Source: Escherichia phage TH12
Sequence record: MT446390.1
Direction: 5' to 3' (one strand)
DNA length: 64,000 nucleotides
Part shown: in pieces, positions 1-64,000 of the stretch
Layout of the letters: the number at the start of each line of letters is the position of its first letter
Numbering within the stretch: position 1 is the first letter of the stretch
Position numbers and translations under genes: made by a program
Notes under the pieces: model-generated
Seen by the model: only the letters and a program-made list of their open reading frames with translations
What the model was told of the DNA's origin: nothing
Database searches by the model: none

Positions 1-1
1 A

Positions 2-559
<558 letters not shown>

Positions 560-561
560 TG

Positions 562-591
562 GTTTACAAACACCAAGGATGGTGTTACTAT
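562..591 (+). promoter_or_regulatory. T4-type early promoter (GTTTAC -35, 18 nt spacer, TACTAT -10)
   Basis: GTTTAC at 562-567, TACTAT at 586-591, followed by TATCA and RBS AGGAG before the ATG at 622. Confidence 0.6.
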
Positions 592-621
592 GGGTTTTAT
601 CAACAACACGAGGAGAAAATT

Positions 622-1122
622 ATGAATATGCAATTGATTACTAACGATATGGTTGTGGCAGCATTTGGTGATTCTACAGATGGAATCCGGGTCTTTAAGA
701 AAGGCCGTCCAGTTGGTTATCTTACGGACCTTCGTACTACTCTAGCGAAAAATGCTAAAAAGAAGTTAAAGCAAAAGGAATATTCCACCCGATACGCTGA
801 AGAGAAACGTGAAGCAATGCCGGAAGCAGTTAATGCTATGGTAGAATTTCTTCAAAACAATTTGACTAAATATGACGCTAATGTGTTCATTAATATTAGT
901 CAACCAAACGTACATATCGCAGGTATAAAATTCTACATTATTTGCGACCCTCTTACCGACAAATTCAACCGTCTCGGAATCTCAAGTCCATATCATACAG
1001 CAGAAGAGTTGTGTGTATTGTTTGAATCGTACAAAATCCAGTGTGATGGTTTGAAAACCGTTCTTATCAATGGATTATCCCGAGATGAAATCATTGAGAT
1101 TATTAAAACATGCTTAAAGTAA
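622..1122 (+). CDS. alc: Alc-like host transcription inhibitor (166 aa)
   Basis: ATG at 622 preceded by AGGAG; the listed ORF start at 559 overlaps the promoter; size and position between rnlA and the spanin/pseT genes match T4 alc; sequence identity not verified. Confidence 0.65.
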   Translation: MNMQLITNDMVVAAFGDSTDGIRVFKKGRPVGYLTDLRTTLAKNAKKKLKQKEYSTRYAEEKREAMPEAVNAMVEFLQNNLTKYDANVFINISQPNVHIAGIKFYIICDPLTDKFNRLGISSPYHTAEELCVLFESYKIQCDGLKTVLINGLSRDEIIEIIKTCLK

Positions 1123-1466
1123 ATCCGATTTACGCTATAGTAGCAGCTTTTGCTCTAGTTTCTACGGTAACAATAGTTGTCTTAAACAACAAAGTTGATT
1201 CGTTGAATACTGAATTAGCTTCTGTTAAAGAGGCTGCTAAAAACAATGCTAAAGTATTAGACGACTTCAAAGTTCAATATCAGTCAATCGAAGAAATGAC
1301 TTATAAGAACCGTGTTTTAGTTGACCAACTTAAGGCCGAAAATGAAAAGCTCCGTAAGGATTCGAAGAAGAAGAACGTGGTGGCAAGTAAACCAGGATTG
1401 GTCGAAAAACAAATCAACAGGTCCTTCGATTCCTTTGCAGAAGACCTCAGGAAGCTCTCAGAATGA
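1110..1466 (+). CDS. i-spanin (Rz-like; T4 pseT.3 equivalent)
   Basis: N-terminal hydrophobic helix IYAIVAAFALVSTVTIVVL followed by charged coiled-coil-like region; stop overlaps next gene start (ATGA). Confidence 0.7.
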   Translation: MLKVNPIYAIVAAFALVSTVTIVVLNNKVDSLNTELASVKEAAKNNAKVLDDFKVQYQSIEEMTYKNRVLVDQLKAENEKLRKDSKKKNVVASKPGLVEKQINRSFDSFAEDLRKLSE

Positions 1467-1753
1467 TTAAATTAATCGCAGTTGTATTATCTATTGGCAT
1501 TTTGGCTGGATGTGCCCAGGATGTGCCCTTAAGCCCTAAAGAAACTTTACATCCGCCATGGCCTGAATCTATTGTTGAATATAACCAGAAATGGCAAGTA
1601 AAGGTTATTGATGGTAATCCGTGGGTTGGAATGCCATTTGAAGACTCTCAAGAATTTCGTATCTGGTTAAACGACGTAAAAAGATATGTACATGACCAGA
1701 AGACTATGATATGTTATTATCGTAGTGGTTTAAAAGAGGAAAAATGCCAATGA
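1463..1753 (+). CDS. o-spanin lipoprotein (Rz1-like; T4 pseT.2 equivalent)
   Basis: Signal peptide with lipobox LAGC (MIKLIAVVLSIGILAGC) directly after the i-spanin. Confidence 0.7.
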   Translation: MIKLIAVVLSIGILAGCAQDVPLSPKETLHPPWPESIVEYNQKWQVKVIDGNPWVGMPFEDSQEFRIWLNDVKRYVHDQKTMICYYRSGLKEEKCQ

Positions 1754-1968
1754 CTAAAGAACAGCATGAATACATTAAAGGGCTTATCTATGAATCTGAA
1801 ATGGCGGCTATGATTTATGGGCGCCAGATTCAACGATTAGAATCTTTGCCTCCGACTAATGACCGATTGTTAGTTCAGTCTCGTGCTAATCTGAAAAATG
1901 AATATCAGAATAAGTGGGCAGTAGCGACTAAAGCTCTTCATGAGTATATCGAATCTTTAGTAAAATAG
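1744..1968 (+). CDS. hypothetical protein (74 aa)
   Basis: Compact ORF in syntenic early operon, phage-like codon usage. Confidence 0.5.
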   Translation: MPMTKEQHEYIKGLIYESEMAAMIYGRQIQRLESLPPTNDRLLVQSRANLKNEYQNKWAVATKALHEYIESLVK

Positions 1969-1998
1969 TTTACAAACTCTCGGGAGCAGAGTATAATG
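1968..1998 (+). promoter_or_regulatory. T4-type early promoter
   Basis: GTTTAC 1968-1973, TATAAT 1993-1998; dyad GGAGCA/TGCTCC flanks the -10. Confidence 0.55.
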
Positions 1999-2025
1999 CT
2001 CCTATGGATAATTGAGGAAATCTAA

Positions 2026-2324
2026 ATGAAAACATTACTAGAGAATTACATCAAACGGTCTGATGAGTATATTGATATCTGTCGTGGAATGTCACTTGGC
2101 AATTATGACAAAGATGCAGCAAAGGCACTAGATGAAGCAGGTAAAGCTCTTCGTAAAGCTGCTAAAGAAAAAGGGTTGGATTTGCAACAACTCAAAAGTC
2201 ATATGATTAAATTTATTTCTTCAAACGTTAGAAGTACGTCAATTAATAAAAACGTTGCTGAAATTAATAAAGACCGGCGCGAGCATAACATTCGTATTCT
2301 TGAAATTTTCTTAGGAATAAAATA

Positions 2325-2325
<1 letters not shown>
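2026..2325 (+). CDS. hypothetical protein (99 aa)
   Basis: ATG with GAGGAAA RBS downstream of early promoter. Confidence 0.55.
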
Positions 2326-3411
<1,086 letters not shown>

Positions 3412-3412
<1 letters not shown>

Positions 3413-3603
3413 TGAAACGATTATATGAAGTGATTGAGGCCATCGAACAGCATAAAGAATATTTGTTTGTAGCCTGGCCTTTAGTAAATGGACAGTTCGG
3501 TATTGATGTGCTGGACTATGAGCATGAAGAACGTTTGGACGGTGGTATATTTGATAACGTCGACCAGGCAATTGAATGGTTAAATGAAAACTATGTACGA
3601 TAA
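3412..3603 (+). CDS. hypothetical protein (63 aa)
   Basis: ORF coupled to pseT stop. Confidence 0.5.
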
Positions 3604-3808
3604 ACATCATGAAATCGAAGATGAAGCATACAAAATGCTTCGTAAACTAGTGGGACTTAATATGAGTCCTACATTAATCAACAAACTCGCAGGAATTCGT
3701 AATGATCTGAATACTCGTTACAAAGGCGAATATCATGTAGAGTTTGTTCCTGTAGGTGAACCGACCGAGCGATTTGTTGTTCGAGTTAAAGTAAATACTG
3801 TACACTGA
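3584..3808 (+). CDS. hypothetical protein (74 aa)
   Basis: ORF in cd.x-like variable region. Confidence 0.45.
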   Translation: MKTMYDKHHEIEDEAYKMLRKLVGLNMSPTLINKLAGIRNDLNTRYKGEYHVEFVPVGEPTERFVVRVKVNTVH

Positions 3809-3815
3809 GGTAATT

Positions 3816-4091
3816 ATGTTCCCAACTTATTCTGAAATTGTAAAGGTAGTCTTCAGTCAGATTATTGCTAATAATATGTTTGAAGTGCTTGATAATGCAG
3901 CCGAACTCAGAGTTCATGCTCAACTAACTCATGTACTCAATGCTTTGCTCCCAGACCAAGTAGATTCTATTGCTATTACTCTTCTCCCTGGGTCTGCACA
4001 CGTCATAGTGGTATTTGGTCTTGACGGCGATTTAGTTATCCAATGTGATATCAATTTCGGTACACAAAAAATTGAATGCAAAGCAATTTAA
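3816..4091 (+). CDS. hypothetical protein (91 aa)
   Basis: ORF in cd.x-like variable region. Confidence 0.5.
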   Translation: MFPTYSEIVKVVFSQIIANNMFEVLDNAAELRVHAQLTHVLNALLPDQVDSIAITLLPGSAHVIVVFGLDGDLVIQCDINFGTQKIECKAI

Positions 4092-4093
4092 TG

Positions 4094-4123
4094 GTTTACA
4101 ACATGGTGGAGTTGTGATACTAT
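4094..4123 (+). promoter_or_regulatory. T4-type early promoter
   Basis: GTTTAC 4094-4099, TACTAT 4118-4123. Confidence 0.55.
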
Positions 4124-4151
4124 AACTCTACCAACAAATGAGGAAATAGAA

Positions 4152-4388
4152 ATGCTAAGTGAAAACCCAATCACAGTACACGAATTTCAGATTAAAGTAA
4201 AAGAATTTGCTCAAGCACTCATCAATAAAGTGTCTGAACGTTTCCAAGATGCAACATTACGAGTTATTCAAGAATCTCCACGTTCTTTTCTCATAATCGT
4301 TAATCCTAAAGATGGTGACCAAATTACTAATCTTAAATTAGGCAGTGACGGTCTTGTTGAAGCAACTCGAGTGTATGGAACACTATAA
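4152..4388 (+). CDS. hypothetical protein (78 aa)
   Basis: AGGAAATAGAAATG RBS/start downstream of early promoter. Confidence 0.55.
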   Translation: MLSENPITVHEFQIKVKEFAQALINKVSERFQDATLRVIQESPRSFLIIVNPKDGDQITNLKLGSDGLVEATRVYGTL

Positions 4389-4508
4389 TGAGAGTTATCT
4401 CATTACTATCGAGAATGGTCATAAATCTGAGCACTACCAACTTAGCCTGTCTAATCCGGTTAAAGGTATTGTTGAATCAGAATCTGTTTATATCTCCTAA
4501 GGATTGTT

Positions 4509-5501
4509 ATGTTACCTGTCGTCGGAAAACTTATTTCTCCAAAAGAACTGGCTGAGATTATTCCTTTGTCGGAAGCTTACGCATCACAAGTGGCTTCTCA
4601 TCGCGAACAAGTTAATTCGATTATGAACGGTGAAGACCCACGCAAACTTATTGTTGTAGGTCCTTGTTCAATTCATGACCCTATTGCTGCTGTTGAATAC
4701 GGCAAACGTCTGGCTGAACTTCAAACTCGTCTTCCTAATGTTCTGTTAGTGATGCGCGTTTATTTTGAAAAGCCTCGAACTACCGTAGGTTGGAAAGGTC
4801 TTGTAAATGATCCATATCTTGACGGAAGTTTTGATATGAACCACGGTCTTATAGTTGCACGAACATTGTGTCGTAAACTTCTACGTATGGGACTTCCATT
4901 AGCAACTGAAGTATTAGACCCATTCACGATTAAGTATCTTTCTGGTATTTTCTCATGGGTTGCTATTGGCGCACGTACGACTGAAAGTCAGACACATCGT
5001 GAAATTGCTTCAGGTCTACCGATGTGCGTAGGCTTCAAGAACGCAACCAATGGTTCTATTAAAGTAGCTACAGACGCGATGTATAGTGCCGCCTGGCCTC
5101 ATCGGTATATGGGTATGGACGTCGATGGTACTGTAGGCATTGTTGAAGCTGAAGGTAATCAGAATACGCATATCGTATTGCGTGGCGGGACCAACGGCCC
5201 GAACTATCATTCTTCTGATATTCAAGAAGCTTCTAACAAAGCAAGGGCAGTAGGTCTGAATCATTATGTAATGGTTGACTGTAGCCATGCAAACGCTGAT
5301 GGGCATTATAGCAATCAAATTGATATTGGTAAAAATTTAGCAGCTAATGATTTGGTCAAAGGAATTATGATAGAATCGTTCCTACATGAAGGAAATCAAA
5401 AAATTTCTGATAATATGTCCTATGGCGTTTCCGTTACCGATGCGTGCATCAGTTGGGAACAAACTAAAGAGCTGTTAACTTATATTAATAAGGTTCAATA
5501 A
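4509..5501 (+). CDS. 3-deoxy-D-arabino-heptulosonate-7-phosphate (DAHP) synthase, class I (AroG/AroF/AroH family)
   Basis: Motifs KLIVVGPCSIHDP, RVYFEKPRTTVGWKGL, GARTTESQTHREIASG, DCSHAN, IMIESFLHEGNQ, TDACISWE alignable to E. coli AroG from memory; AAGGA RBS; stop overlaps cd start. Confidence 0.85.
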   Translation: MLPVVGKLISPKELAEIIPLSEAYASQVASHREQVNSIMNGEDPRKLIVVGPCSIHDPIAAVEYGKRLAELQTRLPNVLLVMRVYFEKPRTTVGWKGLVNDPYLDGSFDMNHGLIVARTLCRKLLRMGLPLATEVLDPFTIKYLSGIFSWVAIGARTTESQTHREIASGLPMCVGFKNATNGSIKVATDAMYSAAWPHRYMGMDVDGTVGIVEAEGNQNTHIVLRGGTNGPNYHSSDIQEASNKARAVGLNHYVMVDCSHANADGHYSNQIDIGKNLAANDLVKGIMIESFLHEGNQKISDNMSYGVSVTDACISWEQTKELLTYINKVQ

Positions 5502-6082
5502 TGAAAGCTAGCACATACCTTCAGATTGCATATCTGATTTCTCAAGAATCAAAATGTTGTTCATGGAAAGTTGGTGCCGTCATTGAAAAAGATGGACGCA
5601 TTATTTCTACAGGTTATAATGGCTCTCCTTCAGGTGGTGTTAACTGTTGTGAACATGCATCCGAAAACGGTTGGTTGAAGAATAAACCAAGCCCGGTCAT
5701 CGTTGCTGGGCATAAAGAAGGCACTACAGCATTTGGACGGGTGGATAATTTTGTTTTGGCTAAAGAACATCGGGCTGCTCATAGTGCATGGTCCGCTAAT
5801 AACGAAATCCATGCGGAACTGAATGCAATTTTGTTTGCAGCTCGTAAAGGTAATTCTATTGAAGGTGCTACGTTATATACTACGCTTTCTCCGTGTCCTG
5901 ATTGCACTAAAGCTATTACACAGTCAGGTATTAAAAAGGTTGTATATGCAGAATTATATGACCGATCTCCTGAAAATTGGGCAGACATTCTTAAACAAGC
6001 CGGTATTGAAGTAATTCAGTACTCTCGTAATAATCTTCGTTCTCTGAATTGGGAACAAATCCGAAACTTTTGTGGTGAATAA
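5501..6082 (+). CDS. cd: dCMP deaminase
   Basis: Zinc-binding HAELNAI and PCPDC motifs; near full-length resemblance to T4 Cd. Confidence 0.95.
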   Translation: MKASTYLQIAYLISQESKCCSWKVGAVIEKDGRIISTGYNGSPSGGVNCCEHASENGWLKNKPSPVIVAGHKEGTTAFGRVDNFVLAKEHRAAHSAWSANNEIHAELNAILFAARKGNSIEGATLYTTLSPCPDCTKAITQSGIKKVVYAELYDRSPENWADILKQAGIEVIQYSRNNLRSLNWEQIRNFCGE

Positions 6083-6083
6083 T

Positions 6084-6380
6084 ATGATTTTAACTGAACA
6101 AGAAACTATGGTTCTTCGTGAACGTATTAAAACTATTCTGTCTGTAGGCGTTCATTGTGTTGTATTTGAAAAGGCTAACGGCGATGTTCGTACGATGTTT
6201 GCCTCCCGTGATGAACTTGAAGTCAAATACGAAAATAACAATCCGGCAACAGAAGTTCGTTCTGAACCTCGTGAATCAGTTCGAGCATTCGATACCAAGT
6301 TAGGTCAGTGGCGTTCTTTCCGCCTTGATAAAGTAATTTCGGTTGATGGTACTCCGGTAGAACGTTTGCTTCTTATGTAA
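6084..6380 (+). CDS. hypothetical protein (T4 31.1/31.2-like position)
   Basis: ATG at 6084 with GGTGA RBS; the listed ORF start at 6072 is a GTG extension. Confidence 0.55.
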   Translation: MILTEQETMVLRERIKTILSVGVHCVVFEKANGDVRTMFASRDELEVKYENNNPATEVRSEPRESVRAFDTKLGQWRSFRLDKVISVDGTPVERLLLM

Positions 6381-6382
6381 TA

Positions 6383-6407
6383 TGCTTTACGAATAGTATG
6401 GTATTAT
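6383..6407 (+). promoter_or_regulatory. T4 middle promoter (MotA box TGCTTTA plus -10 TATTAT)
   Basis: TGCTTTA 6383-6389, 12 nt spacer, TATTAT 6402-6407, upstream of gene 31. Confidence 0.55.
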
Positions 6408-6437
6408 TAATCTATCGTCAAACAATAAGGAAATAAG

Positions 6438-6770
6438 ATGTCTGAAGTACAACTCCCAATTCGTGCTGTTGGTGAATATGTCATTCTGGTTTCTGAACCC
6501 GCTCAAGCAGGTGATGAAGAAGTTACCGAATCAGGACTTGTGATTGGTAAACGTATTCAAGGTGAAGTTCCTGAACTATGTGTAGTTCATTCTGTAGGTC
6601 CTGATGTTCCTAAAGGTTTTGTTGAAGTCGGTGATTTGACTCCACTACCAGTTGGACAAATTCGAAATGTTCCACATCCATTTGTGGCTTTGGGACTTAA
6701 ACAACCTAAAGAAATTAAACAGAAATTCGTAACATGCCACTATAAAGCTATTCCGTGTCTTTATAAGTGA
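6438..6770 (+). CDS. 31: co-chaperonin for GroEL (GroES analogue)
   Basis: Near-identical over full length to T4 gp31 as recalled (MSEV...[23 protein letters not shown]...). Confidence 0.95.
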
Positions 6771-6778
6771 TATAAATA
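6771..6778 (+). promoter_or_regulatory. T4 late promoter TATAAATA
   Basis: Exact TATAAATA immediately after gene 31 stop, followed by hairpin GAAGAG-AACA-CTCTTC (6786-6801). Confidence 0.45.
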
Positions 6779-6894
6779 ACTATATGAAGAGAACACTCTT
6801 CTAAGCGGTAGCCTACAACTGAGAGACTTGTCGAAAGAAGGTGAAATTCAGACGAACGTGGCTACTAAATATTATCTCGAATTGAGAATTTAAA

Positions 6895-7143
6895 ATGATT
6901 AAACAATTACAACACGCTCTTGAACTGCAACGCAACGCATGGAATAACGGTCACGAAAACTACGGCGCGTCAATTGATGTTGAAGCCGAAGCACTGGAAA
7001 TCCTGCGTTATTTCAAACACCTGAATCCTGCTCAGGCTACTCTGGCTTCTGAACTGGAAGCTAAAGATGAATTGAAATATGCTAAGCCTCTGGCTTCTGC
7101 AGCACGCAAAGCAGTTCGTCATTTTGTTATTACTTTGAAATAA
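6895..7143 (+). CDS. rIII: possible rIII lysis-inhibition accessory protein (82 aa)
   Basis: Size and position directly downstream of gene 31 as in T4; sequence identity not verified. Confidence 0.5.
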   Translation: MIKQLQHALELQRNAWNNGHENYGASIDVEAEALEILRYFKHLNPAQATLASELEAKDELKYAKPLASAARKAVRHFVITLK

Positions 7144-7306
7144 TTGCTATCATGCGTCAGCAAAAGGTTAGCTGTGTAAGTCATGGTAGGTATGATGACG
7201 GGTTTATGGTTATCCTGTCGTTAAATACCCAAAACCTATGTTCCCCTTGAGGGCTTGCGCAGGCAATGTCAATAAGTCCTGCATTTTCATTTAAAGAGAA
7301 TTTATA

Positions 7307-7486
7307 ATGGCAAAACAAGCTAAAGCAAAGAAAGCAGTTGAAAAGAAAGTTGATGGTACCTCTAAACGCGCTGGATACAAGCGTGGGTCGAACTCTCGTA
7401 TTAATCAAACAGTTGAGAAGATCATGCGCAGAGCACGTGCAGTTCTTCGAGATGATGCTTCTCGTTTTGGAAAGGTTGTTGCATAA
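7307..7486 (+). CDS. small basic hypothetical protein (59 aa; not in supplied ORF list)
   Basis: ATG at 7307 to TAA at 7484-7486, Lys/Arg-rich, immediately followed by a strong terminator hairpin. Confidence 0.45.
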   Translation: MAKQAKAKKAVEKKVDGTSKRAGYKRGSNSRINQTVEKIMRRARAVLRDDASRFGKVVA

Positions 7487-7491
7487 TTTTA

Positions 7492-7515
7492 GGGAGACTT
7501 CGGTCTCCCTTTTGT
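7492..7515 (+). terminator. rho-independent terminator, GGGAGAC-UUCG-GUCUCCC hairpin plus U tract
   Basis: Perfect 7 bp GC-rich stem with UUCG tetraloop followed by TTTTGTG. Confidence 0.7.
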
Positions 7516-7546
7516 GCGTTTAGGGCAGAAAAAGTTTAAAAAAGAT

Positions 7547-7575
7547 GTTTACTCTCCTGTAGGATGTGTTACTAT
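7547..7575 (+). promoter_or_regulatory. T4-type early promoter
   Basis: GTTTAC 7547-7552, TACTAT 7570-7575, then GGAGAATAAAATG. Confidence 0.55.
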
Positions 7576-7616
7576 AGACTTGTACCACCTAATCAATAAA
7601 ACAACCGGAGAATAAA

Positions 7617-7985
7617 ATGAAAATCAATCTGAACTCATACATCAAATGTAAAGACCACGATGGTTATAAAGCTATCGAAATTAAAGAATTCCAGTGGATG
7701 TTATACAAAGAGCAATTTGAGTTCGTAGGTTGTATGACCCCTGAAGGTCCTTCTGATGATTTCTCTTGGAAAATTGTGTTAGCAAACTTTTTCACAGGTG
7801 ACACGTACGAATTAAAAACTATTATTACCGGTAAAATTCGTTCAGAAACATATGTTGACGAAGAAACTGGTTACTCTGAAGATGTTACATGGTATCAAAA
7901 TGGACGCATTACAGCAGATAACCTGATCGAAAAAATGAAAGCCAAAGGTGTTTTAAATTTAGACAATTGGATTAAAGTTGCATAA
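7617..7985 (+). CDS. hypothetical protein (122 aa)
   Basis: Promoter-leader-ORF cassette with GGAGAATAAAATG. Confidence 0.6.
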   Translation: MKINLNSYIKCKDHDGYKAIEIKEFQWMLYKEQFEFVGCMTPEGPSDDFSWKIVLANFFTGDTYELKTIITGKIRSETYVDEETGYSEDVTWYQNGRITADNLIEKMKAKGVLNLDNWIKVA

Positions 7986-7989
7986 AACA

Positions 7990-8018
7990 GTTTACTTTGG
8001 TACAGGTTATGTTATTAT
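7990..8018 (+). promoter_or_regulatory. T4-type early promoter
   Basis: GTTTAC 7990-7995, TATTAT 8013-8018; 10 bp dyad TGGTACAGGT/ACCTGTACCA flanks the -10. Confidence 0.55.
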
Positions 8019-8059
8019 AGACCTGTACCAATAAACAACTTAAACATCTGGAGAATAAA

Positions 8060-8425
8060 ATGAACTACATCAACTTCGAACGCAAATATGTTTCTAACGG
8101 TATTGCTGGTTCTTCTGAAGTTATTTGCTTATGGAAACACGAAAACGGTACAGTTTGTGAAATCGAACAGTGCATGACTCCTAATTACGTTTATATGCGA
8201 TTTGAAAATGGTATCACGGTTTCAATCACGATGGAAGGTTCAAATTTTAAAATTGCATTAGATGATGATTTCCGTCAGCGTGATTTAGGTACTCATCCTT
8301 GCTGGAATGGTGTTAATCGTAAACTTCTGGTTAAAACTTGGATTCGTCATATCCTGAGTAACCGAGCTAAACCTGAACATCTCGAAGCAATCTTTGATGT
8401 AGTTCTTAACGAATTTGATATCTAA
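8060..8425 (+). CDS. hypothetical protein (121 aa)
   Basis: Promoter-leader-ORF cassette with GGAGAATAAAATG. Confidence 0.6.
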   Translation: MNYINFERKYVSNGIAGSSEVICLWKHENGTVCEIEQCMTPNYVYMRFENGITVSITMEGSNFKIALDDDFRQRDLGTHPCWNGVNRKLLVKTWIRHILSNRAKPEHLEAIFDVVLNEFDI

Positions 8426-8432
8426 ATTAATT

Positions 8433-8448
8433 GGGAGCCGAAGCTCCC
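8433..8448 (+). other. intercistronic stem-loop GGGAGC-CGAA-GCTCCC
   Basis: Perfect 6 bp stem with tetraloop between two plus-strand ORFs, no U tract. Confidence 0.5.
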
Positions 8449-8461
8449 TATTGAGGAAATT

Positions 8462-9076
8462 ATGTTTAAAGTTAATACTTTTTATAAAATGAATTTTAAA
8501 AACGGGGATATTACTCCACGCCTTAAAAACATGTTCTCATATGACCTTATCGAGCCTTTTGAAGTTTTAGAAGTTACTGATGCTGGCTCGGTTTGTGAAA
8601 TTAGAACTTCTGAAGGTAAAATTTATCAGGCAGGTATTGGTAAATTCAGTAATTGTTTTACTTTAATATTCTCGACTGATTTAGATGAGCATTTTATTGA
8701 ATGTCCTAACCATAAGGTCTACGAAGTTCCATGGAAAGAAACTAAGAAAAATGGACCGCATGAATACACGAAGGTTGAAACTCCTCACGGCGATATGTGG
8801 CGGCATAACTCTCCTTTCGGAAGTAAAGGAACATTTGCTCAACTGCCTAAACCTTATGACGATGAAAAATACATCGTCGCCTTTTTATCTGAACAGGGTA
8901 CTCAAGACCGTGGATGTCAACGAAGTGGTTTACTAAGTGAACTTGAAGCTCATAACCAAGCACGTGAATTCGTTGAGAAAAATCCTGGCTCTGAAGCTCT
9001 AGTCATGAAAGCAATTACTCAATATATCACTGCTCAACCTGTTGTTCATCCGGTAGAAATTAATTTCATTAAGTAG
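8462..9076 (+). CDS. hypothetical protein (204 aa)
   Basis: ORF with GAGGAAATTATG start. Confidence 0.6.
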   Translation: MFKVNTFYKMNFKNGDITPRLKNMFSYDLIEPFEVLEVTDAGSVCEIRTSEGKIYQAGIGKFSNCFTLIFSTDLDEHFIECPNHKVYEVPWKETKKNGPHEYTKVETPHGDMWRHNSPFGSKGTFAQLPKPYDDEKYIVAFLSEQGTQDRGCQRSGLLSELEAHNQAREFVEKNPGSEALVMKAITQYITAQPVVHPVEINFIK

Positions 9077-9106
9077 TTTACATCCAAGGACGGATTAGAG
9101 TATAAT
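9076..9106 (+). promoter_or_regulatory. T4-type early promoter
   Basis: GTTTAC 9076-9081, TATAAT 9101-9106. Confidence 0.5.
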
Positions 9107-9130
9107 GATTTCTTTAGTAAGTGGAAAAAT

Positions 9131-9328
9131 ATGAAATTTTTAATAGCACAAACAGTCCAATTAAAAGGTGTTGGAATTCCTGGGGTGATTTTTAAAGTTC
9201 TCCCTGAATTTAAAACCGCCGCTGGAATTATCAATGAAGCGTATGCTGTTCAATGGGTTGATTGGACTTCTGACATACGTATGGGTAAAGAGTTATCTCC
9301 TATTAAAGGGTTGAAACATGTTGAATAA
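9131..9328 (+). CDS. hypothetical protein (65 aa)
   Basis: ORF downstream of early promoter. Confidence 0.5.
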   Translation: MKFLIAQTVQLKGVGIPGVIFKVLPEFKTAAGIINEAYAVQWVDWTSDIRMGKELSPIKGLKHVE

Positions 9329-9530
9329 ATTAATCCAGAAATTGTTAGGTACAGAAATGGTTGAAGTTACGTATCGTGTGACTGATGTAAGCCCATGGGC
9401 CCGAAAAGTTGAACCATATACTAAAACAATTAAAATGCTGAAATATGACGGTGGATTATCTATCAAAGACCGTCTACCGGCTTATGGTCATTGGGCTGAT
9501 GTTGAAATTATAAGTGTTAAAGATGTCTGA
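9318..9530 (+). CDS. hypothetical protein (70 aa)
   Basis: Overlapping start/stop with neighbours. Confidence 0.5.
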   Translation: MLNKLIQKLLGTEMVEVTYRVTDVSPWARKVEPYTKTIKMLKYDGGLSIKDRLPAYGHWADVEIISVKDV

Positions 9531-9981
9531 GTTAGAGATTAGAAGCAATTTTAGATGGCCGTCATGTGCATTAAGTAATTTTGCCCAGTGGCCTTTCGTT
9601 ATGGATGGTATTCAATTCGGAGGTCTTGAAGGATTTCTCCAAGGATGTAAGGTGAAAAATGTTGAACAACAAAGACGTATATTTGGGCTGTCAGGACTGG
9701 CCGCACAGCAAGCTGGAAGGTCTTATGCAAGAGCTCAGGACCATGGGACTCTCTTCTGGTTAGGAGTTCCATTTTCAAGATACTCTGAAGCATGGAAAGA
9801 ATTATATACAAATGCATATTTTGAAGCAGCGATCCAAAACAAGGGGTTTCGCGATGCCTTACAAGCCTCTAAAGGAAAAATTTTGAAGCACAGCATGGCC
9901 AGCCACCTAACAAAAGATGATACAATATTAACTGAAGCTGAATTTATTGATGTGTTAAACCTATTAAGAGACTCTTTATGA
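9523..9981 (+). CDS. NADAR-domain (YbiA-like) protein, candidate ADP-ribose processing hydrolase
   Basis: LSNFAQWPFVMDG matches recalled E. coli YbiA FSNFAAWPIKVDG; ATG at 9523 overlaps the previous stop (listed start 9514 is GTG). Confidence 0.6.
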   Translation: MSELEIRSNFRWPSCALSNFAQWPFVMDGIQFGGLEGFLQGCKVKNVEQQRRIFGLSGLAAQQAGRSYARAQDHGTLFWLGVPFSRYSEAWKELYTNAYFEAAIQNKGFRDALQASKGKILKHSMASHLTKDDTILTEAEFIDVLNLLRDSL

Positions 9982-10802
9982 AGCCTACTATTTTGACTGA
10001 TATTGATGGTGTATGTTTAAGCTGGCAATCTGGACTTCCTTATTTTGCCCAAAAATATAATCTTCCATTAGAACATATTTTAAAAATGATTCAGGACGAA
10101 AAATTTATTTCTCCTGGTAAACTATTCAATACCGATGATAACCTCGGTAAACAATTAATAGAAAAATATAATCGCTCTGATTTTATTCGTTACTTAGCGC
10201 CTTATTCGGATGCTCTTCGAGTTATCAATAAACTAAAAGAAGACTATAATTTTGTAGCCGTGACGGCGCTAGGTGATTCAATTGATGCTCGATTGAATAG
10301 ACAATTTAATTTGAATGCTTTGTTCCCAGGCGCTTTCTCTGAAGTAATGATGTGTGGTCATGATTCTTCAAAGGAACAATTATTCGAACTAGCTAAAACA
10401 AAATACAACGTGATTTGTTACGTTGACGATTTAGCTCATCACTGTGACCATGCGGCAGAAATTCTTAATGTACCGATTTATTGGTTGGCTCGTGGTGAAC
10501 GTGATGATATTCCTCGCACTGCACAACGTGTACACACATGGGATGATATTGAATCTCGTTTGGTTCTGCCTAAGAATAATTCAGATTCAGATCGTGAAGA
10601 CCTTTTAAAACGATTGGCGGATTTGCTTAAAGAATCTGGTGCAACAAGTCCAGGTGCATGGCCTAATCAAATTGGTGGCCCCTCGACAACACGTACTCCA
10701 TATACCTGGCGAACCCCAGGACCAACTGATATGCAGCCGTGGTGGACGATTCAAAACTTTCCTTTAGATTCGTCCAAATGGACTTGGTCTATAAATTGTT
10801 AA
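9978..10802 (+). CDS. HAD-superfamily phosphatase/nucleotidase-like protein (274 aa)
   Basis: N-terminal HAD motif I ILTDIDGV; start overlaps previous stop. Confidence 0.55.
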   Translation: MKPTILTDIDGVCLSWQSGLPYFAQKYNLPLEHILKMIQDEKFISPGKLFNTDDNLGKQLIEKYNRSDFIRYLAPYSDALRVINKLKEDYNFVAVTALGDSIDARLNRQFNLNALFPGAFSEVMMCGHDSSKEQLFELAKTKYNVICYVDDLAHHCDHAAEILNVPIYWLARGERDDIPRTAQRVHTWDDIESRLVLPKNNSDSDREDLLKRLADLLKESGATSPGAWPNQIGGPSTTRTPYTWRTPGPTDMQPWWTIQNFPLDSSKWTWSINC

Positions 10803-10811
10803 GGGCTAATT

Positions 10812-11081
10812 ATGTTTGTAGTTCATGATATTACAGATGGCAAAAACACCACACGTGACTACGGTCATGTTAACATGTTCTTTCGAGACTGGCCGGTGTT
10901 TCGTTCAGTAAAAGACGCAGAAATATTTAAAGAGTGTGTTGAACAAGGGTTCATCTACATTTCAGAATATTATGTTGAAGGACTCGGTAAATGGATTACC
11001 ACTTATCAGAAAACGCTGAAATCGCTTCTAGATGAAGTGGCTTATAATAGAACCGTAACCAAAATCGAGGACATCAAATGA
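10812..11081 (+). CDS. hypothetical protein (89 aa)
   Basis: ORF coupled to ligase start. Confidence 0.5.
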   Translation: MFVVHDITDGKNTTRDYGHVNMFFRDWPVFRSVKDAEIFKECVEQGFIYISEYYVEGLGKWITTYQKTLKSLLDEVAYNRTVTKIEDIK

Positions 11082-12571
11082 TTTTAGATATTTTAAACCA
11101 AATAGCTGCGATCGGTTCTACTAAAACAAAACAAGAAATCCTTAAGAAAAATAAGGACAACAAATTACTTGAACGTGTGTATCGTTTAACATATGCACGT
11201 GGTATCCAGTATTATATTAAGAAATGGCCAGGACCAGGTGAAAGGTCTCAAGCGTATGGTCTTCTTGAATTAGATGATATGTTGGATTTTATTGAGTTCA
11301 CATTAGCCACTCGTAAACTCACTGGTAATGCTGCAATTAAAGAGCTCATGGGTTATATCGCTGACGGTAAACCTGATGATGTAGAAGTCCTTCGTCGTGT
11401 AATGATGCGAGACCTTGAAGTAGGTGCTTCAGTGTCTATCGCGAATAAGGTGTGGCCTGGACTTATTCAATTGCAGCCACAGATGTTAGCATCTGCATAT
11501 GATGAGAAATTGATTACTAAAAATATTAAATGGCCTGCATTTGCCCAATTAAAGGCAGATGGTGCTCGTTGTTTCGCTGAAGTTCGCGATGATGGCGTTC
11601 AATTCTTTTCTCGTGCCGGTAACGAATACCATGGTCTTACTCTATTAGCAGATGAACTAATGGAAATGACTAAAGAAGCTCGTGAAAGACACCCTAATGG
11701 GGTTTTAATCGACGGTGAATTAGTTTATCATTCATTTGATATTAAAAAGGCTGTGAGCTCAGGAAATGACCTGTCGTTCTTATTTGGCGATAATGAAGAA
11801 TCCGAAGAAGTACAAGTTGCAGACCGTAGCACTTCAAATGGTTTAGCAAATAAATCTCTTCAAGGGACTATTTCTCCTAAAGAAGCGGAAGGTATGGTTC
11901 TTCAAGCCTGGGACTATGTTCCTTTAGATGAAGTCTACTCTGATGGCAAAATTAAAGGTCAGAAATACGATGTTCGTTTTGCTGCTCTTGAAAATATGGC
12001 TGAAGGCTTTAAGCGAATTGAGCCAATTGAAAATCAGTTAGTTCGTAATCTTGACGAAGCTAAAGTGGTTTATAAAAAATATGTTGACCAAGGTCTTGAA
12101 GGTATTATCCTTAAAAACCGTGATTCATATTGGGAAAACAAACGCTCTAAGAACCTAATTAAATTTAAAGAAGTTATTGATATCGCTTTAGAAGTTGTAG
12201 GATACTACGAACACTCTAAAGACCCTAACAAATTAGGTGGTGTCGAACTCGTATCACGTTGTCGTCGTATTACAACCGATTGTGGTTCAGGGTTTAAAGA
12301 CACAACTCATAAAACAGTTGATGGTGTAAAGGTTCTTATTCCTTTAGATGAGCGTCATGATTTAGACCGTGAACGATTAATGGCTGAAGCTCGTGAAGGT
12401 AAATTGATTGGACGTATTGCTGATTGCGAATGTAATGGTTGGGTTCATTCTAAAGGACGTGAAGGCACTGTAGGTATTTTCCTTCCAATTATTAAAGGGT
12501 TCCGTTTTGATAAAACAGAAGCGGATTCATTTGAAGACGTATTTGGACCGTGGTCCCAGACAGGTTTATAA
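11078..12571 (+). CDS. 30: ATP-dependent DNA ligase
   Basis: Adenylation motif LKADGAR; near full-length resemblance to T4 DNA ligase. Confidence 0.95.
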   Translation: MILDILNQIAAIGSTKTKQEILKKNKDNKLLERVYRLTYARGIQYYIKKWPGPGERSQAYGLLELDDMLDFIEFTLATRKLTGNAAIKELMGYIADGKPDDVEVLRRVMMRDLEVGASVSIANKVWPGLIQLQPQMLASAYDEKLITKNIKWPAFAQLKADGARCFAEVRDDGVQFFSRAGNEYHGLTLLADELMEMTKEARERHPNGVLIDGELVYHSFDIKKAVSSGNDLSFLFGDNEESEEVQVADRSTSNGLANKSLQGTISPKEAEGMVLQAWDYVPLDEVYSDGKIKGQKYDVRFAALENMAEGFKRIEPIENQLVRNLDEAKVVYKKYVDQGLEGIILKNRDSYWENKRSKNLIKFKEVIDIALEVVGYYEHSKDPNKLGGVELVSRCRRITTDCGSGFKDTTHKTVDGVKVLIPLDERHDLDRERLMAEAREGKLIGRIADCECNGWVHSKGREGTVGIFLPIIKGFRFDKTEADSFEDVFGPWSQTGL

Positions 12572-12759
12572 TGAAAGCTTATTTAGAAACAGTTATTGTA
12601 GCTAAGAAGGATGGTGGAGATGTTTCCACCTCTTGTTCCCAAATTGTATTAGATTTTCCTAATAACGATTCCTATCATATTTTTATGGATAATTTTGATA
12701 AGTACGAAAAAGGCCCTAATTTTGAAGTTTATCGTACTTTGCTTCCGATTGTGGATTAA
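12571..12759 (+). CDS. hypothetical protein (62 aa)
   Basis: ATG overlaps ligase stop (TAATG); the listed ORF start at 12550 is a GTG extension. Confidence 0.45.
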   Translation: MKAYLETVIVAKKDGGDVSTSCSQIVLDFPNNDSYHIFMDNFDKYEKGPNFEVYRTLLPIVD

Positions 12760-12780
12760 GAGCCTTCGGGCTCTTTTTGG
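12760..12780 (+). terminator. rho-independent terminator AGAGCC-UUCG-GGCUCU plus UUUUU
   Basis: Perfect 6 bp stem, UUCG loop, T5 tract. Confidence 0.7.
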
Positions 12781-12814
12781 CATAAATATAAATTATTACT
12801 AAAAGGAAAACACT

Positions 12815-14902
12815 ATGTCTGAACAATTAAATGAAGTGTTTGAATCTGAAGGCAGTCTTCCTGTCGTCAATTTGAACCCTAAAGCTAAAGTTCCACAAGT
12901 CTGGAAAATTGGTGATATCGATACAAACATCGTAGTTCGTTTATTCTCTTACCTTTCCGAAGGCGACGCTGTAAAACAAGTTAAACTTGGCGACAAATAC
13001 GCTCATGTTGTTATTATGAGTCTGTCTGAAAAGGGTAATCTCGCTGAATTGAAAAATGGCCTTGGTCCTGCTCCTATTGATGCAATCAACACCATTTTCA
13101 ATACAGTGTATGAACAGGTTAAAGCTCTTCGTATGGATGCAGTTCTGTTCCGATTCCCTACCAAGAAATTGAAAGGACGTGGACAACAACTTCAAACTCT
13201 TCTTGCTCGTCTAGTTTCTACTAAAACCGGTGGTCGTTTTAAAGTATTGTCTGCAATGTATCAATTCACAGGTAAACACACCTATGTGATGATGGTTCGT
13301 AAAAATGCCAACATTGAAGATATTAAAGGCATCCCTAACATTAACACAGAGTTGTACACGAAAGTAGATTCTGATGTTGGCGAAGTTTATGTGAGTAAAA
13401 AGACCGGCGAAAAAGTCACCAAAGAAACGGCTATCGCTGGTTCTATTGCTGCTGTAGAAGAAAAACGTAAAGATAAGCCTGTTATTGCTCGTACTAAAAT
13501 TTCTCGTCGTGCTATTGCAGCAAGTCAATCTTTAGAAGCTGACCGCCAAGAAGGTGAGTTATTCCAGAAATACGAAAATTCTGCTAAAGAAGTTAGTGGC
13601 CCGGCTACAGCTGAATTACTTCCTGAAGCATATGAAATCGTACTAGCCCAAGCATCGTCTACAGCAAAAGGCACTTTAGTTGCTGATATCGAAAATAAGA
13701 TTTATAATCGTATTGATGAATCATTTAAATTTGCTGATGAAGTTTCTTATGGTAGCGTTATTAAGCCGACTTTAGAAAAGTTTGCTAAGAAAATTAAAAC
13801 TGAAAAAACAACATCTGTTAAAGCATTAGCTGCTTTTGTTGAAGCTGCAAACGAAATTGCAGACTCTATTAGAGACGAATGGTTTGAAGATTTTAGACGA
13901 GATAATTTCCAACTGGCTGACGACGTTTTAGCTGAAGTATCTGAAAAAACTTGGAAACAACGTAAATCGGCGTTCTTGTCTAATGTGATGTATACTTATG
14001 CACGAGAATCGGCTAGAGGCACCTTTAATATAACAATGAATCGGGACCCTAAACAATACTCTGTTGCTGAAAAACGAGCTATTCGTGAATATGCCTCTTC
14101 TGCGTATACCGATATCAATAATATGTTGTTAGGTCGTTATAAACCGGATTTTTATGATGTTGCAGATGAAGATGAAGTTAAACGCGCTATTGATGGTCTT
14201 GATTCGGCGTTTTTAAATGGAGACCGTTTACCTGAAGGACTAACGTTATATAGAGCTCAGTCTATCAGAATGCCTATTTATGAAGCAATGGTTAAAAATA
14301 AGGTATTCTACTTCAGAAACTATGTTTCCACTTCACTAGCTCCTATTATTTTTGGCGGGTTTAAAGAGAACGTTGCCCTTGGACTTGCTCCTGAAGAAGT
14401 TCGTAAAGAGCTTAACATTGACAATAATGACGAAGGTGTTACTATTTCTCCTAGTCAAGTAAGAACAGCTATGCACGCACCAGAACAAATCCGTGTTAAC
14501 GTTGGATGGGCTATTGATGGCGCCCATAAAGTTAACGTGATTTATCCAGGACAGTTGAGTAATCACCCTAATGAGCAAGAAATTATTTTGCCTAGAGGCA
14601 TTCTCTTGCAGATAAATAAAATTACAGATGCGTCATCTGACACTGGTGCAGGTTTAGAATCCAACCTTAAATTTATTCAAGCTGAAGTCATGTCCTCAGA
14701 CCAGTTGGATGAAGCGGTCATTTACGATGGTGATGTTCTCATGGAAACAGGCGAGGTGGTTGCTATGACGGGTGAAATCGAATCAGATGAGCCGGTATCA
14801 TTCTCCTCATTTGTAGAAAAAACTAGTGCTCCTAAAGGATTGAAACTGTTAGCATCTTTAATGGATTTGGAATCGGTTCCGTTTAAATTTGTTCAAGGAT
14901 AG
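12815..14902 (+). CDS. alt: Alt ADP-ribosyltransferase (virion-packaged, modifies host RNA polymerase)
   Basis: Collinear with T4 Alt; C-terminal R-S-E ART signature (YRAQS, STS in YVSTSLAP, EQE in NEQEIILPRG). Confidence 0.9.
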   Translation: MSEQLNEVFESEGSLPVVNLNPKAKVPQVWKIGDIDTNIVVRLFSYLSEGDAVKQVKLGDKYAHVVIMSLSEKGNLAELKNGLGPAPIDAINTIFNTVYEQVKALRMDAVLFRFPTKKLKGRGQQLQTLLARLVSTKTGGRFKVLSAMYQFTGKHTYVMMVRKNANIEDIKGIPNINTELYTKVDSDVGEVYVSKKTGEKVTKETAIAGSIAAVEEKRKDKPVIARTKISRRAIAASQSLEADRQEGELFQKYENSAKEVSGPATAELLPEAYEIVLAQASSTAKGTLVADIENKIYNRIDESFKFADEVSYGSVIKPTLEKFAKKIKTEKTTSVKALAAFVEAANEIADSIRDEWFEDFRRDNFQLADDVLAEVSEKTWKQRKSAFLSNVMYTYARESARGTFNITMNRDPKQYSVAEKRAIREYASSAYTDINNMLLGRYKPDFYDVADEDEVKRAIDGLDSAFLNGDRLPEGLTLYRAQSIRMPIYEAMVKNKVFYFRNYVSTSLAPIIFGGFKENVALGLAPEEVRKELNIDNNDEGVTISPSQVRTAMHAPEQIRVNVGWAIDGAHKVNVIYPGQLSNHPNEQEIILPRGILLQINKITDASSDTGAGLESNLKFIQAEVMSSDQLDEAVIYDGDVLMETGEVVAMTGEIESDEPVSFSSFVEKTSAPKGLKLLASLMDLESVPFKFVQG

Positions 14903-14931
14903 TTTACAAACACATGGATGTGTGATACTAT
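14902..14931 (+). promoter_or_regulatory. T4-type early promoter
   Basis: GTTTAC 14902-14907, TACTAT 14926-14931, then TCATCCCATCAA and GAGGAAA RBS. Confidence 0.55.
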
Positions 14932-14960
14932 CATCCCATCAACAACATGAGGAAAACGTT

Positions 14961-15254
14961 ATGAAATCTATGCTTCGCTTTAATGGTCAAGAACTAGTAG
15001 TTGAAGATGCCATCCCAGCGGATGATGTTTTTAACGAAGCTGTGATTGACGAATTGAATCGAGTATTCCCAGGTGCATTCCATATTGCTATGGAACCTCT
15101 TAAAAACTTTCGTGACCCTGAACACACTGACCAAATTTTTATCGGTGTAGTGACAGGTCATTTAGAAACAGAGGTACCAATGGTCGTATTAGTTAAATAC
15201 TCTAAAGATGATACTCCATTCCGAGCACCAGCATTCCTTTCATTCCGTAAATAA
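14961..15254 (+). CDS. hypothetical protein (97 aa, alt-adjacent)
   Basis: ATG at 14961 after RBS; the listed ORF start at 14889 overlaps the promoter. Confidence 0.55.
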   Translation: MKSMLRFNGQELVVEDAIPADDVFNEAVIDELNRVFPGAFHIAMEPLKNFRDPEHTDQIFIGVVTGHLETEVPMVVLVKYSKDDTPFRAPAFLSFRK

Positions 15255-15263
15255 ACCCCTAAA

Positions 15264-15286
15264 GGGAGACGTTGTCTCCCTTTTTT
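15264..15286. terminator. bidirectional terminator hairpin GGGAGA-CGUUG-UCUCCC plus U6
   Basis: GC-rich stem followed by TTTTTT on plus strand; lies between convergent genes. Confidence 0.65.
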
Positions 15287-15287
15287 C

Positions 15288-16250
15288 TTATAGTCCTAAA
15301 ACTCTTGACGCAGAATTCACCACACCTGTCAATGTGTTTATATTAGACACACCTCCAGCAGTCCCACCTAATCTAGAAAGTCTTGATACTGCACTTCCTA
15401 GACCAGAATCATTCTGATTATTTCCAAACATTCCTGAAACACTACTAATAAGTCCTGATTCCAGCCATTCTAAAGCAGCCTGTCTATTTACAGCACCTGA
15501 TTGCATAACGCGATAAGCAAATGTTACATCAAAAACTGTTATCTGATTATCACCATCATACGTTAACTCAGGAGAAGAGACGCTAACAGGAATACATCCA
15601 GTGAACATGACAGCGGTATGTGGTAAACCATTTCGCGCATGTAAATTAACCTGAATATCTGCTTCGACGTCTTGTGGTAAAGCGCGAAGTCCTGTTACAG
15701 GGTCTTGGACCGAGTTTACCCAGTCTTGCATTGCTCTAAAGTTAGATGCTTCGGAATCCATTCTAAAGCTTATTACTAATGGGTCCATTTCTCTGCCGGT
15801 AATTCGGATGTTCGGGGAGTTATAGTTGAAATCCGTTTCATAAGATAATCGGTTCTCAGGCATTTTTACAGAATAAATCATTAAACCTGTATTATTATAT
15901 GCCATATTGAAGAAGTCTATCAGATAAGATCCTACCGTGAACTCACCTAACAAGCTTTGTACCGTACGTTGGCTCATTGCTCCAATCAGATATTTACTTA
16001 TACCTGATTTTCGAATTAATTTCTGTGTTCCTGCTGTAATCAGGGTTGTTACGCCCTGATTGATATCACCTTGAGTTAATCCTAACCAATCAGAATCCAA
16101 CCCTAAGTTATTATAAGCAAAACTACCAATTGACGAAATTAGTGAAGATGATTTGGTCGATGGCGTAGTAGCAAATACACAACTAAACATATTGTTTCGT
16201 TGGAAATCTGCATTTATAGCTTGGTTATTAAATTCTTCTAAAGAGTACAT
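15288..16250 (-). CDS. 54: baseplate tail tube initiator
   Basis: Near full-length resemblance to T4 gp54 (MYSLEEFNNQAINADFQRNNMF...). Confidence 0.93.
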   Translation of the reverse strand: MYSLEEFNNQAINADFQRNNMFSCVFATTPSTKSSSLISSIGSFAYNNLGLDSDWLGLTQGDINQGVTTLITAGTQKLIRKSGISKYLIGAMSQRTVQSLLGEFTVGSYLIDFFNMAYNNTGLMIYSVKMPENRLSYETDFNYNSPNIRITGREMDPLVISFRMDSEASNFRAMQDWVNSVQDPVTGLRALPQDVEADIQVNLHARNGLPHTAVMFTGCIPVSVSSPELTYDGDNQITVFDVTFAYRVMQSGAVNRQAALEWLESGLISSVSGMFGNNQNDSGLGSAVSRLSRLGGTAGGVSNINTLTGVVNSASRVLGL

Positions 16251-17359
16251 TAGAAAGTCCCCGCATAAAGTGAAGAACGGTTTAATGTAATAATTTCTCG
16301 CATTGTTATCTCTAACGTAAATGTTGACGGTAAGTTAGGAGCAACAGCGAGACCATTAAATTGTCCATTTGGAGTTTTATCAAAACGTACGCTTTGAATT
16401 TGGCATGGACCAAATACGTCAGTTAATCCATCAAATTTAGACGTATACCCAAAGTTTTTAACCATCCAAATTGTAGGGTTGCTTACAACTAATACATTTG
16501 TTAATGACGCAGTAATCTTTTCAAACAATGTCTTATTTTTTACTGCATCATCTGGCGTCATAGGCTCAATAAACGTTGAACGGTACCATTCGTCTAAATA
16601 ACTTTTAATCTCTTGGGCGTACTGTGATTTACCGGTCTCACCATATGAGAAATAGTTAAAATACTGGTAAATGTTTATAATAGCCATAAGGTCTTCAGTT
16701 GAACGTGGAGTTAAATCCCATGTAAAGACTTTAGTACGGTTCTCAGCACCGCCATACATACTACGAGAAGTCGTATAAATCTGCTCGTTATTATCAGCCA
16801 TAAGCCCTTGAGTAATAGAATCTAATGCACCAAAAACTGCAGTAGAAGCAATGTTACTTAAAACACCTGTAGCAGTACCTCCACCTTTAGTAATAAGGCT
16901 ATCACCGATATCATTAAAACGATGTGAAGTTGTATCAACGTCAGATTTGGAACGTGGCAAAAGTATATTAGCAACAGGAGTTTTATTTATAGTAGACTTA
17001 TTAGCTCCGGCAGGAAGCAATCCATTTGAGAATTTAGTCACCGCATCTTTCACATTATCAGTTAAATCTGATATGATACCATTAGATGAAGTCCCGGCAT
17101 ACGCCGGACGTAAATTCCTGAGGGATCCTGAATCGCGTGCAGACATATTGTACGCGGTAAATAATAATCCATTCTTATAAAGGTCTGTTACCTGGAAGTC
17201 TCCTGTGGAGTCATTTCCGGCTGCTCTTCCTGTAGGAAATTGAGCAACATAAGTTTTAGTAGTTGTTTCGGTTTTAGTGCTTTGCCCAGCACTTTCTGAG
17301 ACTGGGATTGCTTTATTTAAATCCTTTGCATCTACTACTATTTCTTTTACACTAATCAT
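16250..17359 (-). CDS. 48: baseplate tail tube cap
   Basis: Synteny and resemblance to T4 gp48. Confidence 0.9.
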   Translation of the reverse strand: MISVKEIVVDAKDLNKAIPVSESAGQSTKTETTTKTYVAQFPTGRAAGNDSTGDFQVTDLYKNGLLFTAYNMSARDSGSLRNLRPAYAGTSSNGIISDLTDNVKDAVTKFSNGLLPAGANKSTINKTPVANILLPRSKSDVDTTSHRFNDIGDSLITKGGGTATGVLSNIASTAVFGALDSITQGLMADNNEQIYTTSRSMYGGAENRTKVFTWDLTPRSTEDLMAIINIYQYFNYFSYGETGKSQYAQEIKSYLDEWYRSTFIEPMTPDDAVKNKTLFEKITASLTNVLVVSNPTIWMVKNFGYTSKFDGLTDVFGPCQIQSVRFDKTPNGQFNGLAVAPNLPSTFTLEITMREIITLNRSSLYAGTF

Positions 17360-17367
17360 AATAATCC

Positions 17368-19140
17368 TTAATTAACACCGGTGGCATGGAAAATTCCAGG
17401 AGCCGTTGTACTTGTTACAGGGGTCATATTCTGGACTACGGTATTCTTTTTGACGACATTATTTGTGTTACTAATCGCCGCTACCGGTTGCTGTTGTTTA
17501 GATTCAGAAGCACGTCCTTTCTCTATTGACTGAACTTGTTTTGCTTCCGGAGATTTAGTCGAAGATTCAGGCTTAACTGTTGTCTGAGCCTTTTTGGCTT
17601 CAGCCATTTTATTATTTAGCTTTTCAAATCTAGCATCTATTTCCTTTTTAACAACAGGAGTTTTATTAAGTTCAGGGTCTTTAATAAGTTTACTTAAATC
17701 AGCATAAGACTTCTCGACGTTTTTAGCATTTTCCGGATTAGTCATATCGATTTTATCGATATAATCCTCAAATCTAACCAGTGCAGCACGAGTTTCATTC
17801 GCTTTTATATACGCCTCTTTACGTTCCTCTTCAGGTAACTCTTTTAATTTTGCTGATTCCGCAGCGCGCTCATCACTTGTACTAAACTCTTCTTTATTGT
17901 CGTTACCACGAACCCAGTTAGTAACGAATGTTTTGCCGCGTTGTAACATATCAAGACCTTTAGAAACGGTTCCTAATTCCCCGTCGTCACGCTTCATTTG
18001 ATATTTAGCGACTTTCTCTTGGTCTTCTTTCTTTAATTTGTTCCCAGTAGTTTCTTGGAATCCTTCTAAAGCACGTCCTTCTATTTCGTCTGCGGTATCA
18101 CCAAAACCTATAGCACGCAATATAGACGCGGAGAGTTTAGCCATTCCTAATTGAATTAGTTCACCTAAGTTCATTAATGCTGTTCCTACACCTTTGACAA
18201 TAGCAACGGTTAAACCACCCCAGTCTCCGGCTTCCCACAATTGTTTTATCGAGTCAATAGAAGTGAATATATCACTTAAGAATTTACCCCACTCTTTAGC
18301 TTCATCGGAGAATTTAGTAAAGTTTTCATCAAATAAATCCCAGGCAGAAGTGAACTTGTCTGTCCAATATTTGAAATGGACTATCAATAAATCAATACCG
18401 ATAACAATACCAAGAATAAGTGCGGCCATTTTTGCTGCTTCAATAGCAGCCGTTATAGTGTATTTGAAAAGCATTCCAGCAATTCTGTCTGAAATTGATA
18501 TTGATTTATTAAACCCGGTTTGAACTGTTTTAGTGAGCATTGCAATTTTATCGCTCAATTTAAAGCTAATACCGCCTTTAGAATCGGAAGTAGAATTAGC
18601 ACTTTCTTGAACCGGTGCTGGGAAGAAATCTTCGTCTGGCTTATTATCAATCTTTTCAGGTGTAGGTAATGCTTTAAACAACTCATCAGAAGTTTCGTTC
18701 TCAACCACTTTAACAGGTATTGCGTTCTCAATTACTTCAAGAGAGGTGCCTCCTGTATTTTGAATAGCGGTAGATGTTTGTAATTTTTGCTCTAATAATG
18801 TAGCTAATCGGTCTAACTTAGAGCTTATTGCACTAGAAACTTCATTTATACTTTTAGTGACTTCAGTTTGTTTTTCAATAACTTCTGCGATAAGCTCTGT
18901 GCCTTCAGCAGTATTATCTGTCGAATTCTTTAAGTCTCCAATTGATTCAATAATTCCATTGCCTTTATCTTCTACACTTTGTGATGTGAGTTCAGACGCG
19001 GCTTGGACATCGTCTAGTTTTGATGAAATGTCATTCAATGCTTCTAACGAATCGGTAGCTGCTGTTGCAGCTACTTTTTGTGGTTTATTATCGGCAATGA
19101 CCTTATTTCTACGCATGGATTTCATTTCTTCAGGTTTCAT
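17368..19140 (-). CDS. 29: baseplate hub subunit / tail length determinator
   Basis: 590 aa, synteny and resemblance to T4 gp29. Confidence 0.9.
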   Translation of the reverse strand: MKPEEMKSMRRNKVIADNKPQKVAATAATDSLEALNDISSKLDDVQAASELTSQSVEDKGNGIIESIGDLKNSTDNTAEGTELIAEVIEKQTEVTKSINEVSSAISSKLDRLATLLEQKLQTSTAIQNTGGTSLEVIENAIPVKVVENETSDELFKALPTPEKIDNKPDEDFFPAPVQESANSTSDSKGGISFKLSDKIAMLTKTVQTGFNKSISISDRIAGMLFKYTITAAIEAAKMAALILGIVIGIDLLIVHFKYWTDKFTSAWDLFDENFTKFSDEAKEWGKFLSDIFTSIDSIKQLWEAGDWGGLTVAIVKGVGTALMNLGELIQLGMAKLSASILRAIGFGDTADEIEGRALEGFQETTGNKLKKEDQEKVAKYQMKRDDGELGTVSKGLDMLQRGKTFVTNWVRGNDNKEEFSTSDERAAESAKLKELPEEERKEAYIKANETRAALVRFEDYIDKIDMTNPENAKNVEKSYADLSKLIKDPELNKTPVVKKEIDARFEKLNNKMAEAKKAQTTVKPESSTKSPEAKQVQSIEKGRASESKQQQPVAAISNTNNVVKKNTVVQNMTPVTSTTAPGIFHATGVN

Positions 19141-19670
19141 TCAAGCAATCCAATAATTTCTGCTATACCCTTAATAGGGCCATTAGGGCCTGGAATAGCA
19201 ATGGTTGTCGAAAGGTCTTCTGCCCATTTGATTACAAAAGCAGGCATCTCAAGGAAAGAAATTTCTTTCTCTTCGTCATTAACTTTTATTAAGCAATTTG
19301 ATAGCATTTCACTGATTGTAGCGAATTGTTCAAATTTGCCTGGGGGTCTAAAATAAAAAGTATTACCTTGAAATTGGAATTCTGTTCGTTGGCATACATA
19401 GACGTCATCTAGTTTATAAGTGAATCCATCTTTTTCAACTTCAGACTTAAGTTTGTTATTAAATTCCAATATGTGTAGACATGCAAAATCAAAATCTGCC
19501 GGACTCATATTTTTACAAATAGAATCAGCTAAGATTTTCATGTTTTCGTCAGGACCTTTAACGTCCTTTAAAAGATTATAATGTTTGAGCCCTAATTTGG
19601 GAATCATTACCTTTTTATTAGACTGTGGTAGAATTATTTTCTTTAGAGGTAGAATCAGATTTAAGTTCAT
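19137..19670 (-). CDS. 28: baseplate hub distal subunit
   Basis: 177 aa, synteny with T4 gp28. Confidence 0.88.
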
Positions 19671-20790
19671 TTTTAACCTTAACTGGGTTAACAGGTTCTA
19701 ACACCATTGAGTTGGTAAACATGTACAGATGAGTTTGTGAGTTGTTATTTGATAACTCATGAATAACTTCATCCACGTAAAATTCGGATTTGAATTGGTT
19801 CTTTTGGTCAACAAATATAATTTTAGTAGCAGGCGTTATGTTAAAATTGCCTGTAGTAGTGCATTTAGCATAACCGTCGTATTGAGCCATTGTCTGAAGA
19901 CGACTTGCTTCTTCAAATCCATTACGATAGGTCATTTCAGAATATCCACCAGATCTTGACACAAGAATAGCATTATCACCATCACCTGTAACAATAACCG
20001 GAATAGATGTATCTAAAAATGAATGGGCGAATATTGTGGCGTTTTTAATAGGGTCTCTTGTAAATTGGTTGGCTTTAGTCATCCAGGTAAAATCCCATAC
20101 TAATGGATACTCAAGCTCTTGAATATACTGACCTACGGTATTTGGCTCACCTACAATCATCTTAATGCCTTCCTGACCAATAAGAGTATCATAGTCAATC
20201 ATGTTTACGCCTAAAATATCTTGCCATACGAATACGAACTTATCACTCGCTGTAGCAAGTCCTAATTCTCTGACATATGCCAAATAATCATCAAATGTGC
20301 TTGTCCAAGGAATATCAGGAACATAAGCATTAATAGTGTTTATTGGCGGAGTAATTAACGTACGGTCTTTGTATATGACACCTAGCATTTCACGTATAGA
20401 TTCGCCTGCGTCTGGGAAGAATGGTCGCCCAAATTTAAGGTTCTCTATAGAATGTATTGTTCCAAGCTCAATTGCAATAATATTGTCACCTTTTGAGTCC
20501 ACAGACACAGAATAATGTCTACATCCGTAAATTCGAGTTCTAACTTGGAGAGGTGTGTTTGAATTTGAAACAGAGATTTGGACTATCTGTCTACCATCCA
20601 TTTTAGTGTGGATGTTTTTAGTGTCATAAAATTGAAGAATCCCTTCATTTCTTCCATATAGTGAATCTCGCATGGTTAAAGTTGTTATTGTTGCCGCGAG
20701 TTCAACGTATCTATTTTCTTGCCAAGCCGAATAATCTTGATATAATTTAACGCTTAAGTTAGGATATCCTGGACGTTGGAATACTGTCAT
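19618..20790 (-). CDS. 27: baseplate hub subunit
   Basis: 390 aa, synteny and resemblance to T4 gp27. Confidence 0.9.
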
Positions 20791-21539
20791 TTTTTATGGT
20801 CCTTTTCTACTAATGTTAAAGCAATACCACGTTCAACAGGAATCATTTGCATAATAGAATCCAATGTGTATTGACTCTTTACTAGTGAATGGTTTATCTG
20901 ATAGAATGTAAAAATCTCATCAGGGTTAACTAACAATTTAAAAACCTCTAAGATATCAGTATATGTTTTAACATGACGTTCACAACAACCTAATCTAAGG
21001 GTCAAATTAATAGGATTCATAGAAGCAATAACCTTCTCGAGCGAGTCAATGTCTATTGCTTCTATTACTTGGATTTGGTTCTCTTCAGTCAAATCATTCC
21101 ATGGGTACCATTCATCATTATAATATATTTCTTTTATGTTTTCACTTATCATTAATGCCTTGTTGTCATAAAACTTTTCAGGGAAAGAAAAACGTATTTT
21201 TATACCAGCAACATCGAGTTCAGGTTCGACTAGTTCTTTTTGATATATCTCAAATGGTGCAGTTTTTTCTTTAGAGCATTTAGGGCAAGTGAAAATAACG
21301 GGAATTTTTGTTTTGCCTATAGAGCCTGCAAAAACTTGCAGGAATATAAATGGTTGCCATGTTTTAGGGTACTCGCCAAAATAATCATCAATCAGATCGG
21401 CAATTATTTCTTTTTGTTCTTGCGGCGAACGATGTTCGATATCATTTCTAACTAGTAAAAAGTCTCTATAATCCGCCACAGTGAACGGCTTAAAACGATG
21501 AACACCATCCGGTAATTTACAACGAATTATATTAGCCAT
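20787..21539 (-). CDS. 51: baseplate hub assembly catalyst
   Basis: 250 aa, synteny with T4 gp51. Confidence 0.88.
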
Positions 21540-21556
21540 AATTACTCCTTTTCTAT

Positions 21557-21568
21557 TATTTATAAATA
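21557..21568. promoter_or_regulatory. overlapping divergent late promoters (TATTTATAAATA)
   Basis: TATAAATA on plus at 21561-21568 (gene 26) and on minus at 21557-21564 (gene 51). Confidence 0.6.
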
Positions 21569-21586
21569 CACAATAAAGGAGTTAAC

Positions 21587-22213
21587 ATGTACAAATATAC
21601 GTTTACCGTACGTTTAGGCGATAAAGAAGTGAATTGTAGAGCCTTTACTTTAAAAGAATATTTAGGGCTCATAGGTGCTCGGGCTACTGGTACTATTGAA
21701 TCAGCAGTGAACAATATTATCACTAATTGCTCTAATGCTAAAAACTTGACTAAACAAGAAGCCGAGCTATTGTTGGTAAATCTGTGGGCACATTCATTAG
21801 GTGAAGTGAATCAAGAACACACCTGGAATTGTTCCTGTGGGCATTCATTTCAAGTCTATATGAATTTATTGCACACTCAATTAGATGAACAGGCCGATCC
21901 CTGGTATTCGTTCAGCGGTATTAAAATTAAGTTCCGTCAACCTAAATTATTTGATGATAAAAATATCGCATTAATGATTGCTTCATGTATTGAGGCCGTT
22001 TTTGTCAATGGTGAGTCCATCCCTGTTGAAGATTTAACTGAAGCAGAAATAAACGACCTTTACGGCCTTATAACAGAAGATGACATGATCAATATTAAAA
22101 ATCTTTTGGTATCGCCATCAATTTATCTGGCAACCCCTATTAAATGTCCCAAATGTGGGGCGTCACACGTTCACACAATACGAGGCCTCAAAGAATTCTT
22201 TGAGTTACTATAA
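21587..22213 (+). CDS. 26: baseplate hub subunit
   Basis: 208 aa, synteny with T4 gp26. Confidence 0.88.
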   Translation: MYKYTFTVRLGDKEVNCRAFTLKEYLGLIGARATGTIESAVNNIITNCSNAKNLTKQEAELLLVNLWAHSLGEVNQEHTWNCSCGHSFQVYMNLLHTQLDEQADPWYSFSGIKIKFRQPKLFDDKNIALMIASCIEAVFVNGESIPVEDLTEAEINDLYGLITEDDMINIKNLLVSPSIYLATPIKCPKCGASHVHTIRGLKEFFELL

Positions 22214-22611
22214 TGTCTAATATCAATAAACTTTATTCAGATATCGACCCAGAAATGCGTATGGATTGGAACAAGGACGTTGCTCGTTCTGTAGGACTTC
22301 GTTCTATTAAAAATAGTCTTCTCGGCATAGTGACAACTAGAAAAGGCTCACGCCCCTTCGACCCTGAATTTGGATGCGATTTGGTTGATGAACTTTTCGA
22401 GAATATGACACCACTTACAGCCGATACGATTGAGCGTAATATCCAGGCAGCTGTTCGTAACTATGAGCCACGCATCGACAAACTTTCTGTAAGTGTAACG
22501 CCAGTATATGACGACTATACGGTTATAGTAGAGATTAGATTTTCGGTCGTAGACAACCCTGACGATATTGAACAAATTAAACTTCAGTTAGCGTCAAGCA
22601 ATAGAGTGTAA
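22213..22611 (+). CDS. 25: baseplate wedge subunit
   Basis: 132 aa, near-identical to T4 gp25 as recalled. Confidence 0.93.
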   Translation: MSNINKLYSDIDPEMRMDWNKDVARSVGLRSIKNSLLGIVTTRKGSRPFDPEFGCDLVDELFENMTPLTADTIERNIQAAVRNYEPRIDKLSVSVTPVYDDYTVIVEIRFSVVDNPDDIEQIKLQLASSNRV

Positions 22612-22636
22612 TGCTTCAAGGCAACCTATGTATAAT
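22612..22636 (+). promoter_or_regulatory. T4 middle promoter (MotA box TGCTTCA plus -10 TATAAT)
   Basis: TGCTTCA 22612-22618, 12 nt spacer, TATAAT 22631-22636, upstream of uvsY. Confidence 0.6.
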
Positions 22637-22691
22637 GGTTTTAGGTCCTTCCGATACAGCCGGGAGATTATTAGTTAAAAGAGAGAACATT

Positions 22692-23105
22692 ATGAAGCTG
22701 GAAGATTTACAGGAAGAGTTAGACGCAGACTTAGCTATTGATACGACAAAGTTGCAATATGAGACGGCGAATAATGTTAAGTTATACAGCAAATGGCTAC
22801 GTAAGCACTCATTTATTCGTAAAGAAATGTTGCGTATAGAGACTCAGAAGAAAACTGCTCTAAAAGCAAGATTAGACTACTACTCGGGACGAGGTGACGG
22901 TGATGAATTCAGTATGGACCGATACGAGAAATCTGAAATGAAAACTGTCTTGGCTGCAGATAAAGACGTGCTTAAAATAGAGACTACTTTACAATACTGG
23001 GGAATTTTACTTGAGTTCTGTAGTGGTGCACTTGACGCAGTTAAGTCTCGTAGTTTTGCACTTAAACATATCCAGGATATGCGAGAATTTGAAGCGGGGC
23101 AATAA
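22692..23105 (+). CDS. uvsY: recombination mediator UvsY
   Basis: 137 aa from ATG at 22692, near-identical to T4 UvsY as recalled; the listed ORF start at 22611 is an upstream extension. Confidence 0.93.
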   Translation: MKLEDLQEELDADLAIDTTKLQYETANNVKLYSKWLRKHSFIRKEMLRIETQKKTALKARLDYYSGRGDGDEFSMDRYEKSEMKTVLAADKDVLKIETTLQYWGILLEFCSGALDAVKSRSFALKHIQDMREFEAGQ

Positions 23106-23329
23106 TGCGTTATTCAATTGAAGATGCCTTTAATAATGATGAAGAATTTGAAACAGAAATTAAATTCTTAATGGAAAAGTATCGTCTACGACGTCAGGAT
23201 ATTCGTATCCTGGCAGACCACCCTTGTGGTGAAGACGTCCTTTATATTAAAGGGAAGTTTGCTGGGTATATCGACGAGTATTTTTATACAAAAGATATGG
23301 GTATCGATATGTGCATGCGAGTGGTATAA
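23105..23329 (+). CDS. hypothetical protein (uvsY.-1-like, 74 aa)
   Basis: Start overlaps uvsY stop; syntenic. Confidence 0.6.
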   Translation: MRYSIEDAFNNDEEFETEIKFLMEKYRLRRQDIRILADHPCGEDVLYIKGKFAGYIDEYFYTKDMGIDMCMRVV

Positions 23330-23332
23330 ATA
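23325..23332 (+). promoter_or_regulatory. possible late promoter TATAAATA
   Basis: Exact TATAAATA 30 nt upstream of the 55-aa ORF. Confidence 0.4.
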
Positions 23333-23361
23333 GATATGTAATTTCAACTTAGGAGGCAATC

Positions 23362-23529
23362 ATGTCAGATAAGATTTGTGTTGTCTGTAAAACTCCAATC
23401 GATTCTGCATTGGTTGTTGAAACAGACAAAGGTCCAGCACATCCTGGTCCTTGTTATAATTATGTCCAACAATTGCCGGTTTCAGAAAGTTCAGAAGAGC
23501 AATTGAACGAAACCCAACTTTTACTATAG
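23362..23529 (+). CDS. small Cys-containing protein (uvsY.-2-like, 55 aa; not in supplied ORF list)
   Basis: AGGAGG RBS then ATG at 23362; CVVC...C pattern; preferred over the overlapping minus-strand 68-aa ORF. Confidence 0.55.
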   Translation: MSDKICVVCKTPIDSALVVETDKGPAHPGPCYNYVQQLPVSESSEEQLNETQLLL

Positions 23530-23555
23530 TGTTACCTTTTTTGCCTATGGTTTTT

Positions 23556-23585
23556 GGCCCTTCCAAAAAGGTCGGGCCTTTTTTT
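23556..23585. terminator. putative bidirectional terminator
   Basis: GGCCC...GGGCC stem flanked by T tracts on both sides, between convergent genes. Confidence 0.45.
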
Positions 23586-23587
23586 AA

Positions 23588-23821
23588 TTAGAAGTCTTCT
23601 TCCTCATCCTCATCATCGTCGCCTTCAAGTTCGGCGCGCTTACCTGCTAAGGCATCCCTGACAGAAATATCATCTGTATCTTTTAATTCCGTTTCTTTTA
23701 TACGTTTCTTATAATAAGCTTCCAATTCTTCAAGCCCTTCTAAGGTATGACAACTAGCAATTTTACCCATGAATTCGTCAATAGATGCTTCGTATAAAAA
23801 TTGTTTAAATTCAAGTACCAT
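23588..23821 (-). CDS. uvsW.1: UvsW.1 small acidic protein
   Basis: 77 aa with acidic C-terminus, directly downstream of uvsW as in T4. Confidence 0.8.
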   Translation of the reverse strand: MVLEFKQFLYEASIDEFMGKIASCHTLEGLEELEAYYKKRIKETELKDTDDISVRDALAGKRAELEGDDDEDEEEDF

Positions 23822-23831
23822 TTTTATCTCC

Positions 23832-23847
23832 TAAGGGCCGAAGCCCT
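23832..23847 (-). other. intercistronic UUCG tetraloop hairpin (GGGC-UUCG-GCCC on minus-strand RNA)
   Basis: AAGGGC-CGAA-GCCCTT on plus strand between uvsW stop and uvsW.1 start. Confidence 0.5.
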
Positions 23848-25361
23848 TATAAATTAATTGTTTTCATTACATAGTTAAATTTCTCATCAGCGTAACGCTG
23901 GATACGATCAATACCGTGTTTTAACAAGTAATTAAGATGAGTATACTTCTTTTTAGTATTTAATGATTTAGGTTTTACACCTGCGTCATCGATGAGATCC
24001 CAAACTGTAGCAACGGCTTTAGAACCATGCTTACGAAGCACACGACCTACTGTTTGAAGTACGATAATTTTTGATTTAACACCATGGGCAAAAATAACAT
24101 GATGAAGATTCTTGACTGAAATACCGGTAGAGAATACTCCATATGATGCGACAATAATAATGCCTTTACCATTTTCTGCCATGACTTTAAGCGCGTTACG
24201 TGTTTCAGTATCAACTTCACCTGATACGTAATAAACTTTTTCGTATCTAAGCTCTTTAATAGCTTCAAATATTTCTTTACCATGTGTAACATGTTTAAAC
24301 ATTACAAAGGCGTTCTCGTCTTTCTTAGCCAATTTGACCGAAAGTTGAGCAATCCACTTTGTACGACGTTTTAGTCCAGTAATAATTTTAACTTCTTCTT
24401 GGTATGTTTTACCTTTTAATTTAACGGTGAATTCGTCCGGATAACGAAGGAAAATACTATTAATCTTAAGCTCAGTTACTTGACCGTCTTCCATTAATTT
24501 AGACGTGCTAACAGGACGGAAGATTTCACCGAACATTCCTACGTACTGCATTACATTGGCTTTTCCGTCTCTTAATGAGCCGGATAAACCGAATTTAAAC
24601 ATGCAATTATTTAATCCTGAGATGATTGAAGAAATACTTTTACCTGTTGCTAAGTGGCATTCATCGTTCATCATCATACCGAACTGAGAGAACCATTCTT
24701 TAGGCTGCTTAACTACCGTTTGCCATGTGCCAACAATAATTGGAGCGTCGTTTTTAGATTTGTCTGCTTTATCAGCACCACCGCCAATTTTCTTAATCAT
24801 CGAATGACTAAACAAGCGATAATCAACAAAATCATTAGCCATCTGGGTTGTCAATGCTGTTGTAGGGACGATAATGAGAATTTTACCTTCATAGTTCTCT
24901 AGATAATATCGAGCTAAAAGTGCTTGGATTAGTGATTTACCTGCTGATGTCGGAAGGTTTAAAATTCGACGACGATTAACTAGTCCTTCATATACTGCAT
25001 CTTTTTGATACCAATGTGGTTCGATTTTGGTGTTGCCCGAATAAATTTCTTGTTTAGAAAGCCATGCGTCAAAATCTTCCCTGGTAAGGTCTTCAGTCTC
25101 AAAGATTTTAGGGTCAATCCATACAGAATAACTCATATTGTTACAGAACTTTTTTATTTGACCTACAAGTCCATATGGTAACAAACGATTGTAATCTAAA
25201 AGTCTAATTCTACCATCCCATTGCCCATAGCGATATTTTGGGTTAAATTTATACCCGTCAGCTTCAAAGCTAAAAAAGTCACGAAGTTCGTAAAACGTAC
25301 TTTCGTCGCATTCAATGCGAACGTGACTAAAATCATGAAAATGTACTTTAATGTCAGTCAT
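23847..25361 (-). CDS. uvsW: UvsW DNA/RNA helicase (SF2)
   Basis: Walker A LPTSAGKS, DECH box; near full-length resemblance to T4 UvsW. Confidence 0.95.
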   Translation of the reverse strand: MTDIKVHFHDFSHVRIECDESTFYELRDFFSFEADGYKFNPKYRYGQWDGRIRLLDYNRLLPYGLVGQIKKFCNNMSYSVWIDPKIFETEDLTREDFDAWLSKQEIYSGNTKIEPHWYQKDAVYEGLVNRRRILNLPTSAGKSLIQALLARYYLENYEGKILIIVPTTALTTQMANDFVDYRLFSHSMIKKIGGGADKADKSKNDAPIIVGTWQTVVKQPKEWFSQFGMMMNDECHLATGKSISSIISGLNNCMFKFGLSGSLRDGKANVMQYVGMFGEIFRPVSTSKLMEDGQVTELKINSIFLRYPDEFTVKLKGKTYQEEVKIITGLKRRTKWIAQLSVKLAKKDENAFVMFKHVTHGKEIFEAIKELRYEKVYYVSGEVDTETRNALKVMAENGKGIIIVASYGVFSTGISVKNLHHVIFAHGVKSKIIVLQTVGRVLRKHGSKAVATVWDLIDDAGVKPKSLNTKKKYTHLNYLLKHGIDRIQRYADEKFNYVMKTINL

Positions 25362-25390
25362 GTCAAATTACCATGTAATAAATATAGTTA

Positions 25391-25398
25391 TATTTATA
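25391..25398 (-). promoter_or_regulatory. possible late promoter (TATAAATA on minus strand)
   Basis: TATTTATA on plus strand 30 nt upstream of uvsW start. Confidence 0.4.
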
Positions 25399-25411
25399 AT
25401 GAGGAAATACT

Positions 25412-26080
25412 ATGATCGATAAAGACTATATTGAAGAGTTACGTGCTCTTTCTGATAAAAAGGAAGCCAAAGCTAAACTGTTTGAATATGCGGAACAATT
25501 TGGCATTAGTGTTAAGAAAACAAAATCATTCGATAATATTGTTATTGATATCGAAGAAGCTCTTAACGCACTGGCTGATGAACCGTTACCTGAAACTGAT
25601 GGATTATCTATCACCGATTTAATTACTGCCGCAGATGATGTGGACGGTGTTAATTTCACCAACGAAGAGGTTAAAGAAGAAGCTATTCTGTTGTTTGATT
25701 CTCCAACAGAACAAGTTGAAGTATTAGAAGTTGTCGAACAAGAAAAAGAATTCGATCATGATAAATTCGAAGAAGCAATTACTCAGGTTGTTGAATCTGA
25801 AAAAGAGCCTGAGTCAGAGGTAAATAAAGAAGTAAAATTTGTTCTGCCTGAAAATTTTAGTCCTACACTCATTAAATTAGGCAAAGGCCCAGGGTATGTT
25901 ACTGTTCCTTGGTGGATTTATCAATGGATAGCCGAAACCCCAGATTGGAAATCTCGCCCAACTAGTTTTGTACATGCTTCTGCTCACCAAACATTATTTA
26001 GCTTAATTTATTATATTAATCGCGAGGGATCAGTTCTAATTCGTGAAACTCGTAATTCTTCTTTCATAACATTAAAATAA
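25412..26080 (+). CDS. inh: Inh-like protein (inhibitor of prohead protease)
   Basis: 222 aa, position between uvsW and hoc as in T4; identity not verified. Confidence 0.6.
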   Translation: MIDKDYIEELRALSDKKEAKAKLFEYAEQFGISVKKTKSFDNIVIDIEEALNALADEPLPETDGLSITDLITAADDVDGVNFTNEEVKEEAILLFDSPTEQVEVLEVVEQEKEFDHDKFEEAITQVVESEKEPESEVNKEVKFVLPENFSPTLIKLGKGPGYVTVPWWIYQWIAETPDWKSRPTSFVHASAHQTLFSLIYYINREGSVLIRETRNSSFITLK

Positions 26081-26089
26081 GGATAACTT

Positions 26090-27220
26090 ATGGCTTTTAC
26101 AGTTAATATAACTCCTAAAACACCTACTGGAGTTATAGGACAGACTCAGCAGTTTACTGCCACACCTAGTGGTCAGGCTGAAGGTGGAACTATTACATAT
26201 GCTTGGACTGTGGATGGTGTTCCACAAGATGGAGCTGAAGCAACTTTTAGTTATGTACTAAAAGGACCTGCCGGTCAAAAGACTATTAAAGTAGTTGCAA
26301 CAAATACAGTTCCAGAAGCTGAAGTTGAAACAGCAGAAACTACTGCAACTATCACAGTTAAAAATAAAACTCAGACAACTACTCTGGCTATAACTCCTGA
26401 TAGCCCTGCTGCTGGAGTAATCGGAACAGCTGTTAAATTTACTGCGGCTTTAGCTTCTCAACCGTCAGGCGCATCTGCTACGTATCAATGGCACGTTGAC
26501 GGTTCTCCTGTGAGCGAAGCAACTTCTGCTACATTCAATTACACTCCTACCACAAGCGGAGTTAAAACAATTAAGTGTGTGGCTCAAGTATCCGCGACAG
26601 ATTATGATGCAAAGGAAGTTACTTCTAATGAAGTATCATTAACGGTTAATAAGAAGACAATGAATCCACAGGTTACATTGACTCCTCCTTCTATTAACGT
26701 TCAGCAAGATGCTTCAGCTACATTTACCGCTAATGTCACTGATGCTCCAGAAGAAGCGCAAATTGAATATTCATGGAAGAAAGATTCTTCTCCTGTAGAA
26801 GGGTCAACTAATGTATATACCGTTGATACTTCATCTGTTGGAAGTCAAACTATTGAAGTGACTGCCATCGTTACTGCAGATGACTATGATAGCAAAACTA
26901 TTACAGCAGAAGGTCAAGTTCAAGTGACTGATAAAGTTGCTCCGGAACCAGAAGGTGAATTACCTTATGTTCATCCTCTTCCACATCGTACTTCAGCTTA
27001 CATCTGGTGCGGTTGGTGGGTTATGGATGAAATCCAAAAAATGACTGAAGAAGGTAAAGATTGGAAAACTGAAGATCCAGATAGTAAATACTACCTGCAT
27101 CGTTACACTCTTCAGAAGATGATGGAAGACTATCCAGAAGTTGATGTTCAAGAATCACGTAATGGATACGTCATCCATAAAACTGCTTTGGAAACTGGTA
27201 TCATCTATACATATCCATAA
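26090..27220 (+). CDS. hoc: Hoc highly immunogenic outer capsid protein (Ig-like repeats)
   Basis: 376 aa, near-identical to T4 Hoc as recalled; repeated Ig-like segments. Confidence 0.93.
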   Translation: MAFTVNITPKTPTGVIGQTQQFTATPSGQAEGGTITYAWTVDGVPQDGAEATFSYVLKGPAGQKTIKVVATNTVPEAEVETAETTATITVKNKTQTTTLAITPDSPAAGVIGTAVKFTAALASQPSGASATYQWHVDGSPVSEATSATFNYTPTTSGVKTIKCVAQVSATDYDAKEVTSNEVSLTVNKKTMNPQVTLTPPSINVQQDASATFTANVTDAPEEAQIEYSWKKDSSPVEGSTNVYTVDTSSVGSQTIEVTAIVTADDYDSKTITAEGQVQVTDKVAPEPEGELPYVHPLPHRTSAYIWCGWWVMDEIQKMTEEGKDWKTEDPDSKYYLHRYTLQKMMEDYPEVDVQESRNGYVIHKTALETGIIYTYP

Positions 27221-27226
27221 TCGTAA

Positions 27227-27253
27227 GGGGCCTAAGCCCCTTTCTTCGTTTTT
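27227..27253 (+). terminator. rho-independent terminator GGGGC-CUAA-GCCCC plus U-rich tract
   Basis: 5 bp GC stem followed by TTTCTTCGTTTTT after hoc. Confidence 0.6.
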
Positions 27254-27321
27254 AAAGCATACAAAACACAACTTGAGATTGATGTATATAATGGCACAAA
27301 CCAAATAATACGGGATTGATT

Positions 27322-27516
27322 ATGAGAGCTGAAGTTGAAGTTTATACATTACATGAGGCGGGATTTTCATTCGTAGAAATTGCTCAAAAAATTGGTTTAC
27401 AACCTAAAGAAGTTGGATTACTATGGACTAAAGCCGAGACAGCTCGGTCAAAGTTTAAAGCAAAAGAAAAAGTTGTATACCGTAAACGTTTGATTAACAA
27501 AAAGGTGAAGAAATGA
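27322..27516 (+). CDS. hypothetical protein (64 aa)
   Basis: ATG at 27322 (listed start 27316 is TTG); basic C-terminus. Confidence 0.45.
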   Translation: MRAEVEVYTLHEAGFSFVEIAQKIGLQPKEVGLLWTKAETARSKFKAKEKVVYRKRLINKKVKK

Positions 27517-27764
27517 GTTTTGCACAGGAATTAAGAGAAAGGGCACTGGCCACTAAAGCTAATTTGTTGAGTGATTTTATTACTAACTTCTCTGTGATGG
27601 CAGAGAAAGCCGCTGATAAAGGCCAGACACAATTCACGTACTACCCGTCAAAGAACGATTTAACTATAACTGAACAAGTCGGTCAATGGCTTCGTGATAA
27701 CGGCTTTCAGTATAAAATTAATCACGACCAACGTGATGGGCACTGGATAGAAATCAAGTTCTAA
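27513..27764 (+). CDS. hypothetical protein (83 aa)
   Basis: Start overlaps previous stop. Confidence 0.5.
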   Translation: MSFAQELRERALATKANLLSDFITNFSVMAEKAADKGQTQFTYYPSKNDLTITEQVGQWLRDNGFQYKINHDQRDGHWIEIKF

Positions 27765-27766
27765 TA

Positions 27767-27792
27767 TGCTTTACATTTTTTGATGGTATAAT
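27767..27792 (+). promoter_or_regulatory. T4 middle promoter (MotA box TGCTTTA plus -10 TATAAT)
   Basis: TGCTTTA 27767-27773, 13 nt spacer, TATAAT 27787-27792, upstream of rnlB. Confidence 0.55.
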
Positions 27793-27883
27793 GAATCTAG
27801 GTTCTATCCATTCAAATTAAACATCCGGCCAGAGACAGAGTCTCTGCTAATTATTTTGATATTATTATTTATAATGGTGATTT

Positions 27884-28891
27884 ATGTTTAAGAAATACAG
27901 CAGTCTTGAAAACCACTACAACTCTAAGTTTATTGAAAAACTCTACACTAATGGTTTGACTACTGGTGTTTGGGTAGCACGTGAGAAAATCCATGGGACT
28001 AACTTCTCGTTAATAATTGAAAGTGACAACGTCACATGCGCCAAGCGCACAGGCCCTATTCTTCCAGCAGAAGATTTTTATGGTTATGAAATCGTACTCA
28101 AGAAGTATGATAAAGCTATTAAAGCCGTTCAAGAAGTCATGGACAGTATTTCAACTTCAGTGCCGGTGTCATATCAAGTCTTTGGTGAATTCGCTGGTGG
28201 TGGAATCCAGAAAGGTGTTGACTATGGTGAAAAAGATTTCTATGTATTCGATATCATCATAAACACAGAAAGTGCTGATACTTATTACATGAGTGATTAC
28301 GAAATGCAAGATTTCTGTAATGAATTCGGTTTTAAAATGGCACCAATGCTTGGTCGTGGAACATTTGATTCTCTTATCATGATTCCAAATGACCTTGATT
28401 CCGTCTTAGCCGCTTATAACACTACGGCATCGGAAGACCTTGTCGAAGCAAATAATTGTGTATTTGATGCTAATGTTATTGGTGATAATACTGCAGAAGG
28501 TTATGTTCTGAAGCCTTGTTTCCCTAAATGGCTGCCAAACGGTACTCGTGTAGCGATTAAGTGCAAGAACTCTAAATTCAGTGAAAAGAAAAAGTCTGAT
28601 AAGCCTATTAAAACTCAGGTTCCATTAACCGAAATTGACAAAAACTTGCTTGATGTTCTAGCTTGTTATGTTACATTAAATCGTGTTAACAATGTGATTT
28701 CTAAGATTGGGGCTGTAACGCCAAAAGATTTTGGCAAAGTGATGGGACTAACTGTTCAAGATATTTTGGAAGAAACTTCTCGTGAAGGTATTGTATTAAC
28801 ATCATCTGATAATCCGAATCTTGTTAAGAAAGAATTAGTCCGAATGGTGCAAGATGTTCTGCGTCCTGCATGGATTGAATTAATATCATAA
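27884..28891 (+). CDS. rnlB: RNA ligase 2
   Basis: Nucleotidyltransferase motif KIHGTN; near full-length resemblance to T4 Rnl2. Confidence 0.93.
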
Positions 28892-28894
28892 CGA

Positions 28895-28920
28895 AAAAGG
28901 GACCTTACGGTCCCTTTTTC
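28895..28920. terminator. bidirectional terminator AAAAAGGGACC-UUAC-GGUCCCUUUUU
   Basis: Perfect 6 bp GC stem with A5 and T5 flanks between convergent rnlB and gene 24. Confidence 0.75.
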
Positions 28921-28922
28921 GT

Positions 28923-30206
28923 TTATTCATCTATAATAATTTTAGGCAATTTAACACCGAGTAAAACAGACAAGTCTGAACGTCCTGCCATTTTATCCAT
29001 GTCCCCGCCATCAATTATTCTCGCTTCTTTTTCGTCTTTTGCTACTGTGTAAGGATTTGCTGATAAAGCGTATCTAACTAATAAACCGATAGACGGTTGC
29101 AAGCTTTCCGGGTCAACTACAACTTTAAATGCACCAACATGTTCCGGGTCATCTAAGTCGAGACCTTCTGTATACGGAGCATAGAAAATTGATCCAACAA
29201 TTTCTTTTTCACCGATATTTTCTACTACGCCAACGATCACATAATCTAATGGACTGTTAGTATCGCAGTAAAGAGGTAATCCATTTGCCAAGAATCCATA
29301 AGCATTTTGTGAAAGATACTTATCATCTTCTGGTTTATGTTTTAACCAACCTGAAGCAGCAAGAATAGCAGCTGCACGAGCTGAAGCTACGCAAAACGTT
29401 GCAGTATAAGTTGACTCTTTTTGAATGTGTGATACCATTTCACACACCATTCGATATAACGAACGACCTGCTTCTGGAGCGGAAGCATAGCTCAAGTCAA
29501 TAAATCCAGTGTCAGTAATTCCAGTAACTTTATAACGTTTCGATACAGTAATTAAAGACTGAAGAATATCTTTATTAATTTCATCAGCCATTTCAGTAGC
29601 AAGCAAATCTTCTAAGAAGTTAGGGGCATCAAATCCATTCGCTTCTAAATCTTGCGCTAATTCAACCGTGAGGCCGGTTTTAAGTTTACGAGATTTGACT
29701 GAAGTTTGCCATTTATTAATCTGGAATCTTGCATCAGAAATTTCGCTACCGGAGCTTTCAAATTTGCTTGTCACCGCTGCATCTGAAAATAACCGTACCT
29801 TTAAATGAACGACCGCAATCTGAAGAGCTAATTCTAGATCACTTTCTTGAATATCTGCAAATGGTGTATCTTCTAGCACTTTATAGACGATATTATTATA
29901 TTTGAAAAAATCGCCTTTATTTAGTGTGACTTTTGATTCTTCTGTGAGCTCGGTAATTTTTTCTCGGTCTACATATCCAGCTTCACCTGCATAAGTAGCA
30001 CCAGTTTTAAACGTTAATTCGTTGTCTGGGTTAAGATATTTGATACCATAAAAAGCAGCAACAGGTTGATTAGTTCTTTGTGTTGCTACAATGTCAGAAT
30101 ATATTAATTTAGTCGTAGCGCGAGTCAAAGCAACGAGATTTGGGCGACCAATTGAGTTGCTAGTAGACGTTGTAGATTCACGCAATAATTTTTGGATTTT
30201 ACTCAT
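28923..30206 (-). CDS. 24: head vertex protein
   Basis: 427 aa, near-identical to T4 gp24 as recalled. Confidence 0.95.
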   Translation of the reverse strand: MSKIQKLLRESTTSTSNSIGRPNLVALTRATTKLIYSDIVATQRTNQPVAAFYGIKYLNPDNELTFKTGATYAGEAGYVDREKITELTEESKVTLNKGDFFKYNNIVYKVLEDTPFADIQESDLELALQIAVVHLKVRLFSDAAVTSKFESSGSEISDARFQINKWQTSVKSRKLKTGLTVELAQDLEANGFDAPNFLEDLLATEMADEINKDILQSLITVSKRYKVTGITDTGFIDLSYASAPEAGRSLYRMVCEMVSHIQKESTYTATFCVASARAAAILAASGWLKHKPEDDKYLSQNAYGFLANGLPLYCDTNSPLDYVIVGVVENIGEKEIVGSIFYAPYTEGLDLDDPEHVGAFKVVVDPESLQPSIGLLVRYALSANPYTVAKDEKEARIIDGGDMDKMAGRSDLSVLLGVKLPKIIIDE

Positions 30207-30232
30207 TGCATTTTTCCTTATGTGATATAGAT

Positions 30233-30240
30233 TATTTATA
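30233..30240 (-). promoter_or_regulatory. late promoter (TATAAATA on minus strand) for gene 24
   Basis: TATTTATA on plus strand 27 nt upstream of gene 24 start. Confidence 0.55.
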
Positions 30241-30246
30241 AAGATT

Positions 30247-30276
30247 GTTTACAACGTATTTGGTATGTGATACTAT
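30247..30276 (+). promoter_or_regulatory. T4-type early promoter
   Basis: GTTTAC 30247-30252, TACTAT 30271-30276, TATCAA, GAGGAG RBS. Confidence 0.55.
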
Positions 30277-30306
30277 AGACTTATCAACTACAGAGGAGTA
30301 AACAAA

Positions 30307-30576
30307 ATGACTAAAGCACGTTTCTTACGAGATACTTTAAAAGTTCTGGAAGCTGAAGCAGTTAAGTTAGTAGAAAAATATGGTGCAAAAGTTAATGGTA
30401 ATGCCTTCAACAAAGTATGGATGAAAGTTGATTCTGAAGCTCGAGCTAAAGGTTATTGGGCTACTGATAAACTTGCATCATTCAAAAACAAAGACGGTTC
30501 TCCAGCATATGTCCAAGAAGGTATGCCTAATTGGCAAAATATTTTGAAAACTTACATCGAAATTGCACAGAAATAA
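30307..30576 (+). CDS. hypothetical protein (89 aa) on opposite strand between head genes 24 and 23
   Basis: Own early promoter and RBS; occupies the slot where T4 carries segD, as recalled. Confidence 0.6.
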   Translation: MTKARFLRDTLKVLEAEAVKLVEKYGAKVNGNAFNKVWMKVDSEARAKGYWATDKLASFKNKDGSPAYVQEGMPNWQNILKTYIEIAQK

Positions 30577-30604
30577 AACCAAAAATGGGAGACCGAAGTC
30601 TCCC
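30571..30604 (-). terminator. terminator for the gene 23 transcript (GGGAGAC-UUCG-GUCUCCC plus U-rich tract on minus strand)
   Basis: Plus strand AAATAAAACCAAAAAT then GGGAGACCGAAGTCTCCC; same hairpin as at 7492 and 49943. Confidence 0.7.
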
Positions 30605-30628
30605 AAAATAAGATTTAATCAATTAAGA

Positions 30629-32197
30629 TTAGATGCCTTTTACATATACACGGCGGAAGTAAGCGTTCTTACCAAGGCTGTTCAGGATAGACGGCATACC
30701 GGACTGGATGCGAGCACCTGGAGCCTGCAGGGAACTTTCAGCAAACGGGTTAACACCGATACCGTAACGAGTTTTAAAGCCCATTACCGGCTGGAAGTTC
30801 TTAGGATCGGAACCACGCAGTGGGGTAAGTGCAACGTAAGGAGCATAGTAGATACCTGCATCCATTTCGTTAGCGCCTTTGTAACCAACGGTGAAGTAAT
30901 CCTGTTTAGCATACTGGTCGATGTATACGCGGTATTTACCACCAAGTACACCGGCAAATACAGACTTAGTAGTGTCGGTATTAAAACCAGAAGCCAGACC
31001 CTGTGCAGCGTAAGAAATACCAGTATCAACTGAAGCCAGTACGTTAACTACGTTACGGGAAGCGATAATGAAGTTACCTTCACCACGACCGGTTTGACGA
31101 GCAATTTCAACTGCTTCTTTATCAATCTGGAACAACAGAGATTTAAAGCTTTCACCAGCCCAACGAGCACCACGGATATCAATCGGGTCCTGGAAGTCAA
31201 ATACACCAGCTTTAGAACCAGGAGTCAGGGTCATACCAGATTTACCGACCTGTGCTGAGTAGTTAATCCAATCAACAACTTCACGGTTGATTTCTAGCAT
31301 AATTTCTGTAGCCAGAATACCGCTCAGTTCAGCATCAGCATCCATACCGTGTACTGCACGGAGGTCTTGTGCTAATTCGATAGAGTAAGCAGCTTTCAGC
31401 TGGCGAGATTTAGCTTCGATAACTTGTTTATCGATACGGAAGCCCATTTCATTCCATGGGTTATCGGTAGAACCGTTGAAACCTTCCTGGAGTTCAGCGA
31501 TAGAAGTAGCCATACCTTCAGCGATTTCTACCAGGGCACCAGCTTCCATTTGTTTCTTAACTTCTGCATCTAATTTAGCTGCATCAGTTGCACCAGAATC
31601 AAGTGTTACGATAGCAGAAGCTTGCAGATATACAGTACCAGTTTCTTGGAAGAAGTGAGTATAGATATCACCTACAACGGTGGTAGTGTCAGCAGCCAGA
31701 GCTGGGAATTTCTTAGCAGCACCCTGACCAGAGAACATCGCGTCTGGGGCATACATCGGATGGAAAGCTTCTTTAGCGCCAGCAGCGATAGGGTCTTTAC
31801 CATATACTGCACGGAGAGCAAATACCTGACCGGTCGGGCTGTTCATAGGCTGAACACCACAAATATCAAAAGCGATCAGATTAGGAATAGCACGACGAAC
31901 CATACCCATAACTGCCGGCCCAATTTGGGTTACTGCACCAGAGGTTTGACCTGCTGCAATATTCTGAGCATTATAACCGTGGTCACCACCAATTTCAGCT
32001 TCGGTCAAGAAAGAACCAAATGCCTGAGCGATTTTCTCGTCTTTATATTCAGGGGATACTTCGAAATCTTTTTCCTGGTTTTCGAAGATTTTAGCGATAA
32101 TAGCCTGCTTGCTATTAGCGATTTCCGGCAGGCCTTCACCTTCCAGCAGTTCTTTCCATTTGTCTACGAGCTGAGCTTTAGTTTTGATAGTAGTCAT
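30629..32197 (-). CDS. 23: major capsid protein precursor
   Basis: 522 aa, near-identical to T4 gp23 as recalled. Confidence 0.97.
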   Translation of the reverse strand: MTTIKTKAQLVDKWKELLEGEGLPEIANSKQAIIAKIFENQEKDFEVSPEYKDEKIAQAFGSFLTEAEIGGDHGYNAQNIAAGQTSGAVTQIGPAVMGMVRRAIPNLIAFDICGVQPMNSPTGQVFALRAVYGKDPIAAGAKEAFHPMYAPDAMFSGQGAAKKFPALAADTTTVVGDIYTHFFQETGTVYLQASAIVTLDSGATDAAKLDAEVKKQMEAGALVEIAEGMATSIAELQEGFNGSTDNPWNEMGFRIDKQVIEAKSRQLKAAYSIELAQDLRAVHGMDADAELSGILATEIMLEINREVVDWINYSAQVGKSGMTLTPGSKAGVFDFQDPIDIRGARWAGESFKSLLFQIDKEAVEIARQTGRGEGNFIIASRNVVNVLASVDTGISYAAQGLASGFNTDTTKSVFAGVLGGKYRVYIDQYAKQDYFTVGYKGANEMDAGIYYAPYVALTPLRGSDPKNFQPVMGFKTRYGIGVNPFAESSLQAPGARIQSGMPSILNSLGKNAYFRRVYVKGI

Positions 32198-32214
32198 TTG
32201 TGTTAACCTTTAAA

Positions 32215-33027
32215 TTAGAAACGAGATGCGACTTTCGCATATAAACTTACATTAGAATTCTGTTCTACCTGAGTTGTGGTAGTGTCAACTGCTTCGGCAA
32301 CAAAATTAAGACCGGCAGCGTCATTGTCAACTGTATTTATACTTTCGGTAATAGCGGCTTCTTCTTTAGTAGAACCTTTGACCATTTCTACAATAGCAGT
32401 TAACTTAGTACCAAATGCGTCAGAATAATCCATACCTTCAACCAGGCCAATAACTTTTTCTTTCTGAGATTCAGTCAGGTCTTTTACGCTTTCATTAATA
32501 GCGGTTTCACGCTGAACGTAATTGATATATGCATCACGTTTGGTAACTTCTTCGAACAAACGAGCGGTTTCTTCTTTATGTTCGGCCAGCTCTTCTTCCA
32601 TTTCTGCTACAACATCTACAGATTCTTCTGGAACAACAACGTTATGTTCAACAAACAGTTCTTTCAGACCACCAAGCATGGATTCGAACAAATCAGCTTT
32701 AATGCCTTTATCAACTGCGATTTGGTTTTCTGCGAGCCATTCTTTTGCAAGATGGTCTAGGAATTTAGAAGCTTGTTCAGCCAATTTTTTATCAGCTTTC
32801 TCTTCAGCATCTTCTTTGGCCTTTTCAACTTCTTCTTCAGCCTTTTCGGCGATGGCTTTGATATGAGATTCAGCCAGTTTGACTGCTTCCTGCTTAACGG
32901 TGGCTTCGAATACAGTGCTGAAATTAGCTTTAACGTCCGGAGACAGTTCTACTGATTCGAAAACACTATTAAGAGCAACTGAAGTCTCGATGTTCTGAGC
33001 TTCTTTCAAAAGTTGTTCTTTGATCAT
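32215..33027 (-). CDS. 22: prohead core scaffolding protein
   Basis: 270 aa, acidic coiled-coil, resemblance to T4 gp22. Confidence 0.93.
   Translation of the reverse strand: MIKEQLLKEAQNIETSVALNSVFESVELSPDVKANFSTVFEATVKQEAVKLAESHIKAIAEKAEEEVEKAKEDAEEKADKKLAEQASKFLDHLAKEWLAENQIAVDKGIKADLFESMLGGLKELFVEHNVVVPEESVDVVAEMEEELAEHKEETARLFEEVTKRDAYINYVQRETAINESVKDLTESQKEKVIGLVEGMDYSDAFGTKLTAIVEMVKGSTKEEAAITESINTVDNDAAGLNFVAEAVDTTTTQVEQNSNVSLYAKVASRF
32334..32341 (-). promoter_or_regulatory. possible late promoter for gene 23 (inside gene 22)
   Basis: TATTTATA on plus strand about 137 nt upstream of gene 23 start. Confidence 0.4.
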
Positions 33028-33057
33028 TTTAGTGTCCTGTGGTTTAGATTACATTAT

Positions 33058-33065
33058 TATTTATA
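33058..33065 (-). promoter_or_regulatory. late promoter for gene 22
   Basis: TATTTATA on plus strand about 30 nt upstream of gene 22 start. Confidence 0.5.
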
Positions 33066-33708
33066 ATGCTTTTAAACTCTCTGCGAGAGCTTTAAATGCT
33101 TCGTCAGCACTGTTTTTGGTGATTTCCACCGAATTTTCTGATTCTGATTCTGATATTTGTTTAGGAGTAACCCAAGCATCTGGAGCAGAAGGTCCCCATA
33201 CGGCATCTACGCCGACGGTTAATTTAAATCCTTCGTTCACGATACGGTACCCTTTATTGGTGTCGGTTAAAGAACCAAGACCACGAGAGGAAACACCTGG
33301 AATCCAACCAGCTCGTATATTAGCAGCTAATTTATCGCCGGGACCATGGTCGCCTTCAATAATTCTAGCACGTCCATATACATCGTTTCCTTTCCACCAC
33401 ATATCTTCAATAATGATAGCGGCTTGCATAGGGTCAACATTTGCACGAGGTGGATGGTTTAATTCTCCAAGGGCTTGTTTGGTTGCGACTTGTTCTTTAA
33501 TATAGTCACTTACTGCTTTTTCCAAAACGCGTTTAGGATATAAACGTTTATTTCGGTTAACAACCTCTGCCTGAAGAAAAATACCTTCTATATAAAGCCC
33601 TGGTTTTAAGCCAGAATCTTTTCCATCATGAGATTCCAACATTGGAACGCCATCAATAATCTCACCGGGTTGACCCCAAGTTTCAATAAGTAACTCGGGT
33701 TTATTCAT
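33061..33708 (-). CDS. 21: prohead core protease
   Basis: 215 aa, resemblance to T4 gp21. Confidence 0.93.
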   Translation of the reverse strand: MNKPELLIETWGQPGEIIDGVPMLESHDGKDSGLKPGLYIEGIFLQAEVVNRNKRLYPKRVLEKAVSDYIKEQVATKQALGELNHPPRANVDPMQAAIIIEDMWWKGNDVYGRARIIEGDHGPGDKLAANIRAGWIPGVSSRGLGSLTDTNKGYRIVNEGFKLTVGVDAVWGPSAPDAWVTPKQISESESENSVEITKNSADEAFKALAESLKAL

Positions 33709-34133
33709 TAGCTTAATCCTAATGCTTTACGACGTTTAAGAGCCTTTTTACGCTTACGCATGCCTTTAACTTGGCCTGAAGGGTTAGCTTTTTTAGCTTT
33801 AACGACCTTACGAGCGATTTGTCTACGTTTTGCTTTAGAAAGACCGGTTGTTTGGAACGCGTTACGTTCACGAGTTTTACGGTCTTTAGTGCGGGTGACT
33901 TCACCACGAGAAGAAACATGTTTAACGATAAACTCATTTAACTGCTCTTCATTAATAATGGAAGCCATTGCAACAGCTAAATCCGTTTCAGTTTCAAGCA
34001 TGTTCTCGATAATAGTATTTATATCGTCAATATCGAGAGCAGAAGACAATGCATCGATTCGGCCCTGTGCTTCAGGAATAAGTGCTTCGACATTTTCGAG
34101 TACCAATTCATAAGATTCAGGGATAAGATACAT
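33708..34133 (-). CDS. 68: prohead core protein
   Basis: 141 aa, synteny with T4 gp68. Confidence 0.85.
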
Positions 34134-34372
34134 TATTCATCGTCCTCATCATCTTCGTCTTCGTCGTCATCGCCTTCATCAGCGTCGTCTTCCGAAGCTT
34201 TAGCTTTCTTTTCTTCTTCTTCAGGTTCTTCGCCTTCAATCAAAAATTGAGAAGCGATTTCTGCTTTGCGTGCTTCAATCAAACGAACCGTTTTTTCTGC
34301 CATTGCACTTTCAAAAAACTTTCGAGTAGCAACGAGGTCGTTTGATTTAATAGCTTGAATTAAATCGTCCAT
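34133..34372 (-). CDS. 67: prohead core protein (acidic)
   Basis: 79 aa with poly-acidic C-terminus, synteny with T4 gp67. Confidence 0.85.
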
Positions 34373-35943
34373 TAAAAATCCTCTTGTTCTTGGTCGGGGT
34401 CTTGGAAACGAGCCTCTTTCGACTCTTCTTCAATTTGCTTAGCCTCTTGTTCAATTTCCTCGTCAGACATCTGAAGAATATCTTTCATAGCTGTTCTGTG
34501 AGAAATATATTTACCAATAAATGGTTCGGCCATCTGAAGCATATTAATGCGACGCTCCAGAATCTCAGCATCCTTTAATTCCGAGAAATAACTATCCCGA
34601 TGAAATTTTATCTTAATATTATTTATTTCATCATTCCACTCATCTTCTGTAATAATTCCTTTAAGAATTAAATTAGTTTTAAGCGGGTCTAGGAATATCT
34701 CTTCAAATTTATGTTGCAGCTCACGAATAAATTTACCAAATGACAATTCATCTCGTGTAATAGAAGTACCAGCATCAAACTGTATACCACCTTGGTCGCT
34801 TGGAATACGGGTAATAGGAATACGTAAAGCCATATAAAGCGCATTACGGAACCAACGTACATCTTCCATATTTCCGGTATTATCTGCACCCGGTAATGTA
34901 TCAACTTCTGTTACTGCTTTACCATCACGTCGTTGTAACCAATAATCTTCGGTCATCGACATAATATGCTGCTGGTTTTTAATCTTGCCTGTAGTAGCAT
35001 CATATGCAATACGGTTTTTCATCGTATTCATAACATGTTGCATATGTTCTGCTGCTTTTCTTGAAGGCATATTACCTGTATCAACGTACCATACACGACG
35101 ATCTGGAGCACGAGTAATACGATAAATTACGACGGCATCTTCAAGAAGTTTTAATTGGTTCGCCGGCTTAATAGCCCGATGCAAATAACCAATGATATTT
35201 TTACCACAGCAATCAACTAAACCAGAATGGGCATAAACAATCGCGGCTTTAGGGATTTTTATTTTTGTGCCAGCTTCATATATGCGACCATCACAAGCAT
35301 AAGATTCGTGTGATGTGTCATAAATGAAATATTCTTTATAACCCTTGACTATTTTAACACCGGCTTCAGTGGTTGTAATAACTTCACGGACATATTGAAC
35401 TTGACGTGGGTCTAAACGACGAAGCTCTTTAATACCTTCTTTAGGGCGTTTAGGGTCAATAATTTTATGGAAGAAAATTCGAGAATCCACATACCAACGT
35501 CTAAAATGGTCTGAACCTTTACGTTGGAAAGATAAATGATTTAACACTTCGTTAAATTCATCCAACATCATTGATTTGATATTTGGGCTAAATTTTGTGT
35601 TGTCTAAATTTATAGAAACGACTTCTGTATCATCTTCATATACGATAGCATCGGAAACTATTTCAGAGACTGCATTATCCACTTCATAGTTCGTCATCAA
35701 ATTTCGATACGTATCGATTAATTCACGGGTTGATTTGAGCCCAGGTTCTTGGCTACCGAACATTCTCTGAAACATAGCATTATATGTTTGCTGTGCTTCA
35801 TTTTCAGATACTTCGTATTCTTTCGCACCGTCGTCCAATTTTGGTGTGGTGATCGATTCTAAATTTTCTTTTTCTTGGTCTTTGTAATCACGTTCGTCCA
35901 TTTTTGCCCATGGAGCAAACAAACTTAAGATATTAAATTTCAT
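34372..35943 (-). CDS. 20: portal vertex protein
   Basis: 523 aa, synteny and resemblance to T4 gp20. Confidence 0.93.
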
Positions 35944-35971
35944 TGTATTCTCCGAATGGGAATTATAGTTA

Positions 35972-35979
35972 TATTTATA
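35972..35979 (-). promoter_or_regulatory. late promoter for gene 20
   Basis: TATTTATA on plus strand about 29 nt upstream of gene 20 start. Confidence 0.55.
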
Positions 35980-36027
35980 TGGACTTCTCCGTCATCACGG
36001 GAAGCTGGGGATTTCTCCCCAACCAGA

Positions 36028-36519
36028 TTATTCCCACCAATCAAGAGCAAGAGTTACTTCGAACGTTTCAATCTCGTTATTCGAATCCCAGTCAAGAGAT
36101 ACTTCACCAACGTTAGTAGGCCACAAGCCGACAATTTCAACTTCTTTAGTGACCGTTTTAGCATCACGAGCAAATTGACGAACGATAGCAGTCTTTTTAT
36201 ATTCAGCAGGTTTACCACCGGTAATTTCATTACCTTGACCTGCTGCAATACCTTGCCAATCAACAAATTTCTGACGAATACTATGAGCATCGTCGTTCAT
36301 TACTGTAATAGTCCAATCATCGAATGTACGATCACCGGCCACGTTAATTTTACGGTTCATATAAGAAACAGGAACCTTTTCAACGATTGCAGCAGGAAGA
36401 GCCGTAGCACGACACTGGAAGCTAAAGTTTTGCCCAAGATAAGAGATTTCTACTTCGAACAGGTTAGGGCGAGCGAAATCACCAGATTCGAAGGCGCGAG
36501 TTACGTCATCTACAAACAT
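36028..36519 (-). CDS. 19: tail tube protein
   Basis: 163 aa, near-identical to T4 gp19 as recalled. Confidence 0.95.
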   Translation of the reverse strand: MFVDDVTRAFESGDFARPNLFEVEISYLGQNFSFQCRATALPAAIVEKVPVSYMNRKINVAGDRTFDDWTITVMNDDAHSIRQKFVDWQGIAAGQGNEITGGKPAEYKKTAIVRQFARDAKTVTKEVEIVGLWPTNVGEVSLDWDSNNEIETFEVTLALDWWE

Positions 36520-36591
36520 ATTAGCCTCTGTAGTAATATGGGCTTAGGATTAACCAGATGCCCATAGAATTAATTTTTAAACGATATAGTA

Positions 36592-36599
36592 TATTTATA
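36592..36599 (-). promoter_or_regulatory. late promoter for gene 19
   Basis: TATTTATA on plus strand in the 18-19 intergenic region, just downstream (on the minus strand) of the hairpin at 36601-36618. Confidence 0.55.
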
Positions 36600-36600
36600 T

Positions 36601-36618
36601 GGGCTACCGAAATAGCCC
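36601..36618 (-). other. stem-loop after gene 18 (GGGCTA-loop-TAGCCC)
   Basis: Perfect 6 bp inverted repeat directly after gene 18 stop. Confidence 0.5.
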
Positions 36619-36631
36619 ATCAGGCATCTTA

Positions 36632-38614
36632 TTAACCACCTACAGCACCAATCAGTTCGTCGAAATCGGCACCAGTTGCTGTTGCTACAAAGTTCAACGT
36701 AATATAATTTATCGAGCGGGCAGGTTGTAAGTAGAAAGTAGCTACAAATTCATTACGGTCGATAACTGCTGGGGTGTTATTGGTAGTATCACAAACAACT
36801 TTAAAGTTATATACACCACCGAGAGCTTTAATACCCTGTAGATATTGAGAAGTCTCTGTACGGAAAGAAGAACGGGTAAATGCGTTGTTCAATTCAAACA
36901 GGCGATATTTAGATGCTGAACCAATGTTCGTTTTAACCATATTGAACAAACGACGAACGTTAATACGGTCAAATGGTGAAGGAACGGAAGTGGCAGTTTT
37001 ATCACCATACAGAACATATCCATCACCACCGGTACCAGTAACAGGGTTAATAGCTTCCTGATACAAACGATCACGTTGTGGTTGACGAGTTTCAATTGCA
37101 AGCTTAATAACGTTAAGAATTTGTCCACGGTTATAACCGGCCGGAGACATCCAAGGCTGAGAAATATTGTCTGTGCGAGCACAAAGACCGGCAATATCAG
37201 CAGCTAACGGAACCCAACGATTCACATCGTTATATTTGTCGTATTGATATTTATAGTTACCGTCAATAGCAGCATAAGTAGAACTTACATTAAAGTTATT
37301 ATCAGTGTAAGATCCTGATGCAGTACGCCAATCAACCAGATTATCAACTGCACGATTAACAGGAATACCGACTATAGTTGCACGTGGTGGTGAGCAAAGA
37401 ACCAAGCAATCTTGTCGAGAATCACCAATTGCTACAACATGTTTCTGAACTGTAGAAGCAACTTCTAAAGATTCACCTGCACAAGAACCGGCAATAAACA
37501 ACTGCGCATTAACAGATTCGCGGTCAGCAAACAAATCCCAAGCTTCCATTAAATCACCAGCGTCAACCGTTTCATTAGATGATAAGCCACCACTCAGTTT
37601 GATTACACCAGAGAAACCTTTTGGCCAACCTTGTGCAGTAGCGAAAATATAATTGCTTGCGCCTTTAGCAAAGAAATCATCAATAAAGATATTACTACCA
37701 TAAATATCGCGTTCACCGCGTTTAGTAGAAAGAACTACACTCTGGACTACAGCATCGTTACGACGAACGATAATCGCATATTGGTCATCAGTTTGTGGGC
37801 CATACCCAAAGATTGCTTTAGCAGTAGATGCGCGAGTACCACCATCAGGATAAATTTTTAACTGGGCTGAAGCACCTTTGTCATAGTCTGCTTTAGATAC
37901 GATTTCAATTTCGAGCCGGTCGCCAAGTTCACCAGGATAAAGAGCAACTACGCCTGGGACACCATATTTTTTAATAGATTCTTGGAAAGTTAGAGAAGTA
38001 ATAGCTTCTTCTGAAGTTTCAACTTCAGTCAACAGAATACCTGAATCGGTTACGATAGAACCAATTGTAATAACGCCAGAGAGTCCAGAAGAAGAACTGG
38101 CAACTTCGGCGGTCCAGTTAGAACCTAATGCCGGATATTCATTAATTTCTTTTGCACGAGCAATAATTTTACCGGTTGGGATATAAATGTTAAGGATTTT
38201 ACCATCGACATCAACTGAAGTGACATAACCATCTGCTTCAACAGTTTCGGACAAATACTTAACGATAATTTTATCACCAACAGCATAGTTACTACCTGCA
38301 GCTGAGATTGTGAATTCGATATTGCCTGCTACAGGAGATGAGTTCTTAGCAGTATCACGATCAACTGCGCGTACAACACGAAGGTCATTACCGTATTGAA
38401 GGAAGTTCATAGCAGACATGAAATAATCTGCTGTATCCGTATTAGGAGTACCAAACATATCAACCAATGCAACTTCATCAGTGATTTGTTTAATCTGGAA
38501 TGCAGGGCCCCATTGGAATTTTCCAGCCAGAGCAGCAGTACCAGTGGAGTTATTAACTACAGTACTCTGTACGGTAGTTTCTTTGAGCTCAACGCCCGGA
38601 GAGAGAAGTGCCAT
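36632..38614 (-). CDS. 18: tail sheath protein
   Basis: 660 aa, near-identical to T4 gp18 as recalled. Confidence 0.97.
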   Translation of the reverse strand: MALLSPGVELKETTVQSTVVNNSTGTAALAGKFQWGPAFQIKQITDEVALVDMFGTPNTDTADYFMSAMNFLQYGNDLRVVRAVDRDTAKNSSPVAGNIEFTISAAGSNYAVGDKIIVKYLSETVEADGYVTSVDVDGKILNIYIPTGKIIARAKEINEYPALGSNWTAEVASSSSGLSGVITIGSIVTDSGILLTEVETSEEAITSLTFQESIKKYGVPGVVALYPGELGDRLEIEIVSKADYDKGASAQLKIYPDGGTRASTAKAIFGYGPQTDDQYAIIVRRNDAVVQSVVLSTKRGERDIYGSNIFIDDFFAKGASNYIFATAQGWPKGFSGVIKLSGGLSSNETVDAGDLMEAWDLFADRESVNAQLFIAGSCAGESLEVASTVQKHVVAIGDSRQDCLVLCSPPRATIVGIPVNRAVDNLVDWRTASGSYTDNNFNVSSTYAAIDGNYKYQYDKYNDVNRWVPLAADIAGLCARTDNISQPWMSPAGYNRGQILNVIKLAIETRQPQRDRLYQEAINPVTGTGGDGYVLYGDKTATSVPSPFDRINVRRLFNMVKTNIGSASKYRLFELNNAFTRSSFRTETSQYLQGIKALGGVYNFKVVCDTTNNTPAVIDRNEFVATFYLQPARSINYITLNFVATATGADFDELIGAVGG

Positions 38615-38642
38615 TTTAATTCCTCTTAATTTGCTTTATTTT

Positions 38643-40967
<2,325 letters not shown>

Positions 40968-41789
40968 TTATTGTTTTCTAGGACCAGGAGGGGTTGGTGG
41001 AGTCGGGATTGGAATATCATGAGTATAAGTTTGTTCAACTTCGCCATTCCAATCTTGTGCTTCAACGTCTCTCGGTTTAATTTCTGTATCAACTGATTCA
41101 AAAACGCTGGCGGCTGTTTGAAGGTCTCGTTCATTAGCATGAAAATCAAGATAAGTCGTTTTAATAAGGCCTTCAGCTGCGCCTACCGGAGGATACATCC
41201 ATCCATTTACTTCAAATGTTAATGACCACTCTAAACGTCGACGGGATAAATTATCACCGTCTATTTGTTCATCCATTGCTGCTGCCATCCATACGACTTT
41301 AATATCCCTTTCAAATGGAATATCCTGCCCATATTGCTCAATCATAGTCGTATTAAAATGCGGCTGAAAATATGGAATAATTTGCTCAACGATTTGGAAC
41401 ATATCATCTTCATAACGAGTAAAGATGCTCAGTTCAAAAATCATTTTAATTGGTGATGGGTTGTATTGGTCTACAATATCCTTAGTCGATTTACTCAAAA
41501 GAGAGTTATTCAATATATTCGTTTTAAACGTTGGGTTATAAACGAAATCTACCATTTGGAGATTTATACGTGGTAGAATAGTTTCGACTTTAGCCACATC
41601 TTCTTGTGAGTTTATAGAGGTCCATTTATTAAGTTTCATCATAAAGTGCTCTTTAGATGCATACGTAATAGGAACTCTAATTAATTTATTGCCTGTAGAC
41701 AATTGACGGTTAACTTGGATATTTGAAAACAAATCGCCCATCATTGTGATATATCGCCTGAACGACGAGTTGTAAAAATAGCCAAACAT
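40968..41789 (-). CDS. 15: tail sheath stabilizer and completion protein
   Basis: Resemblance to T4 gp15 from second Met (MFGYFYNSSFRRY...). Confidence 0.9.
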   Translation of the reverse strand: MFGYFYNSSFRRYITMMGDLFSNIQVNRQLSTGNKLIRVPITYASKEHFMMKLNKWTSINSQEDVAKVETILPRINLQMVDFVYNPTFKTNILNNSLLSKSTKDIVDQYNPSPIKMIFELSIFTRYEDDMFQIVEQIIPYFQPHFNTTMIEQYGQDIPFERDIKVVWMAAAMDEQIDGDNLSRRRLEWSLTFEVNGWMYPPVGAAEGLIKTTYLDFHANERDLQTAASVFESVDTEIKPRDVEAQDWNGEVEQTYTHDIPIPTPPTPPGPRKQ

Positions 41790-41841
41790 CATTTCTCCTA
41801 ACCGGCCTTTCGACCGGTGTTTGCTTTATCTTATTTATTTA

Positions 41842-42606
41842 TTAATTCATAAACCCATCGTCAAATGGTGAATTTTGTCTACCGCGGTTGTTAACTACTA
41901 CATATGGTTCAACGTATTCACTTGCCTCTGAATTGATTTGCTCAACTTCAGAATATTCATCGATATTAATGTCATGGATACCGTCAAGATTTCTAACAGG
42001 ATTAAGTTCCAAGTCACTAAATTCAGGTATATTGATACCTTCATTTTTCTGAAGCACCGGATTGATTTCTTCGCCAGAGTAAATAAACTTGCCTGCAGTA
42101 ATTTTACGAATCGCATTTTTACCTACTTGATAGAACGGGTCATATGGTTCAACCCAGTTAATCTCAAACAAACTGTTGTCCATTGGGAAGTATATTAAAT
42201 CACCTTCCTTAGGCTCCTGATTGTTGACCTGGTGTTTGAAAAGACCTGGGTTAATAGATAATGTAACTTCGTCTTGAACTTGCATTCCGAAGTTGCTGAA
42301 GAACGATTTCGCTCCTTCATAACCTTCAAAAGAGTTCAGATATGCAGCAAATTTCCATGCTTTAGTAAATTTATTTTTAAGGTCCTCACCAAAGATAAGG
42401 TCCACGGCAACATATTCACGTGGAACATAAAAACATTCAATACCGCGCATCTGTATGCTTTCTGCCACTAGAACATCGGCTAGGGTTTGACTATTTTCGT
42501 ATTTGTTGAAGTTCACGTATTTGTTTAAAATCTCGGTCTCATTTGTCTGAGAATACCCACCACGATTTTCTAGCTTGGCGAAAAGATTTTTATCATAAGT
42601 TGCCAT
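41842..42606 (-). CDS. 14: neck protein
   Basis: 254 aa, synteny with T4 gp14. Confidence 0.88.
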
Positions 42607-42607
42607 A

Positions 42608-43534
42608 TTAACCTACCAAAATACCTGCAGGAGGGTCTAGTAAATATAACTCTTCTCGTAAAGCTTCTTTCTCTAAACGAGCTTCTTCAATTAATCGAAC
42701 ACCGTCGACAGTGACACCACCCGGTAACATCATACCTTGATGTTTAGCAAGAATTTGTCCGTTAAGCTCTTTAGCTAATGCAGTTGCATAATCTTTAACC
42801 CAGCGGTTGTTATATGCGCCTTGTTTAGTTGCAGGATCTTCACCAACTCGACGTCCTACCAAATTATGGTCTGGATTATCATAACGTTCAGAAATAGACC
42901 ATGAATCACGAGGACCGACCTGACCGTACCCTACTGTATTTCCTACCATCTTATGGGTCTCGATATAAGAGCGAACATACGATTCAACGATAATGACATC
43001 TTTCTGTCTAAAGTTACCCATTACTTTTAATTGCTCGTTTGCAGAGTTAAACCAAAAATCCGGAAGAGGAGCAATCATATCTTGAAGCATACCCATATAA
43101 GATACTAATTGAGAATAATATCCGAGGTCAGCGCCAAAAGCGTTCGGGCCGTAGAATTTACCACAATTACTGCCCATACCACCTGAAACACCAGCCATTC
43201 CTAAAAGGAAATCGGTGAACCATGGATAAGTTGCGTTACCATCCATTGAAGTAATAGAGCCAACGTTTGTTCTTATAATTCTTGTTACAGCAAATACATT
43301 AGAACCACGCATATCAAATACGCCATGACGGTATTTTTCTTCGTCATCAACAAAAAATACATGGAAACCTTTATTCAACCCGTCAAAATGGTATTCGCCG
43401 TAAAGTTCTAACGCTCGTGAAATACAATCATAAATTTGGTCTGTAGTTAATTCAACATTTACAATAGGAGCGCCTAAACGACGTAATATTACATCCTTTA
43501 ATTCTTTAGGGTTTTGTGCATTATAACCTGACAT
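42608..43534 (-). CDS. 13: neck protein
   Basis: 308 aa, synteny with T4 gp13. Confidence 0.88.
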
Positions 43535-43546
43535 ATAAATCCTTTA

Positions 43547-43560
43547 GGGCCCGAAGGCCC
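43547..43560 (-). other. intercistronic UUCG tetraloop hairpin between wac and gene 13
   Basis: GGGCC-CGAA-GGCCC on plus strand (UUCG loop on minus-strand RNA). Confidence 0.5.
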
Positions 43561-43566
43561 TTTTCA

Positions 43567-45009
43567 TTAAGCTGTAGGAAGTTCAACCCAAGCACCATCT
43601 TTACGAACATAGAATTTACCGTCTGAAGGAGCATCTTCGATATATCCAGCCTCTTTAAGGGCCTGAATTTCTGCTTCTGCTGCAGCAAGGTCTGTTTCTA
43701 AAGTGGTAACACGCGTAGTTAAATCCGTAATTGTCGTGTCGTGGTTTTTAACTGTTGGCAATATACCACGTTCTTCTATGGTTTGACCGTTTGGGGTGGT
43801 GCCGCTTATAAGTTTATTTAAACTAGTTACTTGTCCTTTAATACCAGACGAATTAGTTCCCAATTCAGTTTGAACGTTTTGAATGTTATTGCCTAGGTCA
43901 GTAACACCAGTTTCAAGAATACGAGTCCTATATAAAAGTGAACCGGCCGGTTCAGGTTGTCCACCGTTTGAATCAACGCCAACCACCTGATTAAGCCATG
44001 CTACGTTAAAACGTAAACCACTAGAAGAATCAACACCTAAAACTGTGTTAATACCTGAAATGGAATCGGTATTTAATTTGATCTTACCCTGAAGAGTAGT
44101 TGGTAAATCTGGAGAGCCTATAGTAGTTTCTAACGTTGTCAAACGTGGTTTAATACCGCCAGGCGAGTTAATGTCTGAATTTATTGTTGATATAGAAAGA
44201 CGATTGGCCTCGACTTGAGTTTTAATAGCGGTTGAATTAGGATATCCAACAAAATCTTTTAATGCCGCAATATCTCTAGTTTGGATAGAAATGGATGAAT
44301 CAATACTGGATAAACGAGTGTAAACCGGTACTGTTAACGATGGTCTAGGACCTATTTCTTGACGGAGGTTTTCAACTTCGGTTGTCAGAGCCCCAACATC
44401 AGAATCGGCAAATTTATTTTCTAACTCGGTTAAACGAACGCCTTGGTCAACCAACACTGAGCTGTTAGTAATAATACGTCGTTTCATCCCGGTGCTTTCA
44501 TTACCTTCGGTCGGGACACCATTAATATCTTGTCCAGTATATTGCCCTAATTCGGTTTTAATCCAAAGAAGGTCGTTACGCACCGTACGATACACTGAAT
44601 CTGTTTCTGGATTAACTACTCCGATATTAGCAATAGTATCATCTAGTTTTTCTTCAGTGTTTAAAATATCAACACCGTGTGAATTTACAGTGTGTTTTAA
44701 TACTTCAATATCATCAGTGTTATGTCCAATTTGTGCTAAAGCATCTACGTCACCAGAAACATCCAAGATACTTTTAATTGTGTCAATATCAGCATTAGCG
44801 GTATCTAAAGATTCTGCTATAGTCTTAACGTTATCGTTAATTGTTTCTACATTTCGTTGAACTTCTGTTATTGGACGGTTCATTACTCCTTCAGAACCGT
44901 ATAACGTATCAGCGCCAGTTATTTCTTCTGAATTTTTAATCCAGTTTAAACGTTTTTGACCCTCATCAGGAGGGCCATCAACGTATGGTAGACTTTTTAA
45001 TTCGATCAT
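43567..45009 (-). CDS. wac: fibritin (neck whiskers) with C-terminal foldon
   Basis: Coiled-coil repeats and C-terminal GYIEDAPSDGKFYVRKDGAWVELPTA foldon-like motif. Confidence 0.92.
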   Translation of the reverse strand: MIELKSLPYVDGPPDEGQKRLNWIKNSEEITGADTLYGSEGVMNRPITEVQRNVETINDNVKTIAESLDTANADIDTIKSILDVSGDVDALAQIGHNTDDIEVLKHTVNSHGVDILNTEEKLDDTIANIGVVNPETDSVYRTVRNDLLWIKTELGQYTGQDINGVPTEGNESTGMKRRIITNSSVLVDQGVRLTELENKFADSDVGALTTEVENLRQEIGPRPSLTVPVYTRLSSIDSSISIQTRDIAALKDFVGYPNSTAIKTQVEANRLSISTINSDINSPGGIKPRLTTLETTIGSPDLPTTLQGKIKLNTDSISGINTVLGVDSSSGLRFNVAWLNQVVGVDSNGGQPEPAGSLLYRTRILETGVTDLGNNIQNVQTELGTNSSGIKGQVTSLNKLISGTTPNGQTIEERGILPTVKNHDTTITDLTTRVTTLETDLAAAEAEIQALKEAGYIEDAPSDGKFYVRKDGAWVELPTA

Positions 45010-45018
45010 TTTTTACCC

Positions 45019-46569
45019 TTAGTAATGGACTTTAATAATATAATTTAAAGATATATTCCATGGACGAGTCTCATATCCGATAAGTCCTTCACGGTTAAGA
45101 GTGCCCAATGCGTCGCGGTGACCACCTAATTCGAAGCCGTCATTTGTGAAATATGATGCATTATCCCAATCAGAGTATTTTCTAGTACCCAAATAACCTT
45201 GATATACGGATGCTCCGAACGGCGCCTCATGCCGATTATATTCGCCCCATCCACCAGCGTGTTTATGATATGACATTTGCTGTGCTTGGACACCACCAAC
45301 ATGCATGCCGTCACATCCTACACCTAATCTATCCTTTCCATAGCCGTCTTGACCGCGATTATTTAAAATATGGCTGCCTGTACCGGCTCCTCTAACAAAA
45401 AGACCGCGCATGTCTGGAATTCCAGGATTATTCCAATCACCGCCAAATCTTGTTCCAACCACATTTCGATAGTCCGGAAATTGGTCTCCAGAAATGGTCC
45501 CGCCATGACATAAAACCCAACCTGGAGGAGCGCTATCACCTGCGAACATTTGAATTGTTCCAACAGGAACACGTTCAGATGCATATCGCTCTGTTGCAAC
45601 CGGCTGGTCACCGTTTTTCCACATTCCGCCACGTGACCAAATTCCATTTGCTGTGAGATGGTCTAAATTTAAAGAACCATTAATAGTTTGCCCACCGCGT
45701 GTATTAATTACATCTGCGTTCCATGCTAATGCTCCAGAGCTATCGCCTTCGGGTGCAACACCGGCCTGTGTCGTTAATTTTACGACTCCACGCATAGAAC
45801 CGGTAGCTCCTCTACCATTTAGCGTTTCACCCGTTACAGCAACATCTCCTAAATTACTATTAATTTCCGCTTGTGTTCCTAGACGTATAACACCTTTATA
45901 TTCTTGTGTTGCAACAGAATTCATAAAGGTATACGGGGAAATTGCATATCCTTCGCGAAGAGTTCCTTGACGTGTTTGAGCCACCGTAGCTAAACGCACA
46001 ACACCGGTAATAGATTCTGAAGCCGGGTCGTTATTAGGAGCTATTTGAGAAATTAATTTTATTGCTAATTGCTGAGTTTTAAGCGGTGTCATTGCTGTGG
46101 TATCATCAGACCCGGCAAGTGCAGCGGTTTGAGTTGCAATTTTAATAACACCATTAGTTGTTTCGGTGGAATAACGAGTAGAGAACGTGTTATCAATAGT
46201 TTGGTTTAATTTAAGCGGAGTAATAGAAACAGTGTCTAAAGTGCCGGCAATGGCTTCCTCTTGTGTTGCATATTTAGTTACACCGTATTGTGTTTCTGAC
46301 GCGTTCGGATACTGAAGTCTTGCATTTAATGTGGCGGGTGTAACAGCTTTAGTACTATTAAATCCATCAAGAACTTCTTGTTCTGTCGCTAATTGAATTA
46401 CACCTTTTTCTGCTTCACTTGCGTCCGGAACACCTTTAACACCATACGCGCTAATTGAGGCTAAGGCTGCCTGGACATTGGTTATTGAACTATCAAAATT
46501 TGACCCTACCGGGTCAAATTCAACATATACAGATTCGTTCGAAACGTGTTGATATGTATTGTTACTCAT
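45019..46569 (-). CDS. 12: short tail fiber protein
   Basis: 516 aa, synteny with T4 gp12. Confidence 0.88.
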
Positions 46570-47225
46570 GCGGTTCTCACAAAATAATAAAAGGTTGTAG
46601 GTGAAATATGGTTGTCAAGAGTAATGGTTTGCGCACCTAGTAAATTCCAAGTGCCGTACCCGGACTTAGCCTGAGACACTATTTCTTGAGAAACCGTGAT
46701 ACCATAAGAGGAATACGTTGGGAGTACGTGTCTTTGGTTATCTAAATATGTTATTTGTAATTTAGTCCCAACAGTAGGGTCATCTTTATACTCTGCAATA
46801 GCCAATTGGTCGGAAATCGCATTCCGGAGAGTAGTACGTAATTGTACAACAAATTCGTCGGCTGTCATACCTACAGTAGCATTAACAGGAAGCCCGTAAA
46901 CTTTTACAATAACAGGGCTTCCATCGGGCAAACTAGGGTCAGTTACACTTCCACTAAAGGACCAATAATCTACCTGTGAAGTTCCTTCAGGAGATACACC
47001 TGAGGTGTTAATTGTAACTGTTCCTACATCTGCTCTAGCAATATTATGAACATCGTTTATTGCAGATTCTACGTTATCATCATAGAATCCTTTTGCCAAT
47101 TGAGAAATAGTTACAGAACCTACGCCTTGGTTGTTTAAAATATCAATTTGAGTAGGATTTTTTCTAAATCCTAAAAAATCTGCTTCGCGGGATATTACTC
47201 CCGCTTTAGTACTAAGTATGGTCAT
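46566..47225 (-). CDS. 11: baseplate wedge subunit / short tail fiber attachment
   Basis: 219 aa from ATG overlapping gene 10 stop; resemblance to T4 gp11. Confidence 0.88.
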
Positions 47226-49039
47226 TATGCAATCCTTACCCAACGGTATACGGTAATTGACGGTTGAATATTATTTACAGCTTGAGGCGGTACGTGTGTA
47301 CTATTCGTTGTGGCGTGGCCTTCACGGTATTTGGTGTATATAGGACCTTCTGCATCAGGGTCGTATTGACAACCACCAATAATAATTGTACCGTTCTCAT
47401 CGGAAATAAGAACTTTCTCGTCAGTTTGAGTAGGAGGTAAATCAGAATTAGTTAGTGTGTTAGACGTTGTTCCGACTGTTCCACCGGCGGTATGTGTAGG
47501 ATTCCCGCTAGAATCAAGGTCGTTATTATTTAATGCAAAATTAGGATCGCTAATATCGTCGTTCCATCCAACTAATACTTTTCCTTGTCCCCATAATTTC
47601 CAAGAGCCAAATCCTAAATATGTGGCTGGGTTATTAGGGTTCACTGCATTTTCGTAAATAGTACCGACAGGGTAAATGGTGTTAAAAATATTTGCAATAG
47701 ACGAGAATTCCCTGCTATATGCCGGAACAGATTCTACATTAGGCCATCCGATATTATTGAAATCGGTCAAAGCCACATCGCCGGTCACATTTACGGTTGC
47801 ACCTTGTGCGACATACCTTTCATCAGTTGTATCTAAAATGTCATCGATACTTAATAAAGTGCCTAAATCGTTATTAAACCATGTAATATCAATAATGTCT
47901 TGGTCTTCAAACTTACGGTCAAAGACTAAAGCACGTGCAATAGTTGCATCGTTATCATCATATTCAATAGAATAATCGGTATTAGATGTAACCCAAGTCC
48001 CACCTAAAGCTGAACACTCGGTAGAAGTTTCTGCATCAGCACCTTCACATCTGAACATAGGTAAACCAACAGTACCAGCTAATTCTTGAAGAATACCGTT
48101 AAAACGAACTTCTAAAGAATTGGTATTGACCGGTTCTGAAGGATTAACTCCAAATGCCGAAAAAGGAATAGATTTCAAAGTTGACAAATCAGCGACATAT
48201 ACACTTCCTTCTAAGGAAGGACGGGTTGTTAATTTCGAATCTAAAATACGTATTTGGCGGCGAGAATAAGAACTGCGTAATTGTGTAATCCCATCCAAAA
48301 AGGTTTCAATTTGTACGGTGTCGCCAATATTACATGGTTGTCTTAAACGGATGTTTTTACCATCTAATGCAACGATTTCTCCAGGATTAGCTCCTGGAGA
48401 ACCAAAGTCACTATTGTCACTGAACGCATCACCGTAGTATAATTCGTTACCACGATGTTTTACACGGATATTATTCACATTATAAGAAACAGACCCAAAT
48501 ACATCAAGAAAATCAGTTTGGCCTTGAACTTCGACTAAAAATTCTTTACGAGCTACACTACTAATATCAGAACTAGTAATTTTGTCTATTTGTTTATTTT
48601 TAACGTATTCCCAGCGCCCAGGAGAACAGTAAACTAATTCTAAGTCTGAAAACTGCACATTGATTTCTACTGGGCTAGAAGAACCTTTAATAGTATCACC
48701 ACTGGCAGCAATTAATGTTACAGGGTTAATATTCCATGTGGCGAATACATCACGGGCTCTAATTACTTTATTATAATCTTCCACTGTTCCTTTAGGTAAA
48801 TTTATAGAAACACGCCCTGTTGAAGTATCAATTGCGTATGATTTACCCCATTCAGCAGCTAAATTAAGTCCATCTGAAGAATGGTATGTTTTCCAGGCAC
48901 CAGCGGAATATGGAACTTCGCCATCGCCTAATTCATAATACAACTCATCAAAGTTTTCATTAATTTTTGCACCACCACGACGAAGGTAATCGCCTTGTCC
49001 GTCATCAACGACGTTCCCAATTTTAATATTTTGTTTCAT
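47225..49039 (-). CDS. 10: baseplate wedge subunit and tail pin
   Basis: 604 aa, synteny with T4 gp10. Confidence 0.9.
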
Positions 49040-49902
49040 TATTGAGCGACCCTAATTTTCTGAGTTGAAATAACTTTAGCTGCCACTCGAAGACCATTTA
49101 TATGTGAAGAAACTGTCATAGTGGCAAAATTGTTAATTATCGAAAAACTAATATTCGCAATTTCATCTTCTTCGTTATCATTACCAACGCGCATCACTGC
49201 GTATTCGGTTGAAATAACTCTTGAATTAATTGTATCTATTAGAATATTTATTTCACATGATTTAATTTTTCTGCCGTTGGCAGATTGGCATGTAACCAAA
49301 AGTTTAGCAGCATTATATTCAGTTTTATAAAATAGAGGAATATTGACATAGTCTGAAATAATATTCCATGTCCCGTCTACAGGAATTTCGGTATGACTAA
49401 ACATACTTTCTGTAGAATAATCCCATATTGAACCGCCTGTACCAGAAGAAATACAACGAAGAGTAACTTTAGTATAAGGTGTAGTTATAACTAAATTACC
49501 TGCAACACCTTTAATAGAATCTAATGCTTGGATACTTAATGGGTTGTTTACCGAAATTGACCCGTTTGAATTTATAAATTCCACGGAATCACCGAGTTCA
49601 CCTCTAGCAACAGTAACAATAACACCACCGGTGGAAGCATCTATGTCGTGTCTACTTCCTACTGGAACAGGGGTGAAATAATCAGTAGGACCTCCTTTTT
49701 GGTAGTATCCAGTAGCATGGATTATTTGTCCATTTGGTCCTGTCCCATTAGCAGTTGCCATTTTTCGTTGGTCACCAAACGCATTGTAAATAGCATTTAT
49801 ATCATTGTTTATTTTAACACCGCCGTCAAAAAGGATATCGCCTGTAGAAGCGTTACCAATTTCGCCAACGTCAATCAATTGTTTTGGAGTTTGAATATAC
49901 AT
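49039..49902 (-). CDS. 9: baseplate wedge long tail fiber connector
   Basis: 287 aa, synteny with T4 gp9. Confidence 0.9.
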   Translation of the reverse strand: MYIQTPKQLIDVGEIGNASTGDILFDGGVKINNDINAIYNAFGDQRKMATANGTGPNGQIIHATGYYQKGGPTDYFTPVPVGSRHDIDASTGGVIVTVARGELGDSVEFINSNGSISVNNPLSIQALDSIKGVAGNLVITTPYTKVTLRCISSGTGGSIWDYSTESMFSHTEIPVDGTWNIISDYVNIPLFYKTEYNAAKLLVTCQSANGRKIKSCEINILIDTINSRVISTEYAVMRVGNDNEEDEIANISFSIINNFATMTVSSHINGLRVAAKVISTQKIRVAQ

Positions 49903-49927
49903 ATGGCTAATCCTTAATAGTTTATAC

Positions 49928-49935
49928 TATTTATA
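49928..49935 (-). promoter_or_regulatory. late promoter for gene 9
   Basis: TATTTATA on plus strand 26 nt upstream of gene 9 start. Confidence 0.55.
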
Positions 49936-49942
49936 CACGAAA

Positions 49943-49960
49943 GGGAGACCGAAGTCTCCC
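49943..49960 (-). terminator. GGGAGAC-UUCG-GUCUCCC hairpin after gene 8
   Basis: Exact copy of the hairpin at 30587-30604, between gene 8 stop and the gene 9 late promoter. Confidence 0.6.
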
Positions 49961-49964
49961 TAAA

Positions 49965-50969
49965 TTAGAACATAAACAAAATATTGATCTCTTCGGTTTG
50001 GTCCATTGCCATAATAATAGGTGGACGGTTTTCCATATAAATCATTTCACCAGAATGACGCTGTAAATCTCTGGGGTCATAATAATCCTTTTCAGCTTTT
50101 ATATTAGGGTCATTAGGACGGAGTTTAGCTTCCAACGGGTTTGTGATAATAGAAATTTGTCTAAATCCTTTATTACCAGGCAGTGCTGCATTAGGGAAAT
50201 AAACTGAGTCTAAATAGGCTTTAAAACGAATTATGTTTGCTTTAACTCTATACACAAGGCCAAAATCATCTTGTTGCCAGGTTAGATTGTTTTCATATCC
50301 CCAACGAGCAGGGTCTTCTTTAACTTCTTCTGGCCATGGAACGACTATATATTCATTAGTACATCGGTTTATAGACACATCGGGTGGAATCTCATAAAGA
50401 TACTCCCATATATATCCATCGCCAACTTCGATAATCCCTTCAGCATCTCCACGGCCTTCAGGAGGGGTTAAAGACCTAACAGATGGTGTCCATTTACCGC
50501 CTAATTTAAGACATTCTTCTTTGTTGTCGAGAGACTCAATAGAACACATCCCGACATCAGGAACATCTACGCACCGGTATACTAACCATCCAGCTCCGAC
50601 TTCAGTGGCATTATATGGGGCTGTATTACATACGACTATATCATTTATTTTGAATGTATAAGGGTCCGGATAACGAATATCTCCCCAGTCACGTCTAGGA
50701 ATAACCGAGTCTAACATAGATGGGATAACTTTAACTAAACCCATCATGTTAGTCCACATATCTGTTACACCTAAAACCGAGTCTGTTGGATACGGTGGGG
50801 CGAAGCCCACCTCATTTTCATTAGCAGCCCATGGTTCAGACCGACCAAACGTTATAAAGATGGTGTTTTTATTATCACCATCACCTATTGAATTGTAAAA
50901 ATTCAACATTTTTTCAGTTCTAAATTTTGAAGTAACTATCGCACGATAGACAACACTTGAATCATTCAT
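49965..50969 (-). CDS. 8: baseplate wedge subunit
   Basis: 334 aa, synteny with T4 gp8. Confidence 0.9.
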   Translation of the reverse strand: MNDSSVVYRAIVTSKFRTEKMLNFYNSIGDGDNKNTIFITFGRSEPWAANENEVGFAPPYPTDSVLGVTDMWTNMMGLVKVIPSMLDSVIPRRDWGDIRYPDPYTFKINDIVVCNTAPYNATEVGAGWLVYRCVDVPDVGMCSIESLDNKEECLKLGGKWTPSVRSLTPPEGRGDAEGIIEVGDGYIWEYLYEIPPDVSINRCTNEYIVVPWPEEVKEDPARWGYENNLTWQQDDFGLVYRVKANIIRFKAYLDSVYFPNAALPGNKGFRQISIITNPLEAKLRPNDPNIKAEKDYYDPRDLQRHSGEMIYMENRPPIIMAMDQTEEINILFMF

Positions 50970-53900
50970 CTAATTTAACCTGTGGTGGATTAATCGGGTC
51001 TCTAGGATTTCCCACGTTATCTAACAATCTTTCATTAACAAGCTCTCTAAATCTAGAGAACGTTGTACCTGATGCATCAAATAATGGGCTCATTGGCTTG
51101 CGTCGTTCGGACGGTAATTGTCCTTGGAAAATAGAGTTATCATTTTCTTCATTATAATTTGCAGGTAAAGGGTATTCGATACCAGCATAAGGACCAGCAT
51201 CATAAATTACTTCACCTGTAACAGGATTGAATTCTACATTACCTTGAGGGTCTAAACGAGCGACGCGGTCTGCATATTCCATAGGCAGTCCGGAATCCCA
51301 CTTATAATTTTTATATTTATTAATAATAGTTTCAACATGTTTAAGCGTTAATCCTGTATTAATAAACATTGTTAATAAGGTTATTGCAATAAATCCAAAT
51401 CCTACCGGATGTACAAAACGCAGTACGTCAGATTTCCAACGAGAGGATGGAAGATTTGACTTTATTTTCATGACGTAATAAGCTCTACCACGATTAAAAT
51501 AATCGATAGTGTTTTGGGCAAGTTCTTTACCTTTAATACCGCGAACTATTTCACCTTCAAAATCTGCTAGTCTTTCGGCTTTTACTTCTTGACCGACTAA
51601 AAGCCTACCTAAAAGGTTATGAATAGTCACAGTCCATTGTAATTTACCTTTAGAATAGCTTCTTTCTAAATATGTAACATTACATCTACCTGTAGCGGTG
51701 TATATAGTTTGTCCAACCAAATCTTCACTTATAGAATCAGATTGAATTATGATATCGTACTCTGTTCCAGCAGATGACTCAATTTCCACTTCAACGTCTT
51801 CGTTATAAAGAACTTTAAACAAAAACTTATACGACGCTTCAGTTCCTTTAGTAGAATAAAAATCGTAACTTCTGGACTCAAAGAACCTAGAAACTAAATC
51901 ACGTTTCTCAGCATTCAAATAAATGTTCCGTTTATAAATTTCAGACCAAAGATATTCCCATGCGTGTTCTTCTCGTGGGTATTTATTTTTAATCAAATTC
52001 AATAAGTTATTATAATGAGTCCCGTATCCATCAGAAAGATATTGAATATACGCTTCACAAAATGCTTCAAAGTTTGTATTATCCAACAGATAAGACTCTG
52101 GCATCATTGTAGTGAGTAATGGGCGTAAATCCGGGTCAGCTAGACCTGTCTCTTCAACAGGAACCCAAGAAGTTTCTTTTTCTTGGTTTTGTAATGAGGC
52201 GGTCAAAAATACGTTAGTGGGCTTCCAAATTATAGAAACGTTATCTCTAACACGATAACTAAAATCGTAATATGAAATTATTTCACCTGATGATTTATAA
52301 AACAACATACCAGATGCGTATTTTTTAAATCCAGTGAATTCTATATTCGGCATAACAATCTTACAATCACCATCATTCCAGTATTCATGAACTTTACGAT
52401 CAGGTGAAGTGCTAGGGTGGCTTTCCACTACCTTTGTGTAAAGCAAATCAGAATAAATCACTACCGCTCTATCAGAGTTATTAATCCAAGAACGTGTGCC
52501 TGATTTTCTAGAATAACTAAAGAAAGGTTCTGCATAATACTGCATAGGAGTTGGTGAAAAAGTTTCCCAATTACTTTCTTCGTTTGATGCGAAAATCATC
52601 ATATGGTAATGTTTATCTGCGAGCCATTCTCTAGGATATTCATACTTAACTGCTCCTAAAAGTCCATACTTAGATTGCGTTTCTGGGTCGTCAACAATAT
52701 CAGATTCTAAAAATTTAAAATTACTAGAAGAGATATAAAGCTCAACACCATCAGTAGACATATTGGTGAAAGCCGGTTCTATACGACGGCGTTCTTCTTC
52801 GGTATTACCAAATATCCTTTTAAATGTTCCAGCGTCATGGTCTAAAACGTATACACCTTTATCAACGGAATCTAAAATAGGCTTTGTTCTTGGGTCGTCA
52901 TTAACGTTTTCGACTTCACCAATAATAAGAGCGAATATTCTTCCACCAACAGAATCCATTTTATAACAAACTGCTTTAGGGTTGCCTGTTATTGTAAACG
53001 TCTCAGGTTCAAACAACCGTTCGGAATAGGTCGGAGATAATGGATCTGAATCAATAGGAGCGTTACTGGTTTTAACGAAGCGAACTTTATCTCTGGCCGC
53101 AATATAAACATAGTCATCATTACAAGTAATAGCTTCTGCAATACGTGATACGTTTCCTGGTAATGATGCGTATGTACCGAAAATCTCTACATCAAAACCT
53201 AAATTTAATCGGTCCCCGATTTTAGCAAATGTTACATCTTGTGAACTGAAACGAACATCATCAGCAGACCAACGAATATCGGATGATTTACGCCCGTAAA
53301 AAATCTTATCATAGCCGAGCAAATACGTCGTATATTCTGATTGGTAATATACAGTTCGTGAAAGCGGATATCCTACACGGTCATTAAGCAATTTAACCGC
53401 TTTCCATGTTTGGCCTTTATCATTAGACACTTTTACAATAGGTTGGAATCTTTCAAAAAGGTAAAGAATTCCTTCAGATTCCATTAGATATACTCGATTT
53501 ATATCTTTACATACGTCCTGGATATGCCCCTGGATTTCATGATACCGATTTTCACCAATTATAAAATTTCTAATCGATGACACATCGGTGTATGCAGGAC
53601 TAAATTGGAACGACTCGCTCATCAGTGCTGCCATGATAGTGTCATTATTAAAATCAACGTAGTTTGTATTATTTTTTGTAAATTTTTCAGAAATAAACTC
53701 GTTAGCTAATTGCATTTCAATCATATGTTGGAATGTGTAAGCGTTTATTTCAAATGTTTCAAACTCTTCGGTGTATCTCCAATCAGACTGCTCAAATCCC
53801 TCCGCTGCTGTAGCCACACGCATCATATATGTTGTTAATGAATTTAAACCAGACTCAAAGAAATTGTTATCAGCGGTATATCCTAAATTAGTCCATCTAT

Positions 53901-54060
53901 AGCTATTACGGGGAATTGCTTCCCCATTAGCTGTTTTGGTCTCAGCTATTTCCACAAAATAGTAGAAATTAGCGCCAACCTCATCCCAGCGAATTTGAAC
54001 TTGGTTTGCGGACAATTTAGATAATCTGAGACTCGTGACTGCTGGCGCTTTTACTGTCAT
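50962..54060 (-). CDS. 7: baseplate wedge initiator
   Basis: 1032 aa, synteny with T4 gp7. Confidence 0.92.
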   Translation of the reverse strand: MTVKAPAVTSLRLSKLSANQVQIRWDEVGANFYYFVEIAETKTANGEAIPRNSYRWTNLGYTADNNFFESGLNSLTTYMMRVATAAEGFEQSDWRYTEEFETFEINAYTFQHMIEMQLANEFISEKFTKNNTNYVDFNNDTIMAALMSESFQFSPAYTDVSSIRNFIIGENRYHEIQGHIQDVCKDINRVYLMESEGILYLFERFQPIVKVSNDKGQTWKAVKLLNDRVGYPLSRTVYYQSEYTTYLLGYDKIFYGRKSSDIRWSADDVRFSSQDVTFAKIGDRLNLGFDVEIFGTYASLPGNVSRIAEAITCNDDYVYIAARDKVRFVKTSNAPIDSDPLSPTYSERLFEPETFTITGNPKAVCYKMDSVGGRIFALIIGEVENVNDDPRTKPILDSVDKGVYVLDHDAGTFKRIFGNTEEERRRIEPAFTNMSTDGVELYISSSNFKFLESDIVDDPETQSKYGLLGAVKYEYPREWLADKHYHMMIFASNEESNWETFSPTPMQYYAEPFFSYSRKSGTRSWINNSDRAVVIYSDLLYTKVVESHPSTSPDRKVHEYWNDGDCKIVMPNIEFTGFKKYASGMLFYKSSGEIISYYDFSYRVRDNVSIIWKPTNVFLTASLQNQEKETSWVPVEETGLADPDLRPLLTTMMPESYLLDNTNFEAFCEAYIQYLSDGYGTHYNNLLNLIKNKYPREEHAWEYLWSEIYKRNIYLNAEKRDLVSRFFESRSYDFYSTKGTEASYKFLFKVLYNEDVEVEIESSAGTEYDIIIQSDSISEDLVGQTIYTATGRCNVTYLERSYSKGKLQWTVTIHNLLGRLLVGQEVKAERLADFEGEIVRGIKGKELAQNTIDYFNRGRAYYVMKIKSNLPSSRWKSDVLRFVHPVGFGFIAITLLTMFINTGLTLKHVETIINKYKNYKWDSGLPMEYADRVARLDPQGNVEFNPVTGEVIYDAGPYAGIEYPLPANYNEENDNSIFQGQLPSERRKPMSPLFDASGTTFSRFRELVNERLLDNVGNPRDPINPPQVKLDE

Positions 54061-56027
54061 TGTGAAATAGGCTCCAAATCTATGGTTAAATATTGTGGAC
54101 GTAAGTCATTTTCAAATACAATTAATGACCCGTCTTTAGTAAAGATAACATCATCAGCTGGGTCTGAATAGAGTTCAATAGTTTGAACTTCAAATCTATC
54201 GGAAGTTAAATCAATTTTAGCTATATTCCAATAAATTGAATCAGCTGGATAATTTACTTCACCTATAGAGTAATATTTGTTTCTTCCGTCCGTAACATGA
54301 AGTTTATTAAAATCGTCACCAGTATATGGTTGAATATAAGCATTTTCTATAACGTCGCCATCTGCAAACGGGCCAATAATAACTTGTCCAATGCCACGGT
54401 CATTTCTATCTGAACCTACAATGCGAACGTCGTATTTAATAGTAGCTTCCGTTTCAGGGTCAACGCGTAAACTATCAAATGAAAACACGTTAGATTCTAA
54501 TGTTCTATCTTTAATCTGGTTATTGTATTTAATACCTGTTTCAGGTGTTTTGTAGAAGTTCTGTACCTCGCGAACCATTTGAATAGTCGCAGACGAACCA
54601 ATGATAGAAATATCTGCGTCATCGACATACGTTAGCATTTTAGATTTTGCGAATGACGAGTTAAAAATTTCCACGTCTTCAATATAATACCGGTCGATTT
54701 TATTAATAATTTGGCCTTCTAACCATTGTTCAGATTCCTGTAATTTGTTCAATGCATACGTAACGCGAATATTCATTTTAATAAACAAATAATCAGGAGA
54801 AATAACAACAGGAGTTATCGTCCCTAAGTTATACTCATTAAGATAATTTTTAATATCGTCTCGTTGGACGGAAGTCAAATATAACCCAGACTTAGGTTTA
54901 GCAGCAATAAATGCGTACCCAGGCTTAGATGAATCCGTAAATGTCTGAACCGCTTGAATAATAGAACCAAATCGTTCAGAGACGAATGTGTCGTAATCTG
55001 TCGCAGTCACACATCGTTGTTGAGTTTCGCGTTTAATTGTACCTAATTCACGGATACGTTCAATATCTTCAGGGTCGCCACCGCCATCCGCACCAACGAA
55101 GTCAGGGTTATTACTTGGGTTTTCATTAATTCCAATAACTGTGATATTAGCTAATGTATCAGCATAAGAGAATCCTACTGCACCATTTGCTTCAGCACCA
55201 TTAGTAGAAATATATTCAATTACGATTTTAGAACCCTGGACAGGTTTAAGGCCGCCAACGTAGTTAGATGTTAAAGCACCTTCTGATGTGTTAATAGAGA
55301 TTTCACCTTCACCAAAATAAAATTCAGTGTTCCCGTCAACAGTTTCTCGCATATAATAAATGGTTGAAGTAGAACCAGCATGAACCATCGATTTGCGAGT
55401 CCAGTTAATCCATTCTGCTCCGTCAACATACAATTTAACCAAATTACGGTCAATGTTCTTATCACGAATAATGATAGGTTTTAATTTATCAAATGTTAAT
55501 TCAGTACGAACAATACGTCCCTGAGCTAACCTAAGACGTGGGAAATATTGATTATTTTTGTCTTTAACTACAATGACGTCTTCTGTGGAAACAAAGTTAT
55601 ATGGATTTACAGAAGTACCTTTAGCATACGCCAGGAAACGAGTACCACGTGGAATAGTGATATAGTTTCTATTTAATGCATCCGTACATGTGAGCATAAT
55701 TTCTGTTTGTGCTGCCGATTTAGATGAAGGCAGGTATCCGTTATCTTGAGCCGCTTGTACAACAGAGCTACGCAAGTTTGCAGTGCGCATAAAGCTTTCA
55801 TACACCGCACTATTACTGAACTGTTGGATATAAAGAGTATTATATGCTAAAAGGTCGCACAATACGTTTAAACGCGAACCTTCAAAATCATAATCAAGAA
55901 ATTCGTTCTGTCCATTGAGCCATTCGATAATGTTTTGTTTGATTTCGGCAAATGTGCCCCCGATAAAAATCTCGGGAATAGCATTCGCTGTTCGGGTTAA
56001 TTGATAATTTACAGGAGTGTTTGCCAT
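54057..56027 (-). CDS. 6: baseplate wedge subunit
   Basis: Resemblance to T4 gp6 from MANTPVNYQLTRTANAIPEIF; the listed ORF start at 56084 is an upstream extension. Confidence 0.92.
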   Translation of the reverse strand: MANTPVNYQLTRTANAIPEIFIGGTFAEIKQNIIEWLNGQNEFLDYDFEGSRLNVLCDLLAYNTLYIQQFSNSAVYESFMRTANLRSSVVQAAQDNGYLPSSKSAAQTEIMLTCTDALNRNYITIPRGTRFLAYAKGTSVNPYNFVSTEDVIVVKDKNNQYFPRLRLAQGRIVRTELTFDKLKPIIIRDKNIDRNLVKLYVDGAEWINWTRKSMVHAGSTSTIYYMRETVDGNTEFYFGEGEISINTSEGALTSNYVGGLKPVQGSKIVIEYISTNGAEANGAVGFSYADTLANITVIGINENPSNNPDFVGADGGGDPEDIERIRELGTIKRETQQRCVTATDYDTFVSERFGSIIQAVQTFTDSSKPGYAFIAAKPKSGLYLTSVQRDDIKNYLNEYNLGTITPVVISPDYLFIKMNIRVTYALNKLQESEQWLEGQIINKIDRYYIEDVEIFNSSFAKSKMLTYVDDADISIIGSSATIQMVREVQNFYKTPETGIKYNNQIKDRTLESNVFSFDSLRVDPETEATIKYDVRIVGSDRNDRGIGQVIIGPFADGDVIENAYIQPYTGDDFNKLHVTDGRNKYYSIGEVNYPADSIYWNIAKIDLTSDRFEVQTIELYSDPADDVIFTKDGSLIVFENDLRPQYLTIDLEPISQ

Positions 56028-56035
56028 TTTAATTC

Positions 56036-56329
56036 CTATTTGATAAAGACTTTTGACGAGGCCTGAGAAACAGTATCCCCGCATGAAATTGGGTCAGCCA
56101 TTTGAACGGCCTTTTTACCGGTGACATATACTTTAGATGTACGAGGTTCAGTAACACCTCCATGAGTCTCGTATGGTTTTTTAATTTCTGTATGAGGTGT
56201 TATTTGGTCTCCTGCTACAAGAACAGGAATACCACCGGTGAATACTTTAGATTGAGAAGCGTTAATTACCGTAGGAGGCCATGCTTCATGACCTGTTGTA
56301 ACGCACTGGTCGTAACTTAAGCCAGACAT
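56036..56329 (-). CDS. 5.4: PAAR-repeat spike tip protein
   Basis: 97 aa from [19 protein letters not shown], near-identical to T4 gp5.4 as recalled; the listed ORF start at 56383 is an upstream extension. Confidence 0.9.
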
Positions 56330-56331
56330 TT

Positions 56332-56847
56332 TTATGGCCTCATATAAACATAGTTTCGTAATTGTTGTGCCCATTTGCTCCAATTTCCTACTATAGTTTT
56401 TGTATAAACCTTAGTAAGAGTTTTTTGTACTGGAGCCGGTGGAGGTTCTGCACCAGAGTCACTTCTTGTGCCGCCTGATGAACTTTCTTCTTGGTAGTTA
56501 TAAATCATTTCAACCGTATAACTAAACACTTTACGAAGATTCTGAGGAGCTCTCCACAAATATAACTGTGCGGATTCATCTTTCGGTAAATCATCCCATG
56601 AAGATGCAGTTTTAAAATCATCATTTAATCGATATTTCAATGCATCCGAAGAAAAGCTAAACACACTTTCATATGTTCCATATAAACGATTACCATCTAC
56701 CGTAATGCCTTGTGTCGGTTCATAATCTGTTATATTTATTGACACTAAAGTTTCGGACGTTTCTAGCTGAGGAGTAAAAAGGACGTCAATAGACGCCCCT
56801 TCCATGTCTTCTCCTAAGTCGGTATTTAAAGGAAGTATTTGTGCCAT
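56332..56847 (-). CDS. 5.1: hypothetical protein (gp5.1-like, 171 aa)
   Basis: Position between gene 5 and 5.4. Confidence 0.6.
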
Positions 56848-56850
56848 ATA

Positions 56851-58584
56851 TTACCCAATATCAATACGAGATCCGTCAACAGTATATTGTCCTGAAGCTA
56901 TTGAGCTCATTGTAGTCATTGTCTCAGACCAATTGCCAGCAACAGTCATATCAACATTACCATTGACAGTCCATTTAACATTACCATTGACAGTATAGTC
57001 ATGATTCCCTTCAACTTGAGTCTTAGCATCACCTTTAACAAGAATATCTGCATTTCCGTCAACAACTATTTTGATATTGCCCTTAACGTAAAGAGTTCCA
57101 TCGCCTTCAACAGTTTTAGTTTGGTTACCACGAATAAAGATTGTGTCGCTGCCATCTATTTGATGGAGGCGGTCTGCCATGTTATAATATATTTCATTAG
57201 CACCAACGTTAACAAGTTTATCACCAGAAATCAAGAAGTTCCCATCGCCATTAGTGATGTCAAAAAGGTCTTCTACAGTTTTACGAGTACGACGACCGGA
57301 TGGAGAAACTTCCTCATATGACCCTGTTGGATGAACTAAGCGATAACGTTCATTACCTGGAGTGTCGTCAAACTCTTGGATATGTCCGCTTTCTGTTTCC
57401 ATAGCATGAACATACGGGTATTCACCACGATAACTTGATTCCGGTTCTTTAAAAAGGATACGTGAATCTAATGGAACAGGAGGACTAGCCGGATCTTCTG
57501 GATCTGTATTTCTAGTAACTAAATCGGCACCAACACCAGGCGAAGGTGGTGTTTTAACAGGAACACCGTATGATTCCATGTTACCAGTTAAAATAATTGT
57601 TGTTACGCGTGAAGCACGTCCTTTAGTCTGTTGGAACCATAACGAATCACGCCCAGATTTGTATGCAGTTTTCCAATCGCCTGCGGCCATTGCTTTAAGC
57701 ATAGTATTGAATTTTGCTACACCGCCAACACCCATTTGGAAGCACATGTTTTCTAATGCCATTTGGCGAGACCTATTCATTTTGGCATAAACAGGACCTA
57801 CTTTAGAATTAGAACGAATATCTTTCTGCATCTTAGCAAGGTCTTTCTCAAATAACGCTGTTGCTTCTTCTAATGTAATAGTCCCGGGATTTCCTGTTAC
57901 TTCACGCCCTACTTGATCAGATAATAATTTATTAATTCGAGACATATCTCGGGTCTTTTCCATTACGATAAGGTGTCCAATACCTACTGTAGGATACCCT
58001 AGATGGTCCCAATACACTTTATCACGAAGTCCTTCGTCACGACGTAACATTTCTGTTATTGTAAAATTAGGGTCATCATCTTCTGGAATATTTGCTAAAT
58101 CTGTATCATCTGGGTTTATACCATAATCCAAGTTGTTATCTTGAATTACGTTAGAGTTTGAATAATAACCAGCTTCACCACCTTGGTTTAATACGTTCGT
58201 ATCATTACCTAAACGTCGCGGATATTGGCCAGTCGGGTCTGAAAAACCTTCAAGTCTATTAGGCTTTTCACGTACGATTCCGCCGTATGTACCAAGTACA
58301 ATCCCGTTTGTTTTCCATTTGTCTAAGAAATGACCATATACTCGAGTTCCTTCAACAGGACCTGTAACAGAACCACCAATACCTGAAATTGATGCAGACG
58401 TAATAGGTTGAATAACAGTCATCCACGGAAGTTTTTCTGTAGGAATACCTTGTACATCACCTTGTGCTCTCTGTGCTGGATGAAGACCAACGACTCGAAC
58501 TCGAACTCGCCCTTGTTTTAATGGGTCCATTCTGTCCTCAACAACACCCACGAACCAATTAAGGCTACTGCTAATCATTTCCAT
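56851..58584 (-). CDS. 5: baseplate hub subunit and tail lysozyme (cell-puncturing spike)
   Basis: 577 aa, C-terminal beta-helix repeats (VxGxxxxx periodicity), synteny with T4 gp5. Confidence 0.93.
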   Translation of the reverse strand: MEMISSSLNWFVGVVEDRMDPLKQGRVRVRVVGLHPAQRAQGDVQGIPTEKLPWMTVIQPITSASISGIGGSVTGPVEGTRVYGHFLDKWKTNGIVLGTYGGIVREKPNRLEGFSDPTGQYPRRLGNDTNVLNQGGEAGYYSNSNVIQDNNLDYGINPDDTDLANIPEDDDPNFTITEMLRRDEGLRDKVYWDHLGYPTVGIGHLIVMEKTRDMSRINKLLSDQVGREVTGNPGTITLEEATALFEKDLAKMQKDIRSNSKVGPVYAKMNRSRQMALENMCFQMGVGGVAKFNTMLKAMAAGDWKTAYKSGRDSLWFQQTKGRASRVTTIILTGNMESYGVPVKTPPSPGVGADLVTRNTDPEDPASPPVPLDSRILFKEPESSYRGEYPYVHAMETESGHIQEFDDTPGNERYRLVHPTGSYEEVSPSGRRTRKTVEDLFDITNGDGNFLISGDKLVNVGANEIYYNMADRLHQIDGSDTIFIRGNQTKTVEGDGTLYVKGNIKIVVDGNADILVKGDAKTQVEGNHDYTVNGNVKWTVNGNVDMTVAGNWSETMTTMSSIASGQYTVDGSRIDIG

Positions 58585-59159
58585 TATGCAATCTCCATCT
58601 CACGAATCAAATCAGTAATAAACGAGTTTATATCTTCTTTTGCAACAATTTTTATTTTACGAAGTTTTTCATTATCTAATATTGCCGCTTCATAAGTATC
58701 TACTGCAGCTAAAGGTCCTTTATATTGCGGATACTTACGAGCTTCATCACCTTTATCATACCACACTAAAGGCTCGTCTGGATATGAAACTAAATTGTAA
58801 AATTTCTCACGGTTATCGTTAATATGGTAAAGAATTTGGTCTCCGCCAGCATTTGCATATTTCTGAATAGACGCTTGATACGCTGCTTCCTGAGATGTAA
58901 TCCAACCATAATACGGATCATAGTTATCATTACACATCAAAAGGACCCAGTATAATTGAGGGTTGCCATAAATTATGTTTGCTAGTTCTTCAGGACGTGG
59001 AGAGCCTTTAATGTAATAAGAACGTAATCTATAATTGGCAGCAACACGTTTAAAGTACTCTTTATAGTTACGAAATATGTCTGTCATAGGAATAGTAGGT
59101 GCATTCTTATCAACTGTTTTAGCACTATATCCTATTGGGTCGAAGAATGTAAATAACAA
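58584..59159 (-). CDS. 53: baseplate wedge subunit
   Basis: 191 aa, apparent TTG start with GGAGA RBS; synteny with T4 gp53. Confidence 0.8.
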   Translation of the reverse strand: MLFTFFDPIGYSAKTVDKNAPTIPMTDIFRNYKEYFKRVAANYRLRSYYIKGSPRPEELANIIYGNPQLYWVLLMCNDNYDPYYGWITSQEAAYQASIQKYANAGGDQILYHINDNREKFYNLVSYPDEPLVWYDKGDEARKYPQYKGPLAAVDTYEAAILDNEKLRKIKIVAKEDINSFITDLIREMEIA

Positions 59160-59186
59160 AATAGTCTCCTTCCAATATTAAATTGG

Positions 59187-59194
59187 TATAAATA
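59187..59194 (+). promoter_or_regulatory. late promoter for gene 4
   Basis: TATAAATA 27 nt upstream of gene 4 ATG. Confidence 0.55.
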
Positions 59195-59201
59195 ATAATA
59201 C

Positions 59202-59209
59202 TATTTATA
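59202..59209 (-). promoter_or_regulatory. late promoter for gene 53 (divergent from gene 4 promoter)
   Basis: TATTTATA on plus strand upstream of gene 53 start. Confidence 0.5.
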
Positions 59210-59220
59210 AGGAGGACAAC

Positions 59221-59670
59221 ATGGCCTACTCTGGTAAATGGGTCCCAAAAAATTTAAAAAAATACCGTGGAGACCATACCAAAATAACGTATCGTTCAAA
59301 CTGGGAAAAATTCTTTTTCGAATGGTTGGATAAAAATCCGGAAATTATTGCATGGGGTAGTGAAACAGCCGTAATTCCATATTTTTGTAATGCTGAAGGT
59401 AAGAAACGTCGATACTATATGGACATATGGATGAAAGATGCATCAGGTCAAGAGTTCTTTGTAGAAATAAAACCAAAGAAAGAAACTCAACCACCTATTA
59501 AGCCTGCAAATCTTACGACCGCAGCAAAGAAACGTTATATGAATGAAATATACGTGTGGTCTGTGAACTGCGACAAATGGAAAGCTGCTTCTGCTGTCGC
59601 AGAAAAGAGAAATATAAAATTTCGAGTTCTAACCGAAGACGGACTTAGGAAACTCGGATACAAGGGGTAA
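59221..59670 (+). CDS. 4: head completion protein
   Basis: 149 aa, AGGAGG RBS, synteny with T4 gp4. Confidence 0.8.
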
Positions 59671-59672
59671 TT

Positions 59673-60494
59673 ATGAGCATATTCCAAATTATATCTGAAG
59701 GCGTACAAGCCCCTAAGATTGCTCAGTCTATGAATGAAAGAAAATGGATTGAGATAGGATTAGAATACAAGAAAGCTAAAGAGAAAGGAATCACTGCAAA
59801 AGCATTTGCAGAATCAAAAGGAATAAAATACTCGTCGTTTACATCTGCAATGTCTAGATATGCATCATCTATTAAGACTGCACAGAAAATTGAAACGCTT
59901 GAATCTAAACCTAAAAATAAACTCAATAAGCAAGAACGTCAACTTCTGATGATAAACTCGTTTCGCAGTTCAATACGAGAAAAGATTAGAAATGAAGGCG
60001 CAGCAGTAAACAACAAATCATCTAAGTGGTTTGCTGAAACAATTAAGAAAAGTGTAAAAGGTCATAAAGTAGTCAAGCCTACGCCAGGCAAAATTTATAC
60101 TTACGTGTATGATGCTAAACATAAAGATACTCTGCCATACTGGGACCGATATCCTTTGATTATTTATTTAGGATTAGGTAAACATAATTTGATGTATGGG
60201 CTAAACTTGCACTATATCCCACCTAAAGCACGACAACAGTTTCTTGAAGAATTGCTGAAGCAATATGCTAGCACAACTACTATTACTAATAACACAAAGT
60301 TGAAGATAGACTGGAGCAAGGTGAAAGGATTTCAAGGTGCTGACAAAATGATTAAAGCATACCTACCAGGCCACATTAGAGGAACAATAACAGAAATAGC
60401 TCCTAAAGACTGGGCTAACATAATCATGTTACCTACTCAGCAGTTTATGTCAAAAGGAAAACGTTTCTCTGCGAATACTGTTTGGAAATCTTAA
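59673..60494 (+). CDS. 2: DNA end protector protein
   Basis: 273 aa, synteny with T4 gp2. Confidence 0.8.
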
Positions 60495-60596
60495 TTCTAT
60501 TCTCTTCCGTTCTTCTGATATTCTGTTGAACCAGATTAATGGAAGAGACCTAAAACCATTATACTGTATTTTTATTAAAGCGTTTTTGAGGTGCTT

Positions 60597-61181
60597 ATGA
60601 CTCGTCCAACGAGACAGATTTTTAACCAAACAAATATAACAAACTTTGTTGTGGATATCCCAGATAGTACACGAACTTCAGGTTTTGTGCTCAATGCCCA
60701 AACGGCACCATTGCCAGGTGTGAGAATTCCTGTTGTTGAAACTGTGACAGGCACAATGGGGCTAGGGCGTGCAATGCGTGCAGGCACAACATTTGAATAT
60801 GACCCTTTTATTGTACGATTTATAGTTGATGAAGACATGACGTCCTGGATGAACATGTATAAATGGATGCTCAGCACTAATAACTATATAACCGGACATA
60901 ATACGGCCCATGCTGATGGTCCTGAGTTTGTTACTTTGCACATTTTAAACAACAATAAGACTGAAGTCGTTTTGACGGCAAATTTCTATAAACCATGGAT
61001 TTCTGATTTGAGCGAAATTGAATTTAGTTACACTGAAGATTCTGATCCTGCCGTTACGTGCGTAGCAACTATTCATTACGCGTATATGACGATAGAAAAA
61101 GACGGTGAAGTCATTGTATCTCAACAACCACGTCAGGCTGCCGAATCTAAATCCATTTCTAGACACCCTTCCTTGCGTTAA
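60597..61181 (+). CDS. 3: probable tail completion / tube terminator protein (gp3-like)
   Basis: ATG at 60597 with GAGGTG RBS (listed start 60591 is GTG); position between genes 2 and 1. Confidence 0.55.
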   Translation: MTRPTRQIFNQTNITNFVVDIPDSTRTSGFVLNAQTAPLPGVRIPVVETVTGTMGLGRAMRAGTTFEYDPFIVRFIVDEDMTSWMNMYKWMLSTNNYITGHNTAHADGPEFVTLHILNNNKTEVVLTANFYKPWISDLSEIEFSYTEDSDPAVTCVATIHYAYMTIEKDGEVIVSQQPRQAAESKSISRHPSLR

Positions 61182-61182
61182 T

Positions 61183-61207
61183 CGCTTCTAGCTCCGTATG
61201 TTATAAT
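61183..61207 (+). promoter_or_regulatory. possible middle/extended -10 promoter for gene 1
   Basis: CGCTTCTA MotA-box-like element, then TGTTATAAT. Confidence 0.3.
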
Positions 61208-61235
61208 CACTCATAAATTATATGAGGAAAAACCT

Positions 61236-61970
61236 ATGGAGCTAATCTTTTTAAGTGGCATCAAACGTAGTGGTAAAGACACTACTGCTGATTACATCAA
61301 TTCAAACTTTAAATCCGTAAAATACCAATTAGCATATCCAATTAAAGACGCTCTAGCAATAGCCTGGGGGCGTAGACATGCCGAAAACCCTGATGTATTC
61401 ACAGAGTTGAAATACGAATACTTTGAAGGCATTGGATACGACCGTGAAACACCATTAAATCTCAATAAGTTGGATGTTATTGAATTATTGGAAGAAGCGC
61501 TAATTTATTTACAAAGTCAATATTTACCAATTAATAATGTTAAAGTATTATCATCGTTAGAAGGTGGATATTCATATCTAGATATTAAACCATATGAAGC
61601 CCTGCGTGAAGCTATAAATAATATCAACGACACATGGTCAATCCGCCGTCTTATGCAAGCCCTCGGTACGGATGTTGTCGTTAATTTATTTGACCGTATG
61701 TATTGGGTTAAGCTTTTTGCATTAAACTATATGGATTATATTGGAAGTGATTTCGATTACTACGTTGTGACCGATACACGCCAAGTCCATGAAATGGAAA
61801 CCGCTAGAGCGATGGGTGCTACAGTTATTCATGTGGTTCGCTCTGGTACGGAATCCACTGATAAACATATTACAGAAGCTGGGTTGCCTATTGAAGAAGG
61901 CGACTTAGTTATTACAAACGACGGCTCGTTAGAAGAGCTTTATTCTAAAATTGAAAAAATCTTAAGGTAA
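61236..61970 (+). CDS. 1: deoxynucleoside monophosphate kinase
   Basis: 244 aa, P-loop-like GIKRSGKDT, resemblance to T4 gp1. Confidence 0.9.
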   Translation: MELIFLSGIKRSGKDTTADYINSNFKSVKYQLAYPIKDALAIAWGRRHAENPDVFTELKYEYFEGIGYDRETPLNLNKLDVIELLEEALIYLQSQYLPINNVKVLSSLEGGYSYLDIKPYEALREAINNINDTWSIRRLMQALGTDVVVNLFDRMYWVKLFALNYMDYIGSDFDYYVVTDTRQVHEMETARAMGATVIHVVRSGTESTDKHITEAGLPIEEGDLVITNDGSLEELYSKIEKILR

Positions 61971-61974
61971 TAAA

Positions 61975-62660
<686 letters not shown>

Positions 62661-62672
62661 TTTTACAAAACA

Positions 62673-62702
62673 GTTTACATAAGGATGATGGCGTGTTACT
62701 AT
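62673..62702 (+). promoter_or_regulatory. T4-type early promoter
   Basis: GTTTAC 62673-62678, TACTAT 62697-62702; dyad AGGATGAT/ATCATCCT flanks the -10. Confidence 0.6.
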
Positions 62703-62736
62703 CATCCTATCAAATAAACGACCTCAAGGAAATAAA

Positions 62737-63024
62737 ATGAAAACCTATAAAGAATTTATATCACCTGATGCTAACGTTTCTACTCTGACTGAAGCAACCC
62801 TTACTTCCGAAGTTATTAAAGCAAATAAAGGACGTGAGGGCAAACCAATGATTAGTCTGGTTGACGGCGAAGAAGTAAAAGGTACTGTTTACTTAGGGGA
62901 TGGATGGTCTGCTAAGAAAGATGGCGCTACTATTGTTATCTCTCCGGCTGAAGAGACTGCACTGTTTAAAGCTAAGCATATTTCTGTAGCTCAGCTTAAA
63001 ATTATTGCAAAAACCCTTCTGTAA
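62737..63024 (+). CDS. hypothetical protein (95 aa, MKTYKEFI family)
   Basis: Promoter-leader-ORF cassette; shares exact 29-nt start region with next cassette. Confidence 0.6.
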   Translation: MKTYKEFISPDANVSTLTEATLTSEVIKANKGREGKPMISLVDGEEVKGTVYLGDGWSAKKDGATIVISPAEETALFKAKHISVAQLKIIAKTLL

Positions 63025-63027
63025 GTA

Positions 63028-63057
63028 GTTTACATGCTAATAGGACTATGTTATAGT
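63028..63057 (+). promoter_or_regulatory. T4-type early promoter
   Basis: GTTTAC 63028-63033, TATAGT 63052-63057; dyad TAGGACTA/TAGTCCTA flanks the -10. Confidence 0.55.
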
Positions 63058-63087
63058 AGTCCTATCAAAATTAATTAGGAAAATAAA

Positions 63088-63396
63088 ATGAAAACCTATA
63101 AAGAATTTATCAATGAAGCGGCTGCACCAAAGACATTTGTTATTAATACTCAAGCGAGTCTTGATGATGAGTACGCGGATGCAATTCTGAGGTCACTTGC
63201 TAAGAACGGTGTTGAAGTATCTGCATCAGACTTTAAGAAAGGGTCTTCCGAGATGTTTATTTCTATAACTAAAGGATCTAAAGCTAAGATTAAATCATCA
63301 TTCGGAGTTGCTCGCACCGATCAAATCGACAGTCATGACTTTAAACAAACTGGTGTTAAACGGCAGAATACGATTGCATCACGCGGAATAAAATAG
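63088..63396 (+). CDS. hypothetical protein (102 aa, MKTYKEFI family)
   Basis: Promoter-leader-ORF cassette. Confidence 0.6.
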   Translation: MKTYKEFINEAAAPKTFVINTQASLDDEYADAILRSLAKNGVEVSASDFKKGSSEMFISITKGSKAKIKSSFGVARTDQIDSHDFKQTGVKRQNTIASRGIK

Positions 63397-63407
63397 TTTA
63401 TAAAACC

Positions 63408-63437
63408 GTTTACTTTTAGATAGGGTGGTGATACTAT
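63408..63437 (+). promoter_or_regulatory. T4-type early promoter
   Basis: GTTTAC 63408-63413, TACTAT 63432-63437; dyad TAGGGT/ACCCTA flanks the -10. Confidence 0.55.
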
Positions 63438-63465
63438 TACCCTATCAACTACTGAGGAGAATAAA

Positions 63466-63651
63466 ATGAAACGCGCTGAACTGATTCGTAATGTTGCTGT
63501 AGTAATTGCTTCAATGGCTTTTAGTTTTTCGATGTTTGTAGGATTCATTTGTGGACTACTGACAACAACAGAAAATTCTATCTCATTGGTAGTAGCATTT
63601 CTAATCGGCTTAATCGCTATCGTTATGGATAAAATTGCAAAAGGTGAGTAA
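63466..63651 (+). CDS. small membrane protein (61 aa, two predicted TM helices)
   Basis: Hydrophobic segments VAVVIASMAFSFSMFVGFICGLL and LVVAFLIGLIAIVM. Confidence 0.55.
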   Translation: MKRAELIRNVAVVIASMAFSFSMFVGFICGLLTTTENSISLVVAFLIGLIAIVMDKIAKGE

Positions 63652-63652
63652 A

Positions 63653-64000
63653 ATGAAATATCATGTATATGCGGATTTTGAAGCAAATCCTTCTAAAGAC
63701 CCTGATTGTCGTTTGATACGCAAACCATTTGATTCAGCGGCTCAAGCATGGGCTTGGATTAAAACTTGTACTCCTTCTTACACTTTCTTTGAAGTGGTAG
63801 ATGATAACGGCATTCTGCATCCAGAACCTACAGAAACTATTAATTTCCTTCTGTTTGCTGGTTACGACTGTTATCCTCTTGGCGGTATTGACGATCTTGT
63901 TGCTACAGGAAAAACTGTTGAAGCTCTTCGTGAAATCTACAAAAATGCTGAAGAAAATTTTGACTGGTACCAGATTGTAAATGCACATACTTTTGAAGCG
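63653..64000 (+). CDS. hypothetical protein, N-terminal part (3' end lies outside the window; not in supplied ORF list)
   Basis: ATG at 63653 two nt after previous stop; frame open to the end of the window. Confidence 0.5.
   Translation, partial: MKYHVYADFEANPSKDPDCRLIRKPFDSAAQAWAWIKTCTPSYTFFEVVDDNGILHPEPTETINFLLFAGYDCYPLGGIDDLVATGKTVEALREIYKNAEENFDWYQIVNAHTFEA

Follow-up and report, generated by a model that had tools for sequence, protein, structure and literature searches.

DAHP synthase converts PEP and erythrose-4-phosphate (E4P) into DAHP and inorganic phosphate, the reaction that opens the aromatic amino-acid pathway. In the feedback-regulated enzymes, the N-terminal segment (residues 6–10 of AroG) contributes to the inhibitor site of the neighboring subunit. 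Residues Q151/Q152 and S180/S181 (AroG/AroF numbering) contact the inhibitor Phe or Tyr, with the Ser side chain binding the inhibitor main chain (PMC9529685). The P150L substitution confers complete feedback resistance on AroG, and the AroG variants S180F and F209A/S are likewise feedback-resistant (PMC9529685). The yeast enzyme Aro4 has a standard feedback-resistant allele, Q166K (PMC7513737, PMC5879953), and Aro4 Q166 is equivalent to AroG Q151. AroF P148L and Aro4 K229L are further feedback-resistant alleles.

DAHP synthase has also been named in print as an auxiliary metabolic gene of Mosigvirus and Kanagawavirus, and a 2020 survey lists it for Mosigvirus with an unknown role. In the searchable literature, phage DAHP synthases are mentioned in genome descriptions only, and we found no functional study, enzyme assay, or infection phenotype for any of them. 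Here, we analyzed the copy carried by Escherichia phage TH12 (MT446390.1) in a stretch of 64,000 nucleotides, referred to below as the window. An earlier sequence-only reading of this DNA implied that the gene was a novelty, which it is not. Near-identical proteins (99.7%) are labeled DAHP synthase in many Mosigvirus records, and the protein belongs to a PHROG of its own (phrog_5045, E = 2.8e-182) in the category "moron, auxiliary metabolic gene and host takeover". The existence and the annotation of the gene are already known, and the annotation itself adds nothing.

A type I-alpha DAHP synthase gene between pseT and cd

The open reading frame at 4509..5501 on the plus strand starts with ATG and encodes 330 amino acids. 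Its product matches PF00793 (E = 1.8e-75; 253.8 bits against a cutoff of 25.5), the domain search that the sequence-only reading had proposed as a check, and the NCBIfam aroFGH equivalog TIGR00034 (429.9 bits against 173.2). On the basis of these matches, the frame is a real gene and not a chance occurrence. The protein also exceeds the cutoff of PRK12755 (456.2 bits against 343) and does not reach those of the isozyme-specific models for AroG (365 against 568) and AroH (388 against 463). The nearest relative of solved structure is E. coli AroF (6agm, E = 1e-104). The AF2 model (pLDDT 91.4, pTM 0.91) is a (beta/alpha)8 barrel with a beta6a/beta6b hairpin insertion (strands 198–203 and 209–214), and Foldseek aligns it with the DAHP synthases of N. 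meningitidis and E. coli at TM 0.95 and an rmsd of 1.5–1.9 Å. Family, solved relative, and predicted fold all place the protein among the class I (type I-alpha) DAHP synthases, as had been proposed from the letters alone, and every motif quoted in support of that assignment is present in the translation.

KDO8P synthase (KdsA), the other branch of PF00793, shares the superfamily and the PEP-aldol chemistry with the phage protein. The KPRT motif separates DAHP synthase from KDO8P synthase. In the phage protein, this PEP/E4P-phosphate motif aligns as K88-P89-R90-T91 (4770..4781, plus strand; AroG KPRT 97–100) and is of the DAHP synthase type; it is invariant in the smaller alignment of 11 sequences and has a single Thr-to-Ser exception in the larger one of 131. 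Only DAHP synthase families were matched in NCBIfam (E <= 0.001), and we rejected the KdsA identity.

All four metal ligands have the counterparts anticipated from AroG: Cys53 (AroG Cys61, the first ligand; codon at 4665..4667), His260 (AroG His268; 5286–5288), Glu289 (AroG Glu302; 5373–5375), and Asp311 (AroG Asp326; 5439–5441). Each lies on the plus strand and is invariant in 131 of 131 aligned sequences. The expected PEP-binding Lys and Arg residues were recovered as well, since the alignment to AroG places R83, K88-P89-R90-T91, R156, K177, and R225 at the PEP/E4P positions Arg92, Lys97-Pro-Arg-Thr100, Arg165, Lys186, and Arg234, all of them kept and, apart from the Thr-to-Ser exception above, invariant. 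We infer that the protein is a catalytically competent, metal-dependent type I-alpha enzyme.

Upstream of the gene are pseT (polynucleotide kinase/3'-phosphatase; 2513..3412, plus strand; HAD_PNKP, E = 1.5e-58) and a 78-residue cd.2 homologue (4152..4388, plus strand) that matches DUF7320 and phrog_1504. Downstream, cd (dCMP deaminase; 5501..6082, plus strand; Pfam dCMP_cyt_deam_1, E = 3.5e-26) begins within the DAHP synthase stop codon, the final A of TAA being the first base of the cd ATG at 5501. A Shine–Dalgarno-like AAGGA can be read directly in the sequence at 4499..4503 (plus strand), 5 nt before the DAHP synthase ATG. The GC3 value of 0.296 falls within the range of neighboring phage genes (0.15–0.35), against 0.51–0.57 in E. 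coli aroF, aroG, and aroH, which confirms phage-like codon usage. The overlap with cd and the embedding of the gene in the early pseT–cd operon, both noted previously, are thus upheld by the neighboring genes and the composition. Small cd.x ORFs do fill this slot in T4, as the sequence-only reading had stated, with T4 cd.1 lying exactly at the place of the DAHP synthase gene here.

A consensus scan located a sigma-70/T4-early-type promoter-like site (TTTACA-17-TACTAT with TG before the −10; 4095..4123, plus strand) that lies between the homologues of cd.3 and cd.2, in a scanned region where the total count of consensus matches is not above chance. Its position matches that of an early promoter which the T4 record notes between these two genes. 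No terminator-like site was found on the plus strand from 1500 to 7600, and thus none between the promoter-like site and cd. MotA-box middle promoters (TGCTT-N11-13-TANNNT) gave 12 matches against 11.8 expected, with none on the plus strand near the DAHP synthase gene. The promoter-like site probably drives cd.2, the DAHP synthase gene, and cd, and early transcription of the DAHP synthase gene together with cd.2 and dCMP deaminase is probable. Scans of the window for tRNA genes and Rfam families returned no matches.

Cassette, distribution, and selection

By blastn, positions 2001–4403 and 5498–7143 of the window align with the pseT–cd region of RB69 at 96–97% and nothing aligns between them, which defines a cassette of 1.09 kb (4404..5497) that is present here and absent from RB69. 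Both edges carry ATAATGA.AG.TA.C.CAT, with 15 of 19 positions identical. DAHP synthase is absent from the T4 slot and, within the pseT–cd interval and the gene 43 region, from RB69. A 41-residue ORF (4375..4500, plus strand) at the left edge is, according to PHROG matches and alignment, a cd.2 copy of the Kanagawavirus/Klebsiella-phage type, diverged and limited to the C-terminal half (phrog_15876, E = 1.9e-32; phrog_1504 positions 44–76 of 77, E = 1.8e-5). This ORF looks like a recombination scar, and the presence of a cd.2 fragment beside the DAHP synthase gene points to transfer between T4-like phages.

A DAHP synthase homologue occurs in 212 of 50,697 phage records. The pseT–cd slot carries the gene in Mosigvirus, Kanagawavirus, a Klebsiella T4-like group, Winklervirus, and Bragavirus, with one or two small ORFs between it and cd in the last two genera. 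Identity to the DAHP synthases of other T4-like genera is 58–77%. The slot and the pocket signature described below are shared with the same gene in T4-like phages that include O157 typing phages 3, 6, and 13, JS09, Shf125875, PEi20/PEi26, KLB31, X20, and PM2, and the copy in the window shows no difference of substance from other members of PHROG 5045. A survey of T4-like genomes had been suggested, and universal presence with prior characterization had been named as what would remove the novelty; the gene is not universal, as the T4 and RB69 slots show, but many of the 212 records already annotate it as DAHP synthase. Its candidacy as an auxiliary metabolic gene stands, given a host-type enzyme that lies outside the replication and structural core, is variably present among close relatives, and carries that PHROG category.

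When placed in a phylogeny with bacterial and phage homologues, the proteins of T4-like phages form a monophyletic clade (n = 30) that shares no more than 57% identity with any protein outside it. We rejected a recent bacterial donor: outside phages, the best homologues level off at 50–55% identity and are spread over many phyla, and no donor is identifiable. Between genera, dN/dS is 0.14–0.21 with dS > 1, and the gene is under purifying selection. The high dS, the divergence of the clade, and a GC3 at the phage value all argue for long residence in phages. That the gene is a decaying or functionless passenger of the cassette is hardly credible even with its dispensability in RB69 and T4, because the frame is intact, every catalytic residue is kept, dN/dS stays this low where synonymous divergence is saturated, and at least five genera maintain the gene.

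The N-terminus and the inhibitor pocket

Relative to AroG, the phage enzyme is 8 residues shorter at the N-terminus (9 relative to AroF) and 5 residues shorter at the C-terminus. Within the chain, it has three deletions (1, 5, and 2 residues) and an insertion of a single residue. Shortening at both ends had been recognized previously; the N-terminal figure of about 7 residues is replaced by 8, as phage Leu2 aligns with AroG Ile10 (AroF Ile11; Met1-Leu2 at 4509..4514, plus strand). Missing are the equivalents of AroG residues 2–9, including the segment with AroG Asp6-Asp7 (AroF Asn7-Asn8). We compared the 30 members of the T4-like-phage clade with 98 bacterial homologues. AroG positions 6–7 are deleted in 30/30 phage proteins and present in 98/98 bacterial ones; the whole clade (30/30) lacks the N-terminal 8–9 residues, and at most 52 residues precede the metal-binding Cys, against a median of 62 in bacteria. 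Residues 1–10 of the AF2 model are coil, and the beta0 strand is absent.

The lining of the pocket is changed as well. Ile141-Lys142 (4929..4934, plus strand) replaces AroG Pro150-Gln151 (AroF Pro151-Gln152, Aro4 Pro165-Gln166), Pro171 (5019..5021, plus strand) replaces AroG Ser180 (AroF Ser181), and Tyr200-Met-Gly202 (5106..5114, plus strand) aligns with AroG Phe209-Leu-Ser211. In AroG numbering, position 150 is Ile in 30/30 phage proteins and Pro in 93/98 bacterial ones; position 151 is Lys in 29 phage proteins and Arg in one (Gln in 98/98 bacterial homologues); position 180 is Pro in 30/30 (Ser in 97/98); and position 209 is Tyr in 30/30 (Phe in 97/98). These replacements run through the whole phage clade and are not seen in the bacterial homologues. 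Position 211 is Gly in both groups, the residue of the Tyr-sensitive (AroF/Aro4) type. The features of the feedback-regulated subclass are therefore missing, with I141, K142, P171, and Y200 in place of the canonical Pro150, Gln151, Ser180, and Phe209 and the N-terminal segment (AroG 6–10) gone.

AroF (PDB 6AGM/6AGL), with ~51% identity over the trimmed alignment, shares the (beta/alpha)8 fold, the metal ligands, the PEP/E4P residues, and Gly at the Tyr/Phe selectivity position. In contrast to AroF, the phage enzyme lacks residues 2–10 including Asn7-Asn8, carries Ile-Lys, Pro, and Tyr in place of Pro151-Gln152, Ser181, and Phe210, totals 26 residues fewer, and is encoded with AT-rich codons. 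The alignments to AroG and AroF thus retain the catalytic residues and replace those of the allosteric pocket.

The phage changes fall at the same pocket positions as the feedback-resistant alleles introduced above, and at AroG-151/Aro4-166 the Gln-to-Lys substitution is identical to that of Aro4 Q166K. Unlike laboratory alleles, the phage enzyme combines several changes with an N-terminal deletion, fixed by natural selection in a virus. AroF Pro148 (phage Pro138, aligned with AroG Met147) and AroG Asp146 are unaltered. Because the substitutions lie where single mutations abolish inhibition, and with the N-terminus missing, the phage enzyme is probably feedback-insensitive by nature. Reduced feedback sensitivity had been raised previously as a possibility, and the truncation together with the clade-wide replacement of four pocket residues strengthens it. 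Weighing against this proposal, apart from Gln to Lys the phage residues differ from those of characterized mutants: position 150 has Ile instead of Leu, position 180 has Pro instead of Phe, and the Tyr at 209 is a conservative change. In addition, the regulatory scaffold is largely kept in the model (the beta6a/6b hairpin and the greater part of the N-terminal helix), so a pocket may persist.

A rival explanation is an ordinary, Tyr-inhibited AroF-type enzyme that simply adds dosage, with pocket changes due to neutral drift in a fast-evolving lineage; Gly at AroG-211, the retained hairpin, and AroF as the best solved relative are all in keeping with it. We consider this explanation unlikely, however, since positions that are near-invariant in bacteria of many phyla (93–98/98) have changed and are invariant in the phage clade over dS > 1, which indicates a fixed functional shift and not drift, and since single changes there, including the same Gln to Lys, abolish inhibition in model enzymes. 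A pocket re-tuned to another effector, such as an acidic or phage-relevant metabolite, would leave the enzyme regulated, though not by aromatic amino acids. The gain of a Lys, the loss of two acidic or amide residues at the N-terminus, the swap of the lining for a fixed set (I-K, P, Y) on a retained scaffold that is not degraded, and the location in a nucleotide-metabolism operon next to the allosterically regulated dCMP deaminase could all be read in this way. Such re-tuning is nevertheless quite unlikely, as nothing points positively to any ligand and a pocket that has lost its N-terminal lid would be opened, not reshaped.

A proposed role during infection

Overall, we favor, with a probability of roughly 0.6, a competent AroF-derived DAHP synthase with a rebuilt pocket that sustains shikimate flow during infection. 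The enzyme would have originated from a Tyr-sensitive (AroF-like) bacterial enzyme, followed by long residence in T4-like phages of Enterobacterales. The catalytic barrel is untouched, whereas the allosteric pocket is rebuilt and has lost the N-terminal segment with which the adjacent subunit closes it. With the Pro-Gln, Ser, and Phe inhibitor contacts turned into Ile-Lys, Pro, and Tyr, the amino acids Tyr, Phe, and Trp would most likely be unable to switch the enzyme off. In infected cells, host expression is shut down, and in amino-acid-rich surroundings the host isozymes are feedback-inhibited or repressed; the phage enzyme would then keep carbon entering the shikimate pathway, so that virion protein could be supplied with aromatic amino acids and the cell with cofactors made from chorismate, such as folate. 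On balance, the evidence favors somewhat the view that T4-like phages of Enterobacterales have evolved a naturally feedback-blind DAHP synthase, pass it between them as a small cassette, and with it override host control of carbon entry into aromatic biosynthesis during infection.

Several points count against this role. T4 and RB69 thrive with no DAHP synthase in the slot, so any benefit would be conditional. The usefulness of the first enzyme alone assumes that, once cells are infected, DAHP synthase limits the rate of the pathway. The promoter was called from a consensus match of a kind no commoner there than chance.

A different use of an unregulated DAHP synthase would be to drain E4P and PEP, pushing transketolase toward pentose phosphates for nucleotides and for arabinose-5-phosphate-dependent DNA glycosylation. 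This idea draws on the nucleotide-metabolism operon and on the presence of the arabinose-5-phosphate isomerase of the DNA-arabinosylation pathway in most genera with DAHP synthase (Mosigvirus, Kanagawavirus, Winklervirus, Bragavirus, EcS1, SdyM_006). We compared the two distributions by tblastn with the RB69 isomerase. The isomerase occurs in 57 Acinetobacter phage records, but a DAHP synthase match in only 4 Acinetobacter records, on small contigs and at ~45–48% identity; DAHP synthase occurs in 25 Klebsiella phage records, but the isomerase in at most 3; and RB69, in which arabinosylated DNA was demonstrated, has no DAHP synthase in the slot. These mismatches contradict an obligatory link between DAHP synthase and DNA arabinosylation (arabinosylated cytosines in RB69-type phages), which we rejected, and the overlap in several genera is therefore explained by shared ancestry. 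The arabinosylation pathway starts from ribulose-5-phosphate and does not require DAHP (PMC13326640). We also reason that the non-oxidative pentose pathway works without a sink and that the drain would waste four carbons and a PEP per pentose, making this explanation very unlikely.

If feedback loss is confirmed, the cassette would stand as a clear case from nature of a virus stripping the allosteric brake from a host-derived enzyme and not merely adding a copy, with the pocket disabled through changes of the kind that metabolic engineers obtain by laboratory selection. The phage protein would then give engineers of the shikimate pathway a feedback-resistant DAHP synthase that evolution has already made and tested. 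It would also be a testable handle on whether aromatic or chorismate supply limits the production of T4-like phages where nutrients are plentiful, as in the gut. RB69, which lacks the cassette, and most other Mosigvirus isolates, which carry it, provide a near-isogenic contrast for such experiments.

Identity and active site of the enzyme

The ORF at 4509..5501 (+) opens with ATG, 5 nt downstream of an AAGGA sequence on the same strand, and encodes a 330-residue type I-alpha DAHP synthase (DAHPS). A sequence-only reading had named it a complete class I enzyme and a candidate auxiliary metabolic gene, and had proposed an HMM search; we obtained a significant match to Pfam DAHP_synth_1 (E = 1.8e-75), a score of 429.9 bits against the NCBIfam aroFGH equivalog TIGR00034 (cut-off 173), and, in the translation, all of the motifs that reading had quoted. 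The AroG- and AroH-specific NCBIfam cut-offs are not reached, and among solved structures the closest is that of E. coli AroF (6AGM; E = 1e-104). An AlphaFold2 model (52 homologues; pLDDT 91.4, pTM 0.91) reaches a TM of 0.95 when superposed on the DAHP synthases of N. meningitidis and E. coli. The observation is thus confirmed and the interpretation of the gene supported.

Aligned with AroG, AroF, and AroH from the MG1655 record, DAHPS has identical counterparts, as previously claimed, of the AroG metal ligands C61, H268, E302, and D326 (C53, H260, E289, and D311) and of the substrate-binding residues R92, K97-P-R-T100, R165, K186, and R234 (R83, K88-T91, R156, K177, and R225). The roles of these residues in binding metal, PEP, and E4P are established from published AroG structures. 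Across 131 aligned sequences, neither the metal ligands nor the basic residues vary, and KPRT is almost as strictly conserved. Because these residues are kept, DAHPS is very probably an active DAHP synthase. A KDO8P synthase can be ruled out, since DAHP synthase models alone match and KPRT is present.

By tblastn, 212 of 50,697 phage records contain the gene: 139 match at ≥95% identity (Mosigvirus), and the remainder, at 58-77%, belong to T4-like phages of Klebsiella, Enterobacter, Edwardsiella, Serratia, Erwinia, Proteus, and others. In many of the 212 records it is labeled "phospho-2-dehydro-3-deoxyheptonate aldolase", "aroF", or "DAHP synthetase"; the family has its own PHROG (5045, category "moron, auxiliary metabolic gene and host takeover"), a 2020 survey counts the gene among the auxiliary metabolic genes of Mosigvirus, and it has been named in print for phiC120 and for Kanagawavirus KLB31. 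The novelty implied in the sequence-only reading is therefore low, as databases and papers already record the gene. Full-text literature searches returned no work on the biochemistry or genetics of a phage DAHPS.

Remodeling of the feedback pocket

The residual interest lies in a clade-wide, mutation-like remodeling of the feedback site, which goes beyond existing annotations, is directly testable, and was not found described in the literature searched. We compared 30 DAHPS sequences from T4-like phages (the phage clade) with 98 bacterial homologues in AroG numbering. The phage clade has Ile at position 150 (30/30; bacteria Pro, 93/98), Lys (29/30) or Arg (1/30) at 151 (bacteria Gln, 98/98), Pro at 180 (30/30; bacteria Ser, 97/98), and Tyr at 209 (30/30; bacteria Phe, 97/98). 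Positions 6-7, present in all 98 bacterial sequences, are deleted in all 30 phage sequences. According to the 1KFL structure paper, the Phe site of AroG is reportedly lined by residues 6-10 from the N-terminus of the neighboring subunit. DAHPS starts with Met-Leu, and this Leu falls opposite AroG Ile10 and AroF Ile11; in its model, the N-terminal beta strand is absent and the beta6a/6b hairpin is retained. Gly at position 211 is a mark of descent from the Tyr-sensitive type.

In AroG, P150L confers complete Phe resistance, S180F, F209A, and F209S are also resistant, and the inhibitor is bound by Gln151 (Gln152 in AroF) and Ser180/Ser181 (PMC9529685). Yeast Aro4 Q166K is a feedback-resistant allele in routine use (PMC5879953, PMC7513737); because Aro4 residues 160-251 align with AroG 145-236, Gln166 corresponds to AroG Gln151, where the phage clade carries the identical Gln-to-Lys change. 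From these replacements and the published mutant effects, we infer, with a probability of about two in three, that DAHPS has lost its sensitivity to inhibition by aromatic amino acids. One main alternative is that such inhibition persists, against which the same replacements and resistant alleles weigh; the other is that the pocket scaffold, which is retained, now binds another effector.

Two relatives differ in their pockets. P0022, a protein from a metagenomic contig (gene at 2517-3515), has an intermediate signature of Lys151, Pro180, and Tyr209, but Pro150 is kept and the N-terminus is slightly longer, a hint as to which pocket changes came first. A distant homologue (~37% identity; 3899-5062 of its locus) in the unrelated, non-T4-like 79-kb Aeromonas phage HJ05 has a long N-terminal extension, Ala-His for Pro150-Gln151, and Pro for Ser180, and may be an independent instance of pocket alteration in a phage DAHP synthase.

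Descent and probable transfer of the gene

DAHPS lies downstream of the PseT polynucleotide kinase/phosphatase gene (2513..3412, +; HAD_PNKP, E = 1.5e-58) and upstream of the dCMP deaminase gene cd (+; Pfam dCMP_cyt_deam_1, E = 3.5e-26), whose ATG at 5501 shares one base with the DAHPS TAA stop, an overlap correctly noted beforehand. The pseT-cd gap also holds small ORFs of the T4 cd.x families (DUF7355, DUF7320; phrog_1695, phrog_1504). The phage is a Mosigvirus, an RB69-like T4 relative, with 98.5% identity to phage vB_EcoM_NBG1 across the DAHPS region.

A survey of T4-like genomes and a phylogeny, both suggested by the sequence-only reading, placed the gene in the pseT-cd interval of Mosigvirus, Kanagawavirus, a Klebsiella T4-like group, Winklervirus, and Bragavirus, and recovered the 30 phage sequences as monophyletic in a neighbor-joining tree. 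Their sister is P0022, whose contig also bears T4-type neighbor genes; identity between any member and any non-member is at most 57%. Searching 5.8 billion proteins gave one group of phage sequences (319-343 aa, 55-98% identity) and another of bacterial enzymes from many phyla, with a plateau at 50-55%. The GC3 of 0.296 falls among the values of neighboring phage genes, far from the 0.51-0.57 of E. coli aroF/G/H, bearing out the phage-like codon usage reported earlier. Together with dN/dS of 0.14-0.21 against other genera (synonymous sites saturated), slot sharing, monophyly, and GC3 indicate that the gene is old in T4-like phages and under purifying selection.

RB69 (NC_004928, 128000-138000) aligns at 96-97% identity over 2001-4403 and 5498-7143, with nothing aligned between: it lacks the whole 1.09-kb segment 4404-5497, and its cd.2 stop lies directly against the start of cd. 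In T4, cd.1 occupies the place of DAHPS, in line with the small cd.x ORFs previously named for this slot. Both segment edges carry ATAATGA.AG.TA.C.CAT (15/19 bases identical), a 19-nt imperfect repeat that includes the TAATG stop/start junction. A 41-codon ORF at 4375-4500 (+; phrog_15876), overlapping the end of cd.2, aligns with phrog_1504 positions 44-76, which make up the C-terminal half in the cd.2 family; the ORF is diverged and closer to Kanagawavirus/Klebsiella-phage cd.2 than to the preceding Mosigvirus/T4-type cd.2. This ORF looks like a scar of recombination that brought the 3' half of a foreign cd.2 plus DAHPS into a Mosigvirus backbone, probably indicating cassette transfer between T4-like phage genera. 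That reading agrees with the nearest DAHPS outside Mosigvirus being that of Kanagawavirus (77% identity).

Proposed expression and role

A consensus scan gave a promoter-like TTTACA-17-TACTAT with an upstream TG at 4095-4123 (+), between the cd.3 and cd.2 homologues. Because scan matches overall were not above chance, the argument for this promoter is purely positional: the T4 record annotates an early promoter at the matching place. The scan found no + strand terminator-like site from there to cd. Early, deregulated DAHPS would let carbon still enter the shikimate pathway once host transcription stops, independently of external Tyr, Phe, or Trp, and would in this way provide aromatic amino acids as well as cofactors made from chorismate.

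The DNA of RB69-type phages is arabinosylated through an arabinose-5-phosphate isomerase pathway (PMC13326640). By tblastn, the RB69 isomerase (RB69p055; 5964-6599 of its locus) is in 275 phage records; most DAHPS-bearing genera have it too, and the two genes occur together in several genera of Enterobacterales phages. An obligatory link is rejected because three distributions break it: the RB69 slot is without DAHPS; Acinetobacter phages have the isomerase in 57 records, but DAHPS matches come from only 4 Acinetobacter records (small contigs, ~45-48% identity); and Klebsiella phages have DAHPS in 25 records and the isomerase in at most 3.

Across the 64-kb window, ARAGORN detected no tRNA gene, and every Rfam family stayed below its gathering score. 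On the 3' side of cd, the ORF at 6072-6380 (+) matches phrog_1086 (unknown function; T4 31.1/31.2 region). Some records label its relatives "tail fibers protein", which is probably an annotation artifact of a weak tail-fiber PHROG match (E = 1e-8).

Follow-up and report, generated by a model that had tools for sequence, protein, structure and literature searches.

We find that a single 18-nt hairpin, GGGAGACTTCGGTCTCCC, stands in three exact copies in an RB69-like Mosigvirus genome of the T4 family; most probably (roughly 0.85) each copy acts on its own as an intrinsic (Rho-independent) terminator, or as a hairpin that protects the 3' end, and the three transcription units served are unrelated. 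The copies are located at 7492-7509 (+), 30587-30604 (-) and 49943-49960 (-) of the window, that is, the whole stretch of 64,000 nucleotides analysed, and are referred to as sites 1, 2 and 3. Their sequence, fold, position, orientation, comparative conservation and generic recurrence are all seen directly. A role in termination or RNA stability is well supported by the position after stop codons, the sense-strand UUCG, the U-rich tails, the conserved hairpins with compensatory changes and the annotation of a relative.

Three exact copies and their surroundings

All three copies are intergenic, lie 3-24 nt past the stop codons of genes 30.9, 23 and 8, and carry UUCG on the sense strand. An earlier note on this DNA had given the coordinates, the UUCG on the transcribed strand and the gene contexts (a small early ORF, here gene 30.9; gene 23; and genes 8/9, by relatives' annotation), all of which hold. 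Even with up to 3 mismatches allowed, the window contains no match to the 18-mer beyond the three copies, and 0 of 100 dinucleotide shuffles of the window hold even one. The flanks have a stop codon, an AT-rich spacer and a T tract in common and are otherwise unrelated; the shared sequence is the 18-20 nt hairpin only. Searching the whole window on both strands with Rfam covariance models returned 0 matches at gathering score.

Adding one flanking pair (A-U at site 1, U-A at site 2, A-U at site 3) gives each copy an 8-bp stem with 5 G-C pairs, and at all three sites the UUCG loop is closed by a C-G pair (...GAC-UUCG-GUC...). The 46-nt stretches containing the copies fold at -14.1 to -19.2 kcal/mol (z -3.8 to -4.6), a stability reached by 0 of 200 shuffles. 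The heptamer GGGAGAC is found four times in the window, always inside hairpins: the three exact copies and the hairpin at 15261, since this variant (15264 in the earlier note) shares the 7-bp stem GGGAGAC/GTCTCCC. A census of the motif and its U tracts, proposed in the earlier note, shows UUCG to be enriched: TTCG/CGAA loops cap 7 of the 14 perfect GC-rich tetraloop hairpins of the window (chance ~1%) and, over the complete genome of phiEC1, a close relative, UUCG caps 20 of 32 GC-rich tetraloop hairpins. U-rich tails are present at the three exact copies.

Table 1. Positions of the hairpins and promoter elements in the window
Feature	Positions	Strand	Sequence	Context
Site 1 hairpin	7491..7510	+	A-GGGAGAC-UUCG-GUCUCCC-U, tail UUUGUGCGUUU	gene 30.9 stop 5 nt before
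T4-type early promoter (read from sequence)	7547..7575	+	GTTTAC-17 nt-TACTAT	37 nt 3' of site 1 hairpin
8433 hairpin	8433..8448	+	GGGAGC-CGAA-GCUCCC (sense)	between gene 30.7 and next ORF; no U tract; SD GAGG next
12758 hairpin	12758..12775	+	AAGAGCC-UUCG-GGCUCUU + UUUGG	between DNA ligase and Alt-type ADP-ribosyltransferase genes; terminator-like
15261 hairpin	15261..15283	+	AAAGGGAGAC-GUU-GUCUCCCUUU + UUUCUU	same GGGAGAC/GTCTCCC stem; GTT triloop; 10-bp stem overall
23832 hairpin	23832..23849	-	UAAGGGC-UUCG-GCCCUUA	between 504-aa DNA helicase gene (uvsW in relatives' annotation) and 77-aa ORF
Site 2 hairpin	30586..30605	-	U-GGGAGAC-UUCG-GUCUCCC-A, tail UUUUUGGUUUUAUUU	gene 23 stop 24 nt before
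43546 hairpin	43546..43561	-	AGGGCC-UUCG-GGCCCU	between 480-aa and 308-aa ORFs; no U tract; SD AAGGA next
T4 late promoter box, gene 9 (read from sequence)	49928..49935	-	TATAAATA	6 nt past site 3 hairpin
Site 3 hairpin	49942..49961	-	A-GGGAGAC-UUCG-GUCUCCC-U, U tract UUCGUGU, short	gene 8 stop 3 nt before

At site 1 the upstream ORF (59 aa) is 96% identical to T4 gp30.9, and the hairpin, whose 46-nt stretch folds at -19.2 kcal/mol (z -4.4), is a predicted intrinsic terminator of the 31-rIII-30.9 early unit. After the early promoter come GGAG and gene 30.8, whose ATG is at 7617, and T4 has GTTTAC...TAGTATTAT at the corresponding place. Hairpin and promoter together resemble a terminator/promoter cassette of the PeSL (promoter-early stem-loop) type. 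Before gene 30.9, the stretch 7190-7310 includes ~100 nt of non-coding sequence with 98-100% identity to T4; it has no significant fold (z -0.2).

Site 2 is a canonical predicted intrinsic terminator. It follows the gene for the major capsid protein (522 aa, annotated in relatives), its U tract UUUUUGGUUUU has 6 T in 8 nt, and it is the top-ranked terminator-like site in a scan of 30450-50400. No promoter is seen in the ~90 nt read past the hairpin, and the next gene on the sense strand lies ~380 nt further.

Site 3, between genes 8 and 9, is a putative terminator or attenuator, or may stabilise the 3' end. The same late promoter box stands behind the gene 8 hairpin in most orthologous loci, including T4, and T4-type phages retain the order stop-hairpin-U tract-TATAAATA-SD-ATG at gene 8/9, with varying stems.

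At sites 1 and 3, 4 T are found in the 8 nt past the 8-bp stem (5 of 8 when counted from the 7-bp stem), and both fail the U-tract rule of the terminator scan, whereas the orthologous T4 sites have full U tracts. Given these short tracts and the failed rule, sites 1 and 3 may be leaky attenuators or stability elements only.

We infer that termination or RNA stabilisation occurs at the three sites in the following manner. Once the host RNA polymerase has passed the stop codon, the RNA would form the 8-bp stem with its C(UUCG)G cap, and the hairpin together with the U-rich stretch behind it would release some or all of the polymerases. A hairpin remaining at the 3' end of the message would shield it from 3'-to-5' exonucleases. 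Just downstream of sites 1 (early) and 3 (late), a promoter would restart transcription, so that neighbouring genes would be insulated from one another. Selection would act on the position and shape of the hairpin rather than on its stem sequence. A literature search for RNA 3'-end mapping in T4 or RB69 found none.

Variant hairpins with and without a U tract

The five variants listed in the earlier note all exist, with two starts off by one (12759 instead of 12760, and 23833 instead of 23832). Its terminator or RNA-stability reading stands for the three exact copies and for the hairpins at 15261 and 12758; it does not extend to 43546, 23832 and 8433, which have no U tract.

The hairpin at 15261 is the top terminator-like hit of its scan and is conserved in phiEC1. 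Genes converge on it: on the + strand a 121-aa ORF, which comes after the Alt-type ADP-ribosyltransferase gene, and on the - strand a baseplate gene of 320 aa; by their order, the surrounding genes would correspond to T4 alt and gene 54. We propose it as a putative terminator, mainly for the + strand, and as a fourth use of the GGGAGAC stem. The hairpin at 12758..12775 is identical in phiEC1.

Having no U tract and abutting the SD of the next gene, the hairpins at 43546, 23832 and 8433 are not canonical terminators; they are intercistronic hairpins for which a terminator function is improbable. At 43546 the fold has a z of only -1.6 and a T tract is found on the antisense strand only; the flanking ORFs would be T4 wac and gene 13 by length and order, and the hairpin is probably a barrier to 3' exonucleases rather than a terminator. 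The first three bases of the 23832 stem are the UAA stop codon of the helicase gene, and GGAG comes next; this hairpin is identical in phiEC1. At 8433 the loop is flipped: the sense strand reads CGAA, and phiEC1 has its reverse complement UUCG at the same site.

Stem turnover in relatives and the origin of the identity

Close relatives keep the copies, as the earlier note had expected: site 1 is identical in phiEC1, site 3 has an identical counterpart in RB69, where the genes on either side are annotated as 8 and 9, and the hairpin after gene 23 carries a (computational) rho-independent terminator annotation in the record of a close relative, OL960576.1. Across T4-type phages, a strong GC-rich hairpin with a U tract follows gene 23 in almost every locus examined and gene 8 in most; the loops are mostly UUCG and the stems are many and different. 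T4 itself has other UUCG or CAUG hairpins at the three positions: AGGGAACC after gene 23, AAGGGAGCC with a CAUG loop between genes 8/9, and AGGACTCC after 30.9, the latter a UUCG hairpin with a U tract at the same place as site 1. In a covariation alignment, double compensatory changes are found in 8 of 8 stem pairs. Paired cells amount to 96%, compared to 70% in shuffles and at most 63% with the partner slid, the 96% being partly by construction because the best hairpin of every locus served as the anchor of the alignment.

The 18-mer recurs in separately sequenced relatives (phiEC1, RB69 and IMG/VR isolates), and Mosigvirus genomes hold 4-5 exact copies each plus one triloop copy of the same stem. 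In phiEC1, a further exact copy follows an ORF that we take, from its N-terminus, to be T4 gp32, and a further one follows a 375-aa ORF that may be tail-fibre gene 35.

The same 18-mer is also found in at least 120 unrelated viral contigs and at no fewer than 120 places in bacterial genomes of many phyla; among the matches listed, 107 of 122 viral and 103 of 126 bacterial ones have at least 5 T in the next 8 nt, that is, a T tract in ~85% of the occurrences listed. The earlier note had taken exact reuse as a mark of function. This does not hold up, as the orthologous sites of T4 and other relatives use different stems and the 18-mer occurs in unrelated phages and bacteria. A sample of viral contigs gave 76 complementary GGGNNNC-UUCG-GNNNCCC-UU hairpins; one of them has the AGA core, and GAG is the commonest core. 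On this count the GGGAGAC stem was rejected as a universal optimum, and a restricted repertoire alone may not explain the identity. In Monte Carlo simulations with independent-position stem preferences for phiEC1, 4 identical stems among 20 have p ~0.01 and 3 among 20 have p ~0.1; the recurrence of GGGAGAC mildly exceeds position-wise stem preferences and is borderline.

The rarity of the core in that sample and the 4-5 exact copies plus a triloop copy per Mosigvirus genome (p ~0.01 in the independent-position model) would fit identity by copying, in which the terminator stem was spread by short-patch gene conversion or PeSL-type cassette exchange and the copies are recombination points. PeSL-mediated exchange is documented in T4-type phages (PMC2839356, PMC4122927), and at gene 8/9 the GGGAGCC of relatives against the GGGAGAC of the RB69-like lineage would need two simultaneous changes with no wobble intermediate. 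We nonetheless consider copying unlikely. Similarity to T4 does collapse at the end of 30.9 beside hairpin 7492 and again at hairpin 8433, but these breaks fall on gene ends as much as on the hairpins, and at gene ends the survival of recombinants is likeliest in any case; the big mosaic breakpoint of the window (42596-42607) is a gene junction with no hairpin; it forms the left edge of a block of 80-86% identity, at ORFs that would be genes 13 and 14. The flanks of the copies share only the stop codon, AT-rich spacer and T tract, and those of site 3 resemble the orthologous site 3 of other phages, not site 1. The earlier note's proposal of a recombination substrate is plausible and published for T4-type phages, but comparison with phiEC1 reveals none of the mosaic junctions it looked to at sites 1-3: identity shows no breakpoint there, the alignment being unbroken at sites 1 and 2 and site 3 lying inside the long 80-86% block. 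No partial match is found at the site 3 region among the best 30 BLAST records, all of which cover it end to end. Furthermore, published PeSL crossovers were mapped to promoter, AT-rich and SD parts, not to stems (PMC2839356).

A stronger form, in which RB69-like terminator hairpins evolve in concert and very short conversion tracts or cassette exchange would have carried GGGAGAC-UUCG-GUCUCCC time and again to other terminator positions, appears doubtful to us. The positions concerned would be those that follow genes 8, 23 and 30.9 and the ORFs read as 32 and 35, together with the convergent junction at 15261. If true, terminators would make up a homogenising repeat family, modules would be exchanged preferentially by crossover at them, and the PeSL idea would be extended from variable early regions to the conserved structural-gene block.

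That GGGAGAC appears in the window only inside hairpins, and that GGAG lies in the 5' arm and in 8 of 24 UUCG hairpins of phiEC1, could also reflect a sequence-specific site, GGGAGAC/GUCUCCC being bound or cut by a factor and the hairpin being secondary. The candidates would be the T4 RegB endoribonuclease, which cleaves GGAG, or a DNA-level recombination or packaging protein. Such a site is very improbable, as orthologous loci keep the hairpin and not the sequence, and the 18-mer is used by unrelated phages and by bacteria of many phyla that lack T4 factors. RegB targeting was rejected on this sequence turnover and on the RegB resistance of GGAG within stable T4 stem-loops such as terminators (PMC1702504). 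Finally, a repeat of only 18 nt might be a short GC-rich palindrome that recurs by chance, or might have arisen as an artefact of assembly or annotation; the empty shuffles, the copies in independent relatives and the intergenic, sense-oriented placement refute this, leaving it next to no probability.

For separate terminators or 3'-end hairpins, the preferred reading, the three-fold identity would most likely reflect a narrow stem repertoire of the lineage, with a purine-rich 5' arm (A)nGGG(A)(G)(A/C)C; short-patch copying between sites may have helped.

Known systems and meaning for T4-type phages

C(UUCG)G is the most stable small RNA loop known, and the C(UUCG)G hairpins of bacteriophage T4 mRNA were reportedly described by Tuerk et al. 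in 1988. UUCG hairpins were discovered in T4 mRNA, with exceptional thermodynamic stability (PMC4371310), and UUCG is common in the intergenic stem-loops of T4, terminators among them (PMC1702504). The hairpins described here share with them the UUCG, the C-G closing pair, the GC-rich stem and the intercistronic position in T4-type messages. Only the stem sequence and multiplicity differ: T4 has three stems where the RB69-like genome has one stem at three sites. Terminators of E. coli typically have a G-rich 5' arm and a C-rich 3' arm. By definition, an intrinsic terminator is a GC-rich hairpin followed by a U-rich tract (PMC2988021). Our sites agree in having both past a stop codon, and the same 18-mer with a T tract is found in many bacterial phyla; in contrast, the U tracts of sites 1 and 3 are short and interrupted, and three of the listed variants have none.

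REP/BIME elements are short GC-rich intergenic palindromes, some of them mRNA 3' stabilisers, with a longer consensus and a dedicated transposase-like protein. The likeness lies in short GC-rich palindromes repeated between genes; here, unlike REP/BIME, the minimal stem-loop is the sole shared sequence, and orthologous sites of relatives hold other stems.

PeSL cassettes of T4-type phages were described by Arbiol et al. 2010 (PMC2839356) and Comeau et al. 2014 (PMC4122927). Their stem-loops are reported as effective terminators, with a reporter assay described (PMC2839356); the repeated cassettes are proposed as recombination points (PMC2839356, PMC4122927), and junctions of circular products from crossovers between neighbouring PeSLs were sequenced (PMC2839356). 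Site 1 follows the published layout (PMC4122927) of stop, G...C stem-loop, AT-rich spacer, GTTTAC/TACTAT early promoter, SD and ATG. Unlike in PeSLs, the repeat is the 18-20 nt hairpin only, with no whole cassette conserved between copies; sites 2 and 3 lie in the conserved structural-gene block, and the promoter at site 3 is late, not early. Comparison with phiEC1 and the best 30 site 3 records revealed no rearrangement bounded by copies of the 18-mer.

The finding is real but already understood, both UUCG terminators and cassette recombination having been published. In T4-type phages, UUCG-capped terminators have belonged to textbook knowledge since 1988 and recombination at such elements is known from PeSLs, so our understanding is unchanged. 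The value of the finding is for annotation: the hairpins mark ends of transcription units in an RB69-like genome, and true terminators can be told apart from the three intercistronic hairpins that have no U tract. Copying between terminator sites, if real, would say something modest on the evolution of phage regulatory punctuation.

Three copies of one hairpin and their gene context

RB69-like Mosigvirus genomes, for example Shf125875, RB69, FP43 and phiEC1, match the window at 97-99% identity, and gene order implies that the window runs in reverse of the standard T4 map. A window search for the 18-mer GGGAGACTTCGGTCTCCC returned exactly three copies (sites 1-3 in the table below), and the earlier claim of an exact repeat at these coordinates is borne out. 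No further copy with up to three mismatches is found in the whole window, and the 18-mer occurs in 0 of 100 dinucleotide-preserving shuffles of it. The repetition is real and well past chance level.

Counting one flanking pair, each copy forms an 8-bp stem capped by UUCG, and the 46-nt stretches around the three copies fold at -14 to -19 kcal/mol (z-scores -3.8 to -4.6). The heptamer GGGAGAC has four occurrences in the window, confined to these copies and to the hairpin at 15261-15283.

At all three sites the sense strand carries UUCG. The gene 23 copy ranks first in its region in a consensus terminator scan, and the record of a close relative (OL960576.1) gives it a rho-independent terminator annotation on each strand. 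Intrinsic terminators are defined by a hairpin and U-rich sequence (PMC2988021). UUCG is frequent in the intergenic stem-loops of T4, terminators among them, and GGAG motifs within these stem-loops resist RegB (PMC1702504). No Rfam family matched in a scan of the window. UUCG terminator hairpins are an already well-known feature of T4-type phages, and the earlier note's reading of the hairpins as functional elements (terminators, RNA stability or processing determinants) is essentially right according to position, comparative and annotation evidence.

Hairpins and promoters located in the window
Feature	Position	Strand	Sequence	Context
Site 1	7492-7509	+	GGGAGACTTCGGTCTCCC	3' of 59-aa ORF with 96% identity to T4 gp30.9
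T4-type early promoter	7547-7575	+	GTTTAC-17-TACTAT	after site 1, then start of gene 30.8
Variant hairpin	8433-8448	+		3' of gene 30.7, intercistronic
Variant hairpin	12758			
Variant hairpin, fourth use of the stem	15261-15283		AAAGGGAGAC-GTT-GTCTCCCTTT	
UUCG hairpin	23195-23212	+	CAGGATA-TTCG-TATCCTG	within 74-aa ORF 23105..23329
Variant hairpin	23832			between uvsW-type helicase gene and 77-aa ORF
Terminator-like hairpin	27225-27242	+	AAGGGGC-CTAA-GCCCCTT	3' of 376-aa ORF
Strongest hairpin of the window	28890-28923		AACGAAAAAGGGACC-TTAC-GGTCCCTTTTTCGTT	exactly between converging ORF 27884..28891 (+) and gene 24 (28923..30206, -)
Site 2	30587-30604	-	GGGAGACTTCGGTCTCCC	3' of major capsid gene 23
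Variant hairpin	43546			between ORFs read as wac and gene 13
Late promoter box	49935-49928	-	TATAAATA	6 nt past site 3 hairpin, then gene 9
Site 3	49943-49960	-	GGGAGACTTCGGTCTCCC	between genes 8 and 9; identical sequence in RB69 between annotated genes 8 and 9
Three tandem early-promoter cassettes	62673-63470	+	GTTTAC ... TACTAT / TATAGT / TACTAT	ahead of small ORFs

Hairpin position and shape across T4-type phages

We compared viral-contig loci encoding gp23 (n=75) and gp8 (n=54). Nearly all T4-type phages examined have a strong GC-rich hairpin with a U tract 3' of gene 23. Its loop is UUCG in most (GCAA, GAAA and UACG are also seen), and its stems include GGGACC, GGGAGCC, GGGAACC, GGAGCC and GGGAGAGC besides GGGAGAC. 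Most gene 8/9 loci are laid out as stop, hairpin, U tract, TATAAATA, Shine-Dalgarno sequence (SD) and ATG, with varying stems. When 52 distinct hairpins are aligned on their loops, both-sided changes occur at 8/8 stem pairs. Pairing holds in 96% of cells, whereas shuffles reach 70% and sliding the partner gives no more than 63%. The 96% figure is partly by construction, since each locus enters the alignment with its best hairpin. The informative point is that a strong hairpin lies at the same place nearly everywhere, against only around 25 comparable hairpins across the whole 64-kb window.

T4 has other stems at all three positions: AGGGAACC-UUCG after gene 23, AAGGGAGCC-CAUG at the gene 8/9 site and, behind 30.9, AGGACTCC-UUCG with an early promoter. 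The hairpins are thus conserved in position and shape but not in sequence.

Every other variant in the earlier note was found, two of them with coordinates shifted by one. Those at 15261 and 12758 are terminator-like. The hairpins at 43546, 23832 and 8433, placed by length, gene order and relatives' annotation, are without a U tract and adjoin the SD of the next gene; they are better read as putative intercistronic hairpins (barriers to 3' exonucleases, or structures tied to translation). The 8433 hairpin has a CGAA loop on the sense strand versus UUCG on the same stem at the orthologous phiEC1 site, which looks like a loop inversion inside a perfect palindrome, an event of the template-switch type. 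T4 has GGGGC-UUCA-GCCCC at the matching place.

The 15-bp perfect stem at 28890-28923 is absent from the earlier list. It is a likely two-way terminator because it lies between converging genes and its loop on the gene 24 strand is GUAA (a GNRA tetraloop). The hairpin at 27225-27242 has the same stem and a UUCG loop in phiEC1: the loop changed and the stem was kept. The hairpin at 23195-23212, whose stem is AT-richer, is conserved in phiEC1.

Mosaic structure around the hairpins

Mosaic junctions at the hairpins, another earlier proposal, are not seen against phiEC1. Window positions 1-42607 are 97.7% identical to this phage, and the window alignment has no identity break at sites 1 and 2. Block 42596-63093 reaches from the ORF read as gene 13 to the baseplate genes around 63 kb and contains site 3 and genes 7-10. 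It shows only 80-86% identity to phiEC1, whereas RB69 and Shf125875 match a 3-kb sample of the block (48450-51450) at 99%. We read the block as a large mosaic exchange; on the left it ends (42596-42607) at the junction of ORFs read as genes 13 and 14, without a hairpin.

Identity to T4 is 88-100% across most of genes 31, rIII and 30.9, collapses at the end of 30.9 beside hairpin 7492, is around 50% throughout 30.8, and climbs back to around 90% within 30.7 before a second collapse at hairpin 8433. Both collapses are also at gene boundaries. This pattern fits the published promoter-early stem-loop (PeSL) model, which has crossovers fall at terminator/promoter cassettes (PMC2839356, PMC4122927), and is equally explained by the best survival of recombinants with junctions between genes.

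A patch of around 270 nt at 7201-7470 (+), made of around 100 nt of non-coding sequence and gene 30.9, matches T4 for the most part at 88-100% identity (98-100% over 7201-7350), against around 50-60% in the sequence directly flanking it. The contrast suggests that Tequatrovirus and Mosigvirus lineages recently exchanged sequence here. No significant RNA fold is seen in the non-coding stretch (z -0.2). At 62673-63470, each promoter cassette carries an inverted repeat across the -10 box, and ORFs 62737 and 63088 are paralogues that share the start MKTYKEFI. The segment 63093-63456 has no alignment to phiEC1, which suggests modular variation of the PeSL type.

Recurrence of the stem within and outside the lineage

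The complete phiEC1 genome (170 kb) contains 24 UUCG hairpins with a stem of at least 5 bp, and UUCG is the loop in 20 of its 32 perfect GC-rich tetraloop hairpins. The 5' arms are all purine-rich, (A)nGGG(A)(G)(A/C)C. The exact 18-mer has four copies: two follow genes 23 and 30.9, a third follows an ORF whose N-terminus resembles that of T4 gp32 by eye, and the fourth lies between 375-aa and 221-aa ORFs, presumably tail-fibre genes 35 and 36, with a late promoter next. The gene 8/9 site has GGGAGCC in place of GGGAGAC.

We rejected GGGAGAC as a universal optimum, since the AGA core appears just once among 76 complementary GGGNNNC-UUCG-GNNNCCC-UU hairpins (sample of viral contigs, among the matches listed). 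Under an independent-position model with phiEC1 stem preferences, four identical stems among 20 have p ~0.01 and three p ~0.1, so the multiplicity is mildly above the prediction of simple preference. The two tests point different ways. Possible sources of the multiplicity are a higher-order preference for GGGAG(A/C)C and occasional short-patch copying. The flanks show no signs of copying: all they have in common is a stop codon, a spacer rich in AT and a T tract, and those of site 3 resemble site 3 of other phages.

Several Gallionellaceae, Sideroxydans and Nitrosomonadales contigs (L380, L397, L436, L439, L443, L454) have two copies of the 18-mer within a few kb, and this lineage may also reuse the terminator hairpin heavily.

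Among the matches listed, more than 120 unrelated viral contigs contain the exact 18-mer, and in 107 of 122 occurrences the 8 nt that follow on the UUCG strand include at least five T. The bacterial matches listed, spread over many phyla, also exceed 120 genomic positions, and 103 of 126 have this T tract. The 18-mer is probably an intrinsic terminator that is commonly reinvented.

Follow-up and report, generated by a model that had tools for sequence, protein, structure and literature searches.

Phage T4 needs its gene 30.3 product, AdfN, to resist DarTG1; the protein is a glycohydrolase acting on guanine-ADP-ribose in DNA (Johannesman 2025, PMC11825919; Toxins 2024, PMC11125620). When adfN is deleted, T4 and T2 lose their resistance to DarTG1 and form no plaques; complementation bears this out, and RB69 is rescued by ectopic adfN (PMC11825919). 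Purified T4 AdfN cleaves ADP-ribose from DNA (PMC11825919; also its preprint), and in vitro T4 gp30.3 hydrolyses guanosine-ADP-ribose, not thymidine-ADP-ribose (PMC11125620). The E36A and K43A mutations each abolish T4 AdfN function (bioRxiv 10.1101/2024.07.11.602962, preprint of PMC11825919). In the phage subgroup, a His in the last β-strand replaces the Glu of the YbiA family or the Asp of the BC4488/DarT1-linked family (PMC11125620, PMC11825919). In uninfected cells T4 AdfN fails to detoxify DarT1, and a further T-even factor may be needed (PMC11825919). Resistance to DarTG1 is seen in those relatives of RB69 whose AdfN is intact.

In the published HIDEN-SEQ transposon screen of T4 on DarTG1 (Data S6), only two genes, 30.3 and 30.4, were significant. 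Insertions in 30.3, a gene that is non-essential without the defence, were lost (log2FC −7.25, padj 0), and insertions in 30.4 were depleted (log2FC −1.79, padj 0.014). Insertions in 30.2 (71 sites; log2FC −0.12, p 0.61) and in alt (log2FC −0.01) were neutral.

We analysed a 64,000-nucleotide stretch of Escherichia phage TH12 (the window; MT446390.1), whose source is a Mosigvirus, an RB69-like T-even phage. The open reading frame at 9523-9981 is, with very little doubt, an intact Mosigvirus adfN (gene 30.3), predicted to reverse guanine ADP-ribosylation by DarT1 and so to defeat DarTG1. The sequence-only reading had proposed this frame as a candidate anti-DarT counter-defence gene, a role already demonstrated for the 97%-identical T4 AdfN (PMC11825919, PMC11125620). 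The identity and role of AdfN are thus known from the T4 orthologue, and the locus adds no new biology.

The adfN gene and its surroundings

The gene order in the window is rIII-30.9-30.8-30.7-...-30.5-30.4-30.3-30.2-30.1-30-alt.1-alt. The features around adfN are as follows.

9077-9106, + strand: sigma-70-like promoter candidate, TTTACA-18-TATAAT, 11/12 matches
9131-9328, + strand: gene 30.5, 65 aa; 64% identity to T4 gp30.5; phrog_1690
9318-9530, + strand: gene 30.4, 70 aa; 72% identity to RB69 gp30.4, 44% to T4 gp30.4; phrog_2042
9523-9981, + strand: gene 30.3 (adfN), 152 aa; NADAR superfamily, phage gp30.3 subgroup; intact; predicted DNA ADP-ribosylglycohydrolase
9978-10802, + strand: gene 30.2, 274 aa; HAD-superfamily phosphatase-like; 97% identity to RB69 gp30.2, 70% to T4 gp30.2
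10812-11081, + strand: gene 30.1 (DUF3045); PF11243, E 1.1e-26; 97% identity to RB69 gp30.1
11078-12571, + strand: gene 30, ATP-dependent DNA ligase; PF01068, E 2.1e-26; 99% identity to RB69 gp30
12815-14902, + strand: alt, ADP-ribosyltransferase; PF03496, E 6e-28; 41% identity to T4 Alt

The adfN frame runs from ATG 9523 to TGA 9981 (152 aa). The open-reading-frame listing extends it upstream to a GTG at 9514; we adopted ATG 9523 because it is the annotated start in T4 and because with it the catalytic residues are numbered E36 and K43, as published. This ATG sits 8 nt within gene 30.4 (context ...ATGTCTGA), and the stop codon (TGA, 9979-9981) overlaps the ATG of gene 30.2 (9978-9980) in an ATGA junction. 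Both overlaps had been noted from the sequence, as had the position of Alt about 3 kb downstream, and all three observations held, with a measured distance to alt of 2.8 kb (12815-14902, PF03496). Overlapping starts and stops are usual across this early-gene string, occurring at 30.5/30.4, 30.4/30.3, 30.3/30.2 and 30.1/30.

Among the promoter-like sites found in a promoter/terminator scan of 6500-13000, the site at 9077-9106 scored highest; gene 30.5 is the first gene after it. This candidate promoter could drive 30.5-30.4-adfN-30.2-30.1-ligase, but it constitutes weak evidence because the number of promoter-like sites in the region (25) was not above the expectation from shuffled sequence (19.1 ± 5.0).

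Family, fold and catalytic residues of AdfN

The product of adfN matched the Pfam family PF08010 (Phage_30_3) at E 2.6e-69, scoring 231.8 bits (gathering cut-off 36) and covering model positions 1-138 of 138; at this E-value, the identification is not due to chance. The motif and catalytic positions are listed below.

9571-9609, + strand: N-terminal NADAR core motif LSNFAQWPFVMDG, codons for residues 17-29
9628-9630, + strand: Glu36 (GAA), catalytic; invariant in 54 homologues
9649-9651, + strand: Lys43 (AAG), catalytic; conserved at 90% or more in 54 homologues
9889-9891, + strand: His123 (CAC), in the last β-strand (residues 120-123 in the model); invariant in 54 homologues

The NADAR-type motif on which the sequence-only reading was founded is present at residues 17-29, and in this part of the alignment of 54 homologues A16, L17, S18, N19, F20 and F25 are invariant, with D28 and G29 nearly so. 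The YbiA counterpart given in that reading, FSNFAAWPIKVDG, is correct: it aligns with LSNFAQWPFVMDG in the HMMER alignment to YbiA (PDB 2b3w). The adfN product carries a catalytic Glu and Lys in its N-terminal half (E36 and K43) and a charged catalytic residue, H123, in its last strand.

Assignment to the wider NADAR family was less direct. An hmmscan of the adfN product against Pfam returned only PF08010 and no match to NADAR PF08719 at E ≤ 1; an NCBIfam search and a phmmer search of PDB sequences also gave no matches. PF08719 was, however, matched by 7 of 53 gp30.3-family homologues (best E 1.5e-7), and a gp30.3-family profile built from 54 homologues reached YbiA 2b3w (E 0.004), with a match spanning SNF...DG...E...Q..K. 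Thus, the proposed HMM check failed as a direct PF08719 match and succeeded at the profile level and transitively. The AF2 model of the adfN product, from an alignment built without the T4 sequence, had a pLDDT of 93, and its top three Foldseek matches were the YbiA/NADAR structures 2b3w, 8bau and 8bat, the outcome that the structural check proposed earlier had anticipated. Fold, catalytic residues and transitive PF08719 matches agree with the earlier claim of a NADAR-family enzyme, and membership of the adfN product in NADAR holds at the level of family and predicted fold, with support that is transitive and structural.

From the window itself we establish the family and fold of AdfN, its catalytic residues, the integrity of the gene and its synteny. 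By analogy with T4 AdfN, we infer that the enzymatic activity and counter-defence role extend to the TH12 phage. During infection, host DarT1 would ADP-ribosylate guanines of the phage DNA and block its replication. AdfN would be produced from the early 30.x gene string. As a small glycohydrolase made of one NADAR domain with the YbiA fold, it would cleave the guanine-ADP-ribose bond by means of Glu36, Lys43 and the subgroup-specific His123. Release of ADP-ribose would restore replicable DNA, and the phage would be expected to plaque on DarTG1 hosts.

Gene 30.2 and alternative roles for AdfN

Gene 30.2 opens with MKPTILTDIDGV, the HAD motif I that had been reported for the 274-aa frame downstream of adfN. 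D8, D10, K132, D150 and D151 show no variation across 43 homologues of gp30.2, and T96 is kept in 90% or more, so that the four HAD catalytic motifs (DxD, S/T, K and DD) are complete. In this protein a core of ~195 aa bearing a helical C1 cap is followed by a helix and then by a disordered, hypervariable Trp/Pro-rich tail; AF2 pLDDT values were >90 over residues 1-190 and <55 beyond 225. Foldseek gave 108 PDB matches at E ≤ 1e-3, and each of the best 50 of these 108 was a hydrolase of the HAD fold, with 5'(3')-deoxyribonucleotidases among them. Sequence searches were less sensitive: gp30.2 scored under threshold with curated HAD models (15.5 bits vs 23.8 for PF13419 HAD_2; 12.7 vs 125.4 for TIGR01428), and a gp30.2-family profile found only noise among PDB sequences (best E 0.18; 5'(3')-deoxyribonucleotidase at 0.92). 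A literature search returned no reported function for gp30.2. With C1-capped HAD phosphatases (cdN 2jao/2i7d, 3bwv and YfnB 3i76), gp30.2 has in common a Rossmannoid core with an inserted helical cap, and it keeps DxD, T, K and DD as they do, a signature of the phosphatase type rather than the dehalogenase type. Identity to these proteins is 10-18%, and gp30.2 adds the hypervariable disordered C-terminal tail.

The sequence-only reading had joined adfN and gene 30.2 into a two-gene unit for ADP-ribose/nucleotide processing. If this unit were obligate, gp30.2 would remove phosphate from the released ADP-ribose, break it down, or potentiate AdfN. The complete HAD catalytic set of gp30.2 is consistent with such a role, as is retention of the ATGA overlap in 14 of 14 full-length close-Tevenvirinae loci. 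For full activity T4 AdfN also seems to depend on a T-even factor, and 30.2 is present in RB69, where ectopic AdfN works. Wider sampling, however, separates the two genes. Only 20 of 80 related viral loci have gp30.2 at 6 kb or less from gp30.3, and immediate adjacency is confined to close Tevenvirinae. In distant T4-like phages gp30.2 lies directly upstream of ligase and gp30.3 is elsewhere, and in the record of one Klebsiella phage the pair is split, with one gene at 27 kb and the other at 135 kb. Moreover, the 71 insertion sites in T4 30.2 were neutral on DarTG1, purified AdfN is active alone in vitro, and the overlaps are generic in this gene string. The two-gene claim is not supported by these observations: an obligate unit is highly improbable, and a non-redundant role of gp30.2 in DarTG1 resistance is largely refuted. 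The conserved genomic partner of gp30.2 is DNA ligase, not AdfN. By its conserved residues and modelled fold, gp30.2 is a HAD phosphatase-like protein with a complete catalytic set; it is independent of AdfN and stands outside the AdfN mechanism. This prunes the hypothesis that the adjacent HAD phosphatase is the partner of AdfN and leaves gp30.2 as a widely conserved, ligase-linked predicted HAD enzyme, a real but modest piece of phage dark matter.

When same-strand ORFs within 2.5 kb of gp30.3 were clustered, no family occurred in more than 20 of the 80 loci. Of the genes translationally coupled to adfN, gp30.4 (9318-9530) is left as a candidate for the T-even factor that AdfN may need outside T-even infection, although we consider this unlikely. 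A jackhmmer search for gp30.4 among upstream ORFs found it in 13 close relatives only; it is confined to close Tevenvirinae, as is the T-even requirement. Apart from 30.3 itself, 30.4 alone among non-essential T4 genes showed significant depletion on DarTG1, and it overlaps the start of adfN. The simpler and probable explanation for this depletion is that insertions in 30.4 affect adfN expression by polarity.

Two further roles would place AdfN outside host defence. It might edit the protein or RNA ADP-ribosylation made by the phage transferases Alt, ModA and ModB, since both AdfN and Alt deal with ADP-ribose and alt lies 2.8 kb downstream. This role is extremely improbable: all NADARs tested, the T4 protein included, hydrolysed guanosine-ADP-ribose and none hydrolysed thymidine-ADP-ribose (PMC11125620), the loss-of-function phenotype of T4 adfN is specific to DarTG1, the gene is dispensable when the defence is absent, and in distant T4-like phages the gp30.3 homologues lie away from alt. 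A functional link to Alt is likewise not supported, as T4 alt insertions are neutral on DarTG1, and the proximity of alt to adfN is just conserved T4 gene order, that is, genomic context only. E. coli YbiA ranks first among solved structures in the sequence-profile search and belongs to the two best fold matches, which would fit a housekeeping N-glycosidase of YbiA type with riboflavin-pathway intermediates as substrates. The third catalytic position is His, however, rather than the Glu of the YbiA family, the phage clade groups closest to DarT1-linked NADARs, and for T4 both the removal of ADP-ribose from DNA and the phenotype on DarTG1 are experimentally established, making a housekeeping function vanishingly improbable. 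Removal of DarT1-inflicted ADP-ribose from phage DNA thus remains the preferred role for TH12 AdfN.

Comparison with T4, RB69 and other NADAR proteins

The window protein and T4 AdfN (gp30.3) are of equal length (152 aa) and identical at 147 of 152 residues (97%), with E36, K43, H123 and the C-terminal helix common to both. T4 adfN is likewise placed between 30.4 and 30.2, with overlaps as in the window, although the genomic background is Mosigvirus in the window and Tequatrovirus for T4. The five substitutions (window to T4) are H74R, E89P, I120V, M124I and H127G. Window M124 adjoins the catalytic H123; RB69 gp30.3 has M124 as in the window, and Gly at 127 as in T4 rather than the H127 of the window. 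The internal out-of-frame ORF 30.3' of T4 retains only 34 codons in the window, and we rejected this truncated frame as a conserved gene. Among the 1,510 matching phage records, gene 30.3 is labelled "hypothetical protein" in almost all of those listed.

RB69 provides a natural loss-of-function allele in the same genus-level background, with flanking genes 72-100% identical to those of the window (30.4 72%, 30.2 97%, ligase 99%). In RB69 gp30.3, an extra T at nt 411 removes the last 15 residues, and the phage is DarTG1-sensitive. DNA alignment showed that the +T at nt 411 is absent from the full-length window gene, and we therefore rejected a pseudogene like that of RB69. The model of the window AdfN retains the C-terminal helix (residues 138-151) that the inactive RB69 allele lacks. 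Over the 2.1-kb query 9000-11100, Escherichia phage 55 has 99.3% identity to the window. With its intact adfN allele, Mosigvirus TH12 should resist DarTG1, unlike RB69.

More distant relatives differ at the third catalytic position. E. coli YbiA (2b3w) and the Phytophthora NADAR (8bau), both of PF08719, have 19-21% identity to the window AdfN, in which the YbiA-family Glu is replaced by His. Compared to DarG1, the DarT1-associated NADAR antitoxin (Geobacter lovleyi, PDB 8bat, BC4488 family), the window protein has no N-terminal extension, has His rather than Asp at the last-strand catalytic position, and is encoded by an orphan gene with no toxin alongside. T4 AdfN is unable to replace DarG1 in uninfected cells (PMC11825919). 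Set beside this toxin-linked antitoxin, AdfN is a clear case of a lytic phage with an orphan antitoxin-like enzyme that repairs defence-inflicted ADP-ribosylation of its DNA.

Identity of the gp30.3 ORF

Genes are packed tightly along the + strand between 6.9 and 14.9 kb of the window, and each was assigned by BLASTP against T4 and RB69.

Genes of the 6.9-14.9 kb string (window coordinates, strand, assignment by BLASTP against T4 and RB69)
6895-7143, +, rIII
7307-7486, +, 30.9
7617-7985, +, 30.8
8060-8425, +, 30.7
8462-9076, +, 204-aa ORF without T4 or RB69 counterpart
9131-9328, +, 30.5
9318-9530, +, 30.4
9523-9981, +, 30.3
9978-10802, +, 30.2
10812-11081, +, 30.1
11078-12571, +, 30 (DNA ligase)
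12571-12759, +, alt.1
12815-14902, +, alt

The flanking proteins mostly share 95-100% identity with those of RB69, which places the origin of the window in an RB69-like T-even phage; Escherichia phage 55 (Mosigvirus) shares 99.3% DNA identity with positions 9000-11100. The 204-aa ORF at 8462-9076 (+) belongs to phrog_17531 (E 1.6e-144), a family without assigned function, and has no Pfam match. As a mosaic insertion separating 30.7 from 30.5, it occupies the slot where T4 and RB69 have an unrelated 30.6 and has no counterpart in the 30.x region of either phage; right after it comes the region's best sigma-70-like site (9077-9106). Gene 30.5 is present in the window phage and T4 and missing in RB69.

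The sequence-only reading had described ORF 9523-9981 as a NADAR-like protein carrying LSNFAQWPFVMDG, its start overlapping the preceding stop, its own stop overlapping a 274-aa ORF, and Alt lying downstream. All of these details were borne out: the upstream overlap spans 8 nt, the downstream junction is an ATGA leading into a product that begins MKPTILTDIDGV, and Alt is 2.8 kb away. The YbiA motif given for comparison, FSNFAAWPIKVDG, was right as well. Pfam PF08010 (Phage_30_3) covers the 152-aa ORF end to end (E 2.6e-69), and 147/152 residues are identical in T4 gp30.3. The ORF directly matched neither the NADAR model PF08719 nor PDB sequences, so its assignment to NADAR had to be put to the test, and three independent tests bore it out. 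Among 53 diverse gp30.3 homologues from metagenomes (35-87% identity), seven matched PF08719 directly (best E 1.5e-7), and the family profile retrieved E. coli YbiA (2b3w; E 0.004) across the motif region. E36 is invariant and K43 at least 90% conserved in the family alignment; H123, also invariant, lies in the last strand of the predicted model. Other NADARs have a catalytic Glu or Asp at this position, and its replacement by His defines the phage gp30.3 subgroup (PMC11125620, PMC11825919).

Linkage of adfN to gp30.2, Alt and gp30.4

A two-gene unit of 30.3 (renamed adfN; Johannesman et al., Nat Commun 2025, PMC11825919) and the adjacent HAD gene, as had been proposed, is unsupported, because the linkage is poorly kept and gp30.2 is dispensable for T4 on hosts carrying the DarTG1 defence. 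Start/stop overlaps occur all through this early-gene string and are generic. Of 80 viral contigs with a gp30.3 relative, just 20 carry gp30.2 within 6 kb of it, and direct adjacency is confined to close Tevenvirinae. More distant T4-like phages have gp30.2 directly upstream of ligase and gp30.3 elsewhere amid unrelated neighbours; the record of Klebsiella phage K65_evo1 has one of the pair at 27 kb and the other at 135 kb. By this arrangement, it is ligase with which the HAD gene is consistently partnered, which hints at a role for gp30.2 in nucleotide or DNA-end metabolism. In contigs L016, L017, L036, L037, L040 and L081, gp30.2 abuts ligase upstream or overlaps it, and gp30.3 is set apart by 20 nt (L016) to ~1.2 kb.

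In the HIDEN-SEQ transposon screen of T4 (Data S6; bioRxiv 10.1101/2025.11.20.689424), exactly two genes were significant on DarTG1, 30.3 (log2FC -7.25, padj 0) and 30.4 (log2FC -1.79, padj 0.014). Values near zero for 30.2 (71 insertion sites; log2FC -0.12, p 0.61) and alt (log2FC -0.01, p 0.97) show that neither is needed for AdfN function in T4. The neutrality of alt insertions leaves the suggested link between Alt and the NADAR ORF without support, and the proximity of Alt to adfN reflects conserved T4 gene order.

In uninfected cells T4 AdfN failed to detoxify DarT1, and its rescue of T5 and Bas25 was only weak. DNA modification was excluded as the cause of this limited activity because T4-GT7 still depends on AdfN, and the authors therefore proposed that a further T-even factor aids AdfN (PMC11825919). 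The screen data argue against gp30.2 as this factor, unless it is redundant. Gene 30.4, the sole further T4 gene significantly depleted beside adfN, encodes a protein confined to the same close Tevenvirinae, and its depletion goes unmentioned in the HIDEN-SEQ main text. This depletion is most simply a polar effect on adfN, whose start overlaps the 30.4 stop; that gp30.4 is a genuine AdfN cofactor seems very improbable.

Predicted fold of gp30.2

The window ORF at 9978-10802 shares 70% identity with T4 gp30.2 and 97% with RB69 gp30.2. Sequence models barely detect a HAD domain in gp30.2 (HAD_2, 15.5 bits, under threshold). An alignment of 43 homologues nevertheless shows the complete phosphatase-type HAD motif set, with no variation at D8, D10, K132, D150 or D151 and at least 90% conservation of T96. 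The structural model (pLDDT >90 for residues 1-190) gave 108 PDB matches at E <= 1e-3, the best 50 of which are all HAD-fold hydrolases, including 5'(3')-deoxyribonucleotidases. The earlier label of HAD-family phosphatase is thus a fair description of the predicted protein, for which our literature search found no paper. The C-terminal part (10575-10799) comprises a helix (residues 203-221) and then a tail of ~50 disordered, Trp/Pro-rich residues (pLDDT <55) that are hypervariable between phages. Among T4-like phages the tail varies in both sequence and length, with whole proteins of 176-347 aa, and the window allele is of RB69 type, with alignment to T4 impossible past ~residue 240.

Conservation and comparison with T4 and RB69

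AdfN is 97% identical between the window and T4, well above its neighbours (30.4, 44%; 30.5, 64%; 30.2, 70%; 30.1, 58%; ligase, 64%; Alt, 41%), which points to strong constraint or recent gene exchange. T4 annotates an out-of-frame ORF, 30.3' (75 aa), inside 30.3. In the window this frame (9659-9763, +) runs for 34 codons to a TAG at 9761-9763, and it is apparently likewise stopped early in RB69, judging by aligned DNA; it is open (~74 aa) in 13 related loci. The early stop is evidence against 30.3' as a conserved gene. By tblastn, adfN is present in 1,510 phage records; the 40 listed call it 'hypothetical protein', save two with 'gp30.3' or 'GP30.3 family protein', and its NADAR function has yet to reach public annotations.

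Earlier bioinformatic work, as described in a paper citing it, had noted T4 gene 30.3 as a phage NADAR. T4 gp30.3 hydrolyses guanosine-linked but not thymidine-linked ADP-ribose, as does every NADAR tested (Toxins 2024, PMC11125620). That study gives its construct as 'E. coli T4 phage NADAR (gp30.3; residues 1-208)' (Methods 4.2), and T4 gp30.3 has 152 aa (NC_000866); the construct may include tags or derive from another T4-like phage. Some metagenomic gp30.3 homologues are 201 aa long. Purified AdfN strips ADP-ribose from DNA, the T4 E36A and K43A variants are dead, and T4 and T2 lacking adfN fail to plaque on DarTG1 (PMC11825919). Independently, HIDEN-SEQ confirmed that T4 can do without 30.3 on plain K-12, and that insertions in the gene are lost on DarTG1 (bioRxiv 10.1101/2025.11.20.689424). 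The proposal of a NADAR acting in anti-DarT counter-defence is therefore correct, and it is not new, having been established experimentally for this 97%-identical orthologue.

The unique DarTG1 sensitivity of RB69 was traced to a single inserted T at nt 411 of 30.3 that costs gp30.3 its last 15 residues, and RB69 is fully rescued by ectopic adfN expression (PMC11825919). In a DNA alignment of the window, RB69 and T4, this insertion occurs in RB69 only, leaving the window allele intact; the window phage, an RB69 relative with an intact adfN, is predicted to resist DarTG1.

Follow-up and report, generated by a model that had tools for sequence, protein, structure and literature searches.

A small ORFan gene with an early-type promoter between head genes 24 and 23 of Escherichia phage TH12 and related T4-like phages

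Results and discussion

Genomic context and expression signals of the 89-aa ORF

We analyzed a stretch of 64,000 nucleotides from Escherichia phage TH12 (hereafter, the window) which, judging from the slot comparison described below, comes from a Mosigvirus, an RB69-like T-even phage. Between genes 24 and 23, both on the minus strand, lies a plus-strand ORF encoding an 89-aa protein (Table 1). The identities of the two flanking genes follow the annotation of phage PhAPEC2, where they are a gp24 homologue and a gp23 homologue, and where the slot region is 99.5% identical to that of the window. The 422-bp intergenic region has counterparts with 99-100% identity in over 60 phages of Escherichia and Shigella that belong to the genus Mosigvirus. 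The ORF is located within the conserved head module that spans genes 20 to 24, not in a hyperplastic region. An earlier note on this DNA proposed that the ORF is a gene equipped with its own early-type promoter and ribosome-binding site. All the sequence elements of the locus that the note named are present where it placed them, and the ORF with these signals is a genuine gene.

Table 1. Genes and regulatory elements of the gene 24-gene 23 slot of phage TH12 (window coordinates)
Feature	Position	Strand	Description
Gene 24, head vertex protein	28923..30206	-	427-aa ORF; left flank of the slot
Gene 24 late promoter	30233..30240	-	Exact T4 late consensus; TATTTATA as plus-strand letters, TATAAATA on the minus strand
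T4-type early (sigma-70) promoter	30247..30276	+	-35 box GTTTAC(A), TG-extended -10 box TACTAT; promoter scan
Shine-Dalgarno sequence GAGGAG	30293-30298	+	8 nt upstream of the ATG; 5' breakpoint of the LF82-1 swap
89-aa ORF	30307-30576	+	ATG start; stop codon 30574-30576; ORF list
Gene 23 intrinsic terminator	30572..30605	-	8-bp stem, UUCG loop, U-rich tail; terminator scan
Gene 23, major capsid protein	30629..32197	-	522-aa ORF; right flank of the slot

The early promoter combines all the features of the T4 early class, namely, a -35 box (GTTTAC, 30247-30252), an appropriate spacer, a -10 box of the form TAnnnT (TACTAT, 30271-30276) and an AT-rich upstream region. Counted from GTTTAC, the spacer measures 18 nt; when the promoter is read as TTTACA-17-TACTAT, it measures 17 nt. 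A TG dinucleotide one base before the -10 box makes this an extended -10 promoter. Matches to the pattern GTTTAC-N16-18-TANNNT number 14 in the window, compared to 3.1 +/- 1.9 in shuffled sequences, and 12 of the 14 lie on the plus strand; the promoter at 30247 and several other sites that match the pattern have a longer string in common, GTGATACTAT...ATCAAC..GAGGA..ATG. The start region of the ORF is unstructured (dG -1.4 kcal/mol).

The late promoter of gene 24, which is located 27 nt upstream of the gene start (30206), is invariant in an alignment of seven phages, including the phage with an empty slot. The early promoter and this late promoter are arranged back-to-back. Their proximity had been pointed out previously, with a distance of 7 nt; the adjacency holds, but the actual gap between the motifs is 6 nt (30241-30246). 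We estimate that the footprint of a sigma-70 polymerase bound at the early promoter would extend over the late TATAAATA box. Because early and late promoters are used at different times, such overlap does not necessarily entail a conflict.

At the other end of the slot, the hairpin GGGAGAC-CGAA-GTCTCCC (30587-30604, or 30586-30605 with an 8-bp stem) starts 10 nt after the stop codon of the ORF, the distance that the earlier note had estimated. The hairpin is an intrinsic terminator on the gene 23 strand only, where its loop reads UUCG and the tail UUUUUGGUUU follows; this U-rich tail overlaps the stop codon of the 89-aa ORF. On the ORF strand, the hairpin lacks a U-tract and is followed by AAAAUAAG. 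The predicted folding energies are -16.4 kcal/mol for the minus strand and -13.5 kcal/mol for the plus strand. Terminator scanning and folding identified no good plus-strand terminator beyond the hairpin, within gene 23.

The same 18-nt hairpin, GGGAGAC-TTCG-GTCTCCC, is found in identical form at no fewer than three sites of the window (7491-7508 on the plus strand, 49944-49961 and 30587-30604), the loop reading UUCG on the transcribed strand. One of these copies adjoins a minus-strand late promoter (49928-49961), in the same combination of terminator and late promoter that makes up the empty slot of Yersinia phage fPS-65. In phage VR20, the hairpin between the ORF and gene 23 (L002 2788-2814) scores as a terminator on both strands; the U-tract is confined to the gene 23 strand in the window, T4 and phage WG01.

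Sequence conservation and predicted structure of the protein

The ORF encodes a basic protein of 10.1 kDa with a pI of 9.6. It matches the phrog_6003 profile with an E value of 2.1e-45, residues 1-89 being aligned with positions 1-90 of the 90 positions of the profile. The identical protein of PhAPEC2 is annotated as "hypothetical protein similar to RB69ORF188c", and other annotations of the PHROG 6003 family read JS98 gp173-like or VR7 gp190-like hypothetical protein. With a full-length match, the same slot and the same strand, the 89-aa protein is a member of the RB69ORF188c/PHROG 6003 family from which it shows no difference. The gene is already known: its annotation goes back to the RB69 genome, and PHROG lists it as family 6003.

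Homologues of the same length and with 30-38% sequence identity occupy the same slot, in the same orientation, in Gaprivervirus VR20, Dhakavirus WG01 and the Tequatroviruses G28 and ZJUN4; a closer homologue (61% identity), also in the same slot and orientation, is encoded in a 173-kb uncultured T4-like contig. The earlier note had made its case dependent on conservation of the ORF in related phages, and the gene is indeed conserved across four Tevenvirinae genera. Among the Dhaka-type alleles, the dN/dS values are 0.07-0.10; in one example comparison, 18.5 synonymous changes were counted against 6.5 non-synonymous ones, despite the approximately fourfold excess of non-synonymous sites. The pI is close to 9.6 in all family members. 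On the evidence of the profile match, the syntenic homologues and these substitution patterns, the 89-aa ORF is a real protein-coding gene under purifying selection.

The family is tiny: HMMER, run exhaustively against 1.8 billion representatives, retrieved only 7 proteins. Outside the T4-like phages, a homologue is present in the record of Acinetobacter phage ABPH49, which is classified under Vequintavirinae. There, the gene belongs to a co-directional array of small hypothetical genes that includes no head genes, and no homing endonuclease is annotated within 4 kb; this context argues against a function tied to gene 23 or gene 24. A profile search against all six-frame ORFs of the window detected no paralogue of the 89-aa ORF. 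Truncated or disrupted copies of the ORF, in the form of 51-aa and 41-aa fragments, also occur (phage mogra, MN850579, 65653-65918; proteins P0007, P0008 and P0010); the mogra copy is annotated as two CDS in different reading frames.

The structure predicted with AlphaFold2 consists of two helices (residues 3-25 and 31-48), a β-hairpin (56-70) and a third helix (76-88). The best model has a pLDDT of 86.6 and the other four range from 58 to 72, that is, only one of the five is confident; superposition with the independently predicted BFVD structure of a family member gives a TM-score of 0.77. The invariant residues map to the loop between helices 1 and 2 (G-N-x-x-N within VNGNAFNK) and to Q70.

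The assertion of the earlier note that the protein has no recognizable motif is borne out by the searches of Pfam, NCBIfam and PADLOC and by the structural comparison with Foldseek that the note had recommended, none of which gave a lead to a function. In Pfam, the only match of the 89-aa protein is DUF4859, with an E value of 0.003 that is below the cut-off of this family, and other members of the family have no match; NCBIfam and PADLOC yielded nothing meaningful, and the best match in a profile search of PDB sequences had an E value of 1.4. When the AlphaFold2 model was compared with the PDB using Foldseek, the best E value was 0.39, and the search of BFVD retrieved the family member only. 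Thus, none of the sequence and fold searches produced a match that would hint at a function or a binding target. A few of the weak, non-significant Foldseek matches in the PDB look like winged-helix domains by our reading.

Several specific identities were considered and rejected. The protein is not a SegD-like GIY-YIG endonuclease: it has no match to the GIY-YIG domain in Pfam, is only 89 aa long and is mostly helical. The segment WATDKLASFKNKDGSPAYV (residues 51-69; window 30457-30513) is similar to the β-hairpin that opens the cytochrome b5-like repeats of P0013, a 655-aa metagenomic protein; this resemblance covers 19 residues and one allele type only. A cytochrome b5-like identity was discarded given that PF00173 does not match the ORF and that the Dhaka-type alleles lack the motif, so the similarity is probably due to chance. 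Finally, the name "NADPH-dependent curcumin reductase CurA" that is attached in JGI to the 90-aa homologue P0006 (L005 4001-4273) is spurious and derives from a sub-threshold NCBIfam match (E 0.047).

In the literature, we found nothing on RB69ORF188c beyond genome annotation, no Mosigvirus transcriptome and no report of a transcript, a protein or a phenotype for this gene in any Mosigvirus. In a toxicity screen of the Mosigvirus AV110, the candidates were picked by homology to T4 early proteins; the 89-aa gene would not have been included because it has no match in T4.

Variation of the slot among T4-like phages

Comparison of the slot across T4-like genomes, as suggested in the earlier note, revealed four states: empty, ORF only, ORF followed in tandem by a segD-like endonuclease gene, and segD only. 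The empty state was read in the Tequatrovirus fPS-65 from Yersinia, in which the late promoter of gene 24 directly abuts the gene 23 terminator and there is no early promoter. The sampled Tequatrovirus spans have the length of the empty slot, and a query with the T4 segD slot was covered to at least 80% in only 53 of 921 records; from these data, the empty slot looks like the common state in Tequatroviruses. The sequence of genes 23 and 24 beside the slot in Tequatroviruses is 85-88% identical to that of the window. The window represents the ORF-only state. A tandem of the ORF and a segD-like GIY-YIG endonuclease gene on the same strand is present in LF82-1, F2 and AV116, and segD alone occupies the slot in T4 and T6. 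Most of the ORF carriers lack any endonuclease. The window-type allele was found in 119 of the 135 records with at least 95% identity across the slot, and two partial-coverage records that were sampled carry a Dhaka-type ORF together with segD; by this count, the gene is near-universal in Mosigvirus.

Every occupied slot examined, that of T4 included, contains the early promoter, and the single empty slot that was read lacks it; a matching promoter is located at the same place in WG01, G28, VR20, the 173-kb contig and upstream of T4 segD. The number of gp24 copies next to the slot also varies: one in the window and in T4, and two tandem paralogues in VR20 (L002 1-2394), WG01 (L003 1-2399) and the 173-kb contig (L005 1337-3901).

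Phage LF82-1, which has the backbone of a Mosigvirus, offers a close view of an exchange. Its sequence is 98.5% identical to that of the window up to position 30298, the end of the Shine-Dalgarno sequence, and again from position 30573, at the stop codon; between these breakpoints, LF82-1 carries a Dhaka-type ORF, a type that is only about 33% identical to the window-type alleles, and a homing endonuclease that is 57% identical to T4 SegD. The position of the breakpoints at the Shine-Dalgarno sequence and the stop codon implies that the conserved regulatory ends serve as crossover points. Endonuclease-driven co-conversion would be an obvious way to bring about this swap. The endonuclease gene of LF82-1 (L007 3001-3930) starts 3 nt past the stop codon of the ORF homologue and has no Shine-Dalgarno sequence of its own, which suggests that it is translationally coupled to the ORF. 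The segD-like endonuclease would depend on the promoter of the ORF and probably also on its translation.

Comparison with T4 segD and with other mobile gene cassettes

As stated in the earlier note, T4 encodes the homing endonuclease SegD in the same slot and in the same orientation. The two loci share the opposite-strand arrangement, homologous late and early promoters placed back-to-back, and the same UUCG terminator hairpin downstream. They differ in the cargo, which in T4 is a 672-bp gene for a 223-aa GIY-YIG nuclease, whereas the window encodes an 89-aa helical protein. Therefore, the claim that the slot holds an unrelated protein instead of segD stands as far as the unrelated cargo is concerned; the implication that the two genes are simple alternatives does not, since some phages have the ORF and segD in tandem.

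Directly upstream of T4 segD (positions 5282-5254 of L004, NC_000866, minus strand), we identified the sequence TTTACA-17-TATTAT, with a TG and 10 of 12 matches. It is the best promoter-like site in the spacer between segD and gene 24, and its place is homologous to that of the early promoter in the window. A 2010 review stated that segD has no identifiable promoter (PMC2988022), and a 2022 multi-omics study of T4 classed segD RNA as early and detected the SegD protein (PMC9697503, supplements). The T4 data are consistent with a working promoter and, given the homology, with early expression of the 89-aa ORF as well. The homologous promoter in T4 probably works, and this conserved element is a possible answer to the remark that segD has no promoter. 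From the class of the promoter and by analogy with T4 segD, we infer that the 89-aa ORF is transcribed early.

In T4-type phages, cassettes that consist of a promoter-early-stem-loop (PeSL) element and an ORFan drive modular shuffling (PMC2839356, PMC4122927). The element described here resembles these cassettes in that a strong early promoter of the sigma-70 type, preceded by AT-rich sequence, ends in the Shine-Dalgarno sequence and start codon of an ORFan, and in that the ORFan is inserted, deleted or replaced among close relatives, with breakpoints in conserved regulatory sequence. In contrast to PeSL cassettes, it resides in the conserved head-gene module rather than in a hyperplastic region, its promoter lacks a stem-loop, and on the 3' side it is bounded by the terminator of a convergent late gene. 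Full PeSL identity was rejected for the promoter at 30247 because the stem-loop around the -10 box is missing: folding of the DNA at 30241-30300 gives -1.4 kcal/mol with a z score of +1.0.

Elsewhere in the window, five early promoters (4094-4123, 7990-8018, 62673-62702, 63028-63057 and 63408-63437) contain a PeSL-like inverted repeat that brackets the -10 box. Folding of four of them gave energies of -6 to -12.4 kcal/mol, and the fifth repeat, at 63028, was recognized by eye only.

The morons of lambdoid phages are autonomous units of promoter, gene and terminator that are inserted between late genes and are typically expressed from the prophage of a temperate phage. Like a moron, the 89-aa ORF is an extra, independently transcribed gene between two structural genes that is present or absent among close relatives; unlike a moron, it is found in a virulent phage, where an early lytic promoter drives it.

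Functional interpretation

Taken together, these comparisons lead us to favor, with moderate confidence, the interpretation that the locus is a self-contained early ORFan cassette whose small protein acts early in the infected cell on a macromolecule of the host or the phage. The cassette would comprise the sigma-70 early promoter, the Shine-Dalgarno sequence and the 89-aa ORF, inserted between the late promoter of gene 24 and the terminator of gene 23. Host RNA polymerase would transcribe it during the first minutes of infection, when gene 23 and gene 24 mRNAs do not yet exist. The selected product would be the small basic protein and not the RNA, and the protein would most likely bind a host or phage macromolecule early, as an accessory factor of host interaction. 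The slot itself would be a recombination hot spot in which the promoter with the Shine-Dalgarno sequence, on one side, and the terminator, on the other, act as crossover points, such that divergent alleles of the ORF, as well as a segD-like endonuclease riding on the expression signals of the ORF, could be exchanged between genera.

In this exchange, the ORF might be more of a vehicle than a gene with a role of its own: it could be a landing site and expression platform for a homing endonuclease, or a passenger of co-conversion, with little independent function. The tandem arrangement, with the endonuclease dependent on the promoter and probably on the translation of the ORF, points in this direction, as does the presence of T4 segD behind the same promoter, and co-conversion around a homing endonuclease would leave precisely the kind of allele swap seen in LF82-1. 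Such a passenger role would explain the mosaic, but it accounts neither for the many carriers that have the ORF without an endonuclease nor for the low dN/dS, which argues for a selected function of the protein; the ABPH49 homologue, too, has no annotated homing endonuclease in its vicinity. We therefore consider it doubtful that the ORF is merely an endonuclease companion.

The convergent arrangement with gene 23 admits a function at the RNA level, where the early transcript would be antisense to gene 23, as the earlier note had suggested, or late read-through from gene 23 would silence the ORF, with the protein being incidental. The ORF-strand hairpin has no U-tract, no good plus-strand terminator was detected within gene 23, and the U-tail of the gene 23 terminator overlaps the ORF stop codon, all of which would be compatible with such interference; furthermore, T4 makes early "anti-late" RNA. 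However, the purifying selection acting on the amino acid sequence weakens the antisense idea, and both length and pI of the protein are maintained at 30% identity. Read-through into gene 23 is not conserved because VR20 has a bidirectional terminator after its copy of the ORF. T4 retains the promoter with a wholly different 672-bp cargo, the ABPH49 homologue is convergent with nothing, and early and late transcription are separated in time. Judging from these sequence features, interference by antisense RNA is unlikely to be what selection maintains, and an RNA-level role in general, including the silencing of the ORF, appears quite improbable.

A different link to the neighboring genes would be a contribution to head morphogenesis, with the protein aiding the folding or assembly of gp23 or gp24 in the way that the early-expressed co-chaperonin gp31 serves gp23. 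The strict synteny with genes 23 and 24 in four genera is consistent with such a helper, and the retention of the gene in one fixed slot by essentially all Mosigviruses could alternatively reflect a role tied to its neighbors. Nevertheless, the gene is dispensable for making heads because it is disrupted in mogra and lacking in most Tequatroviruses, even though the flanking genes 23 and 24 of the latter are 85-88% identical to those of the window. Moreover, alleles that are only 33% identical have been swapped on a backbone that is 98.5% identical, the ABPH49 homologue is found among small hypothetical genes rather than head genes, and the promoter is early, not late. A head-morphogenesis helper is thus very improbable.

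That the ORF is spurious, a product of chance in intergenic sequence, as its shortness, AT-rich composition and lack of a database domain might suggest, has a negligible probability in view of the match to a PHROG (E 2e-45), the conservation of length and position at 30-38% identity, the excess of synonymous over non-synonymous changes, and the strong Shine-Dalgarno sequence and promoter.

Returning to the early-acting protein as the preferred interpretation, the role in host takeover or anti-defence proposed in the earlier note is an expectation for this class of genes as a whole. A more specific scenario, which we regard as a tentative possibility, is that the RB69ORF188c proteins act early, in anti-defence or host takeover, as factors of a new type and with a novel fold, that the two deeply divergent allele types, interchangeable on one backbone, target different host variants, and that the segD-like endonuclease spreads or amplifies the locus among co-infecting T-even phages. 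A parallel would be the SegB-driven amplification of anti-defence loci that has been reported for T6 (PMC13096335).

Conclusions

The element described here is another early ORFan cassette, that is, an ordinary accessory gene of a phage, and not a new kind of system. The four-state slot, the swap from the Shine-Dalgarno sequence to the stop codon, the piggy-backing endonuclease and the promoter upstream of segD are useful observations that are unlikely to surprise a T4 specialist. The slot is a clean natural example of a regulatory cassette that sets the breakpoints of recombination inside a conserved structural module, and also of a homing endonuclease that borrows the promoter, and probably the translation, of its neighbor. 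If the protein is host-directed or is involved in anti-defence, the known set of such factors would gain a new fold, and such a function would explain why the gene is retained in nearly all Mosigviruses and missing from most of the T4-like Tequatroviruses.

Follow-up and report, generated by a model that had tools for sequence, protein, structure and literature searches.

Why should two neighbouring phage genes begin with exactly the same DNA and then encode unrelated proteins? The question is raised by a locus in a 64,000-nucleotide stretch of Escherichia phage TH12 (MT446390.1), the whole of which is called here the window. An exact 30-nucleotide repeat, AAATAAAATGAAAACCTATAAAGAATTTAT, is present in two copies in all (a search of the 64 kb window allowing up to 3 mismatches gave no others), with a mean expected count of 0.00 in 100 dinucleotide-preserving shuffles. 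An earlier, sequence-only reading had given the identity as 29 nucleotides; the identity is confirmed, and the match extends one base more, from 62730 and 63081. Each copy holds an ATG that opens an ORF (ORF1 and ORF2), with an A-rich context after a GGA Shine-Dalgarno core in the leader, and MKTYKEFI is the N-terminus of both products. These adjacent small proteins had been described as alike in their first eight residues and unrelated afterwards. This is what BLASTP returns: the likeness covers only the N-terminal 32 residues, identical over the first eight and weak beyond, and the remainder does not align.

The window belongs to an RB69-like T4-type phage (Mosigvirus) and is 99.6% identical at this locus to Shigella phage Shf125875. 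The locus is the 57B-proximal internal-protein (IP) locus, with ipI (ORF1) and ip7 (ORF2) in tandem between two conserved genes, 57B and trna.4 (Table 1). The left border is annotated as 57B or Acb1-like in Shf125875, Mizar, RB69 and T4. The name trna.4 is given in the Shf125875, RB69 and T4 annotations, and a homologue follows the IP cassettes in most related loci. The sequence-only reading had taken this last gene for a third cassette of like architecture. It does have a promoter-hairpin unit of its own (unit C), but the 30-nucleotide unit and MKTYKEFI are absent and the gene is the conserved trna.4. Its product is very hydrophobic (GRAVY 1.24), starts MKRAELIRN with no capsid targeting leader and contains no L/I-x-E; it is not an internal protein.

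Table 1. Features of the TH12 internal-protein locus and of the head genes considered with it (window coordinates; fold energies are for RNA)
Feature	Position	Strand	Details
Scaffold gp22	32215-33027		T4_CASP 1.5e-89
Gene 21, prohead core serine protease gp21	33061-33708	-	Pfam Peptidase_S77 3e-107
Gene 57B, Acb1 anti-CBASS phosphodiesterase family	62205-62660	+	Pfam Acb1 PF23474 1.3e-58; conserved left border of IP locus
Unit A	62674-62708	+	-35 TTTACA 62674-62679; TG-extended -10 TACTAT 62697-62702; fold -13.2 kcal/mol, z -3.3
Unit A inverted repeat	62682-62708		AGGATGAT/ATCATCCT; spans -10
Repeat copy 1	62730-62759	+	Last 7 nt of leader, ATG and CTS codons 2-8
ipI, internal protein I precursor (ORF1)	62737-63024	+	95 aa; Pfam IPI_T4 PF11634, PDB 2JUB, phrog_4363
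IPI propeptide/CTS, residues 1-19	62737-62793	+	Predicted cleavage after L17-T18-E19
Mature IPI*, residues 20-95	62794-63021	+	
Unit B	63029-63065	+	-35 TTTACA 63029-63034; TG-extended -10 TATAGT 63052-63057; fold -14.6 kcal/mol, z -3.6
Unit B hairpin	63040-63065		ATAGGACTA/TAGTCCTAT
Repeat copy 2	63081-63110	+	
ip7, internal head protein 7 precursor (ORF2)	63088-63396	+	102 aa; phrog_2667 'internal head protein' 4.2e-42
Ip7 CTS, canonical 10-residue MKTYKEFINE	63088-63117	+	Predicted gp21 cleavage after I8-N9-E10
Unit C	63409-63446	+	-35 TTTACT 63409-63414; -10 TACTAT 63432-63437; fold -16.0 kcal/mol, z -3.7
Unit C hairpin	63419-63446		GATAGGGT/ACCCTATC
trna.4 homologue, 61-aa hydrophobic protein	63466-63651	+	phrog_1692 1.4e-32; conserved right border

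The two genes had been listed as encoding unknown small early proteins, a description that does not hold for either. ORF1 is an orthologue of internal protein I (IPI). The IPI_T4 profile (PF11634) matches residues 20-95 over its whole length (1-76 of 76; 1.4e-50, 169.6 bits, the Pfam gathering cutoff being 25) and a second profile, phrog_4363, describes an internal virion protein. The 76-residue chain of PDB 2JUB ('Internal protein I'), a solved structure of mature IPI*, aligns from end to end with the same residues, 72 of the 76 being identical, and its first residue falls at residue 20 of ORF1, right after LTE. At the nucleotide level the gene is 98.6% identical to RB69 ipI and 82% to T4 ipI. 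ORF1 shares with T4 IPI the 72 mature residues, a 19-residue propeptide ending in (L/I)TE ahead of A, and its place directly after 57B. It differs in four mature-part substitutions and in the propeptide (MKTYKEFISPDANVSTLTE instead of T4 MKTFKEFTSTTTPVSTITE), and is close to the RB69 allele; RB69 IPI is itself four residues away from T4 IPI (PMC6024577).

ORF2 is a member of the named Ip7 family. Its phrog_2667 match spans residues 1-102 (profile 1-101), and its identity to proteins that bear the name Ip7 or internal head protein is 76-95%. Ip7 is the annotation in Shf125875, where it is described as similar to RB15 Ip7 (CAA84464), and in further phages. Its homologues form 14 clusters, for which all the source names and long contigs are those of T4-like phages.

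The shared start of both genes is the capsid targeting sequence (CTS) of T4-type internal head proteins. Proteins bearing this propeptide are steered to the core of the prohead, and the gp21 protease cuts it off after L/I-x-E; the first 10 residues of IPIII are enough for encapsidation, with residues 4 and 7 setting targeting and residues 8 and 10 setting processing (PMC9026906). Y4, F7 and I8 are present in both TH12 proteins. Ip7 follows the leader rule MK(T/S)(Y/F)xEF(I/L)xE in its canonical form (MKTYKEFI continues with NE), and IPI carries an IPI-type extension. Compared with the CTS of T4 IPII and IPIII, MKTYQEFIAE (Mullaney and Black 1996, reviewed in PMC9026906), Ip7 has the same 10-residue form with Y4, F7, I8 and E10, and differs by K5 for Q5 and N9 for A9, positions that vary among phages; IPI matches in its first eight residues but has a longer propeptide and a distal cleavage site. 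Each precursor contains a single L/I-x-E (LTE at 17-19 in IPI, INE at 8-10 in Ip7) and neither mature part has any; that of Ip7 would comprise 92 residues (pI 9.7). The window also encodes gp21 itself, adjoined by the genes for gp22, gp23 and the portal gp20, and this protease should remove the CTS from both proteins. A six-frame regular-expression scan, together with the 3-mismatch DNA search, gave no CTS-bearing ORF in the window other than ipI and ip7. We put at about 0.93 the probability of the overall reading, that of a 57B-trna.4 internal-protein locus in which CTS-led ipI and ip7 encode injected anti-defence proteins and cassettes are exchanged within the leader and CTS.

It is necessary to ask whether the repeat is kept for its protein or for its RNA. 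We compared the window with 34 related loci (31 IMG/VR contigs, T4, RB69 and one plain-text region). In this set 66 ORFs, belonging to 21 unrelated payload families, start with MK(T/S)(Y/F)x(E/Q)F(I/L/M)xE, and from 0 to 3 leader-bearing ORFs occupy each 57B-trna.4 interval. The first and second codon positions of the 66 leaders are nearly fixed and the third positions vary (T31/A19/C11/G5 for Thr, T46/C20 for Tyr/Phe). The peptide is thus fixed while synonymous sites vary, which indicates that selection acts on the peptide. The proposal that a promoter and translation-initiation unit is reused in front of different payloads is therefore right in that a 5' unit is reused, but the shared part is a protein sorting signal and not, in the main, a translation module. 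The comparison across relatives that had been suggested bears out the variability of the region: CTS leaders recur in the 34 loci as well as in the window, and cassette order and content differ. If the 30 nucleotides were instead an RNA-level module equalising translation initiation, with MKTYKEFI incidental, one could point to the 7 nucleotides upstream of the ATG that the repeat takes in, to the A-rich context following the GGA core, and to phage P922, where the exact repeat (48 nucleotides) is mostly non-coding promoter and leader. This is very unlikely, given the free third positions and a close relative, ESh15, in which the same gene pair has only 15 nucleotides of exact identity; moreover, trna.4 shares the promoter architecture without the unit, and in experiments the 10-residue peptide alone brings foreign proteins into the capsid (PMC9026906, PMC7697877).

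A recent tandem duplication, in which the bodies diverged and the 5' end was kept, would account for the tandem arrangement, the near-equal sizes (95 and 102 residues) and the identical 5' ends. We consider it even less probable than an RNA module. A perfect 30 nucleotides beside bodies that do not align past the N-terminal 32 or so residues is incompatible with uniform divergence, and each body has its own orthologues elsewhere, in other positions and combinations: T4 has IPI by itself, and in other phages a gene of the Ip7 family stands by itself or ahead of ipI. The folds also differ, IPI having two sheets with flanking helices (PMC3012670) and the Ip7 model a beta-alpha-beta-beta-alpha core. 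Finally, chance likeness between two AT-rich gene starts can be dismissed: the genome is AT-rich and ATGAAA starts are common in phage genes, but the 100 shuffles gave no match at 3 mismatches and the leader is found in 66 ORFs.

How the CTS-led genes came to share exact DNA, and not only a peptide, can be approached by comparison with RB69. Window positions 62100-62756 are 98.8% identical to RB69 57B, its promoter and the first 20 nucleotides of ORF156c, and positions 62733-63070 are 98.2% identical to RB69 ipI and its downstream promoter. The two alignments overlap inside the CTS only, and the breakpoints between window and RB69 lie in the CTS and just past the unit B hairpin. Gene order is also changed, an Ip7-like gene preceding ipI in RB69 and ipI preceding ip7 in the window. 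On this comparison, the exact identity of the two copies is attributed to a crossover inside the CTS. The position as well as the length of the exact repeat varies among close relatives (30, 15 and 48 nucleotides). Adjacent cassettes are identical at 27 or more of the 30 positions in 8 of 21 cases, compared with 5.9% of between-genome pairs. We also considered pervasive gene conversion and rejected it, mean CTS identity being 22.65 of 30 within and 22.71 between genomes (permutation p 0.56); the equality of these means implies that homogenisation is episodic, not pervasive. Within-genome likeness is enriched only in the top tail and in adjacent pairs, among loci that are phylogenetically non-independent. 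On this reading, exact identity over 30 nucleotides is not required for function but is a footprint of homologous exchange in the leader and CTS; such exchange, together with the flanking promoter-hairpin units, shuffles the IP cassettes of T-even phages, both from genome to genome and inside a single one.

Three such units precede ipI, ip7 and trna.4. A scan for sigma-70/T4-early-type promoters identified units A and B with a spacing of 17; unit C has the same spacing and fell under the scan threshold. Each carries a stem of 8-9 bp. Unit A has a counterpart after RB69 57B that shows single-base differences and stands before a different ORF, a closely similar counterpart of unit B lies downstream of RB69 ipI, and the 3' half of unit C is identical to the unit between ipI and trna.4 in T4. 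The T4/PST PeSL consensus is TTTACW-N17-TAYWAT (PMC4122927); the -10 boxes of units A and C fit TAYWAT and that of unit B is one position off. The claim that each cassette has its own early promoter is accurate for the window, with units at 62674, 63029 and 63409, but is not general: many cassettes of relatives directly abut the upstream ORF with no promoter. Where a promoter is present, a stem of 5 bp or more accompanies it in 22 of 25 cassettes of relatives, and the stem sequences differ. No late promoter (TATAAATA) was found on the + strand from 61620 to 64000, the nearest being at 61613. The description of a hyperplastic region of tandem cassettes was apt, these being individually promoted in this T4-like phage and varying in content and order among relatives.

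Judged by their sequence, the three units match the PeSL-like elements known at T-even IP loci, and promoter activity is predicted. As in PeSL and PeSL-like cassettes (Arbiol et al. 2010, PMC2839356; Comeau et al. 2014, PMC4122927), an early promoter, stem-loop, Shine-Dalgarno sequence and start stand beside variable small ORFs, the stem-loop lies between the -35 and -10 or over the -10 of a promoter of the TTTACW-N17-TAYWAT form, and recombination junctions fall in conserved 5' units. The IP-associated elements are analogues and not homologues of the RB49/phi1 PeSLs, compared with which they have T4-early-type promoters and weaker, AT-rich stems (Arbiol et al. 2010, PMC2839356). Promoter and terminator/attenuator activity has been measured for the RB49/phi1 PeSLs only (PMC2839356). 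Unlike these, the TH12 stems have no poly-G/C tract or T-run. A terminator role for the hairpins cannot be assumed for this reason, and no terminator-like site was reported at them.

The following course of events may be proposed. During head assembly the CTS would bind the gp22 scaffolding core, so that IPI and Ip7 are built into the prohead; gp21 would then cut at LTE19 and INE10, respectively, and the mature basic proteins would remain with the packaged DNA. At the next infection they would enter with the DNA and act ahead of any phage gene expression, IPI* blocking a type IV restriction enzyme of the GmrSD family whose target is sugar-modified hmC DNA. For T4 IPI, presence in the virion, N-terminal processing and injection are established in the literature (PMC3012670, PMC9026906). 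The suggestion that genes of this kind are anti-defence candidates is strengthened, since the payloads are internal proteins and IPI has been proven to inhibit GmrSD (PMC3012670, PMC12373910). The DNA of the RB69 lineage carries arabinosyl-hmC in place of glucosyl-hmC; that of RB69 serves GmrSD as a substrate, and RB69 IPI guards against the enzyme (PMC6024577). Given its kinship with RB69, TH12 DNA probably contains arabinosyl-hmC, and the 95% identity of its IPI suggests that this protein too inhibits a GmrSD-family type IV restriction enzyme.

For Ip7, the CTS rule and annotation by homology predict a protein that is packaged, cleaved by gp21 and injected. No study of the function of phage Ip7 came up in literature searches. 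An AlphaFold2 model based on a 12-sequence alignment is of moderate confidence (mean pLDDT 64), and Foldseek comparison of it with the PDB gave nothing at E <= 0.001, only generic ACT, RRM and ferredoxin-like matches. A PDB sequence search matched designed ankyrin proteins only weakly, over single repeats; these matches (best E 0.0012, no stretch passing by itself) were judged non-significant. Ip1, Ip2 and Ip3 each inhibit one distinct GmrSD (PMC12373910). Ip7 resembles T4 Ip2 and Ip3 in its leader, predicted delivery route and small size, and all these payloads are mutually unrelated (PMC12373910; PMC9391042). It has no sequence similarity to Ip2 and Ip3, which are injected inhibitors of distinct GmrSD variants. 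By analogy, the targets of Ip1, Ip2 and Ip3 make a further variant of such first-line defence the most likely target of Ip7. That Ip7, on injection, inhibits a host defence matched so far to no internal protein is a tentative proposal, to which we give slightly less than even odds. One candidate target could be a type IV enzyme, of the GmrSD family or another, that acts on RB69-like arabinosyl-hmC DNA, and Ip7 would act through a small ferredoxin-like core and a basic C-terminal tail (residues 74-102) that is strongly conserved.

The CTS, the polymorphism of IP loci and the promoter/stem-loop cassettes are already known, having been described since 1994-1996, and this is a textbook locus. The polymorphic IP loci of T-even phages are reportedly the subject of Repoila et al. 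1994 (EMBO J 13:4181), and the first protein to be named Ip7 came from phage RB15. The window adds a clear instance of recombination with its junction within the CTS, in support of the long-standing view that the conserved 5' unit also serves as a place where cassettes are exchanged. T4-like ORFs starting MK(T/S)(Y/F)xEF(I/L)xE can be read as encoding proteins co-injected with the DNA and, because of this, as candidate inhibitors of first-line host defence. To our knowledge, only three CTS proteins, Ip1-3, have known targets; the 21 payload families in the 34 related loci, Ip7 among them, are a resource for defence-inhibitor candidates. To read Ip7 as an inhibitor is a natural extension of the 2025 finding on Ip1, Ip2 and Ip3 against different GmrSDs and, if true, the ipI and ip7 pair would set the host range of this Mosigvirus lineage.

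The sequence AAATAAAATGAAAACCTATAAAGAATTTAT occurs at 62730-62759 and again at 63081-63110 as an exact direct repeat of 30 nt. The repeat finder thereby confirmed the identity noted in the sequence-only reading, although the shared region is one base longer than the 29 nt proposed there. These are the only two copies in the 64 kb with up to three mismatches, and 100 dinucleotide-preserving shuffles gave a mean of 0.00. The ATG inside each copy opens an ORF (ORF1, 95 aa; ORF2, 102 aa) and both proteins start with MKTYKEFI. By BLASTP, their N-terminal 32 residues alone align, the first eight being identical, so the two are indeed unlike after a common start, as had been observed.

Coordinates and database matches of the principal features
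Feature	Coordinates	Strand	Description
57B	62205-62660		Upstream of ORF1; Pfam Acb1, 1e-58
Promoter-like site A	62674-62702		TG-extended -10
ipI (ORF1)	62737-63024		Pfam IPI_T4 (PF11634), 1.4e-50 over residues 20-95; phrog_4363 'internal virion protein'
Promoter-like site B	63029-63057		TG-extended -10
ip7 (ORF2)	63088-63396		phrog_2667 'internal head protein', 4e-42
Promoter site C	63409-63437		TTTACT-N17-TACTAT; upstream of ORF3
ORF3	63466-63651		61 aa, hydrophobic; phrog_1692; T4 trna.4 homologue
gp22 scaffold	32215-33027		Adjoined, with gp21, by gp23 and gp20
gp21	33061-33708	minus	Peptidase_S77, 3e-107

The encoded products had been regarded as unknown small proteins, but ORF1 is internal protein I (IPI), whose structure is solved, ORF2 carries the existing name Ip7 and ORF3 corresponds to trna.4, a conserved neighbour. 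Along its whole length, the 76-residue chain of PDB 2JUB ('Internal protein I') aligns with ORF1 residues 20-95 (72/76 identical); the solved mature protein therefore begins right after ...S-T-L-T-E19. ORF2 has no Pfam match. Of its 14 homologue clusters in a database of 5.8 billion proteins, all those with a source name or a long contig point to T4-like phages; several carry the name Ip7. ORF3 had been described as a third cassette of the same architecture: it does follow a promoter site, but the common leader is absent.

The shared unit is the capsid targeting sequence (CTS) of the T4-type internal (head) proteins (IPs). In the CTS, residues 4 and 7 govern targeting and residues 8 and 10 processing (PMC9026906), and the gp21 prohead protease cuts after L/I-x-E (PMC9026906; also PMC7697877, PMC3012670). 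Y4, F7 and I8 are present in both proteins. Each precursor contains one L/I-x-E site (INE at residues 8-10 of Ip7, LTE at 17-19 of IPI), with none in the mature parts. Sequence identity, motif placement and the presence of the protease and scaffold genes in the window are observed directly, and from these we infer that Ip7 of TH12 is packaged, cleaved and injected.

The repeat had been interpreted as a shared translation-initiation module. For comparison, 33 loci around 57B homologues were taken from IMG/VR, plus T4 and RB69; the family analysis covered 34 related loci and the window. The 57B-to-trna.4 interval contains from zero to three ORFs starting MK(T/S)(Y/F)x(E/Q)F(I/L/M)xE per locus. 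The 66 leader-bearing ORFs fall into 21 payload families mutually unrelated by BLASTP. Codon positions 1 and 2 of the leader are nearly invariant while third positions vary (Thr3 T31/A19/C11/G5; codon 4 T46/C20; Phe7 T54/C12; all four bases at residue 8). Selection therefore acts at the level of the peptide rather than of RNA or DNA elements, which replaces the initiation module with the CTS. The same pattern indicates that the region is translated in this frame, a point on which the original proposal had been made to depend.

The exact DNA identity has a different origin. The gene order is 57B, ORF156c, ipI, trna.4 in RB69 and 57B, ipI, ip7, trna.4 in the window; ORF156c is an Ip7-family allele with approximately 70% nucleotide identity to the window ip7. 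Window positions 62100-62756 match RB69 57B, the promoter unit and the first 20 nt of ORF156c (98.8%), while 62733-63070 match RB69 ipI and its downstream promoter unit (98.2%). Since these alignments overlap solely at 62733-62756, within the CTS, a crossover in the leader placed the ipI body behind the promoter and leader of position 1. This exchange explains why both copies share ACC, a minority choice, as Thr codon. The leader before the window ip7, AAAATTAATTAGGAAAATAAA, is that found before T4 ipI, which implies mosaicism over tens of bases. We also compared the extent of the repeat (62730-62759/63081-63110) with that in four related loci (L001, L002, L038 and L039). With the ipI-ip7 order it is 30 nt (-7 to +23) in the window, Shf125875 and Mizar, 15 nt (-7 to +8) in ESh15 and 48 nt (-40 to +8) in P922 (Tequatrovirus), where it spans the promoter 3' half and leader instead of the CTS. 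Such different extents within one promoter-leader-CTS zone are consistent with separate exchange events. Identity of at least 27/30 occurs in 8 of 21 adjacent cassette pairs compared with 5.9% of between-genome pairs, and 30/30 in 2/48 within-genome compared with 1/1945 between-genome pairs; mean leader identity does not differ between within-genome and between-genome pairs. Enrichment of the highest identities with equal means identifies the repeat as a footprint of episodic homologous exchange and not a functional requirement.

In each of the promoter-hairpin units upstream of ORF1, ORF2 and ORF3 (A, B and C), an inverted repeat spans the -10 box (stems AGGATGAT/ATCATCCT, ATAGGACTA/TAGTCCTAT and GATAGGGT/ACCCTATC; -13 to -16 kcal/mol, z -3.3 to -3.7 against shuffles). 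In relatives, 22 of 25 promoter-bearing cassettes have a stem of 5 bp or more at the same place, with different sequences. Of the 10 TTTACW-N17-TANNNT sites in the window, 5 have a stem of 6 bp or longer, compared with 9% of shuffled 43-mers, and three of these five are in the IP locus. The units agree with the published PeSL (early promoter, stem-loop, Shine-Dalgarno and start), whose stem-loop is mostly between -35 and -10 or overlaps -10 (PMC2839356), and with its T4/PST type, TTTACW-N17-TAYWAT (PMC4122927). Arbiol et al. mention more than 30 known IP variants and, in their account, Repoila et al. (1994) reported PeSL-like AT-rich elements at the two variable T-even IP loci (PMC2839356). 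No T-run was found in the three hairpins, which therefore cannot be taken to act as terminators. Toward the opposite end of the window, on the plus strand, two early-type TTTACA-N17-TANNNT promoters at 563-605 and 1969-2011 have hairpins, 6 bp or longer, that cross or adjoin the -10; these are probably further PeSL-like units of another variable region.

The whole window has 19 copies of the late-promoter motif TATAAATA (8.1 expected), mainly on the minus strand ahead of structural genes. None occurs between 61620 and 64000, and the IP genes thus lack a late promoter of their own in the vicinity. A family of approximately 154-aa CTS proteins (consensus MK(T/S)Y..(F)L.E...KAAA...) lies about 2.4-3.9 kb 3' of 57B in seven loci (L005-L008, L011, L031 and L034), preceded by a GC-rich terminator hairpin and usually then by TATAAATA. 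This late-type context, compared with the early-type promoters of the 57B-proximal cassettes, points to two IP expression contexts.

By megablast against phage genomes, 62600-63700 matches Shigella phage Shf125875 (Mosigvirus) over its full length at 99.6% identity and about 20 further records at 97-99%. Shf125875 is annotated in the order 3, 1, 57A, 57B, 'internal head protein 1', 'internal head protein 7 (similar to RB15 Ip7)', trna.4, trna.3, trna.2. Phage Mizar labels ORF1 'nuclease inhibitor' and 57B 'anti-CBASS Acb1-like'. Nucleotide identity per gene is 97-99.6% with RB69 from 1 to trna.4 (trna.3, 91%) and 65-82% with T4. One locus (L003, 4454-4721 of IMGVR_UViG_3300030021_000002; 57B 99% identical) has no IP cassette between 57B and trna.4, so the entire IP content can be lost. 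In Escherichia phage OLB35 (L040, 761-900; UNVERIFIED record), ip7 is truncated at its 5' end and lies behind a short piece similar to the first 20 nt of trna.4 (TGAAACGCGCTGAACTGATTC), through either rearrangement of the cassette or an error of assembly.

Mature IPI (IPI*) blocks the type IV restriction enzyme GmrSD of E. coli CT596 (PMC3012670). RB69 IPI, with four residues unlike T4 IPI, protects RB69; GmrSD accepts the arabinosyl-hmC DNA of this phage as a substrate (PMC6024577). In 2025, Ip2 and Ip3 were each shown to inhibit specifically one of two other GmrSD variants (PMC12373910; see also PMC9391042), and it was proposed that the proteins of both Ip loci are all aimed at variants of one defence (PMC12373910). 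Our literature search found no functional study of phage Ip7. Its AlphaFold2 model (pLDDT 64, moderate) has a beta-alpha-beta-beta-alpha core (residues 14-72). Foldseek returned nothing from the PDB at E <= 0.001 and only generic ferredoxin/ACT/RRM-like matches. The C-terminal approximately 30 residues are basic, conserved and predicted to be disordered; residues 74-102 (63307-63393, GVARTDQIDSHDFKQTGVKRQNTIASRGIK; pLDDT <50) are among the family's most conserved parts. They may form a tail that binds a target and folds upon doing so.

The finding is real, and the promoter/hairpin architecture and cassette shuffling at this locus were published in 1994 and 2010-2014. By analogy with the other internal proteins, Ip7 would be injected and would inhibit a first-line defence, probably a restriction enzyme of type IV. 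The general picture, a hyperplastic region whose modular cassettes carry anti-defence payloads, is upheld, for Ip7 by this analogy. Directly 5' of the genes for the injected anti-restriction proteins is 57B, of the anti-CBASS Acb1 family, which makes the stretch a small anti-defence cluster.
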